Positions 1-64,000 of a stretch of 64,000 nt of DNA are shown one piece after another. Source of the DNA: Eukaryota sp. GEM-RC1 (taxonomy: Eukaryota); the NCBI GenBank assembly GCA_040285855.1, contig JAUFOQ010000004.1, positions 1,240,001 to 1,304,000 on the forward strand, in the 5' to 3' direction. The position numbers and the translations under genes were made by a program. The notes beneath the pieces were generated by a model that ran no database searches, was not told where the DNA came from, and worked only from the letters and a program-made list of their open reading frames with translations. How positions within the stretch are numbered: position 1 is the stretch's first letter; each line of letters starts with the position of its first letter.

Positions 1-3000
1 TCACGTGATTCTTGATGACGTGTTAGTTTCTGAGTTCCAATTTTCACCCAATGGTTCCATAACTTGTCATTCTGATGTTTCGATGAGAAATGCTGTCGGG
101 CTTTCTGATGTTTCTTTCACTTTCAACAATACATTGGCTCTCCTTGATTCAACTGTTAGGATTGCCCCTCTGTTTGTTCTCTTTGATTTTCAAACTATGT
201 CCGGGTTTGGTACTATTGATACTAATATTTTAAATTTTGGAAAAATTCGTCCTTCATCTACCTTCACTTTTAACGACAACCTTTCTCTTGCTCCTTCTTC
301 AATCATCTCTCTTCAAATCAGTAACGACAGTTCTTCTACTCATTTAATTGTTGGTTCAACTGCTTATTTAGATGGAATACTAGAAATTGAATTTGACACA
401 AAGTCTGACTCAACCAGCTATAAATATACTCTGATAGAGTCTGATCAAATTAATGGAAGATTTAGAAGCATAATTAATCCTTGTGCTTCACTTATAACCA
501 CCTTTTATTCAAAGTCTTCTCTAATTGTCTCTGTAAATGATTTTGTAGTCGACTTACAACAAGGTTCTTACGTTTCACCTAGTGGTGTTGATGACTCTTG
601 TTGTGGTACTTTTGACAGTCCTTGTGCGTCTTTTAAAGGAGTTTTAGAAAGAATGGGAAGAAAAGGGAAGGTTTATTTCCATAGTGGTTACTATTTCTTC
701 AATCAAGGTTTCGGCAAATTAATTGATGTTGATTGGGAAGTTATTGGTCTCGGTGACGTGATCATTGATGGAAGTGATGATACTTTACTTGATAATGTTT
801 CGTCTTCTTTGACATTCCATAATTTAATTATCTACGGTAAAAATGTTGTTCTTGAGGTTTCTAATTCATCAATCAATTTTGATTTCGTGAGTGTTCTTTC
901 CATCTCTAATGATAGCCTGTTTTTGATTGAAAATTCCTCTTTTACTACAACAAACTCTCTGTTTGACATTGAATCTTTTCGTCTATTTGAATGTCTCAAA
1001 TCTTCAATTTTCGTTGACAATTCTTTTTTTTCCGGATCATTGTCTGACTCGTTAATCTCGTTGTCATCATCATCAATGATTGTTGACAATACAATTTTAA
1101 ACAACTTGAATGTTAGTAATTTGATTGTTTCTTCCACATCATCTATTAAAGTTAATCATTCCTCCATATCGCACGTAACTGCTAACACGGTATTTCTATT
1201 AGATCAGTCTGATATTGTCGTGAATATTTTAAGTATTGCATTTTTTTTTATAGTAGCTCCTCAACTTTTTCTCTAAACACTGTCGAAGTTGACCAATCAA
1301 TTTCTACTGTGTGGTTCAGTTTAGTCAATTGTAAATTTCACTTACAGAATTTGAATTTCTCAAATACTCACGGTGATGCTTTCAGTGTCGAAAATTCGAC
1401 AGCCTCCTCTTTATCTATGGTTTTGGTTGTTAATTCCAATCTATCCCACTTTCTCAACGTCTTAAATTCAGGATTGTCCATCAACTATTAATAATTATAC
1501 TCATGATGAAATTTCTGTGTATATTCCGTACCTTTGTGATATCACTTCTGTTACTTCTGATATTTATTTAGTTGTTGGGAACCAAATTAGTAACTCCTTT
1601 CAATTAAATTTTGCTCCTCCACAAGTTAGTTATCAGCCAGTACCGCTGTCTCCTTCTGGGGAATTAATAGTATTAACAGGACCTTATTTCTCAAAAATGT
1701 ATCATTGTTTTCAAAATTCATCTCTTGAATTGTCTGTTCATACTGCTTCATACGAAATTATTGATGAAGATGAATTGCAAATTTCAACAGGTGACTTGTA
1801 TGGAATTACTGAATTTGCAATTTCAGTAGAATTTTTCCTTCAATTCATTCGCCTAATTTCAATACCTGTCACTTCATTTGTTGCTAACAATACTGACTAT
1901 GTTTGTTTTGTCGGCGTTCCGTGTTCAATTACAATTTATAGTTTTCTGGACGACTTTTCATTTGTTAATACTTTTATTGGGCTAAATTCTCCGAACTCTC
2001 TTCATATTTCAAATTACCAAGTATCACCATCTTTTGCTGAAGTTACATTTACTTCTTTTATTTCTCGAGTTCCAACTGAATTACGTATTTGTATTAATTC
2101 TGCGTGTTACTCTATTTTCAATCTTCCTTTTATTGTCTCTCCCTCCTATATCTATCCCAAAAATATTCAATGGTTTGATAGGCCAGTTACTCACAGCCTG
2201 TCTATCGAAATAGAAGGAATTGATTTCTATGATGTTTCAATTATTCAAAGTACTTTCTCATTCAGTAATTCTGCTTTTCAATTAATTACAGTTGATGAGT
2301 CTACGGTTTACTTCGATGTAGAGTTTACTAGAACAGGGAACTTCACCCTACAGAGTCTGTCTTTTGGACATTTAAGTGATCATCTTTCTGTGGAGATTGC
2401 TAATTTTGTTCTTTTTCCACCAAAACTGTATTTTAATTCTGTTGTTGAGTGTTATCTGCTTGAATCTATCAATGATCTCTTTATCTCTTATGGAAGTAAT
2501 ACCTTCCCTCTTCACCAAGGAGTAAATATTTTAAATATTGAAAGTGCTAGTTCTTGGATTACTTTATCTAGTCTGTCAGAATCAGTCAATATTTGTTCTA
2601 TTTCTTCTTTTCCTAATGAAAACATTCCTTCAGTAATAGAAATCAATCTTTTTCAAACAATTCAAATTTAAATAACTGATCCCAATTATTTGTATTCAGT
2701 AGAGTGTTCTGATAATTGTGAATTGAGTACTTCAACTGATAATTCATATCACATTGAAATTATCTTTGTTGGATTAGATGAAGGAAACATTGATATTTCC
2801 TTCGTTGTTTGGTATTTCCAATCAAATTTCAATTTTGTCCATCATGTTTCGGTTCACCAACCTCCAGTACTGGAATTGTTGACCTCCTCTGTGATTTCTC
2901 TTTCCAATCCTCAAGCTATCATGATCTCTTTTAGTAGTGACTTCTTTCCAGATTCCATTTTCTTGGTTAATGATCTTATTTTAAATGCTACTGAAGTTAA

Positions 3001-5807
3001 TGACGTGTCGAGTTCTAATTTTGAATTAACTTACTTGTTTAATATCTCGTCATTGCACTTTTCAAAAGGACAAAGCTATCACCACTGGTCTTGGAAACAG
3101 TCTGGATTTAGCTTACAACACGTTGGTGTTATTGTTGTTTTCGATATTGAGGCTTTGTCTACAGATTTTGTAAGTGTTTTTGAACACCGTACAATTTCAT
3201 TAAATATTGTAGGTAATTTATACTCCGATTTAACTTGTTCTATTGACTCTCAACAATTCACAGGAATTACTTCTAACAATTCTTTGTTCTGTGAAGATGT
3301 CATTATTCCAACATATCAAGAGTTTGTTGATCTAGAACTTTCTTTTGATGGGGTACTCATCAACTCAGTTGAAATTCAAGGAGAAGCATTTCTCGAAGAT
3401 GTCTGTTTTGTTTCATTTGTCGAACATCCTAGGATTAATTTTACTAACACTTTTACGAATAACTTAATGTTTGATGGTATCAGGTGTTGTAATGTTGACG
3501 TGTCTTTTTGTTCCGAATTTATCTCGCAATTTGACTTGATCAATGCAATGTTTGATACTTCTTTTGATATATTTCAAATTGTGATTACTACAAACACTAG
3601 TTGTCACGAATCCTATTATTACCTTCCTTTTGAACTGATTGCTAAAAATCAAACGCTTTCCCCTGCATATTCTTGTAAACAAGTTCCCAGTGGTTTTGCT
3701 TTTGCTTCAATGTGTACTATTGATCTGGTAATTCCACGAACAACTGAAATTCTTTTAGTTGCTCTTGAAAATCTGTTTATATTGGAATTAGAAATTTATG
3801 GGCATGTATCAGATTCTTGTTTTAAACCCTTTTCTTTTGGACGTGGTATTACTGCTCTTGGGGAAGTGATTGATGAAGATGTATATCTGGGGTTTGAAAC
3901 TGCATTGTTTAACTCAACGGTACAGTTTGAATCGTTTATTTCTCAGAAAGAAATGTTTTGGTCCACTTCAACTGTTCAATTTTCTACTGGTTTCTCCTCT
4001 CCAAATTGTTTCTACTCATTTACACCTTTTCTTGTGACTCTGTCTGCTTCTGATCCGACTTCTTTGGTTTTCAGTCAAACAATTGTTGAAGTCAATTCAA
4101 ATTATTTAAGTATTTCAATTCCCATGGTTTGCGTCGATAATGTTGGATTTTTTGTTGATTGCAATGGCTCTATTGACATTATCGCCTCTACTTTTAAATT
4201 CAATTCTGTCGTTTTCTTTTCAGATAATGTAATCTTCTTCTTTAATGAATTACCTCAATTACAGGAACATCGAGTTGATTACGAATTCAATTCCAGACTT
4301 CTTAATTGGAATGGCACGTTAGTTCAAAACTGTGCAGAATATTTAACTGTCGATCAATTGAACGTTTCCTATTGTGGTCATCAATATTATGGAGACCAAT
4401 CATGTACTCTTTTGAACATTACCTCAAAGTTTGTAATTCAGGAACAGTTCTACAATCTTACTAGCGAAGTTCTTCTTTCTGATATTACTCTAGTTACTGA
4501 CATTGAAGCTGGTATTAATATTCTAGATGACCGTTTGCTGGAGTTAGTCACGTCTCCACTCCAATCAATGACGATTACACTCTCCTATTTTTCTCATACT
4601 GCGACTATTGATCTAGTTTCAAATGATTGTCACTTTCCTAAATTGAATTCTGGACATGGATGTTTGTGTCCAAAAGGAATGGAATTTAATTATCTTGGTG
4701 AATGTGTGGAATGTTTTCTAAATTATTACTCAAATTCAGAATTCAATTCAGAGTGTAGATCTTGTCCTTTTCCTAGAATTACTCTTCAAAAAGGTTCTAG
4801 TGATCTTGACCATTGTGTTTGTCCTTTAAACACTCTAGATTCTATAGATTCTTGTTTACCTTGTCCTCATTTAGCTGAATGTGGATATGGAAATTTGACT
4901 GGAATTGAACCTGGTTTTAGATTAAATACTGATACTTGGGAACTAGATGAATGTGTGTTTTGGTATAGTTGTCATGAAAATTCTTGCAGATCACGTCATG
5001 CTTATGGAGATTTGTGTCAATATTGTACTGAAGATGCTGTTTTCAGCAAGATTTACTGTTTTAGTAATGAAAATACTTGGTTAAAAGTATTATCATTTAT
5101 TTGTTTCGTTTCTATTTTATTTGTTGCTGATAGGCTACCTGTTCAACTTTCTCTTGTTGATTCAAAGTTCAAGTATATTGAACTGGCAGCGTCATCACTT
5201 TCCACATTTGGTCAAAGGAGATTATTAGAACAGCTTTCGAACTACTTTAATATTCTTAATATCTTCTTTTTGTTTTGCCTCCGATTTTCTTCCGCAGGGT
5301 GTCTATTTGGGGTATTGCTATTGAATTTATATCTTCTATATTTCATTTTGATTCGTCACGAATATTGATTGTTTTTGTTCTGGTCTCACTGTGTGGACTT
5401 TCAAAAGTTGTATTATCACAATTTTTTAAAAGTTCTAATTTCAATGTGAGACATAGTGCTTTCTTACTGGGAGCGGTTCTTTTCTCTATCAATTTTCTGT
5501 TTGGTGCATCACTTTTTTTTCTTAATCATGAAGGGCCATCATTTTGGCAAATTCTATTCCTGAGTTTTCACTTGAGTTTTTTAACTTATGTGTTGGTAGT
5601 ACAACGTCATTCTCCTTATTTCTTATCACTGGTATGTTATTTTGTCGTCATTTTTGCTTCATTATTTGAGAGTTCAATTTATTCTATAATTCAAAATCTC
5701 ATAGTAGTTATACTTATCAGTTTCTCCACTACTACTATTGAGGTAATTCTTTTGGAATTTCTCTTCTTTTTAGTGTGTCGTATACTGTTAGTTTCTTGAA
5801 ATTGTAG
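1..5807 (+). pseudogene. Giant surface-protein paralog A (5' part outside window): CCGTFDSPC region, TIG-like and stalk type 1, Cys-rich block, TM type 1; damaged
   Basis: ORFs 5-1276, 1309-1491, 1517-2671, 2690-5368 and 5275-5799 are collinear with copies B and C. Out-of-frame ~1.3 kb deletion at 1486/1487, a small deletion near 1235, and in-frame TAA at 2669-2671 where C has GAA. The true stop is probably TAG 5805-5807 (…FLKL*), as in B, after restoring one T near 5750. Confidence 0.85.
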
Positions 5808-5832
5808 ACTTTAGAGCATTGTTTATTGGCTC
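5808..5832 (+). repeat. Conserved 25-nt element right after the stop codon (ACTT-x-x-GAGCATTGTTTATTGGCTC)
   Basis: Same sequence at 19430-19454 (+) and 28360-28384 (-); flanks diverge beyond it. Confidence 0.85.
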
Positions 5833-6053
5833 GCAACTATTTCATTGTTGTGTACTAAAGCAAACGTACTAAACATAATTTAATTCTGACTTCTTGTTTC
5901 ATTCAAACATTGTTCAATAAAACAGCATATATATATTCAATATCATTTTGCCTCTTTTTCAACCCAAACCACAATTCGTGAATCAGTTCGTTTGCGTAGT
6001 ATTTGTCACCTGGTTATGTGTTTTGGGTCTGAGTAGTACAGCACTTGATGTAT

Positions 6054-6170
6054 TTAGTGTGTATAAAGAAAAAACAGTTAGTGTGGATTTTAATTAGTGT
6101 GGTCCACACTAATTCTAATTTTCTTGCTTTTTCATAGTGTTAGGTTTGCACTTAATTGGTGTGGATTTTA
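6054..6170. repeat. Cluster of TAGTGTGG-like motifs with a tight palindrome AATTAGTGTGG-T-CCACACTAATT (6092-6114)
   Basis: Read directly: related motifs near 6054, 6078, 6092, 6135 and 6154; 11-bp arms with a 1-nt spacer. It lies next to a transposase relic, so it may be subterminal repeats. Confidence 0.65.
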
Positions 6171-6229
6171 TTATACTATCAATAATGTGTGAAAATAAGA
6201 CCAACTCTATATGAAAGCACCAGTAGTAC

Positions 6230-6590
6230 ACCAATGAACGCTTTTCCTCTTCAACATTCCTTAACATGGTACTAGGCTCTGAAATCTTGGCTGCTTTTGA
6301 TCAACAAAGAGTCGATTCAGAGGAGTCCTATCTGCCTCCCAACTACAACCCGCAGATTCTTTTGTCATTTCCAAAATCAAGGCAAAAATAGTGGAACACC
6401 AAGAAAAGAAAATTGATCAACAACCGCAGCTTTTCTAGATTGGGAAAGATTTCAAATCCTGGAAAGCAATTCCTTCTTGAAGTAGCTGAACAACGTATCA
6501 ATGAAGTTAATGCAGAATTTGACGTATAATGGTAATTCACATGTACCGCTATTTTGACGGGATTTTGGCCAAGTTCTTTGGGAATAACTA
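6230..6590 (+). mobile_element. Decayed pogo/Tigger-type (DDE_1) transposase fragment
   Basis: Manual translation across frameshifts: YLPPN / LQPADSFVISKIKAK / WNTKKRKLINNRSFSRLGKISNPGKQFLLEVAEQRINEVN. LPPN…LQPxD is the motif around the last catalytic Asp of DDE_1 transposases. Confidence 0.7.
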
Positions 6591-6843
6591 TTCAGTAGAT
6601 TTGGGCGGCCCTTGTAGTACTTACTTTTATTTAGTTTGTGTTTGTGTTATTGTTTTAGATATGGTTTTTTGACCACAAAGCCCCTTTTTAATACATCTAC
6701 TGCTACCAATTTGAAAGCACCATATTCCAGTATTTGATTATGACTACTTTAGATGTAGCATTCACCCAGCTTAATTACATACTAGTAGATAGAATAAAAT
6801 TCGTCTTCTGGTTAAATTTGATCAGACAAAAACCCAATCAATC

Positions 6844-9800
6844 ATGTTCTTGACCGTTCTCCTTCTATTCTTTTGCTGTTGGGCACATCCATCTGTTTAT
6901 CGCTGGAGTGCCACAGCTGGGTCTTTGGTTCGACAGTGACAATTGGGAAACTGCTACAGTCCCTTCATCGTCTTCTTATGTCATCATTCCTCCTCAAACT
7001 GTTTCAAGTAGGGTAGTTATTGCGTCAAAAGTCGATATAACCTCTCTCACAATTTCCTCTAATGTTGTGCTTCTTTTCACGAACAACTCCACACTCACAG
7101 TTTCTGAACAGTTTTCTATCATCAATGGATGTACCTTGAGTTCTGATCATACTTCTCCTCTCTCATTTTCTTCTGTAAAATCTCTTGAATTGGATTCTGT
7201 GGACCTTGTTACTTTCTCTTCTCACAAACTCATAGTCACTGGTCTCTTTGACTGGAAACGTGGTTCAATTGATCTACATGGGTTCAGTGAACTTGTTCTC
7301 GTCAATTCTACTTCCGCTTCCCATTTTACAAGTCATTCTCCACTAAGTTCTGATCTTCTTCATGTCTGGGGATTTAATCCCGAAGGTCATCTTGGAGGTG
7401 GCTTGCAAGAATCTTCTGATGGTATATCTCCTGAATCTTATACTTTACCTGATTCTATTAGACAAGCTTCTCTTGGAAGAATCCATTCTATGATACTTTT
7501 GATTAATGGTGACGTTTACACTGCTGGAAGTAATACTTTTGGAGAACTTGGATTCAATGGTGGCGGAAGAAATATTCATGGTAAAATTGATTTATCGCAC
7601 ATTATTCAAATTATTTCATCATCTGAATCAAGTTATGCGTTAAGTGTGTCAGGATCTGTCTATTCTTGGGGACGTAACAGGAATGGCCAGTTAGGTATAG
7701 GAGATCGACTAATCAGACATACCCCCACTTTAATTCCAAATTTAAGTAACATTAAACAAATTGCTGGTAGGTATCTAACAGTTTTTGCTTTAACTAGAAA
7801 TGATGAAGTTTATGGGTGGGGTGCTGGGGCCAACAATGTTTTATGTAGTGATAGTACTAGTAATGTTCTTTCACCGTTGCTAATTGAATCTTTACAAAAT
7901 ATTAAATTTGTTGCTGCTGGCCTCAGTTCCTTCTTTGTTAAATCTAATGGATCGACTCTTACTTGTGGTTTAAGATTAGGTGAGACTGGATTCTATTCAA
8001 CTCCAACTCCATTTGCTAAGGATATTGAGTTTACGTTTATTGATACTATATATCTTCACGCTCTTGGCATTGATGTTAACCAGAAGCTATGGAGTTGGGG
8101 TTCGAATAGTCTTGGACAATTAGGAACTGGTGGGAACGCGGCTTCTGCAAGTCCGGTTCAAGTAACAAACATCGGGAAAGTCATCACGTCAGCTGCAGGT
8201 TGGGGACATTCTATTGCTGTTGACGTCAGCAATGACGTGTGGTCTTGGGGTTATCCAGAGGAGGTGTTGGGTAGGAGTTTTCCACCAAATTTGAATGAAT
8301 CAAATCCTGGCTTGATTCCTGGTTTATCTCCTATTATTTCCGGAATTAGTGCATATCATGGGAGCAATTTCGCATATTCTTCAGTTTCGGTTGTTGTGAA
8401 TTCAGTGGGGTCGTCTTCAAGTAACTCTAAAATGATTTTAAAAGGAAATAATGACATCTTGGGAAAAGTTAATGATAATGGCCTTCAACAGTTTAATCTT
8501 ATTTCTGTTCCAGTTTTTCTTTCTGGTTCATTGAATTTGACAAGTGATTCTTTCTATTTTCTGTCTGAATTCAATTTAAGTGGGCTTTTGTCTATTAATT
8601 CTCTAGTGGAAACTTATTTCACTTCATTTTTCTTAGGAGCTTCTGAATGTTCAACTCTTTCTTTAGAGTCTAATGTTTTTGTTGAAACTTTGTATTGTTA
8701 TTGTGGAACAATTGAAGGTGTTGGAGAATTGACAGTAAACACGTTGGTGTTTTGTTCTTCTAATCCTGAACTAAAATTAAGTAGAATTTCTATTGGTAAA
8801 ATGATGACTTCTGAATTAAATGTTGAATTTAATCTGACTACTGATTTATTAATTTCTATCAATGGAATACTTAAAATATCACAGGTAACTTTCTACTCTG
8901 ATTCGGATGTAACTGTTACTTTTGGTGGAAATTTAAAGTTGGTCAACACTTCATTGACTCTTCACATCGATTCTCGGCTAAATTCAAATATTCAATTTGA
9001 CCAAAATTCTAAAATTCAAATCACTTCCTCTTCTTCTAGTCTTGGATCAGTATATCCATTGTTTCTTTATTATGACTGGTCAGAAAGTCCTTCTGGAGAT
9101 GATCTTTCTGGTAATAATAATAATGTACTAGAAGTTTCTGGTGCTCAATGGAATCCTGATGGTTATTACCAATTTGAAATTGCCACTAACGTTATCAAAG
9201 TTCCAAATATTTCAGGTAAATTCGGCTGGGCATCAGCTACAATTTCATTTTCAATATGGTTTGACTCTGATTCTACCAATAGATTTGGATTTATTACTAA
9301 TCCTTCTGGTTGTGGATTAGTCCTTGGAGATCATTTATCTTTTGGTGATAAAACTATGAAAGATCTGTCAATTCCAAGAAATCAATGGATCTCCTTGATT
9401 GTTACTACAGATCATAATGGAGCTCAAATGTATGTTAATGGAGCTCTGATTGCTTCTGTCAACGGCAAGTATGGCTGTGATGAGTTTTCTGATTTCTTCC
9501 CCCTGGGATCTGTCTATTACAAGAGTGGGAATGACTGGGTAGGCTCTTCTGATCAGTTTTTTAAGGGTAGAATTAGAAGAGTTGCTGTTTTTACAGAGAA
9601 ACTTTCTGAAAGTGAAGTTGAAGCGCTGTCTAAAACTCAATTAGTATCGTTAACTCAAATATTTGGTGACGGAAGTATGGTTATTGAAAACTCTTCATTT
9701 CGCGTAAACTCATTGTCGACATTAAGTTTAAACAGTCTTTATTCCTATAATTCTTCTTTATTTATTGTTCCATCTGCTTTCTTTGGAGTCGTCAATACTG

Positions 9801-12800
9801 TTGCCAAAGAAGATTCAACCATTGAAATCCATGGCCGTTTCCTTTCTTCTGACTTCTTCCTTCCCAATCTTGAGTTAGAGAGTTCTTCATTTATTTCAAC
9901 TACTTTAGAGCTTCATTTTGATGTTATTTCTTTTTTAAATAGTGACTTTAGTTGTGACTGTTATTTAGAGGCTTTAGTTGTCTATTGGTTTGATGGTATC
10001 TTGACTCTAAGTGAAGCCAAAGTAAACGTCATCAATCTTTATGGTAACGAAAAGGTTTTACTAATAGAATCATTGACAATTACAGAGGAGGTGTTTTTTA
10101 ATAATTCTCTTACATTACATTCAAATAATTCTCAATTAATTCTTGATTCAGTAATTGTCAAGTGTACTGCGTTATCCTCTCTTTTCTTGTCTTGTTCTTC
10201 TGACTGTACTTCTGCTGAATTAAAATTTTCCAATGCTTTTGTATTGTCTGAATATTGTTCATTTGTTTCTAACTTTGATATCTCAAACTGCGCACTGTTC
10301 AGTCTGTTTTCATATTCCTTTTCCAAACAGAGTCTGTATTTACTTCTCACAATGTCCTTCAAATTGACGAACACGCAGAATTCTCTGTTGTTTCGTCCGA
10401 GTTTTCAATTGAAAGTGTCATTGATTCGTCTGACCCGTCCTTATTTATGTACTACAACTGGGCATACTCACTGAATAAAATAGACTTATCAGGAAATCAT
10501 GGTCTCAGTGCAATCATAATTCATGGGCCAGTATGGGAAAGTGATGACAATGGTGGTTATTTGAAAATCACACCTGGTAATACATTACTTATCCCAAACC
10601 TTCCTGGTGCCACAGGTTGGACGGGAACAACAATATCCTTATGGATGAACATTCAAGCAGGGGGTTTGGGACTGGATTTTGGTGGGTCATGTCGATTGAC
10701 TATTGAGCCTAAACGAGTTTGTTGGGGCACATTGTGTTCAACTGTACATTTTCCAACAACTTGGTTCCATTTGGCAATTAAATTTAGTCCATTCGATTCT
10801 TTAAGAACCATGCCTCGGGTTTTTATCGATGGAAGCTATAGAAATTCTATTGGTGCAGGGCATGGATATCATTGTACCAACCCTCCATCTCATTTCTCAC
10901 TATCAAGGATTCATCCTTCGGGTTCACAATTTCGGGGTATGATTCGTGCAGTTCAAGTGTTTCGCAGAATTTTATCAGCTCAGGAGATAGCCAACTTAGA
11001 ACTTAGCTTTCCAGCAGGGGTTTGGGGTCAAGGAAAGTTCTCTTTTATCAACTCTCATTGTGTTCTTTCTTCCATGTACTTTGAAATCCGCTATATGTCA
11101 TTAAATTCGTCATTCTTTCAATCAGGAGCCGTTATGCTTAGGCATCTTGAAGAACTTGACCTTAGTTCTAATTCAGAGATTGTCTTTGTTCATAGTCACG
11201 ACTTTGACTTTGATTCTACTGGTCTTGTTGTCTTTTTAGACTCAAGCAAACTTCGTTATGAAGTAATTGATTCTGCAACCAAGGTTCTTATTGATTCAAT
11301 TTATCTAACAAATACTTCTTCAATTATTACTGATGCGTCGCTTGTTATAAGTACTTTTCATTGGTTTCAGGGTGCGTTGTTTTCCCCTGGTGTTACATCC
11401 TTACAAAGACTGTTTCTTTATGGTGATTCTAAAACATGGGTTGCGGATTCGTTGATTATTGAAAATGAATTGTATTTCAATAATTCTCTTTCTTTTTAAT
11501 TTCTCATCTCAAGTTAATTACTGTTTCAGTTACTTGTTTTCCTGGTTCAGATCTTGTTCTTAATTCATCACTTTTTAATGAACGTTTACTTGAAATCAAG
11601 AACCATTTTCATTTAACTTCTAATTGTTCTCTCACTTCATTGTTACCAGTTCAAAGTACTGGAATTATTACTGTTTCAAATGACTCGATAATGACTCTTA
11701 AGAAGGCATGGGAACATAATCAAGGGGAGTTTCTGGGATTGGGAGAATTACGTTTACAACAATCTAAAGTGTGGCTTTTGGATGTTGTCTTTGGCATCAG
11801 ATCTATTACTTCTTCATCATCTATTTTAAATTTTGATAATTTAAATATTCAGGATACTGTTCTATTTGAAATTAGTGATTATTCGTCGCTCACTTTGTCG
11901 TCTACTCTAGAAGTTTCAACTGGTCACTTGACAATAGCTCTTATCGACAGTGAGCTCTTCTTTAATCAATCAGTGATCTCATCATCGTCAACAATTTGTT
12001 TAGCTGCATTCCATAGTTTTGTTCAATTGATGATGCCGCAATTTCATTTTGATTCTGTTAATTTCAATTTATCCATACTGGAATTGGTCAATAGTAGTGA
12101 CATTGTTGTTGAATCATTGTCATGTATTGATTGTTTTGTCCTTGGAACTCATCTGCTCTACGTTAACCATAGTTCATACATCAATTCGGGAAAGTTCTCT
12201 CCCTTTATACTTGTTTCTGAATATGCACAATGTTCATTCATTACTGGTCAAGTCTATTTGACTCACTCATTTGATTTCTACAGTCACGTGATTCTTGATG
12301 ACGTGTCAGTTTCAGAATTCCTGGTTTCTAGTGGATCCATCATTTGTCATTCTGATGTTTTGATGAGAAATACTGTGAGTATTTCCAATGTTTCGTTCGT
12401 TTTCAAAGACACATTGTCTCTTTTTGATACAATTTTTCTTTTTGATCCGCTCCTTGTTCTCTTTGATTTTCAAACAATGAAAGGATTTGGCACCATTGAT
12501 ACTAATATAGTTAATTCTGGAATTATTCGTCCATCACCTTATTTCAAATTTAACGACAACTTGTCTCTTTCTACTTCTTCCATCATCTGTATTCAAATCA
12601 ATAACACTACTTCTTATGATCATTTAATTGTCGATTTAACTTCTTTTTTAGATGGAATACTAGAACTAGAATTTGAGACAAATTATGATTCAACTGGGGA
12701 TAATTATACTCTCATAGAATCTGGTCTAATTAATGGTAAATTTAGTAATATAGTCAATCCTTGTGCTTCACTTATAACCCCGTTTTATTCAGAAACTTCT

Positions 12801-15800
12801 CTAATTGTCTCTGTAAATGATTATGTAGTGGACTTAAATCAAATTTCTTACATTTCTCCTTCTGGTATTGATGATCCTTGTTGTGGTACTTTTGACAGTC
12901 CTTGTGCTTCTTTTAGAGGAGTTTTAGAAAGAATGGGAAGAAAAGGAAAGGTTTATTTCCACGAGGGAACTTACACTTTTGATCAAGGATTGGGAATAGT
13001 ACGTGATGTTGATTGGGAAGTGATTGGTCTCGGTGACGTGATTATTGATGGAAGTGATGAGACTTTATTTGATATTGTTTCGTCTTCTTTGACATTCCAA
13101 AATTTAATTATATACGGTAATAATGTTCTTTTTGAGGTTTTTAATTCATCAATCAATTTTGATTTCGTGAGTGTTCTTTCCGTCTCTAATGATAGCATGT
13201 TTTTGATTGAAAATTCCTCTTTAACTACAACAAACTGTCTGTTTGACATTGAATCTTTTCGTCTATTTGAATGTCTTAAATCGTTAGTTTTTGTTGACAA
13301 TTCTATTTTTTCTGGATCATTATCTGACTCGTTAATCTCAATGTCATCATCGTCAATGATTGCTGACAATACTATTTTTCGTTACTTGAATGTTATTAAT
13401 TTGGTTGTTTCTTCTTCATCTTCTATTGAGTTCAGTCATTCATTAATAATGGAGATTACTGCTAACATGATATTTCAATTGGATCAATCAGATATTGTCT
13501 TAACGTCTTTAAATTGTTCTTCAGTCTTTTCAAAAGCCTTTGTTTACAGTAGCTTCGGAGCTTTTGTTCTAAACGCTGTCGAAGTTGACACATCAATTTC
13601 TACTATGTGGTTCAGTTTAATCAATTGTACATTTCACTTACAGAATTTGAATTTCTCAAGTTCTGATGGTGATGCTTTCAGTGTCGTAAATTCGACAGAC
13701 TCCTCTTTATCTATGGTTTTGGTTGTTAATTCCAATCTATCCCACTTTCTTAACGTCTTGAATTCAGGACTTTCCATCAACTCTCTTTCTCTTTTCAACT
13801 GCACAGGAAGTATACTAGAACATTCTGTCAGTAGCTCAATTACTACTCAGAATTTGACCATTACTGATTCATTATTTGATACTTTGTTTTTATTATCAGA
13901 TTCGTCCTTGAGTTTATCTTTGGGTAACATTGGGTCATCGTCGTTTAATAATAGTACACTTGTGCTTTATAACTCTACCCTGGAAATGGAAGAAGTTACC
14001 ATTGATTTGGTTTCAACTTCTATTTTCTTAGAGTCAATAGATAGTAATAGTACTTTTGAGAATTTTGTAATACGTAATTATGAGTTTCTCCAGTTTTTGG
14101 TTCTAACTCGATCCAAAACTAATTTTTTCTCTCTGTTTTTGGATAGTTGTCAACTTTATGAATTAAATCTTTTAGTGTATGATATTACTTTAACTGAGTC
14201 CTATCTAACACTTAAAAAATCTAATATTTCTGGATGTGCTTCTAATCAAGACTTTAAGTTGAGTTTATATTCAGAAAAGTCTTACCTATTCTTTCTTAAT
14301 TTTGACCAAGAATTCTTCTTTTCTTCATTAGTTTTAGACCATTCTAATATCACTATAATTTCATATTTCCCAGTAATTTCTAAGTCTGTTTCAATTGATG
14401 AAGAGTCTATTATACTGGGTAATGCTCCATTACTTGATCTTTCCAGATTAATTTCAAATGTTTCAATTTTTCCTTCACAACACTGCTGTAACACGTCTTT
14501 CTGACAAGTTTCTCTGAATTTTAATAACATCGAATATCTGTCAGAGTTACTGGAACTCACAGTCCCTAATAATGATGAATTCTCCCACAACTTTGTATTG
14601 AATTCTCTTGACTTCTTTTCAATGATGTTATTTCTTTCAATCCAACGAACTATTCTATTTGTTTTAATTTTACTATTTCTAGAATATTTTCGTTCCAACA
14701 TTTATTTATCCCCATTTGTCCTATTGAGTTTGTTAGTCTAGAACCTCCAACTAGAGGTGGTTTTGTACCACTTTTGCTTTTAATCTTGGGTTAGATCCTA
14801 TTGTTATTCATCATTCCACTGCTTTGATCAATCAAAGTCTTGAATATTCTTCAAATTATCATGAGTATTTGAACTTCTTCTTTTTGAAGGTCATGGTTGT
14901 CATGAAATGGTTCTTTCTAGATTAACTGATGCAGAAATTTTATATTTTAAATATTGTTTCAAACGTGCTCATATTCAAACTAGTTTTCCCAATCCTTTCC
15001 CTTTAACAGGACTATTGACTATTACAGCAACAGATTTCTCCACAAATTTTGAATTTTTTGCTATTCTTTCAAGCTTTTCTCAAGCGGAACTTCGTAATTA
15101 TACACACGAAGAAATTATTTTACACATTCCCTATATTTGTAATATCACTTCCACTGAATTTGACGTTTATTTAATAATCGGAAATCAGTCTAGTAATTCT
15201 TATCAACTCAATTTTGGTCCGCCAAGAGTTACTTATCAACCTATTCCTCTTTCTCCTTCTGGTGAAACTATTCTTTTACGTGATTCAAATTTTTCAAAAA
15301 TGTTGAACTGTTACCATAACTCATCTATTGAATTTTCAGTTAGTAGTGCTACTTTTGAAATAGTGCTTGATGATGAAGTAAATGTTAGAACTGGTTAATT
15401 GTATGGATCAACTGCGTTTGTAATCGATATCCAGTATTTTAAGGATTTCAATTTTTAATTTCTATTCCGGTCACGTCATTTGTTGCTAGAGATACCCCAT
15501 TTGTTTGTTTTGTCGGTATTGCTTGTGAAATTGAAGTTTATAGTTATCAGGAAGAATTCTCGTTTCTTGAAACTTATATTGAACCCAGTGTTCCTGATAG
15601 TATATATTTTCTTTATTTTGGTTCAAATGTTTCTTCTGCTTTTGTGACATTTATTTCTTATGTTCCTGGATTTCCACAAGATTTGAAAATTTGTGCACAT
15701 TTTGGATGTTTTTCTATTTTTAACTTACCTTTTGTTGTTGAACCGGCTTATTTATCTCCAAATCATTTCCAATGGTTAAATGAGCCTATAACTACCGAAG

Positions 15801-18800
15801 TTCTGGTTGAAGTTGAGGGCATTTCATTTTACAGTTTCTCTGTAATCCAAAACAGTTTTTATTTTGACAATTGTCCATCTTTGTTATCTTATCTAAGTGA
15901 ATCTTACATGATCTTTGATATGGTGATTTCTCAAATAGGAAATTGTTTATTAGTTGGATCTTCTTTTTAAATATTGTCCCATTCAACATGTCCATTGAAA
16001 TCAAGAATTTTATTATTTTTCCACCAGAGGTTAGATTTAATTCACAAATTCAATTTGTACTTAGTGAAGATATTTCTCATCTCTTCATAACACACGGAAG
16101 TCAAACTATTTCCGTACGGAATGGTGCCAATATTTTAAATTTGAAGGATTCTGACACCTTCATTACTCTTCACAGATACTCTCAGTCAATGAATGTCAGT
16201 TTTGTTACTTCTTTCATTTACTCATTAATTCCTGATGTGATTGAGGTAAATCACCCTCAATCCATTTTTATTGATCAAAACACCTTATTGTATGATTTAG
16301 ATGTCAGTTGTTCTGGTAACTGTGATTTGGCTTTGGATCATCTTCCGAACTCCACTATCAAGGTTTCTTTTACTGGTATTGAACCTGGATCAATTGTACT
16401 GGAGTTTTACGTCAACTATTATAATTCAAATTTCTACTTCCGAATCCCAATATCAGTAGAAAGACCTCCTGTATTTGAACTTTTAAGTCCAAATGTTGTG
16501 TTTACCTCTGTAAATTCTTTAGTTTTCATTCACAGTTACTCACATTTTGATTTGGAATCCTCTTTTCATTTGATGATTCTATTATTGAACCTACTAATGC
16601 TGAGCTCCTCTCCAGTTCTGATTCCTTCTTTGTTTACAGATTTGAACTGAATCTTACTTCCATGTCAGTTCTTGAAGGGGAATATGTCCAAGACCTATGT
16701 TGGAGTCAGATAGGGTTCAGAAGACAATTGGTTACTGAAATTAAAATATTTAATTTGGATTTCAGTAGTAACGATCAGGTAAGTGTTTTTGAACATCGTG
16801 ATATTTCTGTTCACTTCCGAGGAAATCTTACTTCAAAAGTGACTTGTTCTATTGATGGTCAAATCTTCGTTGGAAAAGTTGTTGATAATGTGTTGGTTTG
16901 CAAGAGTGTCCGGCTTCCAACATTTCAACAACACGTGCGTGTTGACGTTTACTATGATCAATTTCTTTTGAATTCTTTTGAACTTTCTGGTGAGGTTTTT
17001 TTGGAGGAGATATGCTTTCAAACATTTCATCATCATCCTTTGGTTAATTCTTCTGAAATTATTTCAAATCAGAACACAAATTTAATATTCGACGGCTCAA
17101 GATGCTGTAGTGTTGATGTTTCCTATTGTTCAGAATTAATGTTAAAAAAAGAATTAGTTACATTCGATTTTCCGTCCCTATTTGACATTCATCACGTTAT
17201 TATCACGTCTAATTCTAGTTGCGAAGATATTGATTTTGGACTTCCTTTTGAACTGATCGCCAATGATCACGCTATTTCACCTTCTATTATTTGTAAGCAA
17301 ATTCCTAGCGGATATTCCTTCGCATCAATGTGTGAGATAGATGTAATTTTTCCAAATACTTCTGAGATTACTCTAGTAGCTCTAGAAGATGTTTACTTAC
17401 TAGAAGTAGAGTTTTATGGATACAAATCTAATTCTTGTTTTAAACCTTTTCATGGGGAAAAGGTGTTACTTCACTAGGAGAAGTAATTGATGAAGTTGTT
17501 TATTTGAGATTTAATAATCAATCGTTTGATTCAATTTCAGAATTCAAACAATTCGTAATTGATAAGTCAACGTTCTGGTCATCGTCATTTCTTACTTTTC
17601 CCACTGAGTTGTATTCTCCTTATTGTTATTATTCTACTGTTAGTTATCCAACTGTTTTGACTGCTTCATCAGCATCATCTTTTGTCTTTCTAGCTGATGT
17701 AGTAGAACTAAATCCACAATTTTTAAACATTTCTATCCCAATTATTTGTGTTGATGCTTTAAATTTCATTGTTCACTGTAGTGATATGTTTACAGTAACG
17801 ACGTCAACATTTGAATTCTTGAATTTTGAATTTTTAAACAATTCATTGATTTTCTCTTTCCTGAATTTGATCAAACTAGGAGAACATTCATTATCAATGA
17901 CTTATGGGCAAAGTCAATTTTACTGGAATGGGATTATTGTTCAAAATTTCAATGAAATATTTGAAATTAGTGATTTGAGAACTAGTAAGTGTGATCATCA
18001 TTTTACTTTAGTTAATACGTGTACATCATTGGACTTTGCGTCCACATTAATAACTCAAAATCCTTTTACTAATCAATCGAAAATAATTTTGATGTCAGAT
18101 TTAAGTATAGATCTTGAGTTTGATACTTCAGTCCTGCATGTTGTTAATGGATCAACTTTGGAGATTATTGGACCTCCACATCAATCAATGACGATTACAC
18201 TTTCCTATCTGTCCCAATCTACTACTATCGATTTAGTTTCAAATGATTGTCACTTTCCTAAATTGAATTCTCGACATGGATGTTTATGTCCAAAAGGAAT
18301 GGAATTTAATTCTCTTGGTGAGTGTGTGGAATGTTCTTTAAATTATTACTCACATTTTGAATTTAATTCAGAGTGTAGATCTTGTCCTTTTCCTAGAATT
18401 ACTCTTCAAAAAGGTTCTAGTGATCTTGACCATTGTGTTTGTCCTTTAAACACTCTAGATTCTATAGACTCTTGTTTACCTTGTCCTCATTTAGCTGAAT
18501 GTGGATACGGAAATTTGACTGCAATTGAACCTGGTTTTAGATTAAATACTGATACTTGGGAACTAGATGAGTGTAATTTTTGGTTCAATTGTCATCAAAA
18601 TTCTTGCAGATCACGTCATGCTTATGGAGATTTGTGTCAATATTGTACTGAAGATGCTGTATTTAGCAAGATTTATTGTTTTGGTATGGAAAATACTTGG
18701 TTAAAAGTACTATCATTTCTTTGTTTTACTTCTATTTTGTTTGTTGCTGATAGATTAGTTATTCGACTTTCTATTGTTGAATCAAAGTTCAAGTATATTC

Positions 18801-19429
18801 GACTGGCAGCGTCATCACTTTCTACATTTGGTCAAAAAAGATTATTGGAACAATTTTCAAATTACTTTAATATTCTTAATATCATCTTTTTTGTTTTGCC
18901 TCCGATTTTCTTTCGTAGGGCGTCTATTTGGGTGATTTTCATTGAATTTTTATCTTCTATATTTCATTTTGATTCGTCACGAATGTTGTTTGTTGTTTTT
19001 ATGGTCTCAATGTGTGGACTTTCGAAAATCGTATTATCACGATTTTTTAAAATTTGTAATTTCAATGTGAGACATAGTGCTTTCTTACTAGGAGCGGTAC
19101 TTTTCTCTATCAATTTTCTGTTTGGTACATCACTTTTTTTTCTTAATCATGAAGGGCCATCATTTTGGCAAACTGTATTTCTGAGTTTTCACTTGAGTTT
19201 TGTAATTTATGTGTTGATAGTACAACGTCATTCTCCTTATTTTCTATCACTAATATGCTACTTTGTAATCCTTTTTGCTTCTTTATTTGAGAGTTTAATG
19301 TATTTTATAATTCAAAACCTTATGTTAGTTTTGCTTATCAGTTTCTCCACTACTACTATTGAGGTAATTCTTTATGGAATTTCTTTACTTTTCAGTATGC
19401 CGTTTACTTTTAGTTTCTTGAAATTGTAG
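6844..19429 (+). pseudogene. Giant surface-protein paralog B, full length (~4,190 codons): signal peptide, RCC1 propeller (~7360-8380), LamG (~9060-9640 and ~10443-11030), beta-solenoid, TIG-like, stalk type 2, Cys-rich, TM type 1
   Basis: ATG 6844 gives MFLTVLLLFFCCWAHP (signal-like). RCC1 motifs VYSWGRNRNGQLGIG and LWSWGSNSLGQLGTG; LamG motifs WISLIVTTD…MYVNG…FKGRIRRVAVF. About ten homopolymer frameshifts plus two in-frame stops: TGA 14502-14504 (TGT in C) and TAA 15396-15398 (TCA in D). Confidence 0.85.
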
Positions 19430-19454
19430 ACTTGTGAGCATTGTTTATTGGCTC
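19430..19454 (+). repeat. Conserved 25-nt post-stop element (copy B)
   Basis: ACTTGTGAGCATTGTTTATTGGCTC; matches 5808-5832 and the reverse complement of 28360-28384. Confidence 0.85.
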
Positions 19455-19690
19455 AAATTGTGGTTCCGATCATAGTTGGGATTCTTCATTTTTGTCATTG
19501 ATTCCTTAATTTTTTCGACTACACGTACACTTCAAGAAACGGTTAGACTAATATGTCTTATTTTTTTGAAAAGTGCTCTTGTGAGACTAAATTTGACCTG
19601 ATATTTCATAATACACCAACTATTATTTCTAAGTTATTTCCAAATGTTTCCTGTAACACTAAGGTATAGTGTATTGTTGATGAAGACATA

Positions 19691-20334
19691 TCGTCGAGGT
19701 TCCAATACAAGCAAGGTCCTAATACAAGCATAGTAAAGGGTATGTTTGTATTGTTTCACAAAATTCACTCACACATTACTTTTAAAAAATACCGATCTCT
19801 ATATATAAAACCGTAGAGAGTCATATTGGAATTATTCATAGATTTCATTTACTAGTTGGACAAACGCCCTTACTTTGTATAAATTGTACACTCACCCAAA
19901 AGGAACCTGATGGACAAGTCTGTAACGCAAAAAGAACTAAACTTCTAAGAAACAATAATACAATGCAGTTTCTCAATTTTTACGGCAATTAAATTTGTTC
20001 TAAATTCACTAGCTTTAGAGAATCATTTGAAGCAACGGTAGTCGTTGCTTTTCGGGATTAACGAAAATCTTGTTTGACCAAGATATTGTAGACCTGTTAT
20101 ATTTTGATGTTTATTTTGGTTGAATTGATCTACATGTCTGTCGGAATTGTTCAGCATATTTTAATAACAACTGATTGACGTTTTCAAGTGTCCATTCCAA
20201 TGTTAATGATCTTGTCATGATTAATATTTCATTACACAAAAGAAAGACTTAAAGGACCCTAATACACGCACAGTTCCATAGTAAGGGGTATGCTGGTATA
20301 GTTTTTAAGGTTGCTTGTATTGGGACCTCGACGA
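19691..20334. mobile_element. Non-autonomous Tc1/mariner/pogo-type element (MITE-like, 644 bp) with 24-bp TIRs and TA on both sides
   Basis: TCGTCGAGGTTCCAATACAAGCAA (19691-19714) versus TTGCTTGTATTGGGACCTCGACGA (20311-20334), one mismatch. TA at 19689-19690 and 20335-20336. Subterminal copies of CCTAATACA(A/C)GCA and TAGTAA(A/G)GGGTATG near both ends. Confidence 0.85.
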
Positions 20335-20402
20335 TAGACAATTACAGAATGAAAATATAAACTATGACCCAACACTTAAAATTTCTCAGCAACGATGCCA
20401 CA

Positions 20403-20660
20403 TTACACATCCAGTTTTGTCAAAATTGATTTAATGTATTTGGGACCGTTCGGAACAGAAAAAAAAACAATCGGTTTTTGCCAAAGTTATACGTTGAATC
20501 TCTTTTTCTGAGCTCGTGCAAACTAGTAGACCCAAAATCAATTAAAAACTGAACATCCATTTCACCAATCCTACCAAAAATATTAGTAGCAAATGGAACA
20601 AACCCAAATTTTGAACATTGCTTTCAACTGAGCTTAGCAGCATTCTTTTATCTGTTTCAA
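20403..20660 (-). mobile_element. Remnant of the C-terminal restriction-like endonuclease (RLE) region of a non-LTR retrotransposon
   Basis: Minus-strand translation CSKFGFVPFATNIFGRIGEMDVQFLIDF…RKKRFNV*LWQ aligns by eye with SKFVFQPFAVSLFGSISPVGDQFFKD…KKRKF…WKNR at 21350-21490. Confidence 0.65.
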
Positions 20661-21059
20661 TGAATCTGTTTAGTCAAAGACACCTCATATTACTATATCA
20701 TGCCTAATCCAACTGTTTGCTCTATTAGGCAGGGGCTATAACTAAGAACATAGTTTTCGACTTGTGAAAAAATTAACACTGTTGTGCTCTAGTGGGCATG
20801 ATATAGTAGTGACTTAATTGACCTAGAACATCAACTGAACTATCTCTTTTGATCAACCCACAATGGAATTTAGATACTTCAAGTATCGCATCATAATGCA
20901 AGAACTTGTTAATAAAGAATGCAAGTATTGTCAAGAAAACAAAGTTTACAATGAACACTGTAGTGTGTTTTGACCAGTGTTCGAACATTTTCCACCCGGA
21001 CACCACGCGAGTGAGTTTTTCATTTCCACCCGGTTGGTCACCGGGTGACATTAAAGAAC

Positions 21060-21669
21060 GAGACATAAGTTTTAGTGCAAAAACTACTTTATACACCATA
21101 TTTACTCTAAAGTTGAACCAGTTTTGAATCATCTTTCAGAAAATGAATGTACTGATCAACAAAGAGGACATCTCCATTCTCCGTGGCTAAATTCGAGTCA
21201 ATCATTAATGGATTTTACTCCAGTAGATGTTTGTAACAAATCTTGCGTTAGTAGGATGTTGGATTCTTCTTTTAATCCGTTAACAGCTGCTGAAAAGCTC
21301 AAACACTCTAAGTATGACTCTCAAGTTGAAGAATTAAATCGAAACTCAAATTCCAAATTTGTGTTTCAACCTTTTGCTGTTTCTCTTTTTGGATCTATTA
21401 GTCCTGTTGGTGATCAATTTTTCAAGGATGTCGAAGAACTGTGTAAAGAAAAGAAGCGTAAGTTTGTAAATGACTGAATGGAAAAACCGTATAGTGTTTT
21501 CCATATATCGGAATATGCCTTTCTATTTCCCTCGATTAATTGAGAAATTGTACAAGTTTGGTGTGAAGGTTAATGTTTAAAAACGTAATCTTTTACCGGG
21601 TGGTGATGAAGTCGTTTGGATTTAATCATAGTATTATTTGTTTGTTTTTACAATTTCATAGTTTTGTAG
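21060..21669 (+). mobile_element. 3' remnant of an RLE-type (CRE/R2-like) non-LTR retrotransposon, including a putative T-rich 3' UTR
   Basis: HIYSKVEPVL…QRGHLHSPW…MDFTPVD…AAEKLKHSKY…FQPFAVSLFG follows the EP…RxD…W…D-x-T…(E)xxKxxKY…FxP…G pattern of RLE domains. After a frameshift it continues as WKNRIVFSIY. Confidence 0.75.
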
Positions 21670-24600
21670 GGCAACCCTCTTGTTCTAACTGTTAAGTCTC
21701 TTTATTCTTTCGGAGAACGTCTCTTTCCTGGTGATGTCATGTATTTATGTTTAAAATTGTTGTTTGAAATTCATGTTCTAAAGGATCCTATTAGTGCAAC
21801 GGTAACTATAAGTACCATCAATACTCTGGATATTGACTGTAAACCTGACGAATCCATCATCATTTGGCGTGCAATTCAACAACTTGAAGCCCTCAGAAGA
21901 CAGCAATCAACTGGTCAAGACGTCGACACTTCCTCTTTTGTTCTGTTTCAGCGTCAACAAACTCATTTAGCTGAACTTCATCGTGATTGTCTTGATGGAT
22001 TATATGCTTTTTGGACTGTGCTTTCAAAACCTAAAGTTGACTTAACTTTACTACCTTCAATTCTAGGAATAGTTCACAAGAGTAAACAAACAATTGTTTC
22101 TAGTTTTACTCAATTACTTCGTCAACATGGAAATCAACAATCACTACTCACTTCTTATGCATCCTATGTTAGAGAAGTTGAATGTGATGAAGAACGTGCT
22201 ATTGCTCTAGATGAACAAGCTCAGGAGCTATCTGCTAGTGAGAGAAATTCAAGTCAAGGAGCCAGTTCATATGCTGGATCGTTTACTATTTCAAAATCTG
22301 GAAAGAAGAAGAAAACAAAAAGAAGTTCAAAGTTTAATCTCGACTCAATGACAACTTCTGGTGGTCAAGAATCTAAAAGGAGTGCCATTGCTGTTCTTCA
22401 ATTCTCAGTAATAGTTGCTTTCATCATTATGACTCTCATTGCTGCTGCTTCTTTTCTTCTATCCGCTAATGTTCTGGCTTCTGCTTCAGATCGAATTGAC
22501 CAATTATATGAACTTTCCCATGTTCATTCTGTTTCTGAGTTGATTGGATTAACAGCTGGGCGTGTTTTTTTAAATTTGAATGGTCAAATCACTGAAAATT
22601 TCGCTAATGTCCTAATTAAAGAATCTGAACATTTGACTTTTCATTTGAGAAGATTATCTTTATTACACCCTTTAGATGACGATTACACTGAAGTTCCTTG
22701 TCCAAGATCAGACGCCAGGTCAATCAAACCTCCTTCCAGTGACTTACAAACAGAGATGCGAACACTCAGATTCCCAGTAATTCTTGTCAATAACTTTGTC
22801 CCTCTTTTAGAAGAAGCTAGAGTGCTTTCTGCCTGGAACTTGGGACTTGCACAAGCTTTACATAGTACTAGAGCGGGTACAATATTGGATTCTGGTACCT
22901 CTTTAACTTTTGAACATTTAACTAGTATTAGAGGAAGTTTGAATGGATTCTCTAACGCCCTTGACAATATCTATGATTGGTTAGTTTCTGATTCTGACTC
23001 TTTCTTCAGTCTTTCATTCGCTATTCAAATTTTAATGAATATTTTAATTTCAGTTGTCATTTTAGTTATTGGTTTTGTACTGTTCGCTAAATCTTTTACC
23101 AAAATTACTGATGAACGAATCACCATATTAAACTTGTTTTTGTATATTCCACAAACCGAAATTCAAAAATTGATGAATGATCCAAAATTTGATTATATGA
23201 GGAAGAAAAAAAGGAAAGCCAAAACTTCTTTTTCCGTGACTGCATCTTCTGATGAAGATTCCGATACTGAAGTTTCATGTAAATCTAAGTCAAAAATAGA
23301 TAACGATGTTTTGTTTGAATTACAAGAGACCAATTCCTCATCTTCAGAAGAGAAAGACAAGACACACGTTCCAGTTCCAATTTTAATCAATATTTTAACT
23401 ATTGCTTTAACGATCATCTGTCTTGCTATTGGAGGTGTATCAATTTTTCTCTTATTAAACATTACTAATGACAATGATGAAGTTAATTCTCAATTCCGTG
23501 TAGCACTCGATGCAATAAATACTGCTGCTGACGTGACCTTGATTGACCATGACGTGTCTGCTGCAATGCAGCTATTTACTGCTTTTGGTGACGATCAATT
23601 CCTACTCAAATATTTTAATTTAATTCATTCTGGGAGACGACAACGAGCTCTAACTAGTTTCCTTGCTCTTGACTTGACTGAAGATCAGTTATTGTCCATT
23701 TCACAGGTTGGTACTTATGCAAATGCGATTAGAAGACTCGAATTCATTTCTGGACGATTAATCTGCTCTGTTTTTGATGTTGATGAATCTCTTTGCTCAA
23801 GATTTAATGGTTTTAATTATGACGCTCAATTAGAGACTAACTATTTCCGAGACAAATTAGAATTTGACGATGTTTTCTGGTATTCTACTTTAGAACAAGA
23901 CCTTGAGAGGTCAGTGGACGATCGTTTGAATATAGCTAGGAATGCCCAGTATAATTCACGATTAGCTGCAGTTTTCCTCTCTCTATTGTTTACACTTGAA
24001 GGTACTGCTATTGCCATTGTAGACTCTTTGTTTGATTCTATTAATGAGATATATAATGGTGTTAGTTCCGAGTTCCTGTTTTTCTGGGCAGCTATTATTA
24101 GTACCACAATCATTGTTATAATTATAAGTGTTATTGGAGTTTTGAATCGAAAACGTTTACGTGTTGCTGGTTTCTTTTTGTACATCTTTGTTGCTTTATT
24201 TGTAGTTCTCATTGCATCAGCTGTTTACTTCTCCACTACTGCAGAATCTGTCTTTGTTCACGATATTTCTCCACTTATTATTGAATCTCGACGAGTTTTT
24301 GACATGGTTGTCGCTGTGGAGTGGCAATTTAACTTTCTACGAAGAAGATTTGATCAATTGACAGTTTCAAATACCTTTGAACATTTTGTGTCAGCTCAGG
24401 AGTCGTACCAAACTTTACGTCAACATGTTGCATCATTTGACTCTAGTTTTGTCTCTCATCCAGCATTGATACAAGCTATTGATTCAATCAACCATCAATT
24501 GGATTTGATTGACGGCAGATTGATGGAGTATATCCAGCGAGTACAAATCATTGCTACATTGGCCACGTATCACCTTCCCGAATATGAGTCATCAACTTTA

Positions 24601-25700
24601 GTTAACATTTCTTGGGATATTGACCAATTACCATTAAATGAAAGAAACACTTGGGTTTTGCCTCATGGATATAGTCTCAGCAATTCAGAAACAGATTTGT
24701 CAAAAGAGGTTGAATATTCAAAAAATACTTCCAGGGCTATCCTTACTTCTAAATATTTCCAATCTTTAACTAGAGATGTAGTTGATTCTTTAGCAGAAAT
24801 ACGAAAATTGTCAATAATTTAGAATTAACAGTATATTTGATTGTTGGTTTGCTTGTTTCTACTGTATTGTGCTGTTTCTTTATCGTGTTATCTGGACTTA
24901 AGCAAAAGTTGAAAGCCTCCCATGTTAAACAAAAGATTTCTTTTCCAGTAATGGTTAATTACACCAAACAGTATGTCGTTTCACTTTCAGTTTTATTCAT
25001 TATTCTATCAATGTTTTATTTCGGATCTCTCATTGGTTTTACTCAACTTCGACCTTTGCCCAGATTAATTCAAGATTATGGCACTAGATCAGCTCTAATC
25101 ACGCGATCTACAAATGATGTTGTTTCTGCATTAATTGATTCAGAACAACAGGTTCATTATTTAAATAATGCCAAAATTTCCCTTCATAGTCTCACACGAC
25201 TTCACCATGCTTTGGTTGTAAATCATATTGACAAGGACTTTAAACAGACAGAGTTACTTTTTGACAGTAAATTTATCAAGAACTCTAAAGCTATCTCCTC
25301 TTTGGATGAGAATCATGGCCTTCACAGTTTTTTAATTAATTATATTAATTTCGCTGAATTGTTCGCCACTCAAGATATTTCCATAGATTATTCAAATTCT
25401 AGTCCTGATTTGGCAAATCTTTTGATTCATTTTGATACTCTTTCTGAAATGTCATTGGAAGCTATCGATAACATTCACAGTTACTCAATTAAACAAATCG
25501 ACGTCTTTTCCACTTATATTATGGTCGTTTTCATTGGTTTTATTGTTGTTCTTGCGACTTCTTACGTTTTTGTATTTCGTACAATGTTGAGAGATTTAAA
25601 AGAAGAAGAGGTTTTAACACTGGAATTCTTGGAAATGATTCCTGAAGGTATTATGTCCAAAATAAGTGGTATTCAGAGCTTCCTTGCTACGATTCAATGA
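21670..25700 (+). CDS. TmcB/TmcC-like multi-pass membrane protein, lacking its N-terminal part; one frameshift
   Basis: Frame is open from 21670 (GNPLVLTVKSLYSFGERLFPGD…). FWTVLSK…FTQLLRQHGNQQSLLTSYASYVREVECDEE resembles the TPR-like segment of TmcB/C. There are several TM-flanked extracellular domains and twin motifs ERITILNLFLYIP and EEVLTLEFLEMIP. Adding one A to the run at 24804-24807 joins ORFs 21739-24822 and 24837-25700 (EIRKIVNNLELTVYLIVG). Confidence 0.7.
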
Positions 25701-25738
25701 TTGGATTGTAAAAATGTTCTAGTTTTTAAATAGTGTAT

Positions 25739-26015
25739 AAAAAAACGGGGTTTATGATCAGTCAGTGAAATAAATGCATTTGCAGAAGTTAATAACTAAC
25801 AGACACTAACTATGATCCTTCTGTCCATCACCGAACAACTTACCTAAAATTGAATTAAAATATCTAGTGTATTGCACATGTAAATATCAATAAATTTCAA
25901 TGTTTCAAAATTGGTTTTACAACTGCATATTCGGGGTATATTGAGATGTTAGACATATTACAGTTGTTGTTTGGCCCAGTTGTTCTCAGTGATTGATCAT
26001 AAACCCCGTTTTTTT
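25739..26015. mobile_element. MITE-like element (~277 bp) with ~26-30 bp terminal inverted repeats
   Basis: AAAAAAACGGGGTTTATGATCAGTCA (25739-25764) versus TGATTGATCATAAACCCCGTTTTTTT (25990-26015), one mismatch. No clear target-site duplication. Confidence 0.75.
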
Positions 26016-26279
26016 TCTGAGTTGATATGTTTCTTTTATGTACGGTTCACACTCCCATAAGTAGAACCACAAGTGCACTATCCATCTAACATGGTGACGT
26101 TTGTAGTAAATTGCTAGAGCGGAGGGGCTGTGTCAATATTTTCATTATCTACGGATTATTTCATTACATGCGTTTGATCATGTGCGTAAGACTGTCTAAG
26201 CTCTGGTTCTAACGTTAGTTCTAATTGTAGTTCTGGTAATCTTGTTATGCAAAACAAAACTGACACTGCATTACAATCC

Positions 26280-26805
26280 ATTTGCGTCCAACTGTATTAT
26301 TCTATAATACCTGCTATTGAGTGAGAGTGACTATCACAAGTAAGTTCTTTTGTGAAACATTGTTAGATTTTTCTTCATTTGGTACAATTGCCCAAATTTG
26401 TAACCCAATTTGTACTGTTCACGGTTTGGTATAACTTCAGCACCATTATTTCGTCTTCAAATGTTTGTTGTGTACATCGTTTCCTGGGTTAGATTTAGTC
26501 CAAATTTTCGGTCATCCTACAGCAATACATGTAGGAGAAGTCTTCTTCAACAATAATGGATTTCCCGAACTTTTAGACCACTCGACCATAACAATCCTGC
26601 GTGTTGTCAAGTGGAGAGACAAAAACTGTTTTGGACGTTGAATCAGAGACGAAATTCAAGTAGATAGATATCAATCAAATATAGAATGGAAATCTGTGGT
26701 ATCTGCAAAAGCGCAATAATTCTCTATAAAAAACACCAGCGACGGGAATATCATAATGTCATTATCAGGGGGGTCTGGAAGCGTGTGATTATTTTCAGTC
26801 ATCTT
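26280..26805 (-). mobile_element. Possible decayed N-terminal (zinc-finger) region of a non-LTR retrotransposon
   Basis: MTENNHTLPDPPD… start, then the stop-interrupted PTCIAVG*PKIWTKSNPGNDVHNKHL and a second Cys/His-like patch. Close to RLE remnants on the same strand. Weak. Confidence 0.3.
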
Positions 26806-27243
26806 TAAATTACATGTACTGTACACGATGTACATTGTAGAACAACATTTAGTCAATAGTATTAGCATGTGTGCCTAACGTTCCCTTACACGCAATAACG
26901 ATGATGTGTTACAATTGGAAAATAAGACTACGTGTACTTATTTTTTGCATGGGGCTAGGTGGAGCATGTGGCTTCACTCAGTATTAGGTTTGGGGTCACC
27001 CGGGTAATTTGGAAGCCCTAGTCAATACCAACAAGGGCACCGAATTACTGTAAATTGTTCACAGTAATTATAATTATTAAATCACGGACACCGTGGCATT
27101 ATCCGTGATTTTCTACATAAGTTTCCTTGTTATTCTCATGTTTGGACCACTATGGTTGGTGTTTCTTATGTCAGAATTGAATGTGGTGTTGTCACTGCAA
27201 CTAGATGGCCACTTGGGCATATTGTACATTATTACAGTAGGAA

Positions 27244-27412
27244 GTCGTCGAAATCCTTGAAAAATTGCTCACCAGCAGGACTAATCGAGCCAAAAGAGAA
27301 ACATCAAAAGGTTGAAACACAAATTTGGAATATGAGTTTCGATTTAATTCTTCAACTTGAGAGTCATACTTAGAGTGTTTGAGCTTTTCAGCAGCTGTTA
27401 ACGGATGAAAAA
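27244..27412 (-). mobile_element. RLE retrotransposon fragment, inverted near-copy of 21270-21437
   Basis: PLTAAEKLKHSKYDSQVEELNRNS-x-SKFVFQPF is shared almost base for base with the plus-strand copy. Confidence 0.85.
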
Positions 27413-27689
27413 AATTAACTATGAAATGAACTGCACAATTCGGAAAAGTAATTATCACCATGCAACTTGGCTAAAATGGAATAAACATATCTATACATTG
27501 ACTTAAAAATCGAAAAAGGAAATTTACTCTTCCAGTACGATCTGTAACACTTCTTGCCAAATTTTGAACACTGAACACAAATTGTCAAACAAATTTAAAA
27601 ACCCGCAGTAGAAGAACGAAATTTCCGTATAATGAAACCAATAATAAAAGGCTGAAAGACAATATTATTGGGTCTTCGTGAATATAATA

Positions 27690-27975
27690 CAGCAACTTGA
27701 TGAAGGTACGTTGACTCCTTCAGCGTCCTCAGCGTCATTCAGCGGATCATTTGAAGTATTCAAAATGTTAATAATAATAATAATAATAGATGAAGATTTG
27801 CAAGGGTCATCAGTCGTAACATCAACTACAGTACAATTTTTTGGCACGACAATCAAGGACCAGAAACAGGGTGATCTGAAACATGAGAAAGTAAAGGTTC
27901 CACTTTGACATGGACATTATTTGCCTTGAACATTTCCAAACATGTATCTCGGAGACTGTTGTGGAATAGTGAACA
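27690..27975 (-). mobile_element. Diverged RLE retrotransposon fragment carrying an (ATA)n microsatellite at ~27770-27788
   Basis: Minus-strand FHNSLRDTCLEMFKANNVHVKVEPLL…VVDVTTDDPC…DPLNDAE matches the HN-x-x-RD…EP…D-V-T pattern that follows the CCHC knuckle in CRE-like elements. Confidence 0.7.
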
Positions 27976-28359
27976 CTAAAACATAAATATATAAAACCAC
28001 ATTTCTGTCAACTGAGATTTTTGGAGTATTTGATTGATACACAAGATAATAATCATAAAGTAGTGATATTAGATGGTCCGACCGCATATGTGTGTTTTCA
28101 GCTGAACCTACATATCAAAGTACAGTTAAAAATTTTTGTATTACTTCCAATAAATTCACAAGAATGCAGTACTGTAATATTGTATTGAAAATAATTCTGT
28201 GCCTGCACCATATTGTCCTGAGCTCTACATTAGAACTGAATATATTTCAATGTTGGTCTCAAATAATAAAGAGAATAAATTAATGATTTATAACATGTTG
28301 TGTGAAAATAGAGATTACACATGACTATTATGATATTACAATTGTGGATCAAACCTAAT

Positions 28360-28384
28360 GAGCCAATAAACAATGCTCTCAAGT
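28360..28384 (-). repeat. Conserved 25-nt post-stop element (copy C)
   Basis: Reverse complement ACTTGAGAGCATTGTTTATTGGCTC, directly after TAG 28387-28385. Confidence 0.85.
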
Positions 28385-31300
28385 CTACAATTTCAAAAAA
28401 CTAAAAGTATACGACACACTAAAAAGTAGAGAAACTGCAAAAGTATTACATCAACAGTAGTTGTGGAGAAACTGATAAGTATAACTATGATGAAATTTTG
28501 AATTATAAAATAGAATAGGCTCTCAAATGATGAAGCAAAAATGGTGACAAAATAGCATACTAGTGATAAGAAATAAGGAGAATGACGTTGTACTATCAAC
28601 ACAAAAATTAAAAAACTCAAGTGAAAACTCAGAAATACAATTTGCCAAAATGACGGCCCTTCATGATTAAGGAAAGAAAGTACTGTGCCAAACAGAAAAT
28701 TGATAGAGAAAAGTACCGCTCCAAGTAAAAAAGCGCTATGTTTCACATTGAAATTGTAATTTTTAAAAAATCTTGATAAAACGACTTTCGAAAGTACAGA
28801 CAGTGAAATCAGCACAATAACAAACAACATTCTTGACGAATCAAAATGAAATATAGAAGATATAAATTCAATAGCAATCACCCAAATAGACACCCTACGG
28901 AAAAAAATCGGAGGCAAAACAAAAAAGACGACATTTAGAATATTAAAGTAGTTCGAAAGCTGTTCTAATAATCTCTTTTGACCAAATGTAGAAAGAGCCG
29001 ACGCTGCCAGTCGAATATACTTAAACTTTGATTCAACAAGAGATAGTTGAATAATCAATCTATCAGCAACAAATAGAATCAAAATCAAGCAAATTAATAA
29101 TATCACCTTTAACCAAATATTTTCCTTACCAAAACAATAAATCCTAGAGGAAAAAGCTTCTTCAGTACAATATTGACACAAATCTCCATAAGCATGACGT
29201 GATCTGCAAGAATTTTCATGACAACTATACCAAAACACACATTCATCTAGTTCCCAAGTATCAGTATTTAATCTAAAACCAGGTTCAATTCCAGTCAAAT
29301 TTCCATATCCACATTCAGCTAAATGAGGACAAGGTAAACAAGAATCTATAGAATCTAGAGTGTTTAAAGGACAAACACAATGGTCAAGATCACTAGAGCC
29401 TTTTTGAAGAGTTATTCTTGGAAAAGAACAAGAACGACATTCTGAATTGAATTCTGAATTTGAAAAATAATTTAGAAAACATTCCACACATTCACCAAGA
29501 TAATTAAATTCCATTCCCTTTGGACACAAACATCCATGTCCAGAATTCAATTTAGGAAAGTGACAATCATTTGAAACTAGATCAATAGTCGCAGTATGAG
29601 ATAAATAGGATAGTGTAATCGTCATTGATTGGAGTGGAGACGTGACTAACTCCAGCAAACGGCCATCTAGAATATTAATACCAGCGTCAATGTCAATAAC
29701 TAGAGTAATATCAGAAAGAAGAACTTCGCTAGTAAGATTGTAGAACTGTTCCTGAATTACAAACTTTGAGGTAATGTTCAAAAGAGTACATGATTGGTCT
29801 CCATAATATTGATGACCACAATAGGAAACATTCAATTGATCGACATTTAAAAATTCTGCAAAGTTTTGAACTATCGTTCCATTCCAATTTAGAAGCCGGG
29901 AATTGAATTCGTAATCAACTCGATGTTCCTGTAATTGAGGTAATTCATTAAAGAAGAAGATTACATTATTGGAAAGGAAAACGACATAATTGAACTGAAA
30001 AGTAGAGGAAATAATCGAAATAGAACCATTACAGTCAACACAAAATCCAATATTATCGACACATTTTATGGGAATTGAAATATTTAAATAATTTGAATTG
30101 ACTTCAACAATTGTTTGACTGAAAACCAAAGAAGTTGGATCAGAAGCAGACAGAGTCACAAGAAAAGGTGTAAATGAATAGAAACAATTTGGAGAAACGA
30201 AACCAGTAGAAAATTGAACAGTTGAAGTGGACCAAAACATTTCTTTCTGAGAAATAAACGATTCAAACTGTACCGTTGAGTTGAATAATGAAGTTTCAAA
30301 CCCCAGATATACATCTTCATCAATCACTTCCCCAAGAGCAGTAAAACCACGTCCAAAAGAAAAGGGTTTAAAACAAGAATCTGATACATGCCCATAAATT
30401 TCTAATTCCAATATATACAGATTTTCAAGAGCAATTAAAATAATTCCAGTGGTTCGTGGAATGATGATGTCAATAGTACACATTGAAGCAAAAGCAAAAC
30501 CACTGGGAATTTGTTCACAAGAATATGCAGAAGACAGCGTTTGATTGTTAGCAATCAGTTCAAATGGAAGGTAATAATAGGATTCGTGACAACTAGTGTT
30601 TGTTGTAATCACAATTTGAAATATATCAAAAGAAGCATCAAACATTGCATTGATCGAGTCAAATTGTGAGATAAATTCGGAACAAAAAGACACGTCAACA
30701 TTACAACACCTGATACCATCAAACATTAAGTTATTCGTAAAAGTGTTAGTAAAATTAATCCTAGGATGCTCGCCAAATGAAGCAAAACAGACATCTTTGA
30801 GAAATGCTTCACCTTGAATTTCAACTGAGTTGATGAGTACCCCATCAAAAAAAAAGTTCTAGTTCAACAAACTCTAGATAAGTTGGAATAATGACATCGT
30901 CACAGAACAAAGAATTGTTAGAAGTAATTCCTGTGAATTTTTGAGAGTCAATAGAACAAGTTAAATCGGAGTATAAATTACCTTCAATATTGAAAGAAAT
31001 TGTACGGTGTTCAAAAACACTTACAAAATCTGTAGACGAAGCCTCAATATCGAAAACAACAATAACACCAACGTGTTGTAAGCTAAATCCAGACTGTTTC
31101 CAAGACCAGTGGTGATAGCTTTGTCCTTTTGAAAAGTGCAATGACGAGATATTAAACACGTAAGTTAATTGAAAATTAGAACTCGACACGTCATTAACTT
31201 CAGTAGGATTTAAAATAAGATCATTAACCAAGAAAACGGAATCTGGAAAGAAGTTACCACTAAAAGAGATCATGATAGCTTGAGGATTGGAAATAGAAAT

Positions 31301-34300
31301 CACAGAGGAGCTCAACAATTCGAGTACTGGAGGTTGGTAAACCGAAACATGATGTACAAAATTGAAATTTGATTGGAAATACCAAACAACGAAGGAAATA
31401 TCAATATTTCCTTCATCCAATCCAACAAAGATAATTTCAATGTGATATGAATTATCAGAAGAAGTACTCAATTGACAATTATCAGAACATTCCACTGAAT
31501 ACAAATAATTGGGATCAGTTATTTCAATTTGAATTGTCTGGAACAAATTGATTTCCACTACTGATGGTATGTTTTCATTAGGAAAAGAAGAAATAGAACT
31601 AATATTGACTGATTCTGACAGACTAGATAAAGTAATCCAAAGACTAGCACTTTCAATATTTAAAATATTTACTCCTTGGTGAAGAGGGAAGGTGTTACTT
31701 CCAGTAGAGATATAGAGATCATTGACAAACTCAAGCAGATAACAATCAACAACAGAATTATAATAAACTTTGGGTGGAAAAACAACAAAATTAGCAATCT
31801 CTACAGAAAGATGTTCACTTAAATGACCAAAAGACAGACTCTGTAGGGTGAAGTTCCCTGTTCTAGTAAACTCAACATCGAAGTAAACCGTAGACTCATC
31901 AACTTTAATTAATTGAGAAGCAGAATTACTGAATGAGAAAGTACTTTGGATAATTGAAAAGTCATACAAATCAATTCCTTCTATTTCGATAGACAAGCTG
32001 TGAGTAACTGGACTATCAAACCATTGAATATAGTTGGGATAGATATAGGAGGGAGAGACAATAAAAGGAAGATTGAAAATAGAGTAACACGCAGAATTAA
32101 TACAAATACGTAATTCAGTTGGAACTCGAGAAATAAAAGAAGTAAATGTAACTTCGGCAAAAGATGGTGATACTTGGTAATTAGAAATATGAAGAGAGTT
32201 CGGAGAATTTAGCCCAATAAAAGTATTAACAAATGAAAAGTCGTCCAGAAAACTATAAATTGTAATTGAACACGGAACGCCGACAAAACAAACATAGTCA
32301 GTATTGTTAGCAACAAATGAAGTGACAGGTATTGAAATTAGGCGAATGAATTGAAGGAAAAATTCTACTGAAATTGCAAATTCAGTAATTCCATACAAGT
32401 CACCTGTTGAAATTTGCAATTCATCTTCATCAATAATTTCGTATGAAGCAGTATGAACAGACAATTCAAGAGATGAATTTTGAAAACAATGATACATTTT
32501 TGAGAAATAAGGTCCTGTTAATACTATTAATTCCCCAGACGGTGAAAGTGGTGGTGCTGGGAGATAACTAACTTGTGGAGGTGCAAAATTAAGTTGAAGA
32601 GAATTACTAGTTTGGTTCCCAACAATTAAATATACTTCAAAAGTATTAGAAGTGATATCACAAATATAGGGAACATAAAAAGAAATTTCATCATGAGTGT
32701 AATTATTAATCACAACTTGAGAGAAACTGAAAGACAGCGAAAAGTATTCAAAAGAGGTGGAAAAATCAGAACCATATATTGAAAAATGACCATGTAAATG
32801 GAAAGGATCGGTTGACAGGGACGAAATGACAGGTTTCTTGAAACAGTAATTGAAGGAAATTATTGAAGAATCTGTAGATCGAGAAAGAATCATTTCATGA
32901 CAACCATGACCTGCAAAAAGGATAAATCCAAATATTCATCATTATTTGAAGAATATTCAAGACTTTGATTGATTGAAGCTGTTGAATGATGAATAATAAT
33001 AGGATCTAACCCAAGATTAAAAGCAAACAGTGGTACAAATCCACCTCTAGTTGGAGGTTCTAGACTAACAAAATAAATAGGACAAACAGGAATGAATAAG
33101 TTGTGGAATGAAAATATTCTAGAAATAGTAAAATTAAAACAAATTGAATTATTCGTTGGATTGAAAGAAATAACATCATTTAAAAAGAAGTCAAGAGAAT
33201 TCAATACAAAGTTGTGGGAGAATTCATCATTATTAGGGACTGAGAGTTCCAGTAACTCTGACAGATATTCGATGTTATTAAAATTCAGAGAAACTTGACA
33301 GAAAGACGTGTTGCAGCAGTGTTGCGAAGGAAAAATTGAAATATTTGAAATAATTCTCGAAAGATCCAGTAATAAAGCATCACCAAGTATAACAGAATCT
33401 TCATCAATAAAAACAGACTTTGAAATTACTGGGAAATCTGACATTATATTGATATTAGAATGATCTAAAACCAATGAAGAAAAGAAGAATTCCTGATCAA
33501 AATTAAGAAAGTATAGGTAAGACTTTTCTGAATATAAACTCAACTTAAAGTCTTGGTTAGAAACACATCCAGAAAGATTAGAATTTTCCAGTGTTAGATA
33601 CGAGTCAATTAAAATAATATCATATACTAAACTATCTAAATCAGAAAGTTGACAACGATCCATTAACAGAGAGCGAAAATGAGTTTTGGACAGAGTTAGA
33701 ACCAAAACTGGAGAAACTCATAATTACGTATAACAATATTCTCAAAAGTACTATTACTTTCTATAGACTCTAGGAAAATAGAAGTTGAAACCATATCAAT
33801 GGTAACCTCTTCCACCTCCAGGGTAGAGTTATAAAGCACAAGTGTACTATTATTAAACGACGATAAACCAATGTTACCCAAAGATAAACTCAATGACGAA
33901 TCTGATAATAAAAACAAGGTATCAAATATTGAATCAGTAATGGCCAAATTCTGAGTAGTAATTGAACTATTAACAGAAGATTCTAGTATACTTCCTGTGC
34001 AGTTGAAAAGAGAAAGAGAGTTGATGGACAATTCTGAATTCAAGATGTTAAGAAAGAAGGACAGGTTCGAATTCTCGACCAAAACCATAGATAAAGAGGA
34101 ATCCGTCGAATTTAAGACACTGAAAACATCACCGTGAGTCTTTGAGAAATTCAAATTTTGCATGTGTAATTTACAATTGATTAAACTAAACCACACAGTA
34201 GAAATTGATTGATCAACTTCGACAGTGTTTAGAGAAATAGTTGAGAACGTACTATAAACAAAGTCTTTTGAAAAGACTGAAAACATAATTAAATTATTCA

Positions 34301-37300
34301 TGACACTATTAGACTGATCTAATTGAAATACAGTGTTAGCAGTTACTTCCGTTATTGATAAATGATTGAGTTTAATAGACGATGAGGAAGAAACAACCAA
34401 ATTATTAACATTCAAGTCATTAAAAATTGAATCGTCAACAATCATTGACGATGATGACAACAAGATTAACGAGTCAGACAAAGATCCGGAAAAAGACAAT
34501 TGTCGACAAAAACTGACGATTTGAGACATTCAAATAGACGAAAAGAATCGATGTCAAACAGACAGTTTGTTGTAGTTAAAGTGGAATTCTGAATTATAAA
34601 CAGACTATCATTAGAGACGGAAAGAACACTCACGAAATCAAAATTGAGTGATGAATCAGAAACCTCAAAAGAACATTATTACCGTATATAATTAAATTAT
34701 GGAAGGTCAAAGAAGACGAAACAATATCAAGTAAAGTCTCATCACTTCCATCAATGATCACGTCACCGAGACCAATAACTTCCCAATCAACATCAATTAA
34801 TTTGCCGAAACCTTGATTGAAGAAATAGTAACCACTATGGAAATAAACCTTCCCTTTTCTTCCCATTCTTTCTAAAACTCCTTTAAAAGAAATACAAGGA
34901 CTGTCAAAAGTACCACAACAAGGGTCATCAATACCAGAAGGAGAAATGTAAGAAACTTGATTTAAGTCGACTACAAAATCATTTACAGAGACAATTAGAG
35001 AAGACTTTGAATAAAAAGTGGATATAAGTGAAGCACAAGGATTAATTATGCTTCTAAATCTTCCATTAATTTGATCAGACTCTATCAGAGTATAATTATA
35101 GCTGGTTGAATCAGACTTTGTATCAAATTCAATTTCTAGTATTCCATCTAAATAAGCAGTTGAACCAACAATTAATTGAGTAAAAGAACTGTCGTTATTG
35201 ATTTGAAGAGAGATGATTGAAGAAGGAAAAAGAGAAAGGTTGTCGTTAAAAGTTAATGTAGATGAAGGATGAGTTCTTCCAAAATTTAAAATATTTGTAT
35301 CAATAGTACCAAATCCCGACATAGTTTGATAGTCAAAGAGAATAAAAAGAAATTCAATCCTAACAGTTGAATCAAAGAGCGCTAATGTTCCATTGAAAGT
35401 GAAAGAAACATTAGAAATGCTTACATCATTTCTCATCAAAACATCAGAATGACAAGCTATTGAACCACTAGAGGTCTGGAATTCTGAAACTGACACGTCA
35501 TCAAGAATCACGCGACTGTAGACATTAATAAAATTAGCCAATTTAACTTGTCCAGAGATCACTGCATTATCAGATGACTCTTGAACGATTAAAGAAGACG
35601 AGAAGTTCCCAGAAGAAATTTGAACTTCAGACGCAATTGCCATGGACCAATTTCCTAGTATTTGACAGTAAAAACAAGAGAAGAATCCAACAATTACTTC
35701 AGTACCCACTGTTGACTCAAAAGTTGAATATGACAAATTTAATCTATGAAAGTTGGAAATATCGTTCAAAAAGTGACTATTGATTGCAACAAAATTTAGT
35801 ACTGGTGACAAGATATCAACTGAGTCGTCATAGTAGAGCTCACTTGAATGAAGAGTAATAGTGGTGGAATCAGACAGAATTCTAGTGCTCTCACTTAAAA
35901 TCATTACAGAATTTCTATAGAGCTCAAGTTCTGTCAAATTCCTAAAAGCTACACCTTTTGATTGAAGGTTTGAGGAAGTTAAAGAGAGTGATCCAATGTA
36001 AAATGAAGCTGCTGCAAACGATACAGCAGAATCCACAAAAGTCAGTTTTCCATTTCCAAATATTCCCTGAGGAAGATCAAAGAGAGCAGTTCAATCTCAT
36101 CTTCTGTTAAAGTCCTGGTATAGAACTGAACAGCACGGATTTTACCTTGAAAATCAGTAACTGATGACGAATGATGAACTCCAGAAAGAGGGAAAAGATC
36201 AGGAGGAGGATCACTAAGGTGGGTACATCTATAGACACCAGAGGGATGTGCATGTCCTATTCTAATTCCATCTGCATAAATCCATGATTTCTGATGATCA
36301 AAGGTAATTACGAGATGAAACCATTTCTTGATAGGGAGCAGTGCATTAGTGTAATGAGAACCCCAATAAGACGTAGTATTTAAAAAGTAAAACTTACAAG
36401 TGCTTCCCATGTTAAATCCAATACCCCCGTCTTCAAAGTACAACCACAAAGAAAACGAAGCGTCTGTCCAGCCTTGAGTCTCAATAAGGTTTGGAACATG
36501 TAAGGTATCACCAGGTTTGATCTCAAAATAACCACCATTTTCATCAGTTTTCCACTCTGGTCCATCAATTTTGATTGCACTAGAATCGTGATTTTCCGAG
36601 TAATCCATAGTACTAGGCGAATAAACCCAGTTGTAGTAAAGAAACAAGTCAGGATCAGAAGAATCAAAGGTACTGCCAATAGTAAAATTAGAAGAAACAA
36701 CAGAGAACTCTGATTGTTCTAGAATTTGGAGAATATTGTGTGACTCAAAAGAGAATTCTGTTTGGAAAAGCGAATGAGAATTCAGAGTAAACAGTCCGTA
36801 ATTTGAGATATCAAAATTAGACCGAAATGAACAATACTCTGATAAAACAAAAGAATTGTAAAATTTCAATTCAGCAGAAGTACAGTCAGAAGAACGAGAC
36901 AAAAAAAGAGAAGACGACGGAGTACACTTGACAATTACTGAATCAAGAATTAATTGAGAATTATTTGAATGTAATGTAAGAGAATTATTAAAAACACCTC
37001 ATCTGTAATTGTCAATGATGCTACTCGTAAAACCTTTTCATCACCATAAAGATTGATGACGTTTACTTTGGCTTTACTTAGAGTCAGGATACCATCAAAC
37101 CAATAGATAACCAAAGCCTCTAAGTAACAGTCACAACTAAAGTCACTATTTGACAAAGAAAGAACATCAATATGAAGCTCTAAAGTAGTTGAAATAAATG
37201 AAGAACTCTCTAACTCAAGATTGGGAAGGAAGAAGTCAGAAGAAAGGAAACGGCCATGGATTTCAATGGTTGAATCTTCTTTAGCAACAGTATTGACCAC

Positions 37301-40252
37301 TCCAAAGAAAGCAGATGAAACAATAAATAAAGTAGAATTATAAGAATAAAGACTGTTTAAACTTAATGTCGACAATGAGTTTACGAGAAATGAAGAGTTT
37401 TCAATAATCATACTTCCATCACCAAATATTTGAGTTAATGATACTAATTGAGTTTGAGACAGCGCTTTAACTTCAATTTCAGAAAGTTTCTCTGAAAAAA
37501 CAGCAACTCTTCTAATTCTACCCTTAAAAAACTGATCAGAAGATGGTACCCAGTCATTACCACTCTTGTAATAGACAGATCCCAAAGGGAAAAAATCAGC
37601 AACCTCATCACAGTCATACTTGCCGTTCACAGAAGCAATCAGAGCTCCATTAATATACATTTGAGCTCCATTATGATCTGTAGTAACAATCAAGGAGATC
37701 CATTGATTTCTTGGAATTGACAGATCTTCAATGGTTACATCACCAAAAGATAACTGATCTCCGATTAATAATCCACAACCAGAAGGATCAGTACTAAATC
37801 CAAATTTACTTGTAGTGTCAGAGTCGAACCAAATTGAAAGCGCAATTGTGGCTGATTCCCAGCCAAATTTACCTGGAATATTTGGAATATTCAGAGTGTC
37901 AGTAAAACTTTCAAATTCGTAATAACCATCAGAATTCCATTGAGTACCAGAAACTTCTAATACATTATTATTATTACCAGAAAGATCATTTCCAGAAGGA
38001 CTATTTGACCAATCATAATATAGAAACAATAGAAGATCTGATCCAAGAGTAGAAGAAGAGGAAATGAATTGAATTTTAGAATTTCGGTCCAAATCAATAT
38101 TTGAATTAATATGAGAAACTACACGAAGTGTCAATGAAGTGTTGACCAATTTAAAATTTCCACCAAAAGTAACATGTACATCAAAATCAGAGCAGAAAGA
38201 CATCTGTGGAACTTCAATTACTCCATTGATAGAAAGTAATAAATCATTAGTAAGATTTAACTCAACGTTAAAACCAAAAGTCATCATTTTACCAATATAT
38301 ATTCTACTTAATTTCAGTTCAGGATTAGAAGAACAAAACACCAACGTGTTTACTTTCAATTCTCCAACACCTTCAATTGTTCCACAATACCAATACAAAG
38401 TTTCAACAAAAACATTAGATTCTAAAGAAAGAGTCGAACATTCCGAAGCGCCAAAACTAATTGAATTGAAGAAAGTTTCCATTGGAGAGCTAATAGACAA
38501 AAGTCCATTTAAATTGAATTCAGACAAGAAAAAGAAAGAATCACTGGACAAATTCAATGACCCAGAAAGAAAAACTGGAAGAGAAATCAGATTAAACTGT
38601 TGAAGACCATTATCATTGACACTTCTCGATAATGAATTATTTTCTTCAAATATCAACACTCCATTATTAGATGACGATTCCATCGAATAAACAACAACGG
38701 GAACTGACTTAAATGCAAAATTTGATCGACTGTAAACGCTAATCCCAGAAACCTTTTTGTCCTCGAAATAAGGAATAATGTCAGGAGTCCATTTATCTTC
38801 ATCTGTATGAGTAATTCTTCCCAGATTATTAGAAAACGAAGTACCCCATGACCACACGTCATTGTTGACGTCAACAGCAACAGAGTGATCCCAACCTGCA
38901 GCTGCAGTTATCACGTTTCCAATGTTTGTTACTGGAACTGGAATAGATGAATTACTGGTACCTCCAGTTCCTAACTGACCCCAGTTATTCCTACCCCAAC
39001 TCCAAAGCTTCTGGTTCACATCAATTCCAAGAGCATGATTTAGAAGGGTGTCAATAAAGATAAATTCAATATGACTAGTAAAATGAGTGAACGGAGGTTG
39101 AGTTTCATCAGTAGTTCCTAATTTTCTACCACACGTAAGAGTAGAACCATCCTCTTTGATGAAAAAAGAAGCAATTCCAGCAGCAATAAATTTAATATTC
39201 TGTAAGTATTCAATTTGAGAAGGCGATTCCATGATGCCACTATTTTCACTACACAAAATACCATTAGACTCACTGCCCCATCCAAAAACTTGCCCATCTC
39301 TAGTTAAAGCAAAAGTAGTAGAATGGCGACCAGCAATCTGTTTAACATTATTTAAATTTGGAATCAACGTGGGAATATTTCTTTCAGTCAAATCTCCTAA
39401 ACCTAACTGCCCATGATCATTACGGCCCCAAGAATAAACCGAACCAGAAATATTCAAAGCAAAACTGGAATGTTGTGAGGACAAAATTTGAATAATGTGC
39501 GATAAATCAATTTTACCATGAATATTTCTTCCATCACCATTGAATCCAAGTTCTCCATAAGTATTACTTCCAGCAGTGTAAACGTCACCATTAATCAAAA
39601 GTATCATAGAATGGATTCTTCCAAGAGAAGCGTGTCTAATAGAATCAGGTAAAGTATAAGATTCAGGCGATATACCATGAGAAGATTCTTGCAAGCCACC
39701 TCCAAGATGTCCTTCGGAATTAAATCCCCAGACATGAAGAAGATCAGAACTTAGTGGAAAATGACTAGTATTGAGGGAAGCGGAAGTAGAATTGACAAGA
39801 ACAAGTTCACTGAACCCATGTAGATCAATTGAACCACGTTTCCAGTCAAAGAGATCAGTGACTATGAGTTTGTGAGAAGAGAAAGTAATGGGGTTAGAAG
39901 CATCCACAAGAAGAGCTTTAACGGAAGAATAAGAGAGAGGAGAAGCATGATCGGAGCTCAAGTTACCTCCTTTGATGATGAGACTATCAGAAACGGTGAG
40001 AGTAGAGCTATCTGTGAAAAGAAGCTCAACATTGGAAGAAAGAGTGAGAGATGATATGGTAACATCAGAATCAAGAGTCACTGTTACAGCGACCGTCTGA
40101 GAAGACAGAATAACAGAAGAAGACAGAGATGGAATCTGAGGACTGTCCCAATTGTTAGTATCTGACCAAAGACCATCCGAAGTAACGTTCCATTGATGAA
40201 CTGAAGCAAAAGAGACGCAGCAGACCACAAGGAAAAGTGATGTGATAATCAT
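28385..40252 (-). CDS. Giant surface-protein paralog C, probably intact (~3,957 aa): signal peptide, RCC1 (~39740-38710), LamG (~38030-37450 and ~36645-36060), beta-solenoid, TIG-like, stalk type 1, galactose-binding-like domain, Cys-rich block, multi-pass TM
   Basis: MIITSLFLVVCCVSFAS signal. Seven consecutive ORFs join by single-base corrections in T runs (about 36990, 36080, 34668, 34490, 33705, 32915 and 28440 short by one; 30850 long by one). Corrected length is 11,874 nt = 3,958 codons, and I found no in-frame stop. Confidence 0.8.
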
Positions 40253-41950
40253 TGATTGGTCAGAGGAAGCTGAATGGTTGACAGTGATTAAGCAACAGGA
40301 TGCAAATTCATGAATGTGATGTCACTCAACACGTGTTTCACTAATGAATGATTATGATTCGTGATACAATCGAAAATGTTGAATATATCTTCAAACACAG
40401 TGTTATTTTTACATGGGAACTGGAAGTCATGTGAAGCAAAATGAGTTGGAGATGATTTATCTGAATGTAGAAAATGACAAGTTTAGAGGAGTTTACAGAT
40501 GACTTGTCTGTTCATACCAATTTCGTACATGGTCCTTTTCAATTGGAACAAGTTGTTAGCAGTGATTCGTAGTATGTGTTTCGTAAATTTTAGTTTATCA
40601 AACGGGTTATACAATCTGGAATTTTTTTGTGTACTCATTAATGACTGTCAAGTTCATTGGTGGAACAATACATTTGACTGTTGTTGGGAACGTACATAAT
40701 AGGATATGGTCTATGGTCAGTGTATCATCGGTCATTCTTGCAATTGTAACTTCAATTCAAAACTGGATATTGCTGTTGTAATTGTAGATGAATGATGTTC
40801 TTAGGAATTAAAAAGTAGCATGGTTATCAACAAGATTTCTTGGTATCCATCATTACTGAATTTGTGTGTTCTACCTGTTTCAATTTACCATCACTGCAAT
40901 AATAAAAATCAATCTCACTAAATTAACTATTTAATAAATTCGAAACATGATGACAAATAGTGTCTTTGTCCTTTCAACTGTGTTCCAATTTTATCGTGAC
41001 ATTCCAAATTACAGTTGGTTGAGTAAAAGCATGTTTGTACACGATCCAAACATCTACCAAATTATGTAGCTTGAATCAGTCACCTATATTCTCTTGCGCA
41101 ACCATAGGTGCAGATTAGGTCATGACAAACTTACACTCTTTCAAATGTTTGACAACATAGTAATAACTTTGATATAAAATCCACAGTCAACGCTACTCAA
41201 CAATACATTGTTGTGTTGGAATCGGTGTCAATTGTATCAATTTGTTTCTAAATTTTGATCTGCCCCAGCCATTTTTCAACCATGGTTGTAATGAATGTAT
41301 AGAATATCAAGACATCATTACATCATGTCAATTGAATAGTTTGTGTGATCTGCCATTGTGTTCAGAAAAATATTTCAACACTCCATCAATTTAATTAAAG
41401 TAAAATATCAAATTGAAGCCCCTCCAATTTCATATTTTATTTTATTTGCCACAAATCACCCCATTCAACATTCACCCTTACACCAAATAAATTATACATT
41501 CAAAAGGGCATTACAGGTGCAAACCCTAAAATGTCATGTCCTATTTTGCACCCCTTGAATTACAGGAAAATTAGTACTGAAACTGTCAATAAACTGAATA
41601 TATCCATATGGTTTTAAATGATCATGAACTCTGACATGTTATTGAACCGTTTAGTGCAACACCGTTTGTTCCAGAAGTCATCTAGATTGGACTATTCATT
41701 AGGGTATATCAATGTATATGCTATTTCTATTTTTAGATCTATTTTATTGTGTCGGATCTCAGTGGTTGTGTTTTACAGGTGTGGATTTCAGTGTCATGTA
41801 CTGTAATTGTTTCAACGAAGCAGCATTCAGTTTAGCTCAACAAATTGGTACAACTCAAATCTCATTTACTACTAGTAGTATTAGTAAATTATTACCCCAT
41901 TGTTCTAAGTTGAAGGATCTCCAACACACCAACCAACTATACCAATACTG

Positions 41951-43722
41951 ATGTATTACCCTGATCCTTCACTGAATAGTGGCCATTCATTGGAAGATTC
42001 TATTATTCTTTCTGATGTCCCCTACTTTTCTAGTCTCGTCTCCCCACAACCTTCTGATCTGTCCTCCACTACGCACTCTTTCTTCAAACTTCCTTCAAAG
42101 TACTTATGTATGCAACAGTCCTTGTTGATCCTGATTAACCTTCATCTCCTGCGACGTCTTTTTGTTTCTTCTCTTGAACAGTATCATGGAGAACGTAGTC
42201 GTGATCTTATTTGTCTCAAGCTCTTTCAACATTCTTTCAGAAAGTTGGTCATATCAGCCATCGTTTTATTGAATCTGCCTTTCAAACAATTCAACTGTTC
42301 GTACAAGCAAACACGTTTCATGGTGTACCTGAAGATCTTCCTCAACTATATGCACTCACTTCTTTCTTTGGTGCTGATGTTCAGTCTCTATTTCTACACG
42401 TTGAGGGTACCTTTGAAGTAAAAGAATTTCTCAGGTATTCCAATGTAATTTCGGGATTGGATGTGATGTTGAGAAATCAGAAGGACTTGGAATTCCTTAA
42501 CAATTCTTCTTTATTGTTTCCACGTCTCAAGTGGTTAGATGTAGGTGTTGATTCTTCTATATCTATGTTTTTTATTGAACTGTTGAAAGTTAATGATACA
42601 GTGACAAGTATTGATCTGAGTAAAACCTCTATTAGTACTCAAGGTGTCATGGCATTAGCAGAAATCTTAAAAGTCAATAATACAATTACAAATATTAATC
42701 TCGGCTCAAATAACATTAGAGCTCAAGGTGCTGAAGTATTAGCACGTGTCTTAAAAGTCAATGATACAGTAACAAGTATTAATCTCCTTAATAACTGTGT
42801 AGGGCCTGAAGGAGCTAAAGTATTAGCAGATATGCTGGCAACTAATACTACTATTACTAGTATTAATCTGCCTGTGAATTCCCTTGGAAATCAAGGAGTT
42901 ATATTGTTGGCAGAATCACTAAAAGTTAATACAACAGTGACAAATCTTAATCTGAGTAACAATGCTGTTGGAGTTGATGGTGTTAAAGCATTGTCAGAAG
43001 CGTTAAAAGTTAATTGTACATTGAAAACTATTAATTTTTTTGGAAACTCTGTTGGTGATGATGGTGTTAGAGCATTGGCAGAGATGCTTAGAGTGAATTA
43101 TACGCTGACACGTGTTGATCTACGTCTAAATTCAATTGGAGCTCAAGGTGCAAAGTCATTGGCAGATACTTTGAAAGTTAACTCTTCTTTAACATGTATT
43201 GATTTGGATCGAAACACTGTTGGAAATTTAGGAACTAAAGCATTAGCAGAAGCGTTGAAAGTCAATAATACAGTGACAATTTTAAATCTGCGGTACAACT
43301 CTATCAAAAATGACGGTGTCAGAGCTTTAGCAGAGGCATTGAGAGTCAATAATACAGTTACAAGTATTAATCTGGATACCAACTCTGTTAAAGCTGAAGG
43401 TGTAATATCCTTAGCACAAGCGTTAAAAACTAATTCTTCAGTGATCAGTCTATCTCTGGATCGGAACACAATAGGAAATGAAGGAGCCATTGCATTGGCT
43501 GAGGTGCTAAAAGTTAATTCTACAATCACAAGTATTGATCTGAGGTCCAACTCTATTGGAGATGAAGGATGCAAAGCGTTGGCAGATGCGTTAAAAGTCT
43601 GTCTTTCGATGAGGAGAATTGTTTTACTCGGAAACTTTATTGGAGGTGTTGGTACTAGGGCATTGGCAGAAGCTCTAAAAATCAACAGTAAACTTAAAGT
43701 ATCGTTAGCAAACTTAAAATGA
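41951..43722 (+). CDS. Ribonuclease-inhibitor/NLRC3-like leucine-rich repeat protein with 13 full 28-aa repeats; N-terminus disrupted
   Basis: ORF 42211-43722 has tandem LKVNxTVTSIxLxxNxIGxxGxxALAEx units (84 nt). It starts at TTG with in-frame stops just upstream, and the ATG at 41951 is in another frame, so the 5' end is frameshifted or decayed. No NACHT P-loop seen. Confidence 0.8.
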
Positions 43723-45837
43723 TCTAATTTCTGTAGTTTTTGAGTGTACGTTGTTTATCAATTTCATATTTACATCTTTCCAGCTATTCAATAAACATAT
43801 CTGAATCCGTCTGAATTACTGTAAAATAGGCAATGGTTCTGAAGTGTCTTTACACAACTGAAACAGTTCTCATTGAGTTTTTGGAAACGATAATTAAATA
43901 GTATTTGATTTGCTTGCCCGAGACGGCAGTTTTGACATTTTTCTGGGGTCAATTTTCATAAACTCGTTCTATATAATCATGTTTGCTGGTCACACAACAA
44001 AACGATTGAAATTAAATGTGTCATTGACCATGAGGTTGACTTGAGCAAATTACTGCCTCACATGTAGAGTGTATCTGTATTTTCTCAACCTCGTTCCAAC
44101 TGAATGTGTAGATACTCAACAAAGTATCATTGGGTAAAGCACACGGCTGGGTAAGAAACACGGCCCTTGATTTATCATTACAGATAAAAAATATCACCAT
44201 TAATAACAACGAAATACGTCCATGTTTTTCAGACTCAAGTTGTCAGTCAAAGAGACACTTTGTACTAATCAAAAACCCAGTCGTCGCTTTAAATAGCGAA
44301 AATGACCACCTTCTCTCCAGTAACGCAGTGTTCTTCACATACCACTAAGACAACCATCGGATCGATGTGACCAATTTTTCCAAAAAAAAATTGCCACAAA
44401 GAGAAGTACCAAAAAAATGGAAAATACAGGAATTGTTTCAACGAAAATATATGTTATGTTAGTAGTAAACTCATTAAATCCAACTCATTTTTTCATTTGT
44501 GTAGTTACATGTGTAAGTTACGTGTCATAATTTTCGTTTAAAATTTTGGCAATAGTTTTTGAGTTACAAGGAACAACTGTAGCAAAGTCCATAATTATCT
44601 ATTGAAATAACATGCAGCCAATCAAATCACATTTGTTCTTATCTCTCTTAACTGAACCAGATATAGTTTCAAAACTGGTTCGATTTTGCCATGAAAAACA
44701 TTACTCTCTATAAGTGTTAATGATCTTTCAAAACTACAACTTAACATGAATCGAACCTTTCCACTAAAGGGAACAGATATAAAACAGTTTCGATATCAGT
44801 GAAGTTAATATCAAGTCGATTAAAACAGTCGATAGAGTTATCCAAAACCCTTTTGTTTACCCATACAAATAAAGATTATCATCAATATTAACAAATGAGA
44901 AACTAATACCTTTACATTCATGTCTTAATGCAGACGTTTCAAAGTCGAATCAAATCACCTAAACATCACTCTGAAGAGCAAAAATGATAACCTTACTTTC
45001 CAATAATTTTCATTAAATTTTTTCCATACTGTTGACATAAATTGCCTAAAGATGTGAAAGATTTTTGTTCGGAAAAGCCACAAACGTCCCAAAGAGTTAT
45101 TGATAGAGCTAAGAGAAATTCAGAAGGTAAAAGAAACAGGAATGAATGTAGTTGCCAGAATAGTTTTAAAATTTGTTGTTTATGTTCTCTAAAGCACATT
45201 TTTAAGGTAACGCTTATACCATTTGCTATTTGAGTCACTACAAGCACAAAATTGTTGATCAAAAATCCAAAATCACACGACTGTTCCCTTACAATAGACT
45301 TCCTTCTGATCCACTTGGAAGACACCGTTGATACAGTTTCGATGCAGATACTCAAATAAAGCAACTTATACTTACACACTTTAATAGATGATCCACAGAT
45401 ATTATCAAAAATGCAACTGAAAGAGGTTGGAACCATTCCAGTTAAGAAGCAAAAGAGAAATCAATATAAGTTCCAAATTTAGTAACCAACAGTTTGTGTG
45501 TTAAAAATGTATTTTAACTGAATGAAAAGGGTAGATACACCACCTATAATATAGTTAAGAAGGGGAATATACATGAAGATTGCTGTAGTTGCCAGAAGTT
45601 CCTTGTTTGTGTTCTCAAACACACATAATTAAATATCATACTCAGACAATGCGTTGTCGCCTTCACTACAAACACCAGCAGGTCAAAACTCAAACAGCAC
45701 CACTGCCCCTGGTTTAATCCAGAGGTACATGTACTTATCAGACACCAATTGTTTGGGGTGGAATACTGTGTGGTAAAAACCGACAATAATGTAACCTCCT
45801 GACTTAGGAGTCTTGAGTCCAGACCATTTAACCAAGA

Positions 45838-48800
45838 ATGATCGCTATTATTCTGATCCTTTGTTGTTGTGCTTTTGCCTCAGTCCATCATTGGAATGCC
45901 ACTACTGATGGGTTTTGGTCTGATACAAGCAACTGGGACACAGCTGACATACCCTCCCAGTATTCTTCCGTTATTCTTTCACCTCAAACCTTTCCTATAA
46001 CAGTAATTGTTGAATCTGAAGTTCTTGTATCATCTCTTACACTCTCGTCCAATGTTGAGCTTCTTTTCACACACAACTCTAACCTGACTGTTTCTGATAG
46101 CCTCACTATCAACGGGGGCAGCTTGAGTACTCATCTTTCTTCCTCTCTCTCATTTTCTTCTGTTGAATCTCTCGTTATGGCTTCTTCAGAACTTGTTACT
46201 CTCTCTTATCACAAACTGATAGTCACTGGACTCTTTGACTGGAAACGTGGTTCAATTGAGTTGGATGGCTTCAGTGAGCTTATTCTTGTCAATTCTACTT
46301 CTCTCTTTCCTTGATAGTGACTTTTCTCAGGGTCCCAATGATCTTTATGTCTGGGGATTGAACTCCAATGGTCAACTTGGAGGAGACTTGCAAACTTCTT
46401 CTGTTGGTATTTCTCCTGAATCCTATACTCTTCCTGTTTCTATTAGACAAGCTTCTCTTGGAAAATTTCACTCTCTTATACTCTCAACAAGTGGTGACGT
46501 TTACACAGCTGGAAGTAACATTTATGGTCAATTAGGATATAATGGTGAAGGAAGAACTGTACATGACAAAATTGAACTTTCCAATATTATTCAAGTACTC
46601 TCATCTCATAACTCTAGTTTTGCTTTAACTGCTTCTGGTCACGTGTTCTCTTGGGGAGGGAATTTTAATGGAGAATTAGGACTAGGAGATGTGATTGACA
46701 GAAATACTCCCACTTTAATTGGAAATTTAAATAATATTAAGCAAATTGCTGGTCGATATTCTACCACTTTTACTTTGTCTAGAAATGGTCAAGTTTTTGG
46801 ATGGGGAAGTAGTGATTTCAATATTTTATGTAGTCACAATACCATAAATATTATCTCACCCATGTTAATAGATGGTCTTGAAAATGTTAAATTTATTGCT
46901 GCTGGAAGTGCTGCTTTTTTCATTAAAGAGGATGGTTCTACTCTTACTTGTGGTAGATTTCTGAGCACAACCACTTCGCAACCTTCTTTTACCCTATTTG
47001 CTGAGGATATTGAGTTTACCTTCATTGACACTCTTGTCGGTCACGCTCTTGGAATTGATGTGAACCAAAAGCTATGGAGTTGGGGTTGGAATAGTGACGG
47101 TAGACTAGGTGATGGTGGCTCAACCAACTCTCCTACTCCAGTCACAGTAGTAACCATTGGAAAAGTTATTGCTGCAGCTGCAGGATGGGATCATTCTGTG
47201 GCTGTTGACGTCAACAATGACGTGTGGTTTTGGGGTACCGAATCGATACAATTTCGCTTCTTTTCTCCTCAGCCTATTTCTCCTTTACTTGGAAAAGGAA
47301 TCACCCATATACATGCTTATTTCAGGTGTAATGTTGCTTTGGCGCCAGTTCCTCCACGTGTCAATTTCATCACGTCATCGTCTCAGTCTGGGGTGATGAC
47401 TTTGGAAGAAAATAATCAAAACATTGGATCAATTAATGATGAAAGTATTCAACAGTATAATCTTATTTCTATTCCAGTTTTTCTTTCCGGTTCATTGAAT
47501 CTGACCAGCGATTCTTTCTTTTTCTTGTCTGAATTCAATTTAAATGCAATTATGTCAATTAATTCGCCAGTTGAGAATCTTTTCACTTTACTTTTTCTGG
47601 GAGCTTCTGAATGTTCAACTCTTTCTTTAGAATCTAATGTTTTTGTTGAAACTTTGTACTGGTATTGTGGAACAATTGAAGGTGTTGGAGAATTGAAAGT
47701 AAATACGTTGGTGTTTTGTTCTTCTAATCCTGAACTAAAATTAAGTAGAATTTCTATAGGTAAAATTATGATGTCTGAATTAAATGTTGAATTAAAGCTG
47801 ACTAATGATTTAATTTTTTCTGTTAATGGAATAATTGAAATAGCACAGTTGTCTTTCTATTCAGATTTGGATGTTAATTTAACTTTGAGTGGAAATATTA
47901 AATTGGTCAACACTTCATTGAACCTTTGTGTCGATTCTCATATAAATTCAAAGATTCAATTAGACCAGAGTTCTAAAATTCAAATTATTTCATCTTCATC
48001 TACTCTTGGATTTGATCTTTCGTTGTTTCTTTATTATGATTGGTCAGAAAGTTCTTCTGGAAATGATCTTTCTGGTAATAATAATAATGTACTAGAAGTT
48101 TCTGGTGCTCAGTGGAATTCTGATGGTTATTACCAATTTAAAACTTCTACTGACGTTATCAAAATTCCAAATATTCCAGGCAAAATCGGCTGGGAATCAG
48201 CTACAGTTGCATTTTCAATATGGTTTGACACTGACACTACCATTAGATTCGGATTTGGCACTAATCATTCTGGTTGTGGATTAGTTATTGGAGATCATTT
48301 ATCTTTTGGTGATGTAACCATTGAAGATCTGTCGATTCCAAGAAATCAATGGATCTCATTGATTGTTACTACAGATCATAGTGGAGCTCAAATGTATATT
48401 AATGGAGCTCTGAGTGCTTCTGTGAACGGGAAGTATGACTGTGATGAGTTTGCTGATTTCTTCCCTTTGGGATCTGTCTATTACAAGAGTGGTAATGACT
48501 GGGTACCATCGTCTGATCAGTTTTTTAAAGGTAGAATTAGACGAGTTGTTGTTTTTACACAGAAACTTGCTGACATTGAAGTTAAATCACTTTCTGAAAC
48601 ACAATTAGGATCTTTAACTCAATTAATTGGTGATGGAAATTTAGTTATCCAAAACTCTTCTCTTCTTGTAAACTCGTTATCAACTATGGGTTTAAATAGT
48701 CTTTATTCTTTTAATTCTTCGTTATTCATTGTTTATTTGGAGTAGTCAATACTGTCGCTAAAGGAGGTTCAACTATTGAAATCCATGGACGTTTCCTTTC

Positions 48801-51800
48801 TACTGACTTCTTCCTTCCTAATCTTGAGTTAGATTATTCCTCATTTACTTCAACTACTTTGAAACTTCATTTTGATGTTCTTTCTTTGTCAAGTGGTGAC
48901 TTTATTAGTGACAGTTACTTGGAAGCTTCAGTCATTTATTGGTATGCTGGTTCATTATCTTTACATGAAGGCAAAGTAAACGTCATCAATCTTTATGGTG
49001 TCGACAAGGTATTACTGGTAGAATCATTGACAATTACAGATGAGGTGTTTTTAATAATTCTCTTACATTACATTCAAATATTCATCAATTAGATTTTAAT
49101 TCCGTAATTTTGAAGTGTACTCCTTTGTCCTCTCTGTTCTTGTCTTGTTCTACTGACTGTACTTCTATGGAGTTAAATTTTTACAATACTTTTGTTTTGT
49201 CTGAATATTGTTTGTTTCGGACTAATTTTGATATCTCAAACTATGCCTTCTTTACTCTCAATTCAAATTCCTTTTTCCAAACTGAATTCTCTTTTAAGTC
49301 TCATATTATTATACAAGTTCAACAGCAAGCAGAATTCTCTGTTCTTTCTTCTAATTTCACCATCAACAGCACTTTTGATTCCTCTGATCCTGACATGTTT
49401 CTTTACTACAACTGGATTGATTCACCTAGCCCAATTGACTTCTCAGGAAATCACGATTTCAGTGCAATCAAAATTGATGGACCAGTGTGGGAAAGTGATG
49501 AAAATGGTGGTTATTTGAAAATTACGTCAGGTAATACTTTGCATGTCCCAAACCTTCCTGGTACTACTGGCTGGATCCAAGCCACAATTGCGATGTGGCT
49601 GAACATTAATGGAGGGGTATGGGAATCTTAGCAAATGATCATTGTAAATTTTCAATCGAACCTACTCGAATTTGTTGGGGTTCAGCTTGTTCTACAGTAC
49701 ACTTCCCAGCTGGGAATTGGTTTTATTTGGCAATTGTAACAACTTTAGAAGAAAATTTACGCTCGAAAGCTAACATTTATATCAATGGAAAATATATTAA
49801 TACAATTTCATCCAGTGGATACAACTGCCCTTCTCCTCCTTCGTACTTTCCCCTTTCAAGAGTGTATCCTTCAGGTTCATTTTTCCGAGGTATGCTTCGT
49901 GCTGTATTAGTGTTTCGAAGAGTTTTATCAGCTGAAGAGATAAGTGATATTGATTTTAGTTTTCCTGTTAGTGTTGGGGGTCAATGAAAGTTCTCATTTA
50001 TTAATTCTTATTGTGCTCTTTCATCTTTGTACTTTGAAATTCGTTTTTTATCATTAACTTCGTCATTTCTACAATCAAGCAACGGCGGACTTGGGCACCT
50101 TGTAGAACTTGATCTTAGTTCTAATTCAGAGATGGTTTTTGTCCGTAGTCGCGACTTTGATTCTAGTAATCTTACTGTCTTTTTTAGACTCAAGCAAACT
50201 TCGCTATGTAGAGTTTGATTCTGATATCCAGGTTTTTATTGATTCAGTTTATCTAACAAATACTTCTTCTGTAATCACTGATGCTATTCTACATGTAGGC
50301 CATTTTCATTGGCTTGAGGGTGAGTTCTTCCCGCCTGGCAACATATCTTTAAAAATACTTGTCTTGTATGGTGATTCTAAAACTTGGTTTCAGAACTCTT
50401 TAATTATTGAAGAAGAATTGCATTTCAATAATTCTCTTACTTTTTCTATTTCTCGTCTCATTTTAATTACTGTTTCTGTTACTTGTTTTCCTGGTTCAGA
50501 ACTTCTTCTTGATTCACATTCTTTTGATGAAAGTTTACTTGAAGTCAAGATCCATCTTCATCTAACTTCCAATTGTTCTCTCACTTCACTATCACCAGTT
50601 CAAAGTACTGGGATTATTACTCTTACGAATCACTCAGTACTAACTCTTTTGAATGATTTTAGTTCATCAGGTGTACTTGAGATTTATTATGATGGAGAGT
50701 TAGTTCTTAAGAATACTACTATTACGTTTAATGGTTCGCTGTATTTACATGAAGAACTTTTTCTGTACTATAATTGGATTACGTCATCTAATCAAATTGA
50801 TTACTCAATGAATCATGATAACAATACTATCATAATTGATGGACCAGAGTGGAAAACTGACGATATCGGTGGTTATTTAGATATCACACCTGGTAACACT
50901 CTCCATATTCCAAATATTCCTGGAGAATTTGGATGGAGAGATGCTTCAATTCCTCTCTGGATTTACTTTGAAGAAGGAGGAATGGGTTTTTGGGGCCAGA
51001 GTCCTTGTATTTTGTACCTAACAACAAACCTAATTTGGTGGGGTGACTATTATTTGATACATATTAAATTCCCTCTTAAAGAATGGTTTCATCTGGTGAT
51101 CACTTTTGATCAATCAGAAGTTTACTTTACGTTGATGGAGAGTTTTTGTATACATTTCAACCAGATACTCCGTATGGTTGCCCCAACGGACATCGCTCTT
51201 TTTCCCACTTTCAGACATTACAGATGCCCCTCAGAAGTTTCGAGGAAAGATTCGTGCAGTTCAAATTTTCACCAAGACTTTAACAGTATCTGAAATTAAT
51301 CAATTAACAATCGAGCTACCTACATATGTTTGGGGACAAGGAAAAGTTCCTCTATTAAACTCCAACGTTGAGTTCTTATCTTCTAAGTTTTTCATTAGAT
51401 CACTTTCTTTAACTTCTTCAAAACTTCAAGCAAATAACGTTGTTTTTAGAGATTTAGATCAACTCGAGTTGTATATTGAGTCTAGAATGAACTTAAGCCA
51501 AAACGCGAAAATCTATTCTGATCGTCTTTCAATAACGTTAAATTCCAGTAAGCTCTTTTATGATGATTCAGTCAACATTTCCACGTCCATAATTAGTTTG
51601 ATTGCTTTCAAAAGCCATTTTCAGAATGATTTTGAGTTTGATACTATTCAAATTTTGAACTTGTCATTATCAAATTTTCAGTCAACATCTAGTACTGGAA
51701 TAGCTGTTGGCCATTTCTCTTGTGATCATTGTCAGATCCTAGGAAATTCTACTTTGGTGATAGAAACTAATTCTGAGATTAACTCAGGAAATTTCGCATC

Positions 51801-54800
51801 TTCTTTCATTGTTCAAGAATCAGCAGATAATAACTGGATCACTGGTCAAGTTCAATTGGCTAAGTCCATGGATTTCTTCAGTCACGTGATTCTTGATGAC
51901 GTGTCTGTATCAGAATTACAGTCTTCTATTGGATCCATCACTTGTCATTCTGATGTTTTGATGAGAAATGATGTCAGTATTTCCGTTGTTTCTTTTGTTT
52001 TCAATGATACTTTAATTCTTATCGATTCAACTTTTCTACTTGACATGATGCTTGTTATCTATGATTCTCAAACTATCACTGGATTTGGTACTATTGTTAG
52101 TAATTTTTTAAATTTTGGACGGCTTCGTCCTGATTCCATTATTGCATTTGAAGATGTTGTTTTTCTTTCACTTTCATCCATTGTTTCTTTTCAAATCAAT
52201 AATGATAGTTGTTACACCCAATTAGCAGTGAATTCCACTGTTTATTTAGATGGAATTCTAGAAGTAGAATTTGACTCGAATTTTCAATCAACTGATGCTA
52301 ATTTTACACTTATTCGGTCTAATCAAATTATCGGGAAATTTAGTCATATCACCAGTCGATGTGCTTCAGTATTAACTACTTTTTATTCAGATACGTCTCT
52401 TTCTGTTTCTTTAAATGATATTGTACTAGATCTTAATCAAGTTTCTTACATTTCTTCTTCTGGTGTTGATGATCCTTGTTGTGGAACTTTTGACAGTCCT
52501 TGTGCTTCTTTTAAAGGAGTTTTAGAAAGAATGGGAAGAAAAGGAAAGGTTTATTTTCATAGTGGTTACTCTTTCTTCAATCAAGGGTTCGGCAAATTAT
52601 TTGATGTTAATTGGGAAGTTACTGGTCTCGGTGACGTGATCATTGATGGAATCGATCTCGTCTTTCTTGATGCGGTTTCATCTTCTTTGACCATCCAAAA
52701 CTTAAAGTTTTACGGTAATAATGTTCTTTTGAAATTTGTAATTCATCAATCAATTTTGATTTTATGAACTTTCGTTCTGTCTCCAATGATAACCTGTTTC
52801 TAATGGAAAATTCCATTTTTCGCTTCACAAACTGTTTGCTTGATATTGATTCTCTTCGCCTATTTGAAGGTCTCAAATCTTCCATTGTTGTTGACAATTC
52901 TAGTTTTTCCGGATCTTTGTCTGACTCATTAATCTTGTTATCATCATCGTCATTGCTTGTTGACAATTCACTTTTTACCTACTTGAATACTAGTAATTTG
53001 GTTTATTCTTCTTTTACTTCTATTGAGTTCAGTCATTCGTCAATAATGGAAGTTACTGCTAACTCGGTATTTCATTTAGATCAATCTGATATCGTCTTGA
53101 GTGATTTAAATATTACTTCAGTTTCTTCAAAAGAATTTGTTTGCGGTAACTTATCAACTATTTTTCTGAGTTTGATCGAAATTGATCAATCAATTTCTAA
53201 TGTGTGGTTCAGTTTAATCAATTGTATATTCCACTTAAATAATTTGAATTTCTCTAGTACTCACGGTGATGCTTTCAGTGTTGTAAATTCAACGGACTTC
53301 TTTTTATCTATGGTTTTGGTTGTTAATCCAAACTTATCTGTCTTCCTTAACGCCTTAAATTCAGAATTGTCCATTTATCTTCTTTCTCTTTTCAACTGCA
53401 CAGGAAGTATACTAGAACATTCTGTCAATAGCTCAATTACCACACATAATTTGACCGTTACTGACTCACTATTTGATACTTTGTTTTTGTTATCAGATTC
53501 GTCCTTGAGTTTATCTTTGGGTAACATTGGTTCATCGTCGTTTAATAATAGTACACTTGTGCTTTATAACTCTACCCTGGAGGTGGAAGAGGTTACCATT
53601 GATTTGGTTTCAACTTCTATTTTATTAGAGTCAATGGAAAGTACTAGTACTTTTGAGAATGTTATTATACGTAATTATGATTTTCTCCAGTTTTTGGTAT
53701 TAACCAGATCTAAAGCGAGTTTCTACTCTCTGTCTATGGATCGTTGTCAACTTTTTGAATTAGATTATTCAATTTACGACATTATTTTAATTGAATCTTT
53801 TATAACACTGGAAAAATCTTATCTTTCGGGATGTGTTTCTAATGAACAATTTAAATTGAGTTTATATTCAGAACAATCTTTTCTCCATTTACTTGCTTTT
53901 GACCAGGAATTCTTCTTTTCTTCAATAGTTTTGGACCATTCCAATATTACTATAATGTCACATGTTTCAGTAATTTCAAAGTCTGTTTCCATTGATGAAG
54001 AATCTATTATCCTTGGGAATGCTCCATTACTAGATCTTTCGTTTTTAATTTCAAATATTTCAATTTCTCCTTCGCAACACTGTTGTAACACGTCTATCTG
54101 TCAGGTTTCTCTGAATTTCAATAATATAGGATATATTTCAGAGTTACTGGAACTTGCAGTTCCTAATAATGATGAATTCTACCACAACTTCTTATTGAAC
54201 TCTCTTGACTTTTTTTTTAACCGACATTATTACTTTCAATCCAATGAATAATTCAATTTATTTTAATTTAGGTTTTTCCAGAATATTTTCTTTTCATCAC
54301 CTATTCGTTCCTATGTGTCCTATTGAGTTTGTTAGTCTAGAACCTCCAACTAGAGGTGGATATGTACCACTGTTTGCTTTTAATCTTGGATTAGATCCTA
54401 TTGTTATTCATCATTCAACTGCATGGGTCAATCAAAGTCTCGAATATTCTTCAAGTAATCATGAAAATTTAAATATTTTATTTTTTGAGGGTCATGGGTG
54501 TCATGAAATGGTCATATCTAGATCAACTGATACGGAGACGTTGTTCTTTCTTTACTGTTTTAAACAACCTATCATTCATTCTGTAACTCCAAATCCTTTC
54601 CCTTTAACCGGATCACTGATTTTAAAAGGATCAGATTTCTCCACAGATTTTGAATTTTTCTCTTTACTTTCAACTTTTCCACAAACAGTTGTTTCTAATT
54701 ACACTCATGATGAAATAATCTTGTATATCCCTTATATTTGCGACATCACTTCGGCCACATTTGAAGTATTTCTAGTAATTGGAAATCAGTCTACTAATAT

Positions 54801-57800
54801 TTTCCAACTTGTTTTTGGACCACCCAGAGTTACTTATTACCCTATTCCTCTTTCGCCTTCTGGTAAAACGATTTTTCTTTATGATACCAATTTTTCCAAA
54901 ATGTTCAACTGTTTCGACAATTCATCAATTGAATTTTCTGTTGACACGTCCTCTTTTGAAGTTATATCTGATCATCAAATAAAGGTTATAACTGGTTCAC
55001 TATATGGATCTACTGAGTTTGTAATCGCTTTCCAATATTTCAAAGATTTCAATTTTTTAATTTCTATACCGGTGACGTCATTTGTCGCTAGAGATACTGT
55101 GTTTATTTGTTTCGTAGGCTTTGCTTGTGAACTTGAAGTATACAATTATTTGGAGTCCTTTTCGTTTCTTGAAACTTTCATTGAACCTAATGTACCTGAT
55201 AGTATTTACTTTCTTTATTTTGGTTCAACCGAATCATCTGCTTCTGTTACATTTATTTCTTATGTACCTGGAATACCACAAGATCTAAAAATTTGCTCCA
55301 AACTTGGATGTTTTTCTATTTTTAACTTACCGTTTGTCGTTCAACCGGCTTATTTATCTCCAAAGCATGTCCAATGGTTAAATGAACCTATAACTACTGA
55401 AGTTCTTGTTGAAGTTGAGGGTATTTCATTTTACAGTTTCTCTGTGATTCAAAACAGTTTTCATTTTGACAATTGCTCATCTATACTTTCTGGTTTCTCT
55501 GAATCTTCCCTAATTTTTGATGTTGAGTTTTCTAGTATGGGAAATTGTACTTTAATAGGAACATCATTTTTAGATATTTTACCTTTAAGCCTTTCAGTTG
55601 AAGCCAAGAATTTTCTTATTTTTCCCCCAGAAGTTAGTTTTAATTCACGCATTGAGTTTACTCTTGTTGAAGATATTAAACATCTTTTTATAACCGTTGG
55701 GAGTCAAGCTGTACCTGTTAACAATGGGGCAAATATTTTAAATTTACAAGATGCTTCTACATTTATCACTCTTCACAGATTCTCTCAGTCAATGAACATC
55801 AGTGTTGTTACCTCTATGTTTTACTCAGAAATTCCTGAGGTAATTGAGCTCAATAATTCTCAGTCAAGCCTGATTGATTTAAGAAATATACTTTATCGTT
55901 TAAATGTACGTTGTCTTGGTTTCTGTGATTTACACTCGAAGTATATACATGAATCAGTTCCAATTATCTCTTTTACTGGATTTGAGTCCGAAACAATTAC
56001 TTTGGAGTTTATTATTCTTTATCTTAATTCCAATTTCAACTTTCGAATTCCTATAGTAGTAGAAAATCCTCCAGTGTTTGAACTTATAAGTCCAAATGTT
56101 GTCACAACATCTGAAGATTCTCTTCTAGAAATTTTGAGTTTCTCACATTTTGTCATAACAGGATATTTTTTGATTGATGATTCTGTTATTGAACCTACTA
56201 ATGTTGAGCTCATCTCCAGTTCTGATTCCTTCTTTGTTTACAGATTTGATCTGAATCTTACTTCCATGTCAGTGTTTGACGGTGAATATGCCCTAGATCT
56301 TTGTTGGTCTCAGATAGGATTCAGAAGACAGCTTGTTTCAGAAATTAAATTCTTCAATTTGGAATTCAGCAGTAACGATCACGTCAGTGTTTTTGAACAT
56401 CGTGATATTTCTGTTGACTTCAAAGGAAATATTACTTCAAACGTGACTTGTTCTATTGATGACCAAACCTTCTTCGGACAAGTCGTTGATCACGTGCTGG
56501 TTTGCAAGAGTGTCCGAATTCCAACTTTTCAGCAACACGTGTCTGTTGACATTTACTATGATTACTTTCTTTTGAATTCTTTTGAACTTTATGGTGAGGC
56601 TTTTTTGGAGGAGATATGCTTCAGCTCATTTACACATCACCCTGTGGTAAATTCTTTTGAGATTAATTCAAATATGAAAACAAATTTAATATTTGATGGT
56701 TCAAGATGTTGTAGTGTTGATGTTTCTTATTGTTCAGAATTCTTTTACATTACCGAAATGGTTTCTTTTTTCTTTGAATCTAATTATGACATTCATCACA
56801 TCATAATCACGTCTAATTCTAGTTGTCAGGGCATTGACTCTGGTTTTCCTTTTGCGCTGATTGTCAACAATCAATCTCTTTCCACTTCCGTTTCTTGTAA
56901 ACAAATTCCTAGTGGTTATTCATTTGCATCAATGTGTGAAATAGATTTAATCTTAGCAAATACTTCTGAAATTACTCTACTACCTTTAGATGACGTTTTT
57001 TTACTAGAAGTAGAGTTTTATGGTTACAAATCTAATTCTTGTTTTAAACCTTTTCATTGGTAAAAGGAGTAACTTCTCTAGGACAAATAATTGACGAAGT
57101 TATTCATTTGCGATTTAATAATCAATCATATTATTCAATTTCAGAATTCAAACAATTTGTGGTTGATAAGACAACTTTCTGGTCATCATCATCTCTATCT
57201 TTTCCCACTGAGTTATATTCTTCTTATTGTTATTATTCTATTGTTAGTCATCCAACTGTTTTTACTGCGTCGTCAGCAGTATTTGTGATCTTTCTAGCTG
57301 ATGTTGTAGAACTAAATCCTCAATATTTGAATATTTCAATTCCGATATTGTGTGTCGATCCTTTGAATTTCGTTGTTGACTGTGGTGATATGTTTACAGT
57401 AATGACTTCAACATTTGAATACTTGAAATTTGATGTCATTTCCAATTCATTGATTTTCTTTTTATCGAATATGATCAATCTTGGGGAACATTCGTTCTTA
57501 ATTACTTACAATCAAAGTCAGTTTTATTGGAATGTGAATGTTATTCAAAATTTTAATGAAATATTTGAAGTTGGTCATTTTAAAACTACTAGATGTGATC
57601 ATCACTATACCTCTGATAATGCATGTACTTTATTGGACTTCTCATCTAAATTGATAATTCAAAATCAATTTTCTAATTATTCGAAAGCCATTATGTTTTC
57701 AGATTTAAGTATTGCTCTTGAAGTTGCGTCTTCAGTTTTACATGTCGTTAATGAATCCACGTTGCAGATTATTGGACCTCCACGTCAGTCAATGACGATT

Positions 57801-59024
57801 ACAATTTCCTATTTATCGCATTCTGCTACTAGCAATCTGGTATCCAATGATTGTCACTTTCCTAAATTGAATTCTGGACATGGATGTTTATGTTCAAAAG
57901 GAATGGAATTTAATTCTCTTGGTGAATGTGTGGAATGTTCGCTAAATTATTATTCAAATTCAGAATTTAATTCAGAATGCAGATTTTGTTCTTTTCCTAG
58001 AATCACTCTTCAAAAAGGTTCTAGTGATCTTGACCAATGTGTTTGTCCTTTAAACACTCTAGATTCTGTAGATCATTGTTTACCTTGTCCTCATTTAGCT
58101 GAATGTGGATATGGAAATTTGACTGGAATTGAACCTGCTTTTAGATTAAATACTGATACTTGGGAACTAAATGAGTGTGTGTTTTGGTATAGTTGTCACC
58201 AGAATTCCTGCAGATCACGTCATGCTTATGGAGATTTGTGTCAATATTGTACTGAAGATGCTGTTTCTAGTCGAATTTACTGTATCGGAAAAGAACATTT
58301 ATTTTTTAAAATTCTTCTATTCATGTTTTTTGTTGTAGTTCTGTTTGTTGCAGATGTGCTCCTCATTGTCTTTCTTCAATCAAAAGTATTGTCACGTGCT
58401 TTGCGATTGTCCATCTCTTCTTTATCGTTTTTCCGATCATCTCAAATTTTGAAGCATCATTTAAATTATTCAAATATTTTGAATGTCTTTCTTTTCTCAG
58501 TTTCAGTCTTCAGTTACAAAAGAGTTTCCTTCAGTTTAATTTTTCTTGAGTATGTTTCATCTCTGTTTTATTTAGATAAGTCAATGATATTGTTACCTTT
58601 AATTGTGTGCTCTCTGTCGTTTTCTTCAAGATTTTGCTTAACAGAATATTTTAAGTTCAAAACTTTTAATATTTTCCATAGTTCCTTCTTTACTGGAGCT
58701 GCCTTTATTTCACTAAATTATGTTTTTGGAATGACTTTGTCTCATTTCTTTAGTCAACAATTGCCATTTCTATTATTTATTTTTGTTTTTATTCATATTA
58801 TTTTTGTTTTTTATGTCATATATGCTCAACGAACACTCCCTTATATCTTTTCACTTGTTGCTTATTGTGTCATAATCTTTGCAGAGTTGCTGCCCAGTTT
58901 AATTTATTTCATTGTTCAAACAGTTTCATTGATTTGTCTTTACTGTGTTTCTACTTCTTTTGAACGAGTTGTTCTTGGAATTAGTTCTTTAGTTTGTGTA
59001 CATAATTTCATGGTGTATGTTTGA
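45838..59024 (+). pseudogene. Giant surface-protein paralog D, full length (~4,390 codons) with three LamG domains (~48025-48610, ~49397-49985, ~50757-51340), stalk type 2 and a divergent TM type 2
   Basis: MIAIILILCCCAFAS signal, collinear with B and C. Many homopolymer frameshifts, a ~10-nt deletion near 48735, and in-frame TGA 49985-49987 (GGA in B). Confidence 0.85.
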
Positions 59025-59549
59025 GTTTGATTTACTGTTGTGGTTTTCCATTTTTTGATTGTTTGAACCTATATGAGCCGACGTTTTCTTACTTGATTAC
59101 AAGAAAGTAATAAACATAACAATTCATGTATAATACATCTTCTGTAACAATGCACGTTAGTAAAAAAAGCTATGTAGCGGATATGTCTTTGTTTTCAATA
59201 GAACGTTTGTAGATAAACAAGATACTATATGATGCTATCAAAATATTTGAAATAATTAATATGTTCAATATTAATCAATCTTTATCACAAATCAATTTGG
59301 TTATATCATATGGACCAGTCCTGAGTACGGCATTACCACACCAGACGAAGGCCATTGGAGGATGTACTGGGTATTCACATCCTAATTTAGATAAGAATAA
59401 AATACTTATTTAAGTGCAGAAAGATATTCAGTTATCTTCTTTTTGTATGTTTTTGTTGCTTGCTTGTTCTTACGTGTAAACCAATTTTTGTTGACTGATT
59501 ACAACCTGTTGTGATTTTTGATATAATTACCCACTTCTATACACTGATG

Positions 59550-60185
59550 GTCAAACCGTAAACTGAAAGTTAGTGTAGTTATGGAATTGTCATAATTACG
59601 GTACGATTTTAAGTTGGTACTTCCAACTGTTGATTTCCGTAAAATAGAGTTTCCCGTAAAATACGCAAAATATTTATGGAAAAACAATTCTAAAATATAT
59701 TTCGGTCAACAATGCCAAGACGAAGCTTTGCTTTCACGAAGCTGAAAGACCCGCTACATCCTCCCAGAAACCATACCGTAATCGCTTCTGACTGCTACAA
59801 GTGCAAATACTGTTTTTTCTCCTGGATTATGAAGTGAAAGGGAAACTCCAATCTACTACTTGCCAAAACTGGTAATATGAATGCATATCACAGTTTTGAA
59901 TTGTTAGAACCTCAAAAAAAGTGTTCAATATGCTGTTCCAATTCTTTCCAAAAAGAAAATAAGAGGATTGTGGTGTTAGAAATAAATATGATTGTGACTA
60001 TGGTTTCCACTTCAAACAAACGAACAGTATGATATCAATTCATGTACTAAACACGTCTAAAAACAGAAAGTACGTTTAGGTTTACGCTGAAATACAATAC
60101 GGTACCGTATGGCAATTACTTACGGAAAATAACATTCTTGCTATAAAATAATGTTCCGTATAATACGGAAATTATTTACGGAGTC
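59550..60185. repeat. Region rich in TACGG/CCGTA motifs with palindromes; possible decayed DNA-transposon ends
   Basis: ATACGGTACCGTAT (60097-60110, perfect palindrome), TTCCGTAT-A-ATACGGAA (60154-60170), and further CCGTA/TACGG copies at ~59556-59660 in otherwise CpG-poor DNA. Confidence 0.5.
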
Positions 60186-60548
60186 ATCTCAAAAGTTGCT
60201 GCATTTATGGTTTTGTATTTTGACGATCACCGCTTCTACTAAAAGTTTTAGTCCAAAACTGGAAAGAAATTCCGATGCAAGTGCAGCATCAAGTGAAGTA
60301 CAACATCTTGGAAACGTTTGTTAGGATCCGCTTCCCACCTTTAATTCCATAATAAGCAACAGTAACCCGGCACTGTTGTTCAGCATTAGATGTAGAATCA
60401 AAAGAGAACATTATATAAAAGAAGAAAAAGTTTGGGAAAAAGATGGAAATTTATTGGGAGTATGTATCTGAAGTGAAAAGCACTGTGTACATTGTAGTCA
60501 AGACCTTCCAGTCTATATCCTGAACCATAATCCCGACAATTCAAGACC

Positions 60549-63500
60549 ATGGTCGTGGTCTTTCTTCTCCTTTGCTGTTATACTTATGCCTCAAATTGTC
60601 GATGGAATGTCACGACTGATGGATTTTGGTTTGACAGTAACAACTGGGATCGAGGTATCGTTCCCTCTCAACATTCTTTCGCTATTCTCCCACCTCAAAC
60701 CGTTCTTTTAACAGCATTTGTTGAATTCAAAGTTGATATAACGTCTCTCGCTCTGTCCTCCAATGTTGAGCTTTTTTTCACCGATAACTCTACCCTAACC
60801 GTGTCTGATAGCCTTGTCATGAATGGGGGTAGCTTAAGCACCGATACATCGTCTCCTCTCTCTTTTTCTTCTGTTAAATCTCTCATTGTGGATTCTGTTG
60901 ATCCTATTACTTTCTCTTCTCACAAACTCATAGTCTGCATGATTGAGTCATTCCACTGCTGTTGACGTTAATAATGACGTGTGGTCTTGGGGTAATCATT
61001 TCGACGGTGCTCTAGGTAGAACTACTACCTCTCCTAATGAAAGATTCATTCCAGGTCGTATTACTCATTTGGAGAACAAAGAAATTAGTGGTATCAATGC
61101 ATATTATAGGTCTAATTTTGCTTATAGTTCACAGTCTAGTGAGAAGGAAAATTTTCACTTATCAATTCAGAAGTACAGTTATATTCCTCGAAGTTCGACG
61201 TTAGAACAATTTCTCTAACATACTCGACTCTTTATTTAAATGACGTCTATTTTAACAATTTAAAATTCTTCGAATTATTGGCTAATTCATCAGTAAATGT
61301 AACTAGTGACTCCAAAATTGCTTCTGATGATCTAACTATCACCTTAAATTCAAGTGATCTCTACTATGATGATTCAGTCGACATATCGTCATCAAGTGTC
61401 AGTTTGATTGCTATCAACAGTCGTTTCCAGAATGATTTTGACTTTGATAATATCCGTGTTTTAGATTTATCCTTTTCAACTTTTGAGTCAGCTTCAAGTA
61501 TTCATATCATTGTTGGGTACTTCTCTTGTTTTCATTGTCAACTACTTGGAAACTCTTCGTTGTTGACAGAAACATATTCTGAGATTAATTCAGGGAATTT
61601 CTCATCTTCATTAGTTGTTACACAATCAGCAGATACTAATACGCTCATTGGTCAAGTTCAATTGGCGAATTCTATTGATTTCTTCAGTTACGTGATTCTT
61701 GATGACGTGTCAGTTTCAGAATTCCAGTCTTCGATTGGGTCCATCATTTGTCATTCTGATGTTTTGATGAGAAATGTTGTAGCTATTTCCAGTATTCCGT
61801 TCGTTTTCCACAATGCATTGATTTTATCTGATGCAACTGTCTTTCTTGATCCGCTCTTTGTTCTCTTAGATTTTCAAACTTTGAAAGGCGTTGGTACTAT
61901 TGATACTAATATTTTAAATTTTGGAAGAATTAATCCTTCTTCTACATTAACTTTTAATGACAATCTTACTCTTTCCTTTTCGTCCATAGTAACTCTTCAG
62001 ATCAGTAACGACAGTTCTTCTACTCAATTAATTGTTGGTTCAACTGCTTATTTAGATGGAATACTAGAAATTGAATTTGACACAAAGTCTGACTCAACCA
62101 GGTATAATTATACTCTGATAGAGTCTGATCAAATTAATGGAAGATTTAGAAGCATAATTAATCCTTGTGCTTCACTTATAACCACCTTTTATTCAAAGTC
62201 TTCTCTAATTGTCTCTGTAAATGATTTTGTAGTCGACTTACAACAAGGTTCTTACGTTTCACCTACTGGAGTTGATGATCCTTGTTGTGGAACTTTTGAC
62301 AGTCCTTGTGCTTCTTTTAGAGGAGTTTTAGAAAGAATGGGAAGAAAAGGGACGGTGTATTTCCATAGTGGTCACTATTTGTTTAATCAAGGTTTCGGCA
62401 AATTAATTGATGTTGATTGGGAAGTTATTGGTCTCGTTGACGTCATCATTGATGGAAGTGATGAGACTATACTTGACATTATTTATTCTTCTTTGACCTT
62501 TCATAATTTAATTATCTACGGCAAAAATGTAGTTTTTGAGGTTTCTGATTCATCAATCATTTTTGATTTCGTGAGTGTTCTTTCCGTCTCTAATGATACC
62601 ATGTTTTTAATTGAAAATTCCTCTTTAACTACAACAAACTGTCTGTTTGACATCGATTCTTTTCGTCTATTTGAATGTATTGAATCTTTACTTTTCATCA
62701 ACAATTCTAGTTTTTCCGGATCATTGTCTGACTCGTTAATCTCGTTGTCATCATCGTCAATGATTTTTGACAATACACTTTTTAATGACTTGAATGTTAA
62801 TAATTTGGTTGTTTCTTCCTCTTCGTCTATTAAACTCAATCATTTATCAATAACGGAAGTAACTGCTAACACTGTATTTCAATTACATCAGTCTATTATT
62901 CTCATGAATAATTTAATTGTTTTTTCAATCTTTTCAAAAGACTTTTGTTTATAGTACGTTCTCAATTATTTCTCTAAATACTCTCAAAGTGGATCAATCA
63001 ATTTCTACTGTGTGGTTCAGTTTAATCAATTGTAAATTCCACTTACAAAATTTGAATTTCTCAAGTATTCACGGTGATGCTTTTAGTGTCTTAAATTCGA
63101 CGGACTCCTCTTTATCTATGGTTTTGGTTGTGAATTCGAACTTGTCCATCTTTCTCAACGTTTTAAATTCAGGATTGTCCATCAACTCTCTTTCTCTTTT
63201 CAACTGTATAGGAAGTATACTAGAATCTTGTGTTAATAGTTCAATTACCACACAGAATTTGGCCATTACTGATTCATTATTTGATACTTTGTTTTTGTTA
63301 TCAGACTCGTCCTTGAGTTTATCTTTGGGTAACATTGGGTCATCGTCGTTTAATAATAGTACACTTGTGCTTTATAACTCTACCCTGGACATGGAAGAAG
63401 TTACCATTGATTTGGTTTCAACTTCTATTTTCTTAGAGTCTATAGAAAGTAATAGTACTTTTAAGAATATTGTATTACGTCGTTATGAGTTTCTCCAGTT

Positions 63501-64000
63501 TTTGGTTCTAACTCTGTCCAAAACTAATTTTTTTCTCTATTCATGGATCGTTGCCAACTGTCTGAATTAGATTTTTCAGTATATGATATTTTTTTAATTG
63601 ACTCGTATCTAACTCTGGAAAAATCTAATATTTCTGGATGTGTTTCTAACCAAGACTTTAAGTTGAGTTTATATTCAGAAAAATCTTACCTGTATTTTCA
63701 TAAGTTTGATCAGGAATTCTACTTTTCTTCATTGGTTTTAGATCATTCCAATGTCTCAATAATGTCATATTCCCCAGTAATTTCTAAGTCTGTTTTAATT
63801 GATGAAGAATCTATTATAATTGGTAATGCTCCATTACTAGATCTTTCCAGATTAATTTCGAATATTTCGATTTTTCCTTCACAACACTGCTGCAACACGT
63901 CTATTTGTCAAGTTTCTCTGAATTTTGATAATATCGAGTATCTTTCAGAGTTACTAGAACTCTCAATCCTTAATAATTTTCTTATTTTTCCACCAGAGGT
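60549..64000 (+). pseudogene. Giant surface-protein paralog E, internally deleted, running off the window
   Basis: MVVVFLLLCCYTYAS signal. Jumps at ~60935 (skips most of RCC1), ~61138 (skips all LamG domains) and ~63976 (skips the TIG-like region), plus homopolymer frameshifts near 62935 and 63530. Confidence 0.85.

Follow-up and report, generated by a model that had tools for sequence, protein, structure and literature searches.

Trypanosoma VSG mosaics, Anaplasma msp2, and Borrelia vlsE are systems in which defective family members occur and mosaic sequences are formed by transfer between copies. The Giardia VSP/HCMP and Trichomonas BspA/Pmp-like families are expanded, lineage-specific sets of surface proteins of cysteine-rich or beta-helix type, in which pseudogenes are numerous and paralogs recombine. 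The locus described here is a 64-kb stretch of DNA (the window) from Eukaryota sp. GEM-RC1, a skoliomonad metamonad and free-living anaerobic flagellate, and it contains a tandem cluster of five paralogs (A to E), each a gene of approximately 12 kb that encodes an uncharacterised giant membrane protein. The cluster resembles the VSG, msp2, and vlsE systems in its defective members and mosaic sequences, but differs from them in that it is composed of whole genes with their own starts, its transfers are old, its copies show purifying selection, and its host is free-living. It is like the Giardia and Trichomonas families in being lineage-specific, expanded, recombining, and accompanied by likely pseudogenes, whereas its proteins are unlike theirs in length (approximately 4,000 aa) and in the combination of RCC1, LamG, beta-helix-like, Ig-like, and Ephrin_rec_like modules with about seven helices. 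A full-text literature search found no paper on this domain combination. The protein family is not previously described and would, on the explanation preferred below, be specific to skoliomonads; its evolutionary behaviour, a tandem family with gene conversion and decaying copies, is of a known and common kind.

The five giant paralogs reported in a first-pass annotation of the window were located (Table 1), with copy A truncated at its 5' side and copy E at its 3' side by the window ends. Read through their breaks, copies B, C, and D correspond to approximately 4,190, 3,950, and 4,390 aa, respectively. The family is among the largest gene products of this newly sequenced, deep-branching anaerobe. 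The orientation of copy C is inverted with respect to the other four copies. An ATG of its own and a signal peptide are present in each of copies C, D, and E (in C, an ATG at 40252 followed by a signal-peptide-like start), and copy B has neither at the corresponding position. In copy E, most of the RCC1 propeller and every LamG module have been lost, and its N-terminus (60549-60956) and RCC1 remnant (60949-61212) are fused directly to the mid region from 61143. The identity between A and C is 88.7% over A 1-1486 and 93.4% over A 1487-5832. Nine intergenic ORFs were compared with Pfam and gave no match at E<=0.05.

Table 1. Coordinates within the window of the five paralogs and of selected modules and tracts (feature, position, strand, description).
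Copy A	1..5832	+	5' part beyond window; type 1 stalk and type 1 TM tail; damaged
Copy B	6854..19429	+	RCC1 propeller, 2 LamG, type 2 stalk, type 1 TM tail; damaged
Copy C	28393..40252	-	signal peptide, RCC1 propeller, 2 LamG, type 1 stalk, type 1 TM tail
Copy D	45838..59024	+	signal peptide, RCC1 propeller, 3 LamG, type 2 stalk and TM tail; damaged
Copy E	60549..64000	+	3' part beyond window; signal peptide kept; damaged
Type 1 stalk cassette of C	29640..32710	-	counterpart A 1487-4553
Type 2 stalk cassette of B	15100..18173	+	counterpart D about 54700-57777
Type 2 TM tail, D only	58356..59024	+	similarity to A, B, C ends at 58355
Conversion-like tract B/C	C 36921..37728	-	counterpart B 9360-10168
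LamG starts in D	48023, 49395, 50757	+	
Multi-pass C-terminal membrane region of C	28396..29190	-	3' of Ephrin_rec_like cysteine-rich module

In layout, the proteins begin with a signal peptide and an RCC1 propeller, continue with zero to three LamG modules and a long beta-rich stretch, and end in an Ephrin_rec_like module and about seven tail helices. The RCC1-like beta-propeller (PF25390 / PF00415) scored 169.9 bits in B, 201.5 in C, and 172.7 in D against a Pfam cut-off of 150. Laminin_G_3 (PF13385, cut-off 27.6) scored 45.3 in B, 44.2 and 41.3 in C, and 38.6 in D; the second module of B was just under the cut-off at 27.2. The Pfam content of B is RCC1/WD40_RLD, Laminin_G_3 (twice), and Ephrin_rec_like. 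Variation in LamG content between copies, which had been proposed earlier, was borne out when module starts were counted (two in B, two in C, three in D, and none in E). Ephrin_rec_like (PF07699, cut-off 23.1) scored 29.3 in A, 27.0 in B, 23.8 in C, and 26.5 in D. Amnionless (PF14828) did not reach its cut-off of 30.4 in C (21.6) or D (25.5), and the match covered profile positions 1-70 only. In the middle region, the Pfam Beta_helix match was sub-threshold (E=0.009 in A and 0.54 in C), and the Atlas feature matches to a beta-helix of the pectate-lyase or Chlam_PMP-like kind (0.77-0.82) were taken as leads only.

A hydropathy scan of the tail of copy C gave seven segments, and AF2 models of the tail contained about seven long helices, with a mean pLDDT of 82.4 for an 821-aa model and 70.9 for the tail alone. 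The fold of the tail had no match at E<=0.001 in a Foldseek search of the PDB (best E 1.3), and the best Z of 7.5 in a VIA-wide comparison was within helical noise. For the modelled region upstream of the membrane, Foldseek returned Eph-like matches at E=6e-6 to 1e-4, with TM-scores by query that are low (0.10-0.15) against both the Eph receptor and tandem Ig/FN3 ectodomains. The likeness to EphA4 (4m4p), invasin (1cwv), and the S-layer protein SbsC would, as modelled, consist of a string of beta-sandwiches, with an Eph-like cysteine-rich end. Unlike an Eph receptor, the GEM-RC1 protein has no kinase domain and has a multi-pass tail rather than a single helix. Adhesion GPCRs likewise combine a modular ectodomain of very large size with a tail of about seven helices, but no GAIN/GPS or 7TM Pfam match was found in the GEM-RC1 copies. 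The protein is predicted to have a tip formed by the RCC1 propeller and LamG modules, a stalk of beta-helix-like and Ig-like modules, and a membrane-proximal Eph-like cysteine-rich module followed by the helical tail. Judged from these domains, it may serve as a cell-surface adhesion or recognition receptor of a bacterivore, and a propeller- and lectin-tipped protein of approximately 4,000 aa is a reasonable candidate for prey or surface recognition by such a flagellate.

The modules of the five paralogs demonstrably differ in ancestry. The type 1 stalk (APPQVSY...GELIVLTGPYF), which had been assigned to A and C, was found in both, with motifs at A 1613 and C 32584; the cassette is 93-98% identical between A and C and 53-66% identical to B and D. 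The type 2 stalk (GPPRVTY, NFxIFPPEV) was recovered in B (15216/16006) and D (54817/55609), where its cassettes are 69-84% identical; its assignment to copy E was not upheld, as the window ends before the stalk region of that copy. In the stalk, dS is 0.09-0.13 between A and C and about 1.5 between either of these and B or D. The A-B comparison gives a dS of 0.22-0.26 for the flanks and 1.5 for the stalk, so that dS between one pair of copies spans 0.2 to 1.5 along the gene. The tails of A, B, and C (type 1) share 87-90% DNA identity and that of D (type 2) about 53%, in agreement with the earlier assignment; at the protein level, identity of the tail is 40% for D and 76% for B versus C.

Per-module trees, a check that the first-pass annotation had suggested, conflicted with one another. 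The stalk tree grouped A and C with GEMRC1_009398 (100/100), a family member at another locus, and placed B and D apart in their own clade (100/100), the N-terminal module tree grouped D with GEMRC1_009398 (100/99), and the TM-tail tree set D apart from the B/C group (the A row of this tree was disregarded because it was translated in a shifted frame and has a long branch). AU tests rejected the opposite groupings (p=0.0018, 0.0004, and 1.6e-5, the last twice). Along the gene, the closest pair in the B/C/D triplet alternates from BC to BD and back to BC (chi2 931.7, 40 df, p=2e-169), the A/B/C/D quartet is heterogeneous (p=5e-62), and in the BC, BD, AB, AC, and CE comparisons none of 2000 permutations reached the observed runs of shared polymorphic sites. 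In the conversion-like tract listed in Table 1, B matches C at 94.9% across 809 columns and either is about 83% identical to D; for a second B/C tract (C 39485-39888 and B 7209-7612) the corresponding figures are 96.0% and 79%. The proposal that the paralogs are mosaics rather than uniformly diverged copies is therefore supported by pair switching, the range of dS, and the module trees, far beyond chance. Recombination or gene conversion is the presumed source of these mosaics, and the cluster provides a clear worked example of inter-paralog recombination at the module level.

Identity in the best shared tracts is 94.5-98.3% (154-3381 columns), and exact matches between copies reach 356 nt at most (A-C), with no more than 111 nt between C and B, D, or E. 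Because the tracts are about 95-98% and not 100% identical, and exact matches do not exceed 356 nt, the exchanges are old on an evolutionary scale. Values of pN/pS were 0.39-0.61 in all seven pair/segment tests (binomial p 0.005 to 2e-29), and dN/dS lay within 0.21-0.72 for every one of 61 pair/segment rows. Until recently, purifying selection acted on the copies as coding genes, and since pN/pS is about 0.4-0.6 on both sides of the breaks, decay would be recent.

A break was defined as a frame change or in-frame stop along an ORF chain, as assembled, and the 34 breaks counted (A 4, B 9, C 7, D 10, and E 4) all describe the state of a Nanopore-based assembly. Copy A has lost 16 nt near 1238 and approximately 1.31 kb at 1486/1487, has a GAA>TAA nonsense change at 2669-2671, and lacks one base (T6>T5) near 5267. 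The lesions of B include a TGT>TGA nonsense change at 14502-14504, and those of D include a GGA>TGA nonsense change at 49985-49987, a 2-nt deletion (interval 46223-46311), and a 10-nt deletion (interval 48715-48742). The four breaks of E are frame changes as assembled, deletions on the kilobase scale are found in A and E, and the start of B has been lost. Copy C, described earlier as the only one that looks intact, has seven frame changes as assembled, though it is the least damaged of the five. All seven are single-base changes (six -1 and one +1), mostly in T-runs, and are located near 36994 (T6>T5), 36075 (T4>T3), 34668 (T5>T4), 34497 (a complex site), 33707 (T5>T4), 32915 (T6>T5), and 30847 (T9). 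Nonsense codons and multi-base lesions are confined to A, B, D, and E, and C alone is free of both. Four single-base lesions are common to two copies (C and D twice, B and C once, and B and D once), and three of these four sites are in frame in another copy that has the same local context.

Introns were ruled out as the source of the breaks, as paralogs read through each break and differ by one base or a short deletion. Alternative genetic codes were also rejected (tables 6 and 4 leave the frames open). The T-runs at breaks are short (T3-T6, and one T9), and programmed ribosomal frameshifting or phase variation at these runs is a distant prospect, most breaks being private to one copy.

The cluster is probably an ordinary recombining and decaying family, in which mosaic paralogs, at least four of them likely pseudogenes, result from birth-and-death evolution and ectopic gene conversion. 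Tandem duplication, inversion, gain and loss of modules, and exchange among family members of one chromosome by ectopic recombination or gene conversion most likely gave rise to this pattern over evolutionary time. Birth-and-death evolution would have left at least four of the five copies decaying. Tandem and dispersed paralogs with segment-wise discordant relationships were found, as were purifying selection on coding copies and some decaying members. Paralogy, mosaicism, the lesions as assembled, and past purifying selection are demonstrated here; the recombination mechanism, the receptor function, and pseudogene status wherever it depends on single-base breaks are inferred.

It is unlikely that all or most copies are intact and functional, with the breaks representing Nanopore base errors in an expanded, expressed family that undergoes gene conversion and has no pseudogenes. 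According to the genome report, the assembly was made from R9.4 Nanopore reads and was Canu/Nanopolish/Unicycler-polished, and fragmented BUSCOs amounted to 9.6% (29) in the predicted proteome of GEM-RC1 versus 3.0% (9) in its transcriptome (PMC11316075). Approximately 16 of the approximately 26 single-base breaks are in homopolymer runs of at least 4, which hold about 9% of bases (alignments read by eye), and this excess fits Nanopore error as much as natural slippage. The single-base breaks are mostly T-run deletions, pN/pS stays below 1 on either side of each break, and the 25 named GEM-RC1 family models that lie outside the window all lack at least one end, whereas the sister species TZLM1-RC has intact giants (both ends in 7 of the 8 models looked up). 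Should the single-base breaks be assembly errors, intact copies may include C and possibly others, and "decay" would be overstated. However, three nonsense substitutions (A 2669, B 14502, and D 49985), the 16-, 10-, and 2-nt and kilobase-scale deletions, and the lost start of B are atypical of homopolymer error; several breaks are in short runs (T4, T5, and C3); and some are located where C diverges enough from its paralogs for unique short-read mapping. The four single-base lesions held in common by two copies, and the in-frame copies of the same context at three of these sites, also count against base error. In addition, GEMRC1_009398, from the same assembly, was modelled at 3,238 aa and is nearly gapless against C, and thus a rate of 0.5 breaks per kb is not genome-wide. 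The locus serves as a warning that, in Nanopore-based protist assemblies, 12-kb frames are interrupted so frequently that reads are needed before "pseudogene archives" are called.

The first-pass annotation had suggested a possible analogue of VSG, msp2, and vls. In such a scheme, segmental conversion drawing on an archive of mostly defective copies would rewrite a single expressed copy (C or a site elsewhere), and programmed diversification of this kind is very unlikely here. Mosaic paralogs and damaged copies do stand side by side, C is alone in its freedom from nonsense and multi-base lesions, and the lesions common to two copies show that sequence has moved between copies. The part of the proposal that concerned a pseudogene-rich array was retained, with nonsense changes or multi-base out-of-frame deletions in A, B, D, and E as assembled beside a less damaged C, but its silent-archive logic was not. 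As assembled, C itself is broken seven times. Complete TM tails are present in B, C, and D, and together with the separate starts of C, D, and E they indicate whole genes and not promoterless cassettes. Among the five window copies, identity to a supposed donor did not extend beyond 356 nt, the tracts are old, and no expression site was recognisable within the 64-kb window. The supposed donors do not behave as a silent archive, pN/pS being about 0.4-0.6 in every pair tested, as in genes selected as coding. The intact paralogs of the sister species are dispersed over several loci, in the manner of an ordinary multigene family, and GEM-RC1 is, in its published description, a free-living bacterivore without known immune pressure (PMC11603281). 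A stronger form, in which the breaks of C are errors and C (or another site) is the sole expressed gene of a somatically recombining receptor archive, is highly improbable. If true, a somatic archive would rewrite the tip, stalk, and membrane cassette for prey or kin recognition, making it the first case of programmed diversification of a surface receptor in a protist that is free-living and not parasitic.

Chimeric misassembly of a repeat array is an extremely improbable source of the mosaics, even though the genome is 48% repetitive and was built from long, error-prone reads according to the genome report (PMC11316075), because each segment is 4-20% diverged in DNA from its nearest relative (the B stalk approximately 20% from D, and the B flanks 4-15% from C) where a chimera would be expected to be near-identical to its sources, identical stretches do not exceed 356 bases, and the same module types reappear at another locus, in GEMRC1_009398.

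Birth-and-death evolution with gene conversion, the preferred explanation, is also to be viewed against the rest of the family. The 25 further named models in GEM-RC1 are distributed over 8 contigs, with 12 on the window's own 2.82-Mb contig. With the ORF that lies between two breaks of C as query, only two GEM-RC1 models were returned and no read-through protein from an independent assembly, and among metagenome contigs 180 pattern matches yielded no relatives. In TZLM1-RC, seven models of 2,446-3,937 aa (P0150-P0155 and P0159; for example KAL0213657.1, 3,937 aa) have the same overall plan, with RCC1 propellers (one to three) at the N-terminus, a long middle, Ephrin_rec_like in six of the seven, and a C-terminal part alignable over approximately 800 aa of C at 24-28% identity. 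They differ from the GEM-RC1 copies in having no Laminin_G_3 at E<=0.001 (seven of seven) and in being modelled as uninterrupted; none is characterised, and all relatives found are named "hypothetical protein". Within the window, predicted proteins P0121 and P0129 match ORFs at 100%, and B matches the annotated fragments P0129 (11691-14501) and P0131 (TM tail) at 100%. Copy E corresponds to GEMRC1_008228, and P0130 is identical to E 61146-62951 except for a predicted first mini-exon.

The five paralogous giant membrane-protein genes of the window (copies A to E) were mosaics, as the first-pass annotation had proposed, with pair identities, dS, the closest pair, and module trees all changing along the gene. 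Identity of one and the same pair ran from 53% to 98% in a sliding window, and A-B dS was 0.22-0.26 in the flanks and ~1.5 in the stalk. The nearest pair in the B/C/D triplet went from BC to BD and back to BC (chi2 = 931.7, p = 2e-169). The A/B/C/D and A/B/C/E quartets were heterogeneous (p = 5e-62 and p = 0.00012, respectively), and heterogeneity in B/C/D/E was not significant (p = 0.066). Using a GENECONV-like permutation, the longest shared-polymorphism runs of BC, BD, AB, AC, and CE exceeded all 2000 shuffles; within a 3-kb B/C/D/E block, the BD, CD, and BC runs did not exceed all 2000. Per-module trees, the check suggested at first pass, were built with paralogs from elsewhere on the same contig added as taxa, and were conflicting rather than congruent. 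The N-terminal module tree joined D to one such paralog, GEMRC1_009398 (support 100/99), and the stalk tree placed A, C, and GEMRC1_009398 together against B and D (100/100). Opposite groupings were significantly rejected by AU tests (p = 0.0018, 0.0004, and 1.6e-5, the last twice), the tested groupings having been chosen after the identity profile and free trees had been viewed.

Features of the window, with sites of lesions common to two copies
Feature	Position	Strand	Remark
A	1-5832	+	5' end cut by window
B	6854-19429	+
C	28393-40252	-
D	45838-59024	+
E	60549-64000	+	3' end cut by window
TmcB-like gene, 5'-truncated	21673-25688	+	between paralogs
LRR_6 (RNI-like) gene, 505 aa	42205-43722		between paralogs
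ORF	11691-14501		100% match to P0129, a fragment of B
ORF	21739-24822		100% match to P0121
ORF	61146-62951		GEMRC1_008228, the annotated model for E, except its predicted first mini-exon
Shared lesion	C 36994 / D 49044-49089
Shared lesion	C 34668 / D 52722-52764
Shared lesion	C ~32915 / B ~14890
Shared lesion	B 17444-17474 / D 57048-57060		48-nt interval in D

Motifs of stalk type 1 (APPQVSY...GELIVLTGPYF) were recovered in A and C and those of type 2 (GPPRVTY, NFxIFPPEV) in B and D, exactly in the copies first named for them; the typing of E was not confirmed, the window stopping before its stalk. The separate TM tail type of D was borne out by DNA identities of 87-90% among A, B, and C and ~53% for D, and LamG content varied by copy as claimed, with two module starts in B, two in C, three in D, and none in E, which has also lost most of its propeller. 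Above the Pfam cut-off, the RCC1 propeller was matched in B, C, and D and Ephrin_rec_like in A, B, C, and D; Laminin_G_3 was matched by Pfam in B, C, and D, and the match to an Amnionless-like N-terminus was sub-threshold. An ATG with a signal-peptide-like segment opens C, D, and E, and B has no such start. The middle region may well fold as a right-handed beta-helix, judging only from sub-threshold Pfam matches and Atlas leads. The last 821 aa of C, modelled with AF2 at a mean pLDDT of 82.4, formed beta-sandwich domains in tandem, a module rich in cysteines, and ~7 helices. The beta part of this model was matched by Foldseek to Eph receptor, invasin, and S-layer ectodomains (E 6e-6 to 1e-4, low TM-scores), and a separate model of the helical tail (mean pLDDT 70.9) gave no convincing fold match.

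The view that only C looks intact was not upheld: as assembled, all five copies are broken. Frame changes and in-frame stops along the ORF chains number 4 in A, 9 in B, 7 in C, 10 in D, and 4 in E. Introns were rejected as the source because paralogs read through every break. The genetic code is standard and G+C is ~33% across the window; codes 6 and 4 were rejected, since reading frames became no longer. The breaks of C are six -1 and one +1 frame changes, each of a single base (two T6>T5, two T5>T4, one T4>T3, a complex site, and a T9 run), with no nonsense codon in this copy. Copy A has lost 16 nt at one site, ~1.31 kb at another, and a single base at a third, and one of its codons has changed from GAA to TAA; the 16-nt (1238) and ~1.31-kb (1486/1487) deletions jointly restore the frame (1>0>1), and ~83 codons between them are in a shifted yet open frame. 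In B, one codon has gone from TGT to TGA, the start is missing, and single bases are deleted at a series of sites. The lesions of D are deletions of 2 and 10 nt, a GGA>TGA nonsense change, and changes of single bases. Those of E are large deletions at two sites and single-base changes at two more.

For C, true lesions and residual assembly errors are about equally probable as the source of the single-base breaks. Error is favored by the Nanopore-based assembly (R9.4 reads assembled with Canu, then polished with Nanopolish and Unicycler/Illumina) and by the fragmented BUSCOs, given as 29 in predictions and 9 in the transcriptome, in the genome description (PMC11316075). Of the 25 named family models of GEM-RC1 that lie outside the window, none has both ends, whereas 7 of 8 models looked up in the sister species TZLM1-RC were giants with both ends (2,446-3,937 aa). 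On a reading of the alignments, homopolymer runs of at least 4 contained ~16 of ~26 single-base breaks, compared with ~9% of bases, a pattern that fits natural slippage as well as Nanopore error. Against error, four single-base lesions were each common to two copies at an identical alignment column, with a third copy of the same local context in frame at three of the four; these either spread by conversion or are systematic base-calling sites. Several breaks also lie in short runs or where unique short-read mapping is expected, the 3,238-aa model of GEMRC1_009398, also from this assembly, aligns to C with hardly a gap, and truncation of the neighboring TmcB-like gene is not explicable by homopolymer error. 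The TmcB-like (P0122, P0124) and giant-receptor families, which are unrelated, have only truncated models in GEM-RC1 and annotated full-length proteins in two sister genomes, a pattern to be expected from base-level assembly errors or else from gene decay on an unusually wide scale in this isolate.

With chained frames, dN/dS was 0.21-0.72 in 61 of 61 pair/segment rows, and pN/pS was 0.39-0.61 in 7 of 7 tests (binomial p 0.005 to 2e-29), among them tests on the young A-C pair and on segments lying downstream of a break. The copies therefore coded for protein over most of the time since they diverged, and decay, if any, is recent. The simplest account is a lineage-specific, recombining multigene family with several members now decaying. 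It would have involved tandem duplication of a family gene, one inversion (copy C), gain and loss of LamG and propeller modules, cassette-scale exchange of the stalk (~3.1 kb) and TM tail (~0.7 kb), and shorter conversion tracts between copies. The latter spanned 154-809 columns at ~95-98% identity; one of them pairs B 9360-10168 with C 36921-37728. The first-pass annotation had envisaged a possible VSG-like archive, with one expressed gene and damaged donors; its recombined mosaic held, but the archive gains no support from the visible evidence and would be an unlikely reading. Each copy is a complete gene rather than a cassette, with starts of their own in the family, exchanges between copies are old, the supposed donors evolved under purifying selection, C is broken as assembled, and intact paralogs are kept at several loci in the sister species. 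An assembly chimera is unlikely because every segment was 4-20% diverged from its closest relative and the longest identical stretch between any two copies was 356 bases.

The isolate, Skoliomonas sp. GEMRC, is described as an anaerobic, free-living bacterivore of soda lakes (PMC11316075, PMC11603281), and repeats are reported to make up 48% of its genome (PMC11316075). Among 1.84 billion representatives, 51 relatives were found at E<=0.001; all 30 looked up belonged to three Skoliomonas genomes (29 with an NCBI name, and P0131, the window's own B tail). The family is nameless, and a full-text literature search found no paper on it. The protein family is new, and its mode of evolution is a familiar one. 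The TZLM1-RC homologues P0150-P0155 and P0159 have between one and three RCC1 propellers, and no LamG module was detected in them; therefore, the receptor tip varies between species and paralogs.

The TmcB-like gene lacks the first ~388 residues of its orthologues in two sister species, changes frame at 24816/24831, and is flanked by 171-nt inverted repeats (21267-21437 and 27245-27414, 93.6% identical). This copy (region 21267-27414) may be a gene fragment that arose by transposition or duplication. A tandem periodicity of 84 nt, or 28 aa, runs within the LRR_6 gene, with self-matches of ~65% identity.

What the first reader, a model, noticed from the sequence alone, without database searches (positions are those of the whole stretch)
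1655..2158. Recent gene-conversion-like tract shared by damaged copy A and intact copy C
LSPSGELIVL…SPSYIYP (~170 aa) is identical in A and C (~32540-32037). I noticed only a couple of silent base changes (GCT/GCC, TCA/TCT), whereas the sequence just upstream is clearly diverged (YLCDITSVTSDIYLVVG versus YICDITSNTFEVYLIVG). Inference: recent exchange between a pseudogene and a functional copy about 30 kb apart in inverted orientation.
Basis: partly seen in the sequence, partly recalled or inferred. Interest (0 to 1): 0.7.

Follow-up and report, generated by a model that had tools for sequence, protein, structure and literature searches.

The report
Copied patch between giant surface-protein genes
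Two copies of a very large predicted cell-surface protein gene, lying 30 kb apart on opposite strands in what is likely an anaerobic protist, share a 506-base stretch with only two silent differences, most likely because one copy recently overwrote the other, an ordinary process that appears to recur among the five copies here, although an assembly error is not excluded.

Summary
Window 1655-2160 matches copy C (32539-32034, minus strand) at 504 of 506 bases; both differences are silent and 171 residues are identical. The 5' edge is sharp (silent divergence about 13/36 sites before it, 2/117 inside). The 3' edge is soft: the next 1.9 kb is still 95% identical, and silent-only scans do not clearly separate the tract from that stalk. 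It is the longest of many patches among five paralogs (A-E) of a ~3,950-residue predicted membrane protein (RCC1, LamG, IPT/TIG-like stalk, cysteine-rich repeat, about six hydrophobic helices). Its only relatives found are from a Skoliomonas-type metamonad. A's nearest copy switches between E, C and B along the gene, which points to recurrent ectopic gene conversion. The 'pseudogene versus intact' framing is only partly supported. A has lesions unlike sequencing errors, but C as assembled has seven 1-bp breaks in T-runs (likely long-read errors). Neither the direction nor the timing relative to A's inactivation can be determined. No reads were available, so a polishing artefact remains possible (~17%). 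Known process, undescribed family: low interest.

The parts
1655..2160 (+). Near-identical tract in copy A (504/506 with C); encodes most of a predicted IPT/TIG domain and the next predicted Ig-like domain
   Evidence: domain type (prediction)
32034..32539 (-). Matching tract in copy C
1..5832 (+). Copy A (5' part outside the window); homology to C and B ends about 35 bp after the stop codon
1241..1242 (+). 16-bp deletion in A relative to B, C, D (frameshift; stop at 1274-1276)
1486..1487 (+). Junction of a ~1.31-kb deletion in A (C 34018-32711 missing), 168 bp upstream of the tract
1487..1654 (+). Diverged upstream flank (pS 0.36, pN 0.11 against C), ending in four consecutive codons with silent differences
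2161..4100 (+). Rest of the A/C stalk, about 95% identical to C in patches
2669..2671 (+). In-frame TAA in A (GAA in C, GAT in B and D)
4796..5034 (+). Second exact A/C tract, 239 bp (C 29397-29159); overlaps a 104-bp exact A/B tract at 4745-4848
425..581 (+). 157-bp exact A/E tract (E 62109-62265)
28360..40252 (-). Copy C: ~3,950 codons; predicted signal peptide, RCC1 repeats, two LamG domains, stalk, cysteine-rich repeat, six hydrophobic segments; seven 1-bp breaks in T-runs, no nonsense codon found
6860..19455 (+). Copy B (different stalk type; in-frame stops at 14502 and 15396, 2-bp deletion near 6919)
45851..59024 (+). Copy D (B-type stalk; 2-, 10- and 5-bp deletions in the 5' half)
60559..64000 (+). 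Copy E (large internal deletion inferred from blast pieces; runs off the window)

Best explanation
The 506-bp tract shared by copies A and C is most likely the footprint of a recent ectopic gene conversion, in which break repair in one copy would have used the other, 30 kb away and inverted, as template. Shown: the tract; its sharp 5' edge at silent sites; a two-level patchwork of A/C divergence (about 14% and 2.5%); and changing nearest neighbours among five paralogs whose homology stops at the gene ends. Inferred: A and C are old paralogs (pS about 0.25-0.35 in unconverted parts), kept similar by repeated short conversions, of which this is the longest near-identical one. In the stalk, C is A's only close partner in the window, because B and D differ from A by about 36-39% over these columns. 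Inverted orientation would let conversion happen without deleting the DNA in between. Not determinable: donor versus recipient, and whether A was already broken at the time.
For: Longest run 356 bp, reached in 0/5000 shuffles. Four-copy GENECONV-style scan on all polymorphic sites: 0/1000. Silent sites 13/36 upstream vs 2/117 inside, Fisher p 7e-8; next 540 bp 16/116, p 4e-4 (boundaries chosen after seeing the data). Pairwise silent-codon scan over the whole A/C alignment: 14-17/5000. B and D differ at 97/505 bases over the same columns, so the DNA is not intrinsically frozen. The upstream flank is about as conserved against outgroup P0001 (69-73%) as the tract (76%), yet A and C differ strongly there. 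A two-state HMM beats one state (BIC 2929 vs 3060). Neighbouring informative sites are more compatible than shuffled (0/2000, 103 sites, A50-1486). Segment trees group A+E (99), C+E (99), A+C (100), A+B (83), A+C (85) (5 of 9 trees, windows picked post hoc). Exact patches also join pairs that are 10-16% apart (A/E 157 bp, A/B 104 bp). Flanks do not align between copies.
Against: Silent-only four-copy scans are weak: 256/2000 and 77/2000 for 1487-5250, and 1022/2000 and 963/2000 for the stalk alone. The pairwise silent scan on the stalk alone gives 257/5000 and 487/5000. The tract protein is more conserved against outgroups (76%) than the downstream stalk (51-60%), so constraint explains part of the identity. 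Differences in low-divergence patches have the same pN/pS (0.46 vs 0.43) and no higher transition share (41/90 vs 181/339, p 0.19) than diverged patches. They look like thinned relics, which partial overwriting in a read consensus could also give. The neighbour-compatibility test was weaker at the 3' end (57/2000, 199/2000). The copies carry many probable homopolymer errors, so the assembly is imperfect in these repeats.
Confidence: 0.68

Rival explanations
1. Assembly artefact: reads from C (or from copies missing in the assembly) were mixed into the consensus of A, or of both copies, during long-read consensus or short-read polishing, erasing real differences in patches.
For: Seven 1-bp T-run breaks in C, some at the same column in diverged copies (C+D twice, B+C once; also B+D once), look like systematic long-read errors left uncorrected. 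T-runs of 5 or more are fewer than an independent-base model expects (143 vs 174, 36 vs 70, 6 vs 28; codon use could also cause this). The nearest named relatives were assembled from R9.4/9.5 nanopore reads with Nanopolish and Unicycler correction and are 28-55% repetitive (PMC11316075, sections 6 and 17); whether the window was made the same way is not known. Residual differences in low patches resemble a thinned sample of the old ones.
Against: Inference: reads map best to their own copy when copies differ by 6-14%, so overwriting is hard to start. A polish able to rewrite about 25 or more substitutions should also have fixed the T-run breaks. Patches join many different pairs at different residual levels (0-6%), including pairs 10-20% apart. 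Both residual differences are silent.
Confidence: 0.17
2. No separate 506-bp event: the whole A/C stalk (about 1655-4100 or further) was copied once. The tract is its most constrained and luckiest part, and the diverged patches (for example 1487-1654, 4112-4228, 5031-5324) were brought in later from other copies elsewhere in the genome.
For: The stalk is 95% identical. With mismatches allowed, the best A/C fragment extends to 1660-3623. Silent-only scans within the stalk are not significant or borderline. The tract protein is the most conserved part against outgroups. A carries more derived bases in 1487-1654 (10 vs 5 polarised by B=D).
Against: All-site shuffles within the stalk never reach 356 bp (0/5000). 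Amino-acid changes are 0 in the tract vs 60/1515 sites downstream (p 2e-6) and silent changes 2/117 vs 40/417 (p 0.003, post hoc). About 14% is the commonest A/C level and holds over long stretches. This rival still needs gene conversion.
Confidence: 0.12
3. Purifying selection or a DNA-level function alone keeps the stretch identical, with no exchange.
For: The tract protein is relatively conserved (76% to P0001), and both differences are silent.
Against: Silent sites are near zero inside and pS is 0.36 immediately upstream. B/D differ by 19% in the same columns, and P0001/P0002 show 3-6 differences per 50 aa there. A is broken. No Rfam family was found in the window.
Confidence: 0.03

Closest known systems
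Gene conversion between Entamoeba igl1/igl2 lectin paralogs (Weedall et al. 2011, PMC3125142; abstract and Discussion read)
   Same: Regional near-identity between paralogous large surface-protein genes of an anaerobic protist, read as non-programmed ectopic conversion.
   Different: That case had orthologs in a sister species to show paralogs closer than orthologs; here no orthologous DNA was available. The protein family is different, and the nearest named relatives here are free-living.
Giardia vsp / pseudo-vsp segmental conversion (Giardia muris genome paper, PMC7641422; three passages read)
   Same: Metamonad surface-protein family with broken and intact copies and signs of recombination or segmental conversion between them.
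   Different: Pseudo-vsp copies form silent, mostly telomere-adjacent arrays, and a few loci dominate expression. Here the broken copies are near full-length neighbours; expression and direction are untested; the proteins are ~3,950-aa multi-pass predictions, not VSP-like.
Trypanosoma brucei VSG mosaic formation and the proposed pseudogene-donor role in Paramecium surface antigens (passages in PMC4235209; VSG details otherwise recalled)
   Same: Fragments copied between surface-gene paralogs can create chimeric genes; the Paramecium paper proposes this for a free-living protist.
   Different: No expression site, fixed donor-to-recipient direction or recombination anchor was shown here; the tract homogenises rather than visibly diversifies.
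Hypothetical proteins of Eukaryota sp. GEM-RC1 (P0001-P0014)
   Same: Same family: P0001 is 65-70% identical to C's stalk pieces; the copies are numerous, cluster by locus tag and are fragmented.
   Different: None is the window's own protein. The family was not found described in six literature searches.

Membership tests
Ectopic (interlocus) gene conversion | Tract of identity longer than chance within diverged paralogs | tested here: met
   0/5000; 0/1000 in the four-copy all-site scan
Ectopic (interlocus) gene conversion | Identity extends to silent sites beyond what constraint explains | tested here: inconclusive
   Met against the upstream flank and the whole A/C alignment (p 7e-8; 14-17/5000). 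Borderline or not met against the stalk alone (257-487/5000; about 1000/2000)
Ectopic (interlocus) gene conversion | Discordant trees along the paralogs | tested here: met
   (0/2000 for A50-1486; weaker at the 3' end)
Ectopic (interlocus) gene conversion | Non-reciprocal, with identifiable donor and recipient | tested here: inconclusive
   The two residual sites polarise one each way; outgroup proteins are too distant
Ectopic (interlocus) gene conversion | Present in the molecules, not only in the assembly | not testable with these tools
   Needs reads or a second assembly, which were not available
Pseudogene-archive antigenic variation (VSG / vsp type) | Silent broken donors next to or apart from an intact copy | tested here: inconclusive
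   A, B, D and E carry lesions other than 1-bp T-run indels and C does not, but silence and C's intactness are unproven
Pseudogene-archive antigenic variation (VSG / vsp type) | Directional flow from pseudogene into the expressed copy | tested here: inconclusive
   Derived changes are balanced between A and C (28 vs 25); the order of tract and lesions cannot be set
Pseudogene-archive antigenic variation (VSG / vsp type) | Mutually exclusive expression and switching within a population | not testable with these tools
   Needs RNA and clone data
IPT/TIG-domain stalk | Ig-like beta-sandwich of IPT/TIG type in the tract | tested here: inconclusive
   No Pfam TIG hit. Atlas hits are TIG clusters at 0.93-0.95 (recognition 2078, below 2300). 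Model pLDDT is 70-90 over the two domains before residue ~205 and under 50 for 206-308. Top Foldseek hits are plexin and MET ectodomains at E 4e-6 to 3e-4 with low TM scores

The most novel reading that the evidence does not exclude
A free-living metamonad runs a VSG/vsp-like system for a ~4,000-residue surface receptor or adhesin: one readable copy (C) is surrounded by broken near-full-length copies (A, B, D, E) that feed it segments by frequent conversion, and crossovers in the inverted A/C repeat flip the 30 kb in between within the population.
Probability: 0.1. Interest if true: 0.65.

Novelty: new member of a known kind. Interest (0 to 1): 0.25.

Why it matters
If real, it shows active homologous exchange among paralogs in a barely studied lineage of anaerobic protists. 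It also marks a large, apparently undescribed family of giant surface proteins that evolves as a mosaic, which bears on whether surface-gene shuffling predates parasitism in metamonads. As a single tract it is ordinary. Practically, it warns that these repeats are likely mis-polished and that gene models of this family are fragments of much longer genes.

Tried and rejected
No whole genome is held for this window, so copies elsewhere in the genome were not examined. The search for sequencing runs listed none; this is no evidence either way, and no reads could be laid. One scan of metagenome contigs with the tract protein gave 300 pattern matches and 0 confirmed relatives. The search of 50%-cluster representatives stayed in the queue and was never collected. 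The first five-copy alignment timed out and was redone in two parts. Introns as the cause of the breaks were considered from the sequence: the GT...AG stretch at A1233-1253/1256 is 21 or 24 nt and would not restore the frame, and C's breaks are single-base differences against open copies; no RNA was available to test this. That the tract equals whole protein domains was considered and not claimed: it starts about 12-14 residues into the predicted second IPT/TIG domain, and its 3' edge is soft. A recent segmental duplication including flanks was rejected because the flanks do not align. Rfam gave 0 matches. Paralogs of the relative: 6 of the 16 pairs over 60% identical (55 pairs aligned) show exact runs at 17/2000 or fewer, but the closest pair P0001/P0002 does not (1189/2000). 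At protein level this cannot be told from constraint, so it was not used as support. Earlier scan notes: none by place or by sequence.

Full report
Observation. A global alignment of window 1-5900 with the reverse complement of 28300-35515 shows 2 mismatches in 506 bp between A1655-2160 and C32539-32034. They are TCA/TCT at codon 2009 and GCT/GCC at codon 2036, both silent. The 171 residues from 1646 to 2158 are identical. The four codons at 1643-1654 all differ silently, so DNA identity begins at 1655. Upstream (1487-1654), 11 of 55 residues differ and pS is 0.36. The tracts are 29.9 kb apart on opposite strands. A 356-bp exact run was reached in 0 of 5000 shuffles of the A/C differences over 1-5750, 1487-5750 and 1655-4100.

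The genes. Self-BLAST shows five paralogs: A (<1-5832, +), B (6860-19455, +), C (40212-28360, -), D (from 45851, +) and E (from 60559, +). C spans about 3,950 codons from a hydrophobic N-terminus to six hydrophobic C-terminal segments. Pfam finds RCC1 repeats, two LamG domains and an ephrin-receptor-like cysteine-rich repeat in C's pieces; the stalk pieces had no hit. The tract resembles IPT/TIG clusters in the Atlas (0.93-0.95, recognition value under the reliable mark). A 412-residue model is confident over two beta-sandwich domains and poor beyond residue 205; its best matches are plexin and MET ectodomains, with low TM scores. Two protein searches returned only hypothetical proteins of Eukaryota sp. 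GEM-RC1 (11 each, best 65-70% identity). A paper on free-living metamonads lists Skoliomonas sp. GEMRC with an N50 equal to the contig length given for P0001 (PMC11316075, sections 6 and 17 and search passages read). The window is therefore likely from a related protist. A role as surface receptor or adhesin is inferred from the architecture only.

Damaged versus intact. A has a 16-bp deletion at 1241, a ~1.31-kb deletion at 1486/1487, an in-frame TAA at 2669 and a 1-bp loss near 5263. C is not open as assembled. It has seven 1-bp breaks (six losses, one gain), each in a T-run of 3-9 bases; the one near 36080 is inferred from the frames, without an aligned homolog. No nonsense codon was found in C. 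Three of C's breaks recur at the same column in D or B despite diverged context, and B and D share another. This is what systematic homopolymer errors would give, so C is probably intact in the cell; that is inference. B has nonsense codons, D has 2-, 5- and 10-bp deletions, and E has a large deletion.

A patchwork, not one tract. A/C divergence is best described by two states, 13.9% and 2.5% (BIC 2929 vs 3060 for one state and 2951 for three). Of 29 exact repeats of 60 bp or more in the window, 10 reach 100 bp: seven A/C, plus A/E 157, B/C 111 and A/B 104. Over A50-1486, neighbouring informative sites among five copies are more compatible than in any of 2000 shuffles; the same test gave 57/2000 and 199/2000 at the 3' end. 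Segment trees join A+E (99) at 321-581, C+E (99) at 1000-1486, A+C (100) in the tract, A+B (83) at 4745-4848 and A+C (85) at 4849-5034; of the other four trees, three had support of 62 or less and one (4554-4744) again gave A+C vs B+D (99). The windows were chosen after seeing the data. Homology ends about 35 bp after the stop codon and flanks do not align. The copies thus look like old paralogs that exchange coding patches.

Selection does not explain the 5' edge. Silent differences are about 13/36 sites upstream against 2/117 inside (p 7e-8), while both regions are similarly conserved against P0001 (69-73% and 76%). B and D differ at 97 of 505 bases in the same columns. The 3' edge is weaker. 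The stalk 2161-4100 differs at only 102 of 1940 bases and is less conserved against outgroups (55-60% to P0001) than the tract. Silent-only scans give 14-17/5000 over the whole A/C alignment but 257-487/5000 within the stalk. A four-copy silent scan gives 256/2000 and 77/2000 over 1487-5250 and about 1000/2000 within the stalk, with only 17 A/C differences to work on. The tract is therefore best seen as the extreme end of a broadly homogenised A/C stalk.

Direction and timing. The two residual sites polarise one each way. A/C differences have pN/pS about 0.4 and split 28 A-derived to 25 C-derived amino-acid changes against P0001. Most divergence therefore arose under selection, and A's loss of function is likely recent. 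The tract spans none of A's lesions, so 'exchange between a pseudogene and a functional copy' is not established.

Artefact. The assembly appears to keep homopolymer errors in these repeats, and the nearest relatives were assembled from R9.4/9.5 nanopore reads with later polishing. Residual differences in low patches have the same pN/pS and transition share as in diverged patches, which fits fine-scale repeated conversion and partial overwriting equally well. Against an artefact: reads should map to their own copy at 6-14% divergence (reasoning, not tested), and patches link many pairs at several residual levels. I put this at 0.17; only reads can settle it.

Comparison and verdict. The case works like the paralog conversion reported for Entamoeba igl genes (PMC3125142, abstract and Discussion). 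It recalls vsp/pseudo-vsp exchange in Giardia (PMC7641422, three passages) and the pseudogene-donor idea for Paramecium surface antigens (PMC4235209, passages). Membership of an archive-type variation system is not shown: direction, silence of donors and exclusive expression are untested or inconclusive. Six searches turned up no description of this family or of conversion in this lineage; only listings were seen for most hits. Earlier scan notes report similar tracts in many prokaryotic genomes (unchecked AI notes, not support). Verdict: a real tract, most likely ordinary ectopic gene conversion in an undescribed giant surface-protein family; new member of a known kind; interest 0.25.

Noticed in passing
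window B 13888-13984, C 33913-33817, D 53485-53581, E 63293-63389: A ~100-bp patch nearly identical in four copies (2-7% apart in that 150-column bin, against 10-20% around it), silent sites included; it lies inside the segment deleted from A. Possibly a conversion sweep or hotspot.
   Followed up: partly
window C 36995 / D 49047; C 34672 / D 52725; B 14874 / C 32926; B 17444 / D 57048: 1-bp losses in T-runs shared at the same column by diverged copies. Three related gene models (P0001, P0006, P0008) start just downstream of the position of the B/C break. Most likely systematic sequencing error; conserved slippage sites are a remote alternative.
   Followed up: partly
window 21267-21437 and 27414-27245: 171-bp inverted repeat (93.6%) on either side of the TmcB-like gene. 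Its translation resembles, from recall, the C-terminal end of a non-LTR retrotransposon ORF; no Pfam hit.
   Followed up: partly
window 21739-25700 (+): Gene with a TmcB TPR domain (E 3e-20), split into two ORFs at 24822/24837.
   Followed up: no
window 42211-43722 (+): Leucine-rich-repeat gene (LRR_6) with internal ~84-bp repeats, between the divergent 5' ends of C and D.
   Followed up: no
window B 10900-11720, C ~36090, D 49900-51300: The 5' halves differ in length by module-sized gaps (C is about 0.7 kb shorter than B and 1.4 kb shorter than D), suggesting gain or loss of repeated LamG-region modules.
   Followed up: no
window 2900-4500 and homologous columns: Two stalk types: A/C versus B/D differ by 35-55% while the 5' region and the cysteine-rich region are shared by all at 2-20%; D has its own membrane region.
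   Followed up: partly

What the first reader, a model, noticed from the sequence alone, without database searches (positions are those of the whole stretch)
7330..8390. RCC1 propeller is a blade-level mosaic with hypervariable loops in an extracellular context
In the first blades B and C are nearly identical (SSDLLHVWGFN…GKIDLSHIIQI) and D differs. In the middle blades C and D share TTF-x-L-x-R-x-GQVFGWGS and FFIKEDGSTLTCGR, while B differs. Frameworks such as HALGIDVNQKLWSWG and AVDVxNDVW are fixed, while the segments after WG vary in sequence and length in B, C, D and E. RCC1 repeats are normally intracellular in eukaryotes; secreted relatives (BLIP-II-like) are mostly bacterial. Inference: a variable ligand-binding head.
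Basis: partly seen in the sequence, partly recalled or inferred. Interest (0 to 1): 0.7.

Follow-up and report, generated by a model that had tools for sequence, protein, structure and literature searches.

The report
Variable-faced propeller heads on protist receptors
A single-celled eukaryote has a family of very large predicted surface proteins whose propeller-shaped head varies mainly on one face and has likely swapped long DNA stretches between gene copies, so these are likely ligand-binding receptors with differing targets, though no excess of protein-changing mutations was found.

Summary
7346-8386 is a seven-bladed RCC1 propeller (pLDDT 96) near the N-terminus of a ~12.6-kb gene for a predicted multi-pass surface protein. 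The window holds five paralogues; at least 21 propeller-bearing relatives exist, all named Eukaryota sp. GEM-RC1, a skoliomonad. Variation is face-specific: 38 of 110 loop positions on one face are hypervariable, against 5 of 63 on the other. That face matches UVR8's binding face and lies opposite the stalk attachment. One B/C exchange tract is real: 7209-7611, 96% against 68% identity, p=0.0002. It starts in the stalk, so it is not a blade unit. The C=D motifs are mostly family consensus. Positive selection was not found: omega is 0.25 on the variable face and about 0.5 at the most variable sites, and M2a does not beat M1a. The same stalk slot holds a LamG or a third domain in other members. 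Extracellular RCC1-like heads are known in eukaryotes (CRINKLY4). All copies are frameshifted, mostly at homopolymers; E is a true pseudogene. Verdict: a lineage-specific family with a variable binding head; ligand unknown, diversifying selection unproven.

The parts
6845..19429 (+). Copy B: ~12.6-kb gene for a predicted giant surface protein (signal-like N-terminus, beta-rich stalk, RCC1 propeller, two LamG domains, Cys-rich region, several membrane helices), broken by frameshifts
   Evidence: ORFs; Pfam; hydropathy and at least 14 frame breaks by greedy tiling
6845..6925 (+). Hydrophobic signal-peptide-like start; B lacks 2 nt at about 6919 relative to C and D, which puts it out of frame with the propeller
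   Evidence: alignment; C reads through in frame from its ATG; signal peptide judged by eye
6926..7345 (+). N-terminal all-beta stalk unit ending in the conserved HKL..FDWKRGSIDL motif that precedes the insertion slot
   Evidence: model m84b6d1346aa7, pLDDT about 60-86 over most of it; weak Amnionless match below cut-off in C and D; motif table
7346..8386 (+). Seven-bladed RCC1-type beta-propeller; blade 1 is closed by two N-terminal and two C-terminal strands, so both ends leave on the B-C-turn face
   Evidence: AlphaFold2 pLDDT 95.9, pTM 0.93, strand list; Foldseek TM 0.86 to UVR8, 0.89 to HERC2 RLD2
7209..7611 (+). Tract shared by B and C at 96% identity (C about 39888-39486), likely gene conversion; covers the stalk end and blades 1(C,D)-2
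   Evidence: p=0.0002; protein-level global p=0.001
7478..8362 (+). Hypervariable A-B hairpin tips (propeller residues 45-46, 93-94, 143-144, 193, 235-237, 286-287, 337-339) and, between them, the residues after each WG; rich in aromatic residues and Arg
   Evidence: column entropies; class test (A-B tips 35% Y/W/F/H and 13% R, against 4.5% and 1.3% on the other face)
9245..9619 (+). LamG / concanavalin-like domain 1 (Pfam-matched part)
   Evidence: PF13385, E 1.3e-11
10618..10992 (+). LamG / concanavalin-like domain 2 (Pfam-matched part; whole-protein score 27.2, just under the 27.6 cut-off)
18311..18436 (+). Cys-rich ephrin-receptor-like repeat
   Evidence: PF07699, E 3.9e-6
18707..19375 (+). 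C-terminal membrane region; five hydrophobic segments pass the hydropathy threshold
28393..40252 (-). Copy C; propeller at 39751-38702, in one frame with its signal-like start
45845..59024 (+). Copy D; propeller at about 46331-47350; 2-nt gap at 46301 upstream of it; blade-7 loop shortened in frame, lacking the LGR that 18 other domains keep
60550..64000 (+). Copy E, pseudogene: stalk joined at 60935/60936 to blade 7 (about 960 nt lost), with a TGA at 60940-60942 in place of a Gly invariant in 19 of 19 domains
1..5799 (+). Copy A, 3-prime part only; 93% identical to C over 4.35 kb

Best explanation
The region is a seven-bladed RCC1 propeller in a family of giant predicted surface proteins of a free-living protist; it varies mainly on one face, and likely serves as an exchangeable ligand-binding head with a different target in each paralogue. 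Shown: the fold model, the face-biased variation, the aromatic/Arg-rich hairpin tips, tracts of near-identity between some paralogues, and other domains in the same stalk slot. Inferred: the head points away from the stalk, because both chain ends leave on the opposite face. Inferred: paralogues diverged long ago, kept the framework under purifying selection, and changed the binding face by substitution under weak constraint or episodic selection; occasional ectopic gene conversion, starting in the conserved stalk, recombines 5-prime and 3-prime blades. Most likely ligand, inferred from lifestyle only: surface molecules of bacterial prey (about 0.35), ahead of kin/self or virus recognition.
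For: Fold. Face bias by topology-defined classes: 38 of 110 against 5 of 63 hypervariable columns, Fisher p=9e-5; excluding Gly/Pro columns, mean entropy 1.94 against 1.24, p=1e-5. In the window alone B, C and D all differ at 27 of 74 face-1, 6 of 51 face-2 and 17 of 124 strand positions. Among 7 LamG-bearing members, columns with 5 or more residue types: face 1 34 of 110, later stalk 6 of 185, LamG1 5 of 185. Face-1 changes are more radical: mean BLOSUM62 -1.0 (A-B) and -0.7 (C-D) against -0.1. Omega is higher on face 1 than face 2 (0.25 against 0.11, p=2e-4). The variable tips align with UVR8 W285/R286 and W337/R338, its dimer-interface residues (PMC4501546, passages); BLIP-II binds through apical turns and loops (10.1101/2024.08.26.609822, passage). 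Tracts: 3 of 171 domain pairs have globally significant tracts, all over 5-prime blades. Slot: between the same flanking motifs sit an RCC1 propeller (375-377 aa), a LamG (219 aa) or a 157-aa unassigned domain. Extracellular context: hydrophobic start, LamG, Cys-rich repeat, membrane segments. The organism named for the relatives is a bacterivore (PMC11603281, passages).
Against: No omega above 1: face 1 0.25; sites called hypervariable from 15 independent domains 0.46-0.54, significantly below 1 (p 0.0006-0.015); M2a gains nothing over M1a under two codon-frequency models. Only three DNA sequences were available. In four close pairs, differences were not enriched on face 1 as a whole (16 of 160 against 28 of 329, p=0.61); they were at crown sites (11 of 47 against 33 of 442, p=0.001), but I chose those sites after seeing the alignment. 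In blade 4 the A-B loop is no more variable than the B-C turn. The x positions of the RCC1 repeat are free in most family members (established knowledge), so part of the bias is plain tolerance. B, C and D all have frame breaks, so no intact full-length product is shown. No ligand and no expression data.
Confidence: 0.62

Rival explanations
1. Relaxed constraint only: the propeller is a structural or generally adhesive module whose exposed loops drift in an old, partly decaying multigene family, with incidental gene conversion.
For: All omega estimates are below 1; about 22% of codons fit a neutral class; mosaic identity spans the whole gene; E is a pseudogene, and D has lost a conserved motif in blade 7; blades 3-7 have high synonymous divergence (four-fold sites 93 of 202 against 81 of 426 in stalk plus LamG1), so much variation may simply be age.
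Against: Exposed B-C turns stay fixed (0 of 24 hypervariable) while A-B tips vary (13 of 21) and are rich in aromatic residues and Arg, which drift on a surface would not favour; the changes are chemically radical.
Confidence: 0.25
2. An actively diversified repertoire: broken copies act as a donor archive that feeds conversion tracts into expressed genes, as in trypanosome VSG or chicken immunoglobulin genes (recalled comparison).
For: Many clustered paralogues on at least 7 contigs; significant tracts in 3 pairs; propellers of B, C and D are open frames inside frameshifted genes; some frameshifts are shared by two copies.
Against: 12 of 23 isolated 1-nt gaps touch runs of 4 or more bases, against 13% background, as expected of residual long-read errors, and the propeller has fewer such runs (1.9 against 4.5 per kb); recent duplicates A and C show purifying selection (NG86 omega 0.33-0.45); tracts are few, and the B/C tract has already aged (dS about 0.05-0.07); no expression site is known.
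Confidence: 0.1
3. The mosaic is an assembly chimera between paralogues.
For: Repeat-rich genome of a kind assembled from long reads (PMC11316075, section 6); many frame breaks.
Against: B and C differ at 16 of 403 nt inside the tract, with synonymous and non-synonymous changes, so the tract is not a copied sequence; similar tracts occur in other pairs.
Confidence: 0.03

Closest known systems
RCC1-like domains (UVR8, HERC1/2 RLD, RCC1, RPGR)
   Same: Seven four-stranded blades of about 50 aa; Z 42-46, rmsd 2.0-2.5 A over 325-344 residues; the variable tips align with UVR8's GWRHT interface residues.
   Different: These are intracellular single-copy proteins with a conserved binding face (established knowledge). 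Here the domain is inserted in a predicted surface protein, is multi-copy, and its binding face is the variable part.
CRINKLY4 / ACR4 receptor kinases of plants
   Same: Eukaryotic receptor with an extracellular RCC1-related seven-bladed propeller, a Cys-rich region and a poorly conserved putative ligand groove (PMC4617170 and 10.1101/2020.08.10.245050, passages); Z 21.
   Different: CR4 has ~39-aa disulfide-stabilised repeats, one membrane helix and a kinase. Here: ~50-aa repeats, two conserved Cys in the whole propeller, a long stalk, LamG domains, several membrane segments and no kinase seen.
BLIP-II (Streptomyces)
   Same: Secreted seven-bladed propeller that binds a protein through apical turns and loops (10.1101/2024.08.26.609822, passage); Z 28.5.
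   Different: Three-stranded blades, stand-alone inhibitor; not among the 34 PDB sequences matched at E<=0.001.
Variable surface multigene families of protists (VSG, var, Giardia VSP, Trichomonas BspA/Pmp; recalled, not tested)
   Same: Many paralogues, ectopic conversion, pseudogenes, variable distal domain.
   Different: Those are mostly parasite antigens under host immunity; the relatives here are named for a free-living bacterivore, and no omega above 1 or expression switching is shown.

Membership tests
RCC1-like domain | RCC1 repeat profile above curated cut-off | tested here: met
   PF00415 121.6 bits (cut-off 21.7), PF25390 169.9 bits (cut-off 150)
RCC1-like domain | Seven four-stranded blades of about 50 aa | tested here: met
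   WG spacing 44-52 aa; strand list of model; Z 46 to HERC2 RLD3
BLIP-II | Three-stranded blades | tested here: not met
   Model shows four strands per blade, strand D of blade 7 being short; BLIP-II aligns over 262 residues at Z 28.5, below four-stranded members
BLIP-II | Binds class A beta-lactamase | not testable with these tools
   needs a binding assay
CRINKLY4 receptors | C(X~10)CWG disulfide motif in every blade | tested here: not met
   Only two invariant Cys columns (residues 167, 207) in 19 domains
CRINKLY4 receptors | Single membrane helix followed by a kinase | tested here: not met
   Several hydrophobic segments at the C-terminus; the only Pfam match in the B tail ORF is the Cys-rich repeat
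Cell-surface multi-pass receptor/adhesin | Signal peptide, extracellular domains and membrane anchor in one polypeptide | tested here: inconclusive
   All parts are present in order, but B, C and D need at least 14, 7 and 11 frame changes; no signal-peptide predictor was run
Diversifying-selection receptor family | Variable sites clustered on one binding face | tested here: met
   (faces assigned by strand topology)
Diversifying-selection receptor family | dN/dS above 1 at those sites | tested here: not met
   omega 0.25-0.54; M2a equals M1a; three sequences only
Diversifying-selection receptor family | Segment exchange between paralogues | tested here: met
   B/C tract p=0.0002; 3 of 171 pairs significant; tree conflict marginal
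Antigenic-variation archive (VSG-like) | Silent donors and one expressed locus | not testable with these tools
   needs corrected sequence and transcripts

The most novel reading that the evidence does not exclude
A free-living protist has built an antibody-like receptor repertoire on the RCC1 propeller: a modular stalk displays interchangeable heads (propeller, LamG, a third domain), the propeller's aromatic-rich face is under episodic diversifying selection to track prey, kin or viruses, and gene conversion from intact and broken paralogues recombines half-propellers into new specificities.
Probability: 0.2. Interest if true: 0.85.

Novelty: new variant of a known kind. Interest (0 to 1): 0.5.

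Why it matters
How free-living phagotrophic protists recognise prey, kin or viruses is largely open. This family offers about 20 natural variants of one stable, small, confidently modelled binding scaffold with a defined variable face, so binding can be tested directly. It would add RCC1 propellers to the folds used for variable recognition at eukaryotic cell surfaces. Without selection or ligand data it remains an interesting lineage-specific expansion rather than a new recognition system.

Tried and rejected
C-D exchange in the middle blades: rejected, mostly shared ancestral states. Blade as unit of exchange: the B/C tract starts in the stalk; the three significant tracts end at residues 84, 89 and 126, two near the blade 2/3 junction, too few to judge. 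Positive selection: not found. Tree conflict: AU tests rejected each half's tree on the other half (p<0.001), but 1 of 20 random splits gave as much conflict, so I do not rely on it. 'Head resists homogenisation': blades 3-7 are synonymously older than the following stalk, but other stretches are as divergent (B-C 53-65% over B 14.9-18.0 kb). Bacterial origin: best outside matches are at most 38% identical and mostly unnamed; Atlas neighbours are mostly bacterial RCC1 clusters, which is no sign of transfer; blades 2-7 are only 22% alike on average, so no recent single-blade amplification; no tree with outside sequences was built. Stalk fold: not resolved, as the propeller filled both fold searches and the Atlas gave unnamed clusters. 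The 157-aa third head has no Pfam match above cut-off. No whole genome was held. No sequencing run was listed. No earlier scan finding. Two BLIP-II papers were not held. PMC12301720 was irrelevant (strain names). Literature searches (listings only) showed no paper on this family; in PMC11316075 'RCC1' occurs 0 times in the main text. Its supplements were not read and could bear on gene-family content.

Full report
CONTEXT. The window holds five paralogues of a 12-13 kb gene: A (tail, 1-5799), B (6845-19429), C (40252-28393, minus), D (45845-59024) and E (from 60550). Each reads, in order: hydrophobic start, beta-rich stalk, RCC1 repeats, LamG domains, more stalk, a Cys-rich ephrin-receptor-like repeat and several hydrophobic segments. 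The finding is B's RCC1 region, 7346-8386. A database protein identical to it is named 'Eukaryota sp. GEM-RC1'. Papers describe Skoliomonas sp. GEM-RC as a free-living anaerobic bacterivorous metamonad (PMC11603281, passages; PMC11316075, passages and section 6).

FAMILY. Two word-based searches and one profile search returned 21 proteins with this kind of propeller. Twenty carry the GEM-RC1 name and one is the window's own copy C; they lie on contigs of 7 different lengths. Outside matches reach at most 38% identity. Only the best 120, 120 and 150 rows were shown, and the last list is crowded by very long RCC1-repeat proteins, so absence in other eukaryotes is not shown. For statistics I used 19 domains from 16 proteins. 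I dropped P0127 (divergent, partial) and two redundant rows of P0003; four proteins found later were not added.

FOLD. AlphaFold2 gives a seven-bladed propeller, pLDDT 95.9, pTM 0.93. Closest solved structures are UVR8 and HERC2 RLD (TM 0.86-0.89). The wide search ranks HERC2 RLD3 Z 46, RCC1, RPGR and UVR8 Z 42, BLIP-II Z 28.5 and CR4 ectodomains Z 21. It is a canonical four-stranded RCC1 domain, not BLIP-II-type. Blade 1 is made of C-terminal strands A-B and N-terminal strands C-D, so the domain is joined to the stalk where that blade's B-C turn would be. By up-down sheet topology the A-B and C-D loops lie on the opposite face.

WHERE THE VARIATION LIES. With classes fixed from the model's strands, 51 of 347 columns have entropy of at least 2.5 bits: A-B loops 13 of 21, C-D loops 25 of 89, B-C turns 0 of 24, D-A loops 5 of 39, strands 8 of 168. 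Face 1 against face 2 is 38 of 110 against 5 of 63, p=9e-5. A-B tips are 35% Y/W/F/H and 13% Arg, against 4.5% and 1.3% on face 2. The bias holds in the window's three copies alone: 27 of 74 against 6 of 51. Face 1 exceeds the later stalk and LamG1 of the same genes, although the linker right after the propeller is also variable (8 of 38). The A-B loop is more variable than the B-C turn in five of six blades; blade 4 is the exception. B's tips at 236-237 and 286-287 align with UVR8 285-286 and 337-338, the GWRHT residues of its dimer interface (PMC4501546, passages). BLIP-II also binds through apical turns and loops. So the variable face is the face these folds use to bind partners.

MOSAIC. 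B and C share 387 of 403 nt in 7209-7611, against 68-69% on either side; p=0.0002 in 5000 permutations. The tract starts about 135 nt before the propeller and ends in strand A of blade 3. It has aged slightly (dS 0.05-0.07), which argues against an assembly copy. Across 171 domain pairs three have globally significant tracts (residues 1-89, 3-84 and 51-126; p 0.001-0.002); one of them is between two repeats of the same protein. A fourth candidate, P0121 sharing blade 5 with C (25 of 26 polymorphic columns) and its 5-prime blades with D, is not significant (p=0.23). Trees of blades 1-3 and 4-7 reject each other, but 1 of 20 random splits did as well. Identity is patchy along the whole gene. 'Conversion tracts over the 5-prime blades' fits better than 'blade-level mosaic'.

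SELECTION. Codon models on B, C and D, with separate branch lengths for the tract and gap-adjacent codons removed (310 codons), give omega 0.28 (A-B), 0.25 (C-D), 0.11 (face 2) and 0.07 (strands). Face 1 exceeds face 2 (p=2e-4), and every class is below 1. Sites called hypervariable from 15 independent domains give 0.46-0.54, still below 1; M2a does not improve on M1a. Blades 3-7 are near synonymous saturation (four-fold differences 0.39-0.51 per pair against 0.11-0.29 in stalk and LamG1), so short bursts of selection could be averaged away, and three sequences give low power. The stalk plus LamG1 has omega 0.3, no lower than face 1. In four close pairs, crown sites differ more often (11 of 47 against 33 of 442), but the crown set was chosen after seeing the data and two ranges were drawn wider than the significant tracts; face 1 as a whole shows no excess (16 of 160 against 28 of 329).

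A DISPLAY SLOT. Between the same upstream motif (HKL..F.W..G.IDL) and downstream motif (G.GKLSL..S), four units carry a propeller (375-377 aa), one a LamG (219 aa, P0243) and one a 157-aa domain with no Pfam match (P0004). P0006 has a second unit with the start of a LamG-like sequence at this slot. The propeller is thus one of several interchangeable inserts, one of them lectin-like, which supports a binding role.

ARE THE GENES INTACT? Greedy tiling needs at least 14, 7 and 11 frame changes in B, C and D, none inside the three propellers; short introns are not excluded. Of 23 isolated 1-nt gaps, 12 touch a run of four or more bases, against 13% expected. That fits residual long-read errors (genomes of this group were built from Nanopore reads with Illumina correction) and also fits slippage. 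Some lesions look real: E lost about 960 nt and has a stop in blade 7, and D lost part of its blade-7 loop. B's own start is 2 nt out of frame. Recent duplicates A and C show NG86 omega 0.33-0.45, so the family has mostly evolved as coding sequence.

COMPARISON AND VERDICT. An extracellular RCC1-like propeller in a eukaryotic receptor is known from CRINKLY4 (passages), whose defining Cys pattern and kinase are absent here. What appears new is a multi-copy family in one protist that carries the propeller as an interchangeable head with a variable binding face and recombines it between paralogues; my searches listed no paper on it. Interest 0.5.

Noticed in passing
P0004 residues ~155-300; P0243; P0006: The stalk slot that holds the propeller holds a LamG or an unassigned 157-aa domain in other units; by recalled resemblance the latter may be a carbohydrate-binding beta-sandwich, but Pfam gave no match above cut-off.
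   Followed up: partly
window 10094 and 13129 (B coordinates; C 36995/34671, D 49047/52726); 17444 (D 57048): The same 1-nt gap in a homopolymer occurs in two copies at once (C+D twice, B+D once); P0011 ends in the same off-frame tail as D. Systematic read error or inherited frameshift.
   Followed up: partly
window 9541-10250: Second stretch of high B/C identity (666 of 709 nt, 94%, against 83-84% to D), after LamG1; not tested separately.
   Followed up: partly
window 14900-18000 (B), 32870-29730 (C), 54530-57690 (D): Two deeply diverged types of the membrane-proximal stalk: B and D 70-86% alike, C (and its near-twin A) 53-65% to them.
   Followed up: no
window 10418-11200 and homologues: LamG2 is as divergent among B, C and D (54-72%) as the propeller; it may be a second variable head.
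   Followed up: no
window 21670-25700: Large membrane-protein gene with TmcB-type TPR repeats (PF25474, E 3e-20), broken near 24800.
   Followed up: no
window 42205-43722: Leucine-rich-repeat gene (LRR_6) with 84-nt internal repeats.
   Followed up: no
window 21267-21437 and 27245-27414: 171-nt inverted repeat, 94% identical, flanking the TmcB-like gene; possibly ends of a mobile element.
   Followed up: no
P0009: Gene model joins a RING/IBR N-terminus to a family propeller; may be a prediction artefact.
   Followed up: no
P0127, P0321: An older subfamily (P0127 39% identical to B) with the same stalk-plus-propeller layout, so the insertion predates the recent expansion.
   Followed up: no

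Follow-up and report, generated by a model that had tools for sequence, protein, structure and literature searches.

Introduction

Concerted evolution by ectopic gene conversion leaves tracts that are more alike within a genome than their flanks or their homologs in sister species, and such tracts have low dS, unchanged dN/dS, and a star-like tree. In Pneumocystis MSG genes, which have a conserved recombination junction element, and in mosaic VSGs of trypanosomes, shared sequence is the junction for segmental exchange. MSG and VSG systems feed an expression site, and they drive antigenic variation in parasites. Giardia VSPs and other Cys-rich membrane proteins of Fornicata form expanded CXXC/CXC families with a conserved segment beside the membrane anchor; Giardia VSPs have a single membrane helix and a conserved short tail. 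In Plasmodium falciparum var genes, mitotic recombination is described at identity blocks of 4-48 bp inside homology blocks, with breakpoints spread over many blocks and events seen in clone trees (PMC4270465).

Skoliomonas sp. GEM-RC (GEMRC) is an anaerobic, free-living flagellate of soda-lake origin that was placed in the sister group of Fornicata (PMC11316075). Its assembly was built in Canu from Nanopore R9.4 reads and corrected with Nanopolish and Illumina data (PMC11316075). Judging from the names, Eukaryota sp. GEM-RC1, the source of the DNA analyzed here, is apparently Skoliomonas sp. GEMRC. Gene families, cysteine-rich proteins, and surface proteins are not mentioned in the main text of PMC11316075, and no title or abstract opening found under GEM-RC1 or Skoliomonas pointed to a paper on the gene family described below. 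An original prediction for this DNA held that a nearly identical block of about 430 bases, present in four gene copies, is a homogenized recombination anchor, and that one of these copies (B) is a crossover product within it.

Results

Repeated Units and Protein Architecture

The window (the whole 64-kb stretch of DNA analyzed) has a GC content of 30-37% and contains five large repeated units, A to E. Units B (12240-19455) and D (51838-59024) are on the + strand, and unit C (35555-28359) is on the - strand. Unit A (1-5832, + strand) is truncated by the window start, and unit E (from 61314) is truncated by the window end. RCC1 and LamG coding regions precede the units (6860-11699, 40212-36414, and 45851-50990), and signal-peptide-like starts are found on RCC1 regions R2 and R3. 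In a homolog from S. litria (P0032, 2446 aa), everything from the signal peptide and RCC1 through the Cys-rich block (K) and the membrane module (T) is in one protein. Each unit probably represents a single gene of about 12.5 kb. In copy B, the complete giant gene probably runs from 6870 to 19429 (+ strand) and is broken into ORFs by frameshifts.

The product is predicted to be a giant surface protein with the domain order signal peptide, RCC1, LamG, beta-helix-like region, stalk, Cys-rich K, and multi-pass membrane domain. The N-terminal beta-helix-like region, which is a second conserved region of the family, is located at 12240-14915 (+ strand) in B and is common to A, C, D, and E. Stalk cassettes are of two types in the four copies that carry K. 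Type U2 is found in B (14919-18173, + strand, D-like, left junction at 14915/14919) and in D (54520-57777, + strand, left end approximate). Type U1 is found in A (1487-4553, + strand), where the left part is missing through a deletion of about 1.27 kb, and in C (29640-32890, - strand, upstream end approximate). Membrane modules of type T1 are located at 18663-19429 in B (+ strand), at 5043-5799 in A (+ strand, with a 1-base frameshift near 5264), and at 28393-29150 in C (- strand), and the module of D (58267-59024, + strand) is of type T2.

About eight helices are predicted in the T module from a hydropathy scan and an AlphaFold2 model of K plus T (14-row alignment), a poor model with a mean pLDDT of 42.6 and a pTM of 0.24. 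Pfam identified no family in the T modules at E values up to 1, and an ESM Atlas search with the T module gave no usable match. The stalk ORF of D matched no Pfam family, the stalk ORF of C matched TIG only below the cut-off (16.1 bits), and the N-terminal ORF of D matched Beta_helix only below the cut-off (12.8 bits).

Protein searches returned close matches only among Eukaryota sp. GEM-RC1 proteins, many of them encoded on the same 2.8-Mb contig, and more distant matches in Eukaryota sp. TZLM1-RC and TZLM3-RCL. In GEM-RC1, the paralogs with K number about 30 and are spread over at least 8 contigs. A K plus T profile matched 28 proteins among 1.84 billion representatives. About 10 of these 28 were identified, including six from GEM-RC1, two from TZLM1-RC, and one from TZLM3-RCL, and the profile also gave two weak matches to Cys repeats of other protists. 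Among the matches listed, all members of the family came from skoliomonads.

Reading frames in these genes are frequently interrupted. Nine of the 11 indels between B and D shift the frame, as do two of the three between A and C, and they are mostly located beside runs of the base T. The frameshifts are probably Nanopore errors in a multi-copy family, or they may indicate real pseudogenes. Heterotrich-type introns of 15 nt were considered as a cause of the ORF breaks and rejected; there are two GTA...TAG candidates in 7.9 kb, none of them at the junctions.

The Conserved Block K

Searching the window by BLASTN with B 18231-18660 yielded exactly four copies (including the query itself), at positions that had been predicted to within a few bases. 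Relative to B, the copy in A (4611-5040) is 94.9% identical (22 mismatches, gap-free), C (29582-29155, - strand) is 92.3% identical, and D (57840-58264) is 92.0% identical. The tract common to all four copies is wider than 430 bases. It measures about 490 bases and is located at 18174-18662 in B (+ strand), 4554-5042 in A (+ strand), 29151-29639 in C (- strand), and 57778-58266 in D (+ strand). Its left edge is sharp, with dense sites that split A and C from B and D (AC|BD) ending at 18173/18181. The right edge is sharp for D, whose divergence begins at 18663-18668; weaker similarity to D continues to B 18751. The description of the block as almost identical is accurate for its core (18391-18570 in B, + strand), where 11 of 180 sites are variable and all are singletons, but it overstates the whole block, in which pairs of copies differ by 5-8%.

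K encodes a Cys-rich sequence (...PPHQSMTITLSY...CQYCTEDA in copy B) with many invariant Cys residues, consistent with a disulfide-rich domain. Pfam family PF07699 (Ephrin_rec_like) matched inside K with 27.1 bits in B, 26.5 bits in D, and 29.3 bits in A, which pass the gathering cut-off of 23.1 bits; paralog P0019 also scores 27.1 bits. Repeats in K are limited to one 13-nt direct pair and one 22-nt inverted pair (82%). No match to a 30-base invariant stretch of K was found in a metagenome scan.

DNA identity in K is 88-98% for all pairs of copies. Upstream (B 14900-18150), identity is 92-100% for A-C and 61-88% for B-D compared with 50-66% for the cross pairs, and downstream it is 85-91% among A, B, and C compared with 52-58% between D and these three. 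The longest stretches of perfect identity that unlike copies share measure 56-104 nt in K, compared with at most 14 nt in the stalk end (U) and at most 10 nt in T.

Silent-Site Divergence

Synonymous divergence was estimated by the Nei-Gojobori method (NG86) from a codon alignment of the last ORF of copies A to D. A trough in dS was found at K, as the original prediction required. For A-D, dS is 1.62 upstream, 0.17-0.23 in K, and 1.43 downstream, and for C-D the corresponding values are 1.34, 0.20-0.26, and 2.39. For A-B, dS is 1.88 upstream, 0.14-0.20 in K, and 0.24 downstream; for B-D, it is 0.48 upstream (last 222 codons of the stalk), 0.26 in K, and 2.10 downstream; and for A-C, it is 0.14, 0.08, and 0.31. 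In the membrane module, dS is 0.35 for B-C and above 1.4 between D and the other three copies. In 40-codon sliding windows, pS is 0.00-0.14 for all six pairs in the core (B 18404-18553) and 0.5-0.9 in cross-type flanks. Silent divergence in K is thus far below that of the same pairs' flanks, which is one of the marks of gene conversion.

Codon usage at shared residues agrees with these values. Where two copies have the same residue, the codon is also identical in 86-92% of cases in K versus 46-60% in cross-type flanks, confirming that the likeness extends to synonymous sites (Fisher p of 6e-6 to 1e-13 for the cross-type pairs). For A-D, identical codons account for 126 of 141 same-residue positions in K, 34 of 68 upstream, and 49 of 92 downstream. 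Independent draws from K's own AT3-biased usage would give 63% identity. GC3 is 0.13-0.16 in K, below the 0.23-0.29 of the flanks, and the resulting stronger codon bias explains part of the synonymous similarity. The low GC3 runs counter to the prediction of GC-biased conversion.

The ratio dN/dS is 0.17-0.27 in K and 0.25-0.54 in the flanks, and it was counted as not reduced in K relative to the flanks. Because dN and dS drop together in K, the pattern is that expected of recent shared ancestry rather than of tighter protein constraint.

Topology across K and the Mosaic Structure of Copy B

Site patterns and phylogenetic trees were compared on both sides of K. From 17504 to 18170, 209 sites support AC|BD and one site supports each of the other two splits, so B groups with D upstream as predicted; inside K there are 13 AC|BD sites. 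Downstream, the four-taxon signal is divided (14 AC|BD, 16 AB|CD, and 12 AD|BC sites, with 256 D singletons) because D is saturated, and the change in topology was therefore examined in protein trees of the family. In the U tree (18 rows), B groups with D, P0003, P0005, P0006, P0007, P0017, P0018, and P0020 (100/100), and A and C form a separate clade (100/100). In the T tree (15 rows), B groups with A and C (100/99), and D groups with P0003, P0006, P0007, and P0010 (93/94). The K tree (17 rows) is star-like, with two of its 14 inner branches starred. AU tests, for which the groups were chosen post hoc with the similarities already known, rejected a placement of B beside A and C for U (p = 0.0035) and a placement of B within the T2 set for T (p = 2e-14). 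Incongruence across the boundaries of K is a further mark of gene conversion. The two outcomes that would have spoken against the prediction, silent divergence in the block equal to that of the flanks and an unchanged topology, were not seen.

Copy B is a three-part mosaic with at least two junctions. Compared with C and D, B is C-like from 12240 to 14915 (294:138 sites), D-like from 14919 to 18170 (874:228 sites), and C-like again after 18666 (250:30 sites), and none of 1000 permutations reached the observed statistics at either junction. Maximum chi-square analysis put the downstream switch of B inside K in both comparisons: the change from D-like to A-like falls at 18229/18230, and the change from D-like to C-like falls at 18415-18433. 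The second junction is near 14915. Copy B is therefore a D-type stalk cassette within an otherwise A/C-type gene, and its U2-K-T1 arrangement is readable in a single ORF (17504-19429) with the domain order kept. In the N-terminal conserved region, dS is 0.17-0.51 among A to E and nearest neighbors shift; B has values of 0.28-0.33 to A, C, and E (0.28 to C) compared with 0.44 to D.

A further break separates A from C. These copies have no differences over 235 bases of K (18416-18650) and then 27 within the next 110 bases, which is the third break at an edge of K. Separate events terminate at both edges of K, whichever history holds for B.

Family-Wide Module Pairing

Fifteen family members were typed for both modules, and 14 of them hold a fixed pairing of stalk and membrane types. 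U1T1 is found in A and C; U2T2 in D, P0003, P0006, and P0007; U3T3 in P0009, P0011, P0012, P0013, P0021, and P0022; and U4T4 in P0016 and P0025. B (U2T1) is the sole mixer. This indicates that exchange at K is rare or largely selected against.

Among the U1 to U3 types, protein identity is 68-97% in K, 25-37% in U, and 18-38% in T. Against the U4T4 type, K has 53-66% protein identity, though the U4T4 flanks are about equally distant. Identity of K falls to 27-40% against far GEM-RC1 paralogs and the homologs of S. litria and RCL; the S. litria and RCL comparison (27-33%, against 68-97% in the main GEM-RC1 subfamily) possibly involves another subfamily. Because K diverges in distant members, its uniformity in the main subfamily exceeds constraint. 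Based on protein identities across the family and DNA from four copies, the uniformity of K fits concerted evolution. D and its near-twin P0006 differ at one of 128 positions in U, 8 of 164 in K, and 4 of the first 46 residues of T. This pattern hints at an exchange localized to K, though the sites are too few for it to weigh as evidence.

Discussion

We consider it likely that K is an island of recent ancestry kept uniform by gene conversion, and that it serves as a tract for module exchange between old, diverged stalk and membrane modules. Homologous recombination between paralogs would be initiated in K and the conserved N-terminal region, the only places where copies of unlike type have stretches of 50-100 identical bases in common. 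Repeated conversion tracts would keep K uniform, and tracts or crossovers ending at its edges could carry a whole stalk or membrane module in frame to another copy. These sole long identity runs between unlike copies also argue for the predicted role of K as a homogenized recombination anchor. The assembly is Nanopore-based and polished with short reads, which could blur fine differences within the multi-copy K.

Two histories may account for copy B. In the first, the stalk cassette of B would have been replaced. In the second, modules in the local cluster would have been replaced twice in succession, with B as an intermediate; from a U2-T2 ancestor like D, T1 would have entered the common ancestor of copies A, B, and C, and U1 would later have entered that of A and C. 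The two-step version would fit the similar B-D dS in the N-terminal region (0.44) and the stalk (0.48), and the two histories appear to fit the dS values about equally well.

A single reciprocal or unequal crossover in K that joined a D-like gene to an A/C-like one, with nothing further, is an unlikely origin of B. The D-like to A/C-like switch of B maps within K, where the long identity runs are located, and to this extent the prediction of a crossover product stands. However, B is A/C/E-like upstream of 14915, and the second junction that this requires means that one crossover is insufficient. In addition, homology among A, B, and C ends 25-33 bases past the stop codon. An unequal crossover would bring the downstream flank along, so conversion-like patches are favored.

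It is quite improbable that K is a dedicated junction of a surface-variation program which, together with the conserved N-terminal region, serves to swap stalk and membrane cassettes among about 30 giant genes during clonal growth. If it were, var/VSG-like shuffling would exist in a sister lineage of the Giardia group and would predate parasitism.

Constraint on the nucleotides of K themselves, acting for instance through an RNA element or a regulatory target shared across the family, would be compatible with the low dS and with the unusually low GC3. The predicted RNA fold of K is ordinary, however (z = -1.24; 12 of 100 shuffles fold equally well), dN drops alongside dS, and such constraint leaves the change in topology at both edges of K unexplained. 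We regard this explanation as very unlikely.

Polishing or assembly could also have made the copies of K more alike or patchier through short reads mis-mapped from about 30 paralogs. The assembly was made with Canu, Nanopolish, and Illumina correction (PMC11316075), and the frame-shifting indels beside runs of T (9/11 for B-D and 2/3 for A-C) can be read as its residual errors. Against this, polishing affects only copies that are nearly identical to begin with, and it is unable to produce sharp edges next to saturated flanks. In addition, 22-34 differences in 430 bases still separate the copies, and 119x long reads span each copy. An artifact of this kind is accordingly given very little probability.

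Very strong purifying selection on a Cys-rich protein domain is hardly credible as the only reason for the likeness of K; many invariant Cys in a disulfide-rich domain and the best conservation in the wider family speak for it, but it is refuted as sole cause by silent sites that are alike too, by a dN/dS not under flank values, and by identities of only 27-40% in far paralogs and sister species.

Conversion between paralogs remains our preferred explanation for K, and the locus is a quantified example of a large surface-protein paralog family that stays modular. Two conserved tracts are apparently homogenized, and the cassettes between and after them saturate and are occasionally swapped as intact, in-frame units. 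Because the host, a free-living anaerobe described only recently, is sister to the Giardia-containing group, the family is a suitable one in which to ask if surface diversity driven by recombination is older than parasitism. Probable homopolymer errors break up the gene models of this family, and the genes, which probably measure about 12.5 kb, merit re-annotation.

Shared sequence at a segmental-exchange junction, as proposed for K, is a feature of the MSG and VSG systems; unlike those systems, the GEM-RC1 family is without a known expression site, switching, or host. The likeness to Giardia VSPs is one of description, that of an expanded Cys-rich metamonad surface family with a conserved segment beside the membrane anchor. 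Unlike VSPs, the GEM-RC1 proteins are giant and multi-pass, and K is Ephrin_rec_like in Pfam, not a VSP family member. Unlike concerted evolution in general, homogenization here is limited to a coding island of about 0.5 kb between two cassettes that escape it.

Module exchange through a homology block homogenized by conversion is already known from var genes; what is new here is its setting in a skoliomonad-restricted family of giant proteins. As described for var (PMC4270465), large surface-protein paralogs have low overall identity, and exchange falls in perfect-identity runs amid raised homology, which is what was found in K. Unlike var, the GEM-RC1 host is free-living, with no known tie to antigenic variation. 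There is one mixed product among 15 typed members, deduced from sequence, whereas var events were observed directly (PMC4270465). Pairs of var genes often have more than one crossover, and their products are in frame with the domain order kept, as is B (PMC4270465). Unlike var, GEM-RC1 has one block of about 490 bp (plus the N-terminal region) between two modules.

Gene structure and reading-frame integrity

Coding regions with RCC1 and Laminin_G_3 domains lie ahead of a unit at three places in the window (6860-11699, 45851-50990 and, on the minus strand, 40252-36414), and two of the three begin with a signal-peptide-like sequence. In P0032, a homologue from the sister species, a signal peptide and RCC1 are fused to the same architecture as that of the window units. 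From this fused arrangement, the RCC1 and Laminin_G_3 regions probably form the 5' portion of a single gene of ~12.5 kb.

Indels of 1-2 bases split each giant gene into four to six ORFs, and the family's public gene models show a matching truncation. Compared with the sister copies, frame-shifting indels of this size occur in copy B at 13129, 14621, 14773, 14875, 15452, 15964 and 16556, and in copy A at 3339 and 5264; T runs adjoin most of them. The indels in A and B are probably residual Nanopore homopolymer errors; it is possible that the frame-shifted copies are real pseudogenes. P0005 and P0023, unrelated paralogues encoded on other GEM-RC1 contigs, have an identical frame change inside the Cys-rich block K, directly after ...WELDECVFG. 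This change sits at a T run within the block, and it represents either a sequencing error that recurs at a single homopolymer or a lesion that the two paralogues share through conversion.

Approximately 1.27 kb present in copies B, C and D (equivalent to B 13782-15050) is absent from copy A at 1486/1487, and the junction between the N-terminal region and the stalk falls within the missing segment. This loss, together with the frameshift at about 5264, suggests that A is a damaged copy.

Composition and variation around the Cys-rich block

GC3 is 0.13-0.16 in block K (18170-18661 and its copies) compared to 0.23-0.29 in both flanks, and this holds for all four copies. Such low GC3 is the opposite of the outcome expected from GC-biased gene conversion. 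Directly 3' of the block, a hypervariable patch (18651-18760) corresponds to the first membrane helix. Copies A and C differ at 27 of its 110 bases, compared to none of the 235 bases just before 18651 and 11.6% over the remainder of the membrane module; seven sites within the patch are common to C and D. In every copy, conservation is lowest at the stalk start (B 14850-15250, D 54450-54850), where even B and D share 68-78% identity with pS about 0.57.

Other genes in the window

Copies B and C lie tail to tail, and the interval between them holds an intact 1027-aa ORF (21739-24822) that has several membrane helices and a TmcB TPR domain (PF25474, E = 3e-20). A 171-base inverted repeat of 93.6% identity (21267-21437/27414-27245) flanks this ORF on both sides. 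ORF 42211-43722 contains a tandem repeat of 84 bases (28 residues) in three arrays (42665-43428; 73-80% matches), and by eye it resembles ribonuclease-inhibitor-type leucine-rich repeat proteins.

Follow-up and report, generated by a model that had tools for sequence, protein, structure and literature searches.

What kind of protein does this locus encode, does its broken reading frame reflect a dead gene, and what would such a protein recognize? The window analyzed here is a stretch of 64,000 nucleotides from Eukaryota sp. GEM-RC1, and the gene in question (copy g3; 28393..40252, minus strand, as are all of its features given below) is split into eight ORFs that encode 3,954 aa once seven breaks are bridged, with 0 internal stops across 3,954 codons. 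All motifs quoted in the initial annotation are found at this locus on the minus strand: WNVTSDGLWSDTNNWD at aa 21 (nt 40192), FDWKRGSI at aa 135, and LYWYCGTIEGVG at aa 619 in the N-terminal part; IYWFDGIL at aa 1049, LDGILEIEF at aa 1702, YTLI..GRF at aa 1721, and KPVISS.. at aa 2475 in the middle; and MFDGIRCC at aa 3178, LELEIYG at aa 3283, and the Cys motifs at aa 3590-3650 in the C-terminal part. The three turns that it had written as (F/Y)xWxxG are present, although the literal pattern matches once, the other two starting with L or I.

The window also carries four sister copies of g3, all on the plus strand: g1 (1..5799, of which only the 3' half lies in the window; 1,311 bp are deleted, and a GAA codon has become the stop TAA), g2 (6846..19429, start approximate; RCC1-LamG-LamG inserts and a TGT to TGA stop at 14502), g4 (45838..59024; RCC1-LamG-LamG-LamG inserts), and g5 (60545..64000; the 5' part, with a 959-bp deletion that takes most of RCC1). 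Given the stop substitutions or large deletions in g1, g2, and g5, some members of the family are decaying, and g3 may be as well. The copies are segmental mosaics: across the Ig/F5/8C part, g2 is 76-81% similar to g4 and 53-65% similar to g3, and its TM part is 86% like g3 and 55% like g4. With dN/dS among copies at 0.26-0.52 in all eight comparisons, the reading frame of the family is under purifying selection, which is stronger on the g3 branch, where 27 synonymous changes stand against 20 nonsynonymous ones, than on the g1 branch (16:26). The neighboring copies match proteins of Eukaryota sp. GEM-RC1, the host being a metamonad and apparently a flagellate that feeds on bacteria, and the GEM-RC-type database proteins found are fragments, every one. 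Two Skoliomonas litria proteins, P0046 (3,403 aa) and P0047 (3,937 aa), are intact single ORFs with the module order of g3, collinear with aa 1612-3766 (25% identity, E 7e-129) and aa 1642-3732 (25% identity, E 3e-126), respectively; the TM region is only ~20% identical between the two species. None of the other strong matches is full length, the longest having 2,564 aa. The family comprises at least 26 clusters, a copy number that derives from protein searches only.

By alignment to the sister copies, the breaks in g3 (~36995, ~36091, ~34671, ~34496, ~33708, ~32926, and ~30855) are six one-base deletions and a one-base insertion; introns, considered as a cause, are ruled out by these one-base differences. 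We regard the breaks as likely to be, for the most part, long-read assembly errors. A run of at least four lies within 8 nt at five of the seven (background 24%, p 0.010), the other two having no long run within that distance; both of the other, unrelated genes in the window are likewise frameshifted; and the same single base is missing from two copies at several sites, with the pair differing between sites (g3 and g4 twice, g2 and g3, g2 and g4), a pattern that context-dependent errors fit better than descent does. BUSCO fragmentation in GEM-RC is also 8.9% for the genome versus 3.0% for the transcriptome (PMC11316075). The last three observations, together with 3,954 codons free of stops and the stronger purifying selection on g3 than on g1, count against the somewhat unlikely alternative that the indels are real and copy g3 is dead or silent, such broken copies being at most gene-conversion donors to a few intact loci. 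That reading draws on the nonsense substitutions and the 959-1,311-bp deletions of the sisters, on the fragmentary state of the GEM-RC-type proteins, on the exchange between copies that the mosaics show, and on the density of ~0.6 breaks per kb, which is high for a short-read-polished assembly. It concerns copy g3, not the anatomy of the family. We consider it very improbable that programmed ribosomal frameshifting or slippage acts at the breaks and gives graded truncated products: some do appear in two copies at homologous sites, within T runs, and six of the seven need a -1 shift, but the frame is intact there in other copies, there is no common motif, seven serial shifts would leave almost no full-length product, and the S. 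litria relatives are single ORFs.

Taking the bridged protein as the unit of analysis, the propeller and lectins named in the initial annotation are both there. An RCC1-like seven-bladed propeller (aa 170-514; 38711..39745) is matched by Pfam at E 3e-59 and by fold to VIA (Z 22.9, rmsd 4.2, 303 aligned). Of two LamG domains, the first, a LamG/concanavalin-like domain (aa 739-934; 37451..38038), has a Pfam match at E 2e-10 and a model that reaches Z 11.5-12 to LamG-type domains, and the second (aa 1200-1388; 36090..36656) has one at E 3e-11, with the break at ~36091 falling at the domain end. That these domains are inserted into a repeated scaffold, as had been suggested, is supported by comparison with paralogs, since one and the same turn of the stalk bears RCC1 in some of them and LamG in others. 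Following the FDW..G turn there are 14 RCC1 and 3 LamG domains among proteins P0001-P0051, and the strings of inserts in the family (R = RCC1, L = LamG) include R, L, RR, LL, LLL, RLL, LRLL, and RLLL. As judged from the paralog sequences, RCC1 and LamG domains are thus exchanged at fixed slots of the stalk. The RCC1 tree holds Skoliomonas-type entries only, local HMMs found neither RCC1 nor LamG in 52 bacterial passenger-type proteins, and tblastn of the first LamG domain against phages gave no match.

Defined positions of the propeller, presumably on one face, are hypervariable. Across nine domains, the A-B turn positions and those that follow the WG motif have an entropy of 2.11 bits against 0.83 elsewhere; these positions were first picked after viewing the alignment, and nine further domains, unseen at the time of choice, gave 2.11 against 1.11 bits (0 of 20,000 permutations). 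The variable positions align with GWRHT and WGWNK of UVR8, the former of which sits at the UVR8 dimer interface according to PMC4501546, and we presume that they form a binding face. At these positions pN/pS is 0.79, versus 0.39 at the remaining positions of the domain; as a value under 1, it gives no sign of positive selection on the propeller face, and relaxed constraint on surface loops could account for it too.

What carries these heads? A predicted signal peptide (aa 1-17; 40202..40252; hydropathy, and a helix at 2-18 in the model) is followed by a stretch with the N-terminal cap and the first unit of the stalk (aa 18-160; 39773..40201), which ends in the FDWKRG turn before the insert slot. 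Stalk segment 2 (aa 520-735; 38048..38695) is predicted to be beta-rich from its sequence pattern and low-confidence strands, segment 3 (aa 940-1195; 36669..37435) holds the break at ~36995, and segment 4 (aa 1396-1608; 35431..36069) opens with the GIFGNG turn that follows the inserts. Then come an autotransporter-passenger-like C-cap (aa 1609-1759; 34978..35430) and a second Ser/Leu/Asn-rich, beta-rich region (aa 1766-~2300; 33358..34959, end approximate), which opens with YISPSGIDDPCCGT, holds the breaks at ~34671, ~34496, and ~33708, and may be a beta-helix. The C-cap (~150 aa) matches bacterial autotransporter, T5SS/PEP-CTERM, and filamentous-haemagglutinin-like passengers at E 1e-8 to 1e-3, and 36 of the 49 weak matches scanned carry autotransporter/T5SS/FHA families. 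An HMM of the N-cap matches 6 of 52 bacterial-type proteins and 0 of 52 reversed ones; this cap also has an Amnionless Pfam match at E 4.4e-6, below the cut-off. These resemblances support a bacterial link of the scaffold for the two cap segments only.

Of the autotransporter-passenger-like beta-helix that had been claimed, the part that stands is the resemblance of aa 1609-1759 and of the N-cap; one continuous beta-helix goes beyond what the model supports, its pLDDT being below 50 over most of the scaffold. AlphaFold runs covered aa 1-1086 and aa 3137-3954, on either side of aa 1087-3136; the N-terminal model (8 rows) has a mean pLDDT of 44.8, with values below 50 over most of the stalk and of 64-74 at aa 41-100. 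Among the 50 matches listed, fold searches with it gave only RCC1 and LamG and no beta-helix, a lack that is no evidence against one. The piece aa 1389-1862 leads to pectate-lyase/Pmp clusters of the atlas at 0.79-0.81, and atlas matches, all 0.90 or lower, are taken as leads only. NCBIfam returned nothing in seven of seven pieces at E 0.1, hence no autotransporter beta-barrel match, and tblastn of a stalk piece against plasmids gave no match. In the PDB sequence search, query A3 had 0 matches and query A6 only EphA4 and thyroglobulin (E 0.05-0.9); query A1 was dominated by RCC1 matches, and A4 was used instead.

Toward the C-terminus, a presumed Ig-like array (aa ~2392-3150; 30808..33084, with the breaks at ~32926 and ~30855) contains the IPT/TIG-like segment of the initial annotation (32585-32839), whose TIG match has E 0.012 in g3, below the cut-off, and 1.4e-4 in the paralog P0002, above it. 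The jelly roll after it (aa 3163-3293; 30379..30771) is consistent with the F5/8C or galactose-binding fold also proposed there, in that a model segment with pLDDT ~60 matches IFT25 at Z 8.8, an F5/8C domain at Z 7.5, and many CBM32s. A beta-rich region (aa 3294-3563; 29569..30378) with pLDDT <50 and no Pfam match at E 1 precedes the Cys-rich module (aa 3564-3708; 29134..29568), in which the expected ephrin-receptor-like repeat is recognized by PF07699 at E 3.9e-5, above the Pfam cut-off; in the S. litria relatives the match is at E 1e-9 to 7e-9, and the Cys pattern is conserved. The multi-pass membrane anchor (aa 3714-3954; 28396..29118) agrees with the earlier count of 8-9 hydrophobic segments without a cytoplasmic tail: hydropathy gives seven windows that do not overlap and one more hydrophobic segment that runs up to the stop codon, ~8 in all, and the C-terminal model (aa 3137-3954; 9 rows, pLDDT 36.2) has 9-10 helices there. 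Foldseek with this model found no match at E 0.001.

The mixed bacterial-like and eukaryotic architecture has parallels that speak against calling it unprecedented, namely cysteine repeat modular proteins (CRMPs; PMC9815656) and trichomonad Pmps (10.1101/454884). The body plan resembles both, and tests of membership place g3 in neither. CRMPs of Apicomplexa and ciliates combine beta-helix, Ig, lectin, and ephrin-like modules with nine TM segments (PMC9815656); as described in PMC9815656 and PMC9670195, they share with g3 a signal peptide (predicted in g3), a very large modular ectodomain, and a Cys-rich core, and they are characterized by a role as heterodimers in regulated exocytosis. In both, the ephrin-receptor-like Cys module (PF07699 in g3, with no separate EGF-like match) stands directly before the membrane domain, the nine TM of CRMPs comparing with ~8 in g3 by hydropathy and 9-10 helices in the model of pLDDT 36. 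Unlike CRMPs, g3 has RCC1/LamG inserts in swappable slots, autotransporter-like caps, and no tail, and its family has dozens of copies that diverge from one another, where CRMPs have 2-4 conserved genes. A core profile search among proteins of 686-2,000 aa found 14, none named CRMP. PMC9670195 gives no support for an F5/8C domain in CRMPs, the words "galactose" and "coagulation" occurring 0 times in it. Trichomonad Pmps, as described in 10.1101/454884, are like the g3 family metamonad, expanded, and related to bacterial autotransporter passengers; they have a TM anchor in place of the autotransporter barrel, and their expression raises adhesion. They have a single TM and a cytoplasmic (endocytic) tail, whereas g3 has 8-9 segments and no tail, inserted RCC1/LamG heads, and a free-living host; and unlike the Pmps of Chlamydia and trichomonads, g3 has 0 GGA[ILV] motifs and no excess of FxxN (29 versus 24.2 expected).

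Classical (type Va) autotransporters share, at the level of sequence, a passenger-like segment, the C-cap, with g3, and bacterial autotransporter, T5SS/PEP-CTERM, and FHA-like passengers share both the C-cap and the N-cap motif; however, the C-terminus of g3 is hydrophobic and helical, with no outer-membrane beta-barrel and no PEP-CTERM signal. Plant CRINKLY4/ACR4 pairs an extracellular RCC1-related seven-bladed propeller with a Cys-rich module (PMC4617170), as does g3, whose propeller we infer to be extracellular from its signal peptide. Fold matches to these receptors have Z 14.3 and 13.9, but CRINKLY4/ACR4 has a single TM and a kinase, and g3 a giant stalk, a multi-pass anchor, and no kinase. 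Fibrocystin/PKHD1 and Amnionless, eukaryotic surface proteins that cross the membrane once, contain beta-helix and IPT modules, the fibrocystin-like type being marked by a G8 domain, IPT and PbH1 repeats, and a single TM. They are not known to have RCC1/LamG slots, and g3 differs in its multi-pass anchor; Pfam gave no G8 domain in g3 at E 1 and one weak TIG. In the literature searched and the text supplements of PMC11316075, we found no description of this protein family.

We propose, with a probability of roughly 55%, that the family consists of giant, probably surface-exposed membrane proteins and supplies diversifying heads by which bacterial prey or substrate would be recognized or held, RCC1 and LamG being swapped on a stalk predicted to be beta-helical. 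The proteins would be secreted and then anchored by the bundle of 8-9 TM segments, with a glycosylated ectodomain (the bridged g3 protein has 61 NxS/T sites). A stiff stalk would hold these heads at a distance from the membrane. Proteins would bind at the face formed by the variable propeller positions and glycans at the LamG and F5/8C domains, and unequal recombination and gene conversion may shuffle the heads while stalk and anchor stay conserved. As there is no cytoplasmic tail, a signal would need TM loops or partner proteins. In favor of this role, PMC11603281 describes Skoliomonas as bacterivorous, with a groove for feeding, and the trichomonad Pmps of similar build raise adhesion on expression; against it, the same paper did not see GEM-RC cells attach to surfaces. 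A more elaborate version, in which a free-living, bacterivorous metamonad has assembled a combinatorial prey-recognition repertoire from a bacterial beta-helix scaffold, with a eukaryotic CRMP-like anchor in place of the barrel, swappable heads, a diversifying RCC1 binding face, and broken copies as donors for segmental gene conversion, is tentative, and we doubt that it holds in full. It would amount to a library of variant receptors like those of parasites, turned here to prey recognition.

Two other roles deserve weighing against that of prey or substrate heads. The proteins could be CRMP-like contact sensors, in which head binding, relayed via the TM bundle and probably a heterodimer, triggers phagocytosis or exocytosis instead of holding prey. 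The C-terminal plan of Cys-rich modules and ~9 TM beneath a large modular ectodomain (PMC9815656 and PMC9670195) suits this, and the C-terminal atlas neighbors, as a lead only, are eukaryotic Ephrin_rec_like/TRP/DUF7630 clusters at 0.86. We nevertheless find it unlikely, given the missing tail, a TM region only ~20% identical between two species, the absence of any CRMP from the 14 core-profile matches within the size range searched, and the contrast between the 2-4 conserved CRMP genes of Toxoplasma and Plasmodium and at least 26 clusters here. Quite unlikely, in our estimate, is a variable coat or decoy that protects from viruses, parasites, or predators, or else a self/non-self recognition system, with enemies rather than prey driving variability. 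The number of copies, their mosaic make-up, the hypervariability of the outermost domain, and the many copies that are broken would, by analogy, fit variant-surface families; yet the variation sits on binding-face positions of other RCC1 proteins over an invariant framework, which suits a binding site better than a shield, and lectin-type folds are present three times.

The molecular means by which phagotrophic protists recognize their bacterial prey and choose among it are still largely open. Beyond the initial annotation, what is new here is the RCC1/LamG slot swap, the hypervariability of the presumed propeller binding face, and the segmental mosaics. The RCC1 and LamG domains are separable candidate heads, with a variable face already mapped, that lend themselves to expression and binding tests, and the family is a natural case of a beta-rich scaffold that tolerates swaps of 190-350-aa domains at a fixed slot. 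If the proposed role is true, large surface families that use bacterial passenger modules as their base, recombine, and diversify would not be confined to parasitic metamonads.

The gene under study, g3, runs on the minus strand from an ATG at 40252 to a stop at 28393 and is read as eight overlapping ORFs. DNA alignment with the four sister copies in the window (g1, g2, g4 and g5) places six one-base deletions, at about 36995, 36091, 34671, 34496, 33708 and 32926, and a single one-base insertion at about 30855. The bridged protein has 3,954 aa and no internal stops. It has a hydrophobic stretch at its N-terminus and 61 NxS/T sites, and its last 240 aa are hydrophobic up to the stop codon. Every motif quoted in the initial annotation is found in it, including the quoted (F/Y)xWxxG turns, although the literal pattern, described as recurring, occurs only once.

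Domain and fold searches identify an RCC1 propeller (aa 170–514) and two LamG domains (aa 739–934 and 1200–1388). An ephrin-receptor-like Cys module, recovered by domain search, precedes about 8–9 C-terminal TM segments called from hydropathy and a low-confidence model, both as anticipated from sequence. The proposed TIG domain is weak in g3 (aa 2474–2558) but above cut-off in the paralog P0002, and the proposed F5/8C or galactose-binding fold probably corresponds to a jelly roll at aa 3163–3293. The fold matches of this segment (pLDDT about 60) have middling Z; the best are to IFT25 (Z 8.8, rmsd 3.0, 106 aligned), with an F5/8C domain (Z 7.5, rmsd 3.6, 109 aligned) and CBM32s also matched. 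The chimeric architecture noted in the initial annotation was confirmed as an observation, and its interpretation is supported in part.

Searches with N- and C-terminal pieces returned Eukaryota sp. GEM-RC1 proteins as 2/2 and 9/10 matches, with a piece of the window itself as the remaining one; one database protein, P0009, shows no visible difference from g4 across the aligned RCC1–LamG part. With a profile built from the five window copies over aa 1389–1862, a stretch free of inserts, 95 matches were obtained among 1.84 billion representatives, 41 with E 1e-10 or better, four of these from Skoliomonas litria. The S. litria proteins P0046 (3,403 aa) and P0047 (3,937 aa) are each encoded by one ORF and keep the module order of g3. 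At 25% identity they align with aa 1612–3766 and 1642–3732 of the bridged g3 protein, and their tblastn alignments run straight across the breaks at 32926 and 30855. Because these single-ORF relatives share the order and align collinearly, the giant-protein architecture is real. Another S. litria protein, P0048 (2,991 aa), combines an RCC1-bearing N-terminal half like theirs with a different C-terminal half having a single TM and a tail, from which the anchor half, too, appears exchangeable.

Assembly error is the favoured cause of the g3 breaks, because runs of at least 4 bases lie within 8 nt of 5/7 breaks (24% background, p 0.010), both unrelated genes of the window (2/2) carry frameshifts, identical base losses recur across changing pairs of family copies in the sister alignment, dN/dS is 0.26–0.52 in 8/8 comparisons of family copies, and on the g3 branch 27 changes are synonymous versus 20 nonsynonymous. 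Against it stand a 1,311-bp deletion of in-frame length and a GAA to TAA change in g1 (1485–1487 and 2669), TGT to TGA in g2 (14502) and a 959-bp deletion in g5 (60934), and the longest strong match outside S. litria has 2,564 aa. That g3 is a dead or silent copy is unlikely, if deserving of some weight, and concerns g3 alone rather than the family; programmed frameshifting at the breaks is highly improbable, and introns are unneeded to account for any family copy in the window. The source is probably GEM-RC, described as a Skoliomonas isolate and a free-living, anaerobic, bacterivorous metamonad (PMC11316075, PMC11603281); repeats make up 48% of its assembly, which was reportedly built from Nanopore reads and corrected with short ones, and BUSCO fragmentation is 8.9% in the genome versus 3.0% in the transcriptome (PMC11316075).

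The window also holds a gene at 21670–25700 (+) for a multi-pass membrane protein that carries a TmcB TPR domain (PF25474, E 3e-20), with a single break near 24800, flanked by a 94% identical 168-bp inverted repeat pair (21270–21437 and 27245–27411), possibly a small mobile element, and an LRR_6 repeat gene (E 1e-45) at 41909–43722 (+) with at least one break. AT skew is strong and strand-linked (about -0.2 over plus-strand genes, +0.2 over the minus-strand gene), and its sign marks coding direction here.

Heads are exchanged at fixed slots of the stalk. Among the database proteins P0001–P0051, the turn HKLIV..LFDWKRG.I.L...SEL leads into RCC1 14 times and LamG three times, mostly with a G.G turn after the insert; by sequence, this bears out the earlier suggestion as far as propeller and lectins being inserted into a repeated scaffold. 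The insert strings (R, RCC1; L, LamG) comprise R, L, RR, LL, LLL, RLL, LRLL and RLLL, many from fragments; g2 and g3 carry RLL and g4 RLLL, and the three insert-bearing S. litria proteins have RCC1 only. The RCC1 tree gives each of the two species a separate clade, and repeats within one gene often pair. The copies are also mosaics: the Ig part of g2 is nearer g4 (76–81% vs 53–65%), its TM part nearer g3/g1 (86–89% vs 55%). Within the propeller, 35 positions set by repeat landmarks, picked after sight of an RCC1 alignment, have an entropy of 2.11 bits versus 0.83, and nine held-out domains give 2.11 versus 1.11 bits at 28 scorable positions (0/20,000 permutations). The variable positions align with GWRHT and WGWNK of UVR8, the former reported at its dimer interface (PMC4501546). 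Since pN/pS there is 0.79 (0.39 in the rest of the domain), diversifying selection is at most suggested.

NCBIfam was scanned with 49 of the 54 weaker profile matches; the five set aside were P0051 and P0086, which resemble family fragments, and P0079, P0082 and P0090, which matched through another segment. Autotransporter, T5SS/PEP-CTERM or haemagglutinin families occur in 36/49 and the autotransporter barrel in 13/49, with E 1e-5 as the limit and scores that in many cases fall short of the curated cut-offs. Nearly all weak matches cover one stretch, aa about 1630–1750, and their label "bacterial" comes chiefly from domain content, because look-up of 23 gave names for four and a taxon for one (Planctomycetota). 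An HMM of 37 weak-match segments recovers the C-cap, aa 1609–1759, which is circular; it also finds S. litria proteins absent from the query (54 and 36 bits), with 22 shuffled or reversed controls at 0.6 bits or less. An HMM of the N-terminal unit, independent of the C-cap, matches 6/52 bacterial-type proteins at E <0.01 (reversed, 0/52). Because both HMMs match, N-cap and C-cap alike appear common to beta-helix surface proteins that are bacterial chiefly by domain content. The N-cap matches animal Amnionless too (E 4.4e-6), and the library samples eukaryotes unevenly, which limits what the cap matches say about donor and date. The autotransporter-passenger likeness first proposed holds for the two caps; the models cover aa 1–1086 and 3137–3954, and in the stalk pLDDT 64–74 is reached at aa 41–100 only. 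P0050, a haemagglutinin-like protein (2,798 aa), has a C-cap followed by an N-cap and then by another C-cap, which suggests that N-cap to C-cap may be a mobile bacterial unit.

With this module order, these slots, variability and mosaics, we consider it somewhat probable (about 0.55) that the family serves surface recognition or adhesion: variable heads would be held on a long stalk and used on prey or substrate, with surface display, ligands and role being inferred. Trigger receptors like the CRMPs are a rather improbable alternative; published accounts describe a general plan as in the g3 family (PMC9815656, PMC9670195), and the 14 matches of a core profile (proteins of 686–2,000 aa) include no CRMP. 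A defensive variable coat, for which such variability might also serve, is marginally less probable still. Partial precedents are the trichomonad Pmps, a metamonad case in which a passenger is combined with an anchor of eukaryotic kind (10.1101/454884), whose motifs are absent from g3; CRINKLY4, with an outer RCC1-like propeller and a Cys module (PMC4617170), which g3 likewise has, its propeller giving a fold match; and giant adhesion proteins of bacteria that contain RCC1 or beta-helix parts, for which a predation role is proposed (10.1101/2023.11.21.568195). The family would work like these, and the tests run assign it to none. Atlas neighbours of the g3 C-terminal part, eukaryotic Ephrin_rec_like/TRP/DUF7630 clusters, are leads only, and a description of the family was not found in the literature searched or the searchable supplements of PMC11316075 (one scanned file aside). 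The members are presumed surface proteins of the modular protist sort, and the family's interest lies in slot exchange and in a propeller with a hypervariable presumed face, both in a free-living organism.

Follow-up and report, generated by a model that had tools for sequence, protein, structure and literature searches.

Modular surface protein families shaped by unequal crossing-over and gene conversion are known from protists and fungi, among them the trans-sialidase-like families of trypanosomes, the BspA/Pmp proteins of Trichomonas and the adhesins of Candida, and the trypanosome trans-sialidase-like families carry a ConA-like lectin domain. A family that resembles them was found in a window of 64,000 nucleotides (the whole stretch that was analyzed, contig JAUFOQ010000004.1, positions 1,240,001 to 1,304,000), which is nuclear DNA of 'Eukaryota sp. 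GEM-RC1', which was published under the name Skoliomonas sp. GEMRC. The window holds five paralogs (A–E) of one giant predicted surface protein. Like the protist and fungal surface families they belong to a large expansion that is specific to their lineage and clusters on a single contig of chromosome scale; all 22 named close matches are GEM-RC1 proteins and 16 of these 22 are located on the window's own contig of 2,818,101 bp. Also as in those families the paralogs are mosaic, vary in the number of tandem modules and include many interrupted copies here. Judged by their predicted domains, the members of this large, lineage-specific family are giant lectin-like proteins that are predicted to be surface-exposed.

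In the long copies a signal-like N-terminus is followed by an RCC1 propeller, a class-1 LamG domain and one or two class-2 LamGs, each LamG being followed by a homologous spacer of ~230–250 aa, and 3' of the LamG units come a long all-beta region, an ephrin-receptor-like Cys-rich region and hydrophobic C-terminal segments (Table 1). Paralog D, whose first gene model (959 aa) is 100% identical to GEMRC1_008182, consists of the signal-like N-terminus, RCC1, LamG-1, spacer1, LamG 'a', spacer2, LamG 'b', the all-beta region, the ephrin-receptor-like Cys-rich region and the hydrophobic C-terminal segments. B possesses LamG-1 and 'a', C LamG-1 and one further LamG, D LamG-1 with both 'a' and 'b', and E none at all; for B, C and D this is the pattern that an earlier sequence-only reading of the same DNA had described. 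The RCC1-like beta-propeller profile PF25390 scored 172.7 bits in D, 169.9 bits in B and 201.5 bits in C, above its gathering score of 150 (a related profile is PF00415), and beside RCC1 and PF13385 the Pfam profile search of the window paralogs also matched PF07699.

Table 1. Paralogs and LamG-related features in the window (positions in the window; + forward, - reverse strand)
Feature	Position	Strand	Remarks
Paralog A	2..5796	+	C-terminal part alone within the window
Paralog B	6854..19426	+	8 frame segments
B LamG-1	9059..9673	+	PF13385 E 1.3e-11, 45.3 bits
B LamG 'a', intact	10441..11037	+	PF13385 27.2 bits; AlphaFold model; ConA-like fold matches
B junction without spacer2 tail and LamG 'b'	11699..11730	+	~31 nt filler (KKAWEHNQGE) left
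Paralog C	28396..40321	-	7 frame segments
C sole class-2 LamG ('b' in the sequence-only reading)	36050..36647	-	PF13385 E 2.9e-11; directly after spacer1
C LamG-1	37415..38029	-	PF13385 E 2.1e-10
Paralog D	45838..59021	+	12 successive frame segments; 10 frameshifts and 1 TGA
D LamG-1, class 1, intact	48023..48637	+	PF13385 E 1.5e-09, 38.6 bits; start LFLYYDW
D spacer1, all-beta	48638..49394	+	10-nt deletion ~48731, T-run frameshift ~49047
D LamG 'a', class 2	49395..49990	+	C-terminal fragment PF13385 E 1.1e-09; frameshift-split, TGA in exit motif
D spacer2, homologous to spacer1	49991..50756	+	T-run frameshift ~50180
D LamG 'b', class 2	50757..51345	+	frameshifts ~51122 and ~51193
Paralog E	60562..63998	+	leaves the window at its end; zero LamG modules
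E N-terminal domain	60562-60935	+	
E remnant of last RCC1 blade	about 60960-61135	+	different frame
E post-LamG region	from 61143	+	

The LamG/ConA-like assignment, so far made from the sequence alone, was borne out by a profile-HMM search, with which an AlphaFold model and its fold matches in the PDB agree. Five of the seven LamG domains of the window scored above the PF13385 (Laminin_G_3) gathering score of 27.6 bits, namely LamG-1 of B (45.3), C (41.3) and D (38.6), the LamG-2 of C (44.2) and the C-terminal fragment of 'a' from D (39.1), while 'a' from B reached 27.2 bits and thus lies just below the cut-off. Neither fragment of 'b' from D gave a Pfam match at E<=0.01; this domain is 64–67% identical to P0011, which has PF13385 in its precomputed annotation. 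The model of 'a' from B (pLDDT 79.4, pTM 0.80, 15 strands) is a two-sheet all-beta sandwich of the jelly-roll type, and Foldseek found 241 matches to the PDB at E<=0.001 with lectin-like jelly rolls on top, including the carbohydrate-binding domain 4 of AbnA (5hon_A, E 8.5e-07, TMq 0.61) as well as sialidase lectin/CBM40 domains and pentraxin (E 1e-6 to 1e-7). With VIA, the CBM40, pentraxin and LG domains scored from Z 13.5 down to Z 9.3, with 140–170 aligned residues at Z 10–13.5 and 160–170 at Z 13. By profile and fold the LamG domains of the window are genuine LamG/ConA-like jelly rolls, and the predicted ligands of the proteins that carry them are carbohydrates or other surface molecules.

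All sequence strings quoted in the sequence-only reading are present. Its start motif (L/M)(F)LYY(D/N)W holds for 'a' of D, which reads MFLYYNW ... GWIQATIAMWLNINGG from 49395, for 'b' of D, which reads LFLYYNW ... GWRDASIPLWIYFEEGG from 50757, while 'a' of B (GWTGTTISLWMNIQAGG) shows a small departure with LFMYYNW; the class-2 LamG of C reads GWTDASFSLWLYFEDGG. At the exit turn, given there as (I/V)(F/W)GxG, 'a' of B has GVWGQGK, 'b' of D YVWGQGK, C GIFGNGK and LamG-1 IFGDG/LIGDG, and 'a' of D reads VGGQ*K with a TGA in place of the GGA of B. Every class-2 LamG has a similar 'GELVLKNSTITF...' tail upstream and xWGxGK downstream, and after VQSTGIIT copy B continues ...VSNDSIMTLKKAWEHNQGEFLGLGELRL and D goes into a LamG.

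To take a closer look at the relationships of the domains, a tree was reconstructed from 42 LamGs of the family, which fall into two deep classes (support 100/100 for class 1 and 100/100 for class 2), class 2 being a poorly resolved radiation. LamG-1 is indeed conserved, with 81–83% identity among B, C and D. The proposed division of the remaining domains into two swappable types did not hold, as 'a' is a private pair of B and D (support 100/100) with no member elsewhere among the 31 class-2 domains and 'b' forms a clade in only 6% of the bootstrap trees. The class-2 LamG of C groups instead with P0025 and P0038 (support 100/99), whose gene models, as far as they go, place the domain in the same context. 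The lineage of a LamG tracks gene sub-lineage and context, C going with P0025/P0038 and 'a' of B with 'a' of D, a pattern consistent with vertical descent. Both 'a' domains are 58% identical to each other; within a gene, 'a' and 'b' share 42–48% protein identity and either of them 28–36% with LamG-1. With tblastn E-values of 1.5e-129 for 'a' of B against the 'a' region of D and 3.3e-73 for P0011 against 'b' of D, the similarities between LamG copies represent homology and not chance. Strongly diverged LamG cores in a far better conserved scaffold, as described before, were also seen here: the LamG core of C is ~35–49% identical to the others compared to 77–85% in the flanks. Residues 76–199 vary more strongly than residues 1–75 (mean column entropy 1.82 vs 1.24).

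LamG and spacer together form a tandem unit of about 415–480 aa, with LamG-1+spacer1 and class-2 LamG+spacer2 sharing 25–29% identity over 360–412 columns. The start-to-start spacing of the LamGs is 1372 and 1362 nt in D and 413–479 aa in other paralogs with one exception of 358, and up to four units in a row are found in the latter, whose gene models reach 1,500–2,560 aa with 2–4 LamG units. The catalogue of LamG order that had been suggested as a check was compiled for 21 family proteins and shows whole LamG+spacer units varying in number at a regular period: class-2 units are present four in a row in P0012, three times in P0013, twice in P0014, P0015, P0017 and P0018, once together with a partial unit in P0016 and P0020, once in 9 of the 21 proteins and not at all in 4 of the 21, all of them truncated models. 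These counts are lower bounds and may be distorted, as public gene models bridge frame breaks by apparent introns (P0001, P0022).

Comparison at the DNA level showed that D is longer than B by 649 nt, with the missing stretch lying within D 50649-51328, and longer than C by ~1200 nt according to blastn diagonals or 1361 nt according to MAFFT, while E is without ~4.9 kb including all LamGs. The edges only partly follow the domain boundaries that the cassette idea of the sequence-only reading had placed there. With three full DNA copies for comparison, the 3' edge of the gap in B and the restart of E are both located at the GxGK exit motif, but the 5' edge of this gap lies 35 aa upstream of LFLYYNW. 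The nucleotide identity of C to 'a' of D amounts to 77–85% until about +150 nt past the LamG start and to ~50% beyond it, and the C/D similarity breaks ~180 nt inside the domain. The pattern of shared sites shifts sharply along the B/C/D alignment, with the numbers of sites grouping BC|D, BD|C or CD|B varying among 450-column windows (chi2 1205, 54 dof, p 9e-217), and dS for a single pair varies from 0.09 to above 2 along the gene, NG86 values above about 1 being saturated. One block (D 47583-49372) shows a low dS of 0.09–0.65 in all three pairs. Thus, exchange is not limited to the LamG part as had been assumed: mosaic ancestry spans the whole 13-kb gene, and recombination or gene conversion between the copies has acted gene-wide and not specifically on LamG. 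Segment-specific rate changes could partly explain the shifts in site pattern, although dS shifts too. All scored windows, LamG 'a' included, show dN/dS of 0.17–0.65, and no sign of diversifying selection was seen between 'a' of B and 'a' of D (dN/dS 0.24–0.41) at pairwise, window-averaged resolution.

The reading frames are interrupted 7 times in B, 6 times in C and 10 times plus one TGA in D. Beyond what had been reported before, we observed a frameshift and the TGA in 'a' of D, two frameshifts in 'b' of D and a frameshift in the LamG-2 of C (~36092, close to the domain end); the sole copy of the window with both 'a' and 'b' is a disrupted one. Seven of the 11 lesions of D fall within the a/b region. 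They include a GGGG run that is one base short (49617-49618) and the in-frame TGA inside the exit motif (49986-49988), and lesions of D outside homopolymers are a 10-nt deletion, a 2-nt deletion and the nonsense codon. The 99%-identical paralog P0002 does not have the 10-nt deletion of spacer1; the T-run shift at ~49047 occurs in P0002 and in copy C as well, and the out-of-frame peptide after ~51122 in 'b' also occurs in P0022 (GEMRC1_008288), which is 98.5% identical to D. The assembly is a Nanopore R9.4 assembly with Illumina correction (PMC11316075). Since T or G runs hold about half of the 1-nt indels, many frame breaks may be errors of this technique, and for the numerous 1-nt homopolymer shifts of B and C leftover Nanopore errors are a possible source. 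Copy D is probably a decaying gene, at least in the a/b region. Should errors account for most frame breaks, the decay of D is less advanced than it looks; should most breaks be genuine, these genes are dead, and 'surface lectin' is a label only for what they once were.

Taken together, the most likely origin of the LamG differences between B, C and D is a tandem array of LamG plus all-beta spacer units that was reshaped by deletions, unequal recombination and gene conversion of segments. In B the end of spacer2 would have gone along with LamG 'b', C would be a member of a sub-lineage with a single class-2 unit, and the first ~180 nt of its class-2 LamG would belong to one block with LamG-1 and spacer1 in which gene conversion has probably homogenised the three copies. 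LamG-1 seems to be 'constant' mainly because it is placed inside this homogenised block, where synonymous divergence is low too. With three full DNA copies in an unrooted comparison, D-like genes could also have gained a unit instead of B and C losing one, and the 31-nt filler of B may not be a remnant of LamG 'b', because it aligns to it only loosely. Discrete cassettes a and b whose gain, loss and exchange at fixed domain edges adaptively change glycan specificity, as the sequence-only reading had proposed, would fit with the variable cores in a conserved scaffold, the differing number of whole units, the similar tail before and xWGxGK after each class-2 LamG, the two edges at GxGK and a fold of the carbohydrate-binding-module type. 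Nevertheless we consider this quite improbable, with 'b' forming no clade, 'a' confined to B and D, LamG lineages following their genes as in vertical descent, one gap edge before the motif and one break inside the domain, low dN/dS in 'a', gene-wide mosaicism and the a+b copy D being broken along with its near-identical twin.

That the window copies are pseudogenes and their LamG differences random deletions without functional meaning is unlikely, but deserves more weight than the cassettes. All copies are interrupted, E shows two large deletions together with a mismatched frame, and D carries non-homopolymer lesions and shares one lesion with its 98.5%-identical copy. On the other hand, the correct frames stay open for 125–1200 codons between the breaks in DNA of 33% GC, other paralogs have long gene models with several LamG units, many breaks may be Nanopore errors judging from the indels in T or G runs and from the assembly method (PMC11316075), and any inactivation is recent because dN/dS remains at 0.17–0.65 throughout. 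Collapse or expansion of tandem repeats during assembly as the source of the differences in module number is hardly credible, even if the genome is reported to be 48% repetitive (PMC11316075, Table 1) and near-identical twin copies are present, since the units are far too diverged within a gene to collapse (42–48% and 28–36% protein identity), the same source states 119x Nanopore coverage, and the flanks of the junctions are unique and collinear.

Among known folds, the LamG domains of the window share fold and HMM match with PF13385 and the ConA-like lectin-glucanases, their neighbours being AbnA GH43 domain 4, sialidase CBM40/lectin domains, pentraxins and laminin/agrin LG domains, although sequence identity to any solved structure is only 8–20% and the jelly rolls are here repeated inside the all-beta spacer of a giant protist protein. 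With the clostridial neurotoxin HCN subdomains, which are also among the matches, they have the generic lectin-like fold in common and nothing more. Giant prokaryotic or metagenomic proteins with many tandem LamG_3 domains, such as P0044 ('MAG: LamG domain-containing protein [Elusimicrobiota bacterium]') and unnamed proteins of 3,000–7,800 aa in which as many as 20 stretches align, are matched by the LamG profile with E 1e-25 to 1e-63, but only at profile positions ~50–290 (mostly ~100–230), the region aligned to the LamG domain, and they are without the spacer and scaffold of the window family; the kinship does not go beyond the domain family. The spacer was likened to beta-solenoid adhesins and tailspikes (L. 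reuteri SRRP, H. pylori VacA p55, phage CBA120 TSP4 and the C. glabrata Awp1 A-domain), with which it shares a predicted all-beta structure of alternating long and short strands. VIA gave Z 9.4–10.4 across residues 3–402 of a two-part model, on both sides of the LamG, which is middling for repeats and refers to the spacer as part of this model. A LamG that departs from an otherwise continuous solenoid is a weak picture because the N-terminal tail of the model has pLDDT < 50; the proteins would show ConA-like domains along a beta-solenoid-like stalk.

Compared with the protist and fungal surface families, the architecture with an RCC1 propeller, LamG units, an ephrin-receptor-like region and several hydrophobic segments is different, and unlike the hosts of the parasite families GEM-RC1 is a free-living bacterivore. 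The fold matches of the model of 'a' from B include lectin domains of trypanosome sialidases, and the modular multigene family of GEM-RC1 is an undescribed one, yet of an ordinary kind.

In the full copies of the giant gene the N-terminus, which is hydrophobic and signal-like and weakly resembles Amnionless, is followed by an RCC1 propeller (PF25390, 170–201 bits at a cut-off of 150), LamG-1, further LamG domains with spacers of about 230–250 aa between them, a long all-beta region rich in S, T, N and L, a Cys-rich ephrin-receptor-like region (PF07699) and C-terminal hydrophobic segments, one of them strong and several weaker. The N-terminal domain matched Pfam Amnionless with E 7e-06 and 1e-04 (25.5 and 21.6 bits, under the cut-off of 30.4), and in short-form paralogs a class-2 LamG, the class of the variable types a and b, follows directly after it. 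For the C-terminal part the ESM Atlas returned only ephrin-receptor-like protist clusters with scores of at most 0.90, which we treat as a lead only.

Positions of the five paralogs (A–E), of their LamG and N-terminal domains and of the unrelated genes between the paralogs
Feature	Position	Strand	Remark
Paralog A	2-5796		C-terminal part only
Paralog B	6854-19426	+	
B LamG-1	9059-9673	+	
B LamG a	10441-11037	+	
TmcB-like TPR gene	21670-25697		unrelated, between paralogs; PF25474, E 3.4e-20
Paralog C	40321-28396	-	
C LamG-1	38029-37415	-	
C second LamG	36647-36050	-	
LRR_6 (RNI-like) repeat gene	42205-43719 (region 41909-43719)		unrelated, between paralogs; E 1.1e-45
Paralog D	45838-59021	+	
D LamG-1	48023-48637	+	
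D LamG a	49395-49990	+	
D LamG b	50757-51345	+	
Paralog E	60562 to window end	+	
N-terminal domain	45838-46000		sub-threshold Amnionless match
N-terminal domain	40252-40100	-	sub-threshold Amnionless match
N-terminal domain	60550-60700		sub-threshold Amnionless match

All LamG motifs quoted in the sequence-only reading of this DNA were found where it had located them. PF13385 scored above its cut-off for LamG-1 of B, C and D, for the second LamG of C and for a C-terminal fragment of type a in D (D_a), and type a in B (B_a) reached 27.2 bits at a cut-off of 27.6. Two fragments of type b in D (D_b) gave no Pfam match at E ≤ 0.01; D_b is 64–67% identical to the family protein P0011 (GEMRC1_009360), whose precomputed annotation has PF13385. 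An AlphaFold model of B_a, based on a 17-row alignment, is all-beta (pLDDT 79.4, pTM 0.80) and gave 241 PDB matches at E ≤ 0.001 in Foldseek with lectin-like jelly rolls foremost, the leaders being AbnA domain 4, the lectin/CBM40 domains of trypanosome and Vibrio sialidases and pentraxin, along with the generic lectin-like subdomain found in the binding domains of clostridial neurotoxins. VIA gave Z 13.5–9.3 to the same kinds of fold, including the LG domains of laminin, agrin and perlecan. The HMM matches, the model and the Foldseek and VIA results bear out the proposed LamG/ConA-like fold, and the domains of the window belong to Laminin_G_3 by HMM and fold.

The same reading had taken a and b for cassettes that are gained, lost and exchanged at a fixed register and thereby alter glycan specificity. 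A first identity comparison of ten LamG domains gave 81–83% mutual identity for LamG-1 of B, C and D, 58% for B_a and D_a and 49–64% among the second LamG of C, D_b and P0011, with 42–48% between a and b and 28–36% between either of them and LamG-1. A tree of 42 domains splits into class 1, to which LamG-1 belongs (11 rows), and class 2 (31 rows), both with 100/100 support. Type a has just two members in this tree, which pair on a long stem (100/100), and the domain of C clusters with those of the family proteins P0025 and P0038 (100/99). P0025 also has the context found in C, namely spacer1 (the spacer after LamG-1), LamG and 'FDLPQGIFGNGK', and P0038 has the same downstream context. Type b, whose motif is near the class-2 consensus, is a single clade in only 6% of the trees of a bootstrap that had not fully settled. 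These groupings and shared contexts argue that LamG lineage follows gene sub-lineage and position, as expected of vertical descent. Two interchangeable types are thus not what the tree returns, with a confined to the B/D pair and b not a clade; the observation of the motifs and domains stands and the interpretation built on it is supported only in part.

What varies in number is a unit of LamG plus spacer in tandem arrangement. LamG-1 with spacer1 and a class-2 LamG with spacer2 (the spacer after the next LamG) are 25–29% identical over 360–412 columns, and the LamG starts of D are spaced by 1372 and 1362 nt. A search of 1.84 billion representative proteins with a LamG-domain profile yielded 13,891 hits (E ≤ 0.001); among the best 30 of these, 27 are family proteins of 180–2,564 aa in which the unit is matched in 1–5 stretches, and the remaining three (P0030, P0032 and P0033) are metagenomic proteins of 3,368–6,910 aa. 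Of the family proteins, the 22 whose names were checked all come from GEM-RC1, and 16 lie on the window's own contig. The LamG order was catalogued across paralogs, as the earlier reading had proposed, by mapping domains in 21 family proteins with our own HMM and landmark motifs, and the number of units does vary: there is at most one class-1 LamG per protein and there are 0–4 of class 2, counts that are lower bounds because the gene models end at, or jump across, frame breaks. Four consecutive class-2 domains are present in P0012, which has neither RCC1 nor LamG-1, three in P0013, two each in P0014, P0015, P0017 and P0018, one plus a partial unit in P0016 and P0020, and a single one in nine proteins, five of which are short forms with the LamG right after the N-terminal domain or at the start of a truncated model. 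The four proteins with none are all truncated models. Consecutive LamG starts lie 413–479 aa apart, with 358 aa as the sole exception. The 2,564-aa gene model of P0013 (GEMRC1_009047) joins two forms, a short one (N-terminal domain, LamG, post region) and a long one in which about 15 residues replace LamG-1 at residues ~1100–1200, between '...STSLNINYDYDSS' and 'SITGLGSIEL'; this absence is either a real loss or an annotation artefact.

B and D are collinear over D 45851–50648 and B 6863–11699 and again from D 51838 and B 12240. From B 649 nt of D (within 50649–51328) are missing and about 31 nt stand in their place, the B protein reading ...VQSTGIITVSNDSIMTL-KKAWEHNQGE-FLGLGELRL across the gap, so that spacer2 ends 35 residues early and LamG b is absent in full as far as the exit motif. 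As spacer2 of B does not have the tail found ahead of all other class-2 LamGs, B probably lost b; loss in B is favoured over gain in D in a comparison whose direction is unrooted. C and D are collinear up to D 49575 and C 36467, about 180 nt inside the LamG, and again from D 51388 and C 36003, C being about 1200 nt shorter by the blastn diagonals. A global MAFFT alignment set the LamG of C against a with a single 1361-nt gap, and for this region the blastn diagonals and the domain tree were used in its place. The LamG of C might be explained as a recent a/b hybrid that arose by unequal crossover in a D-like gene; we reject this origin because the 3' part has only about 50–60% nt identity to D_a and D_b alike and because the domain forms its own clade with P0025 and P0038. 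C would represent a one-unit sub-lineage. In E the N-terminal domain is followed by what is left of the last RCC1 blade, read in another frame, and the sequence then resumes at the exit motif 'EGKFSLINS'; there is no LamG at all, and E derives from the long form by two deletions. The remnant ('AVDVNNDVWSWG...', 60960–61135) is all that is kept of the propeller; it sits between the N-terminal domain and the post-LamG region in a frame that differs from both flanks.

Mosaicism is gene-wide. In a site-pattern test on the B/C/D alignment (450-column windows, sites shared by BC, BD or CD) the counts shift sharply along the gene, from BC|D 84:16:25 at D 46276 to BD|C 146/197 at D 55199 and BC|D 183/215 at D 58343, with an overall heterogeneity of chi2 1205 (54 dof, p 9e-217). 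Along the gene, one and the same pair can have Nei-Gojobori dS values anywhere between 0.09 and >2; dN/dS is 0.17–0.65 throughout. LamG-1 had been called constant, which its 81–83% identity agrees with; since dS is low (0.09–0.65) in all three pairs over D 47583–49372, the block with LamG-1 and spacer1, this constancy is at least partly recent homogenisation and not only stronger constraint. At the nucleotide level C is 77–85% identical to D_a until about position +150 of the LamG and about 50% identical further on, which suggests that the low-dS block also covers ~180 nt at the start of the next LamG. B_a and D_a differ by dS 0.75–0.88 with dN/dS 0.24–0.41, values much like those of the RCC1 region. 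In the hydrophobic C-terminal region D 58343–59021 has 34–36% aa identity and dS ~2 to B 18739–19426 and C 29074–28396 (- strand); here B and C are 84% identical and D is a different lineage. C differs likewise from B and D over ~32200–29970 (window coordinates of C). Several alternative segment types exist in the family, beyond the LamG part too.

The copies carry many frame breaks: 7 in B, 6 in C and 10 frameshifts plus one TGA in D. Most are 1-nt indels relative to the paralogs, about half of the 1-nt indels lying in T or G runs, and given the sequencing method those in T/G runs could be residual sequencing errors. Errors are unlikely for the 10-nt deletion of D at ~48731, which its 99%-identical relative P0002 does not have, the 2-nt deletion at ~46301, the GGA to TGA change at 49986 and the shift at ~51122, where the out-of-frame peptide also occurs in the 98.5% identical P0022 (GEMRC1_008288). 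Seven of the 11 lesions of D fall within 48.7–51.2 kb, the a/b region. The T-run shift at ~49047 is common to D, P0002 and C, B and the family proteins P0004 and P0025 reading through the site, and could be an inherited lesion, a converted lesion or a systematic error. As the homologous frames are open for 125–1200 codons between breaks, any inactivation of the copies would be recent. An alternative genetic code was rejected, as Table 4 (TGA=W) leaves the frames broken, and so were short introns at the sites examined: most breaks are 1-nt indels relative to paralogs, and at 49617 the frames are only 2 extra (or 1 missing) bases apart and the sole GT..AG candidate (15 nt) keeps the frame and reads as non-LamG. 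Public gene models span the breaks with apparent introns (45838–46319 and 49158–51215, compared with P0001 and P0022); the model of P0001 leaps from '...FDWK' to 'LSLFLSILL...' across the deletion at ~46301, and that of P0022, from a near-identical locus, leaves out the whole LamG a as if it were an intron. Domain counts based on the proteome are unreliable for this family because gene models bridge breaks and one omits a whole LamG.

The 840-aa frame at 46223–48742 is 100% identical to the hypothetical protein GEMRC1_008182 [Eukaryota sp. GEM-RC1], encoded on a contig of 2,818,101 bp. In print the strain goes by the name Skoliomonas sp. GEMRC; it is a free-living anaerobic metamonad of soda-lake origin, and its genome, a Nanopore R9.4 assembly corrected with Illumina reads, is described there as 48% repetitive (PMC11316075). 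The ORFs of the window are long and form runs on a single strand, with successive ORFs in differing frames, and a scan for tRNA genes found none in the window. A strong excess of T marks the coding strand: on the + strand, AT skew is ~-0.2 across + genes and +0.2 across the - strand gene. It stems from the F/L/S/I/N-rich composition of the proteins and results in many T runs, where most 1-nt frame breaks sit. A second ORF follows the TmcB-type TPR gene in another frame with a 33-nt overlap (24786–24819), which could reflect either an intron or one more frame break, and an overlapping ORF in another frame also precedes the LRR_6 gene (overlap 42205–42418).

Duplication, unequal recombination between tandem [LamG+spacer] units, internal deletion and segmental gene conversion would together account for the evolution of the family. 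In a two-part model of P0011 (pLDDT 70) the all-beta spacer is predicted with alternating long and short strands, and VIA matched it at Z 9.4–10.4 to beta-solenoid adhesins and tailspikes with residues on both sides of the LamG. The LamG domains would accordingly project from a solenoid-like stalk, in a model whose confidence is low for the N-terminal tail, and a role as lectin-like adhesins or receptors at the cell surface is predicted for the proteins. If expressed as surface lectins, they would be candidates for prey or substrate recognition. A description of the family was not found in the literature searched, and the main text of the genome paper (PMC11316075) mentions neither RCC1 nor lectins nor an expansion. 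The family makes up a large part of one chromosome-scale contig in a recently sequenced, deep-branching metamonad and shows how tandem units of lectin domain and spacer, gene conversion and decay shape giant genes in a free-living protist.

As it stands, this is ordinary multigene-family evolution, and the family behaves in this respect like known modular multigene surface families, with no new mechanism. A broader reading, to which we give only a slim chance, would see in it the chromosome-scale giant-surface-protein arsenal of a free-living anaerobic bacterivore, with 0–4 or more fast-diverging, lectin-like LamG domains on a beta-solenoid stalk, with unequal recombination and segmental gene conversion constantly reshuffling the modules, and with broken copies as sequence reservoirs. 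Such an arsenal would be like the variant-receptor systems of parasites, but used for the recognition of prey or substrate glycans and not for immune evasion.
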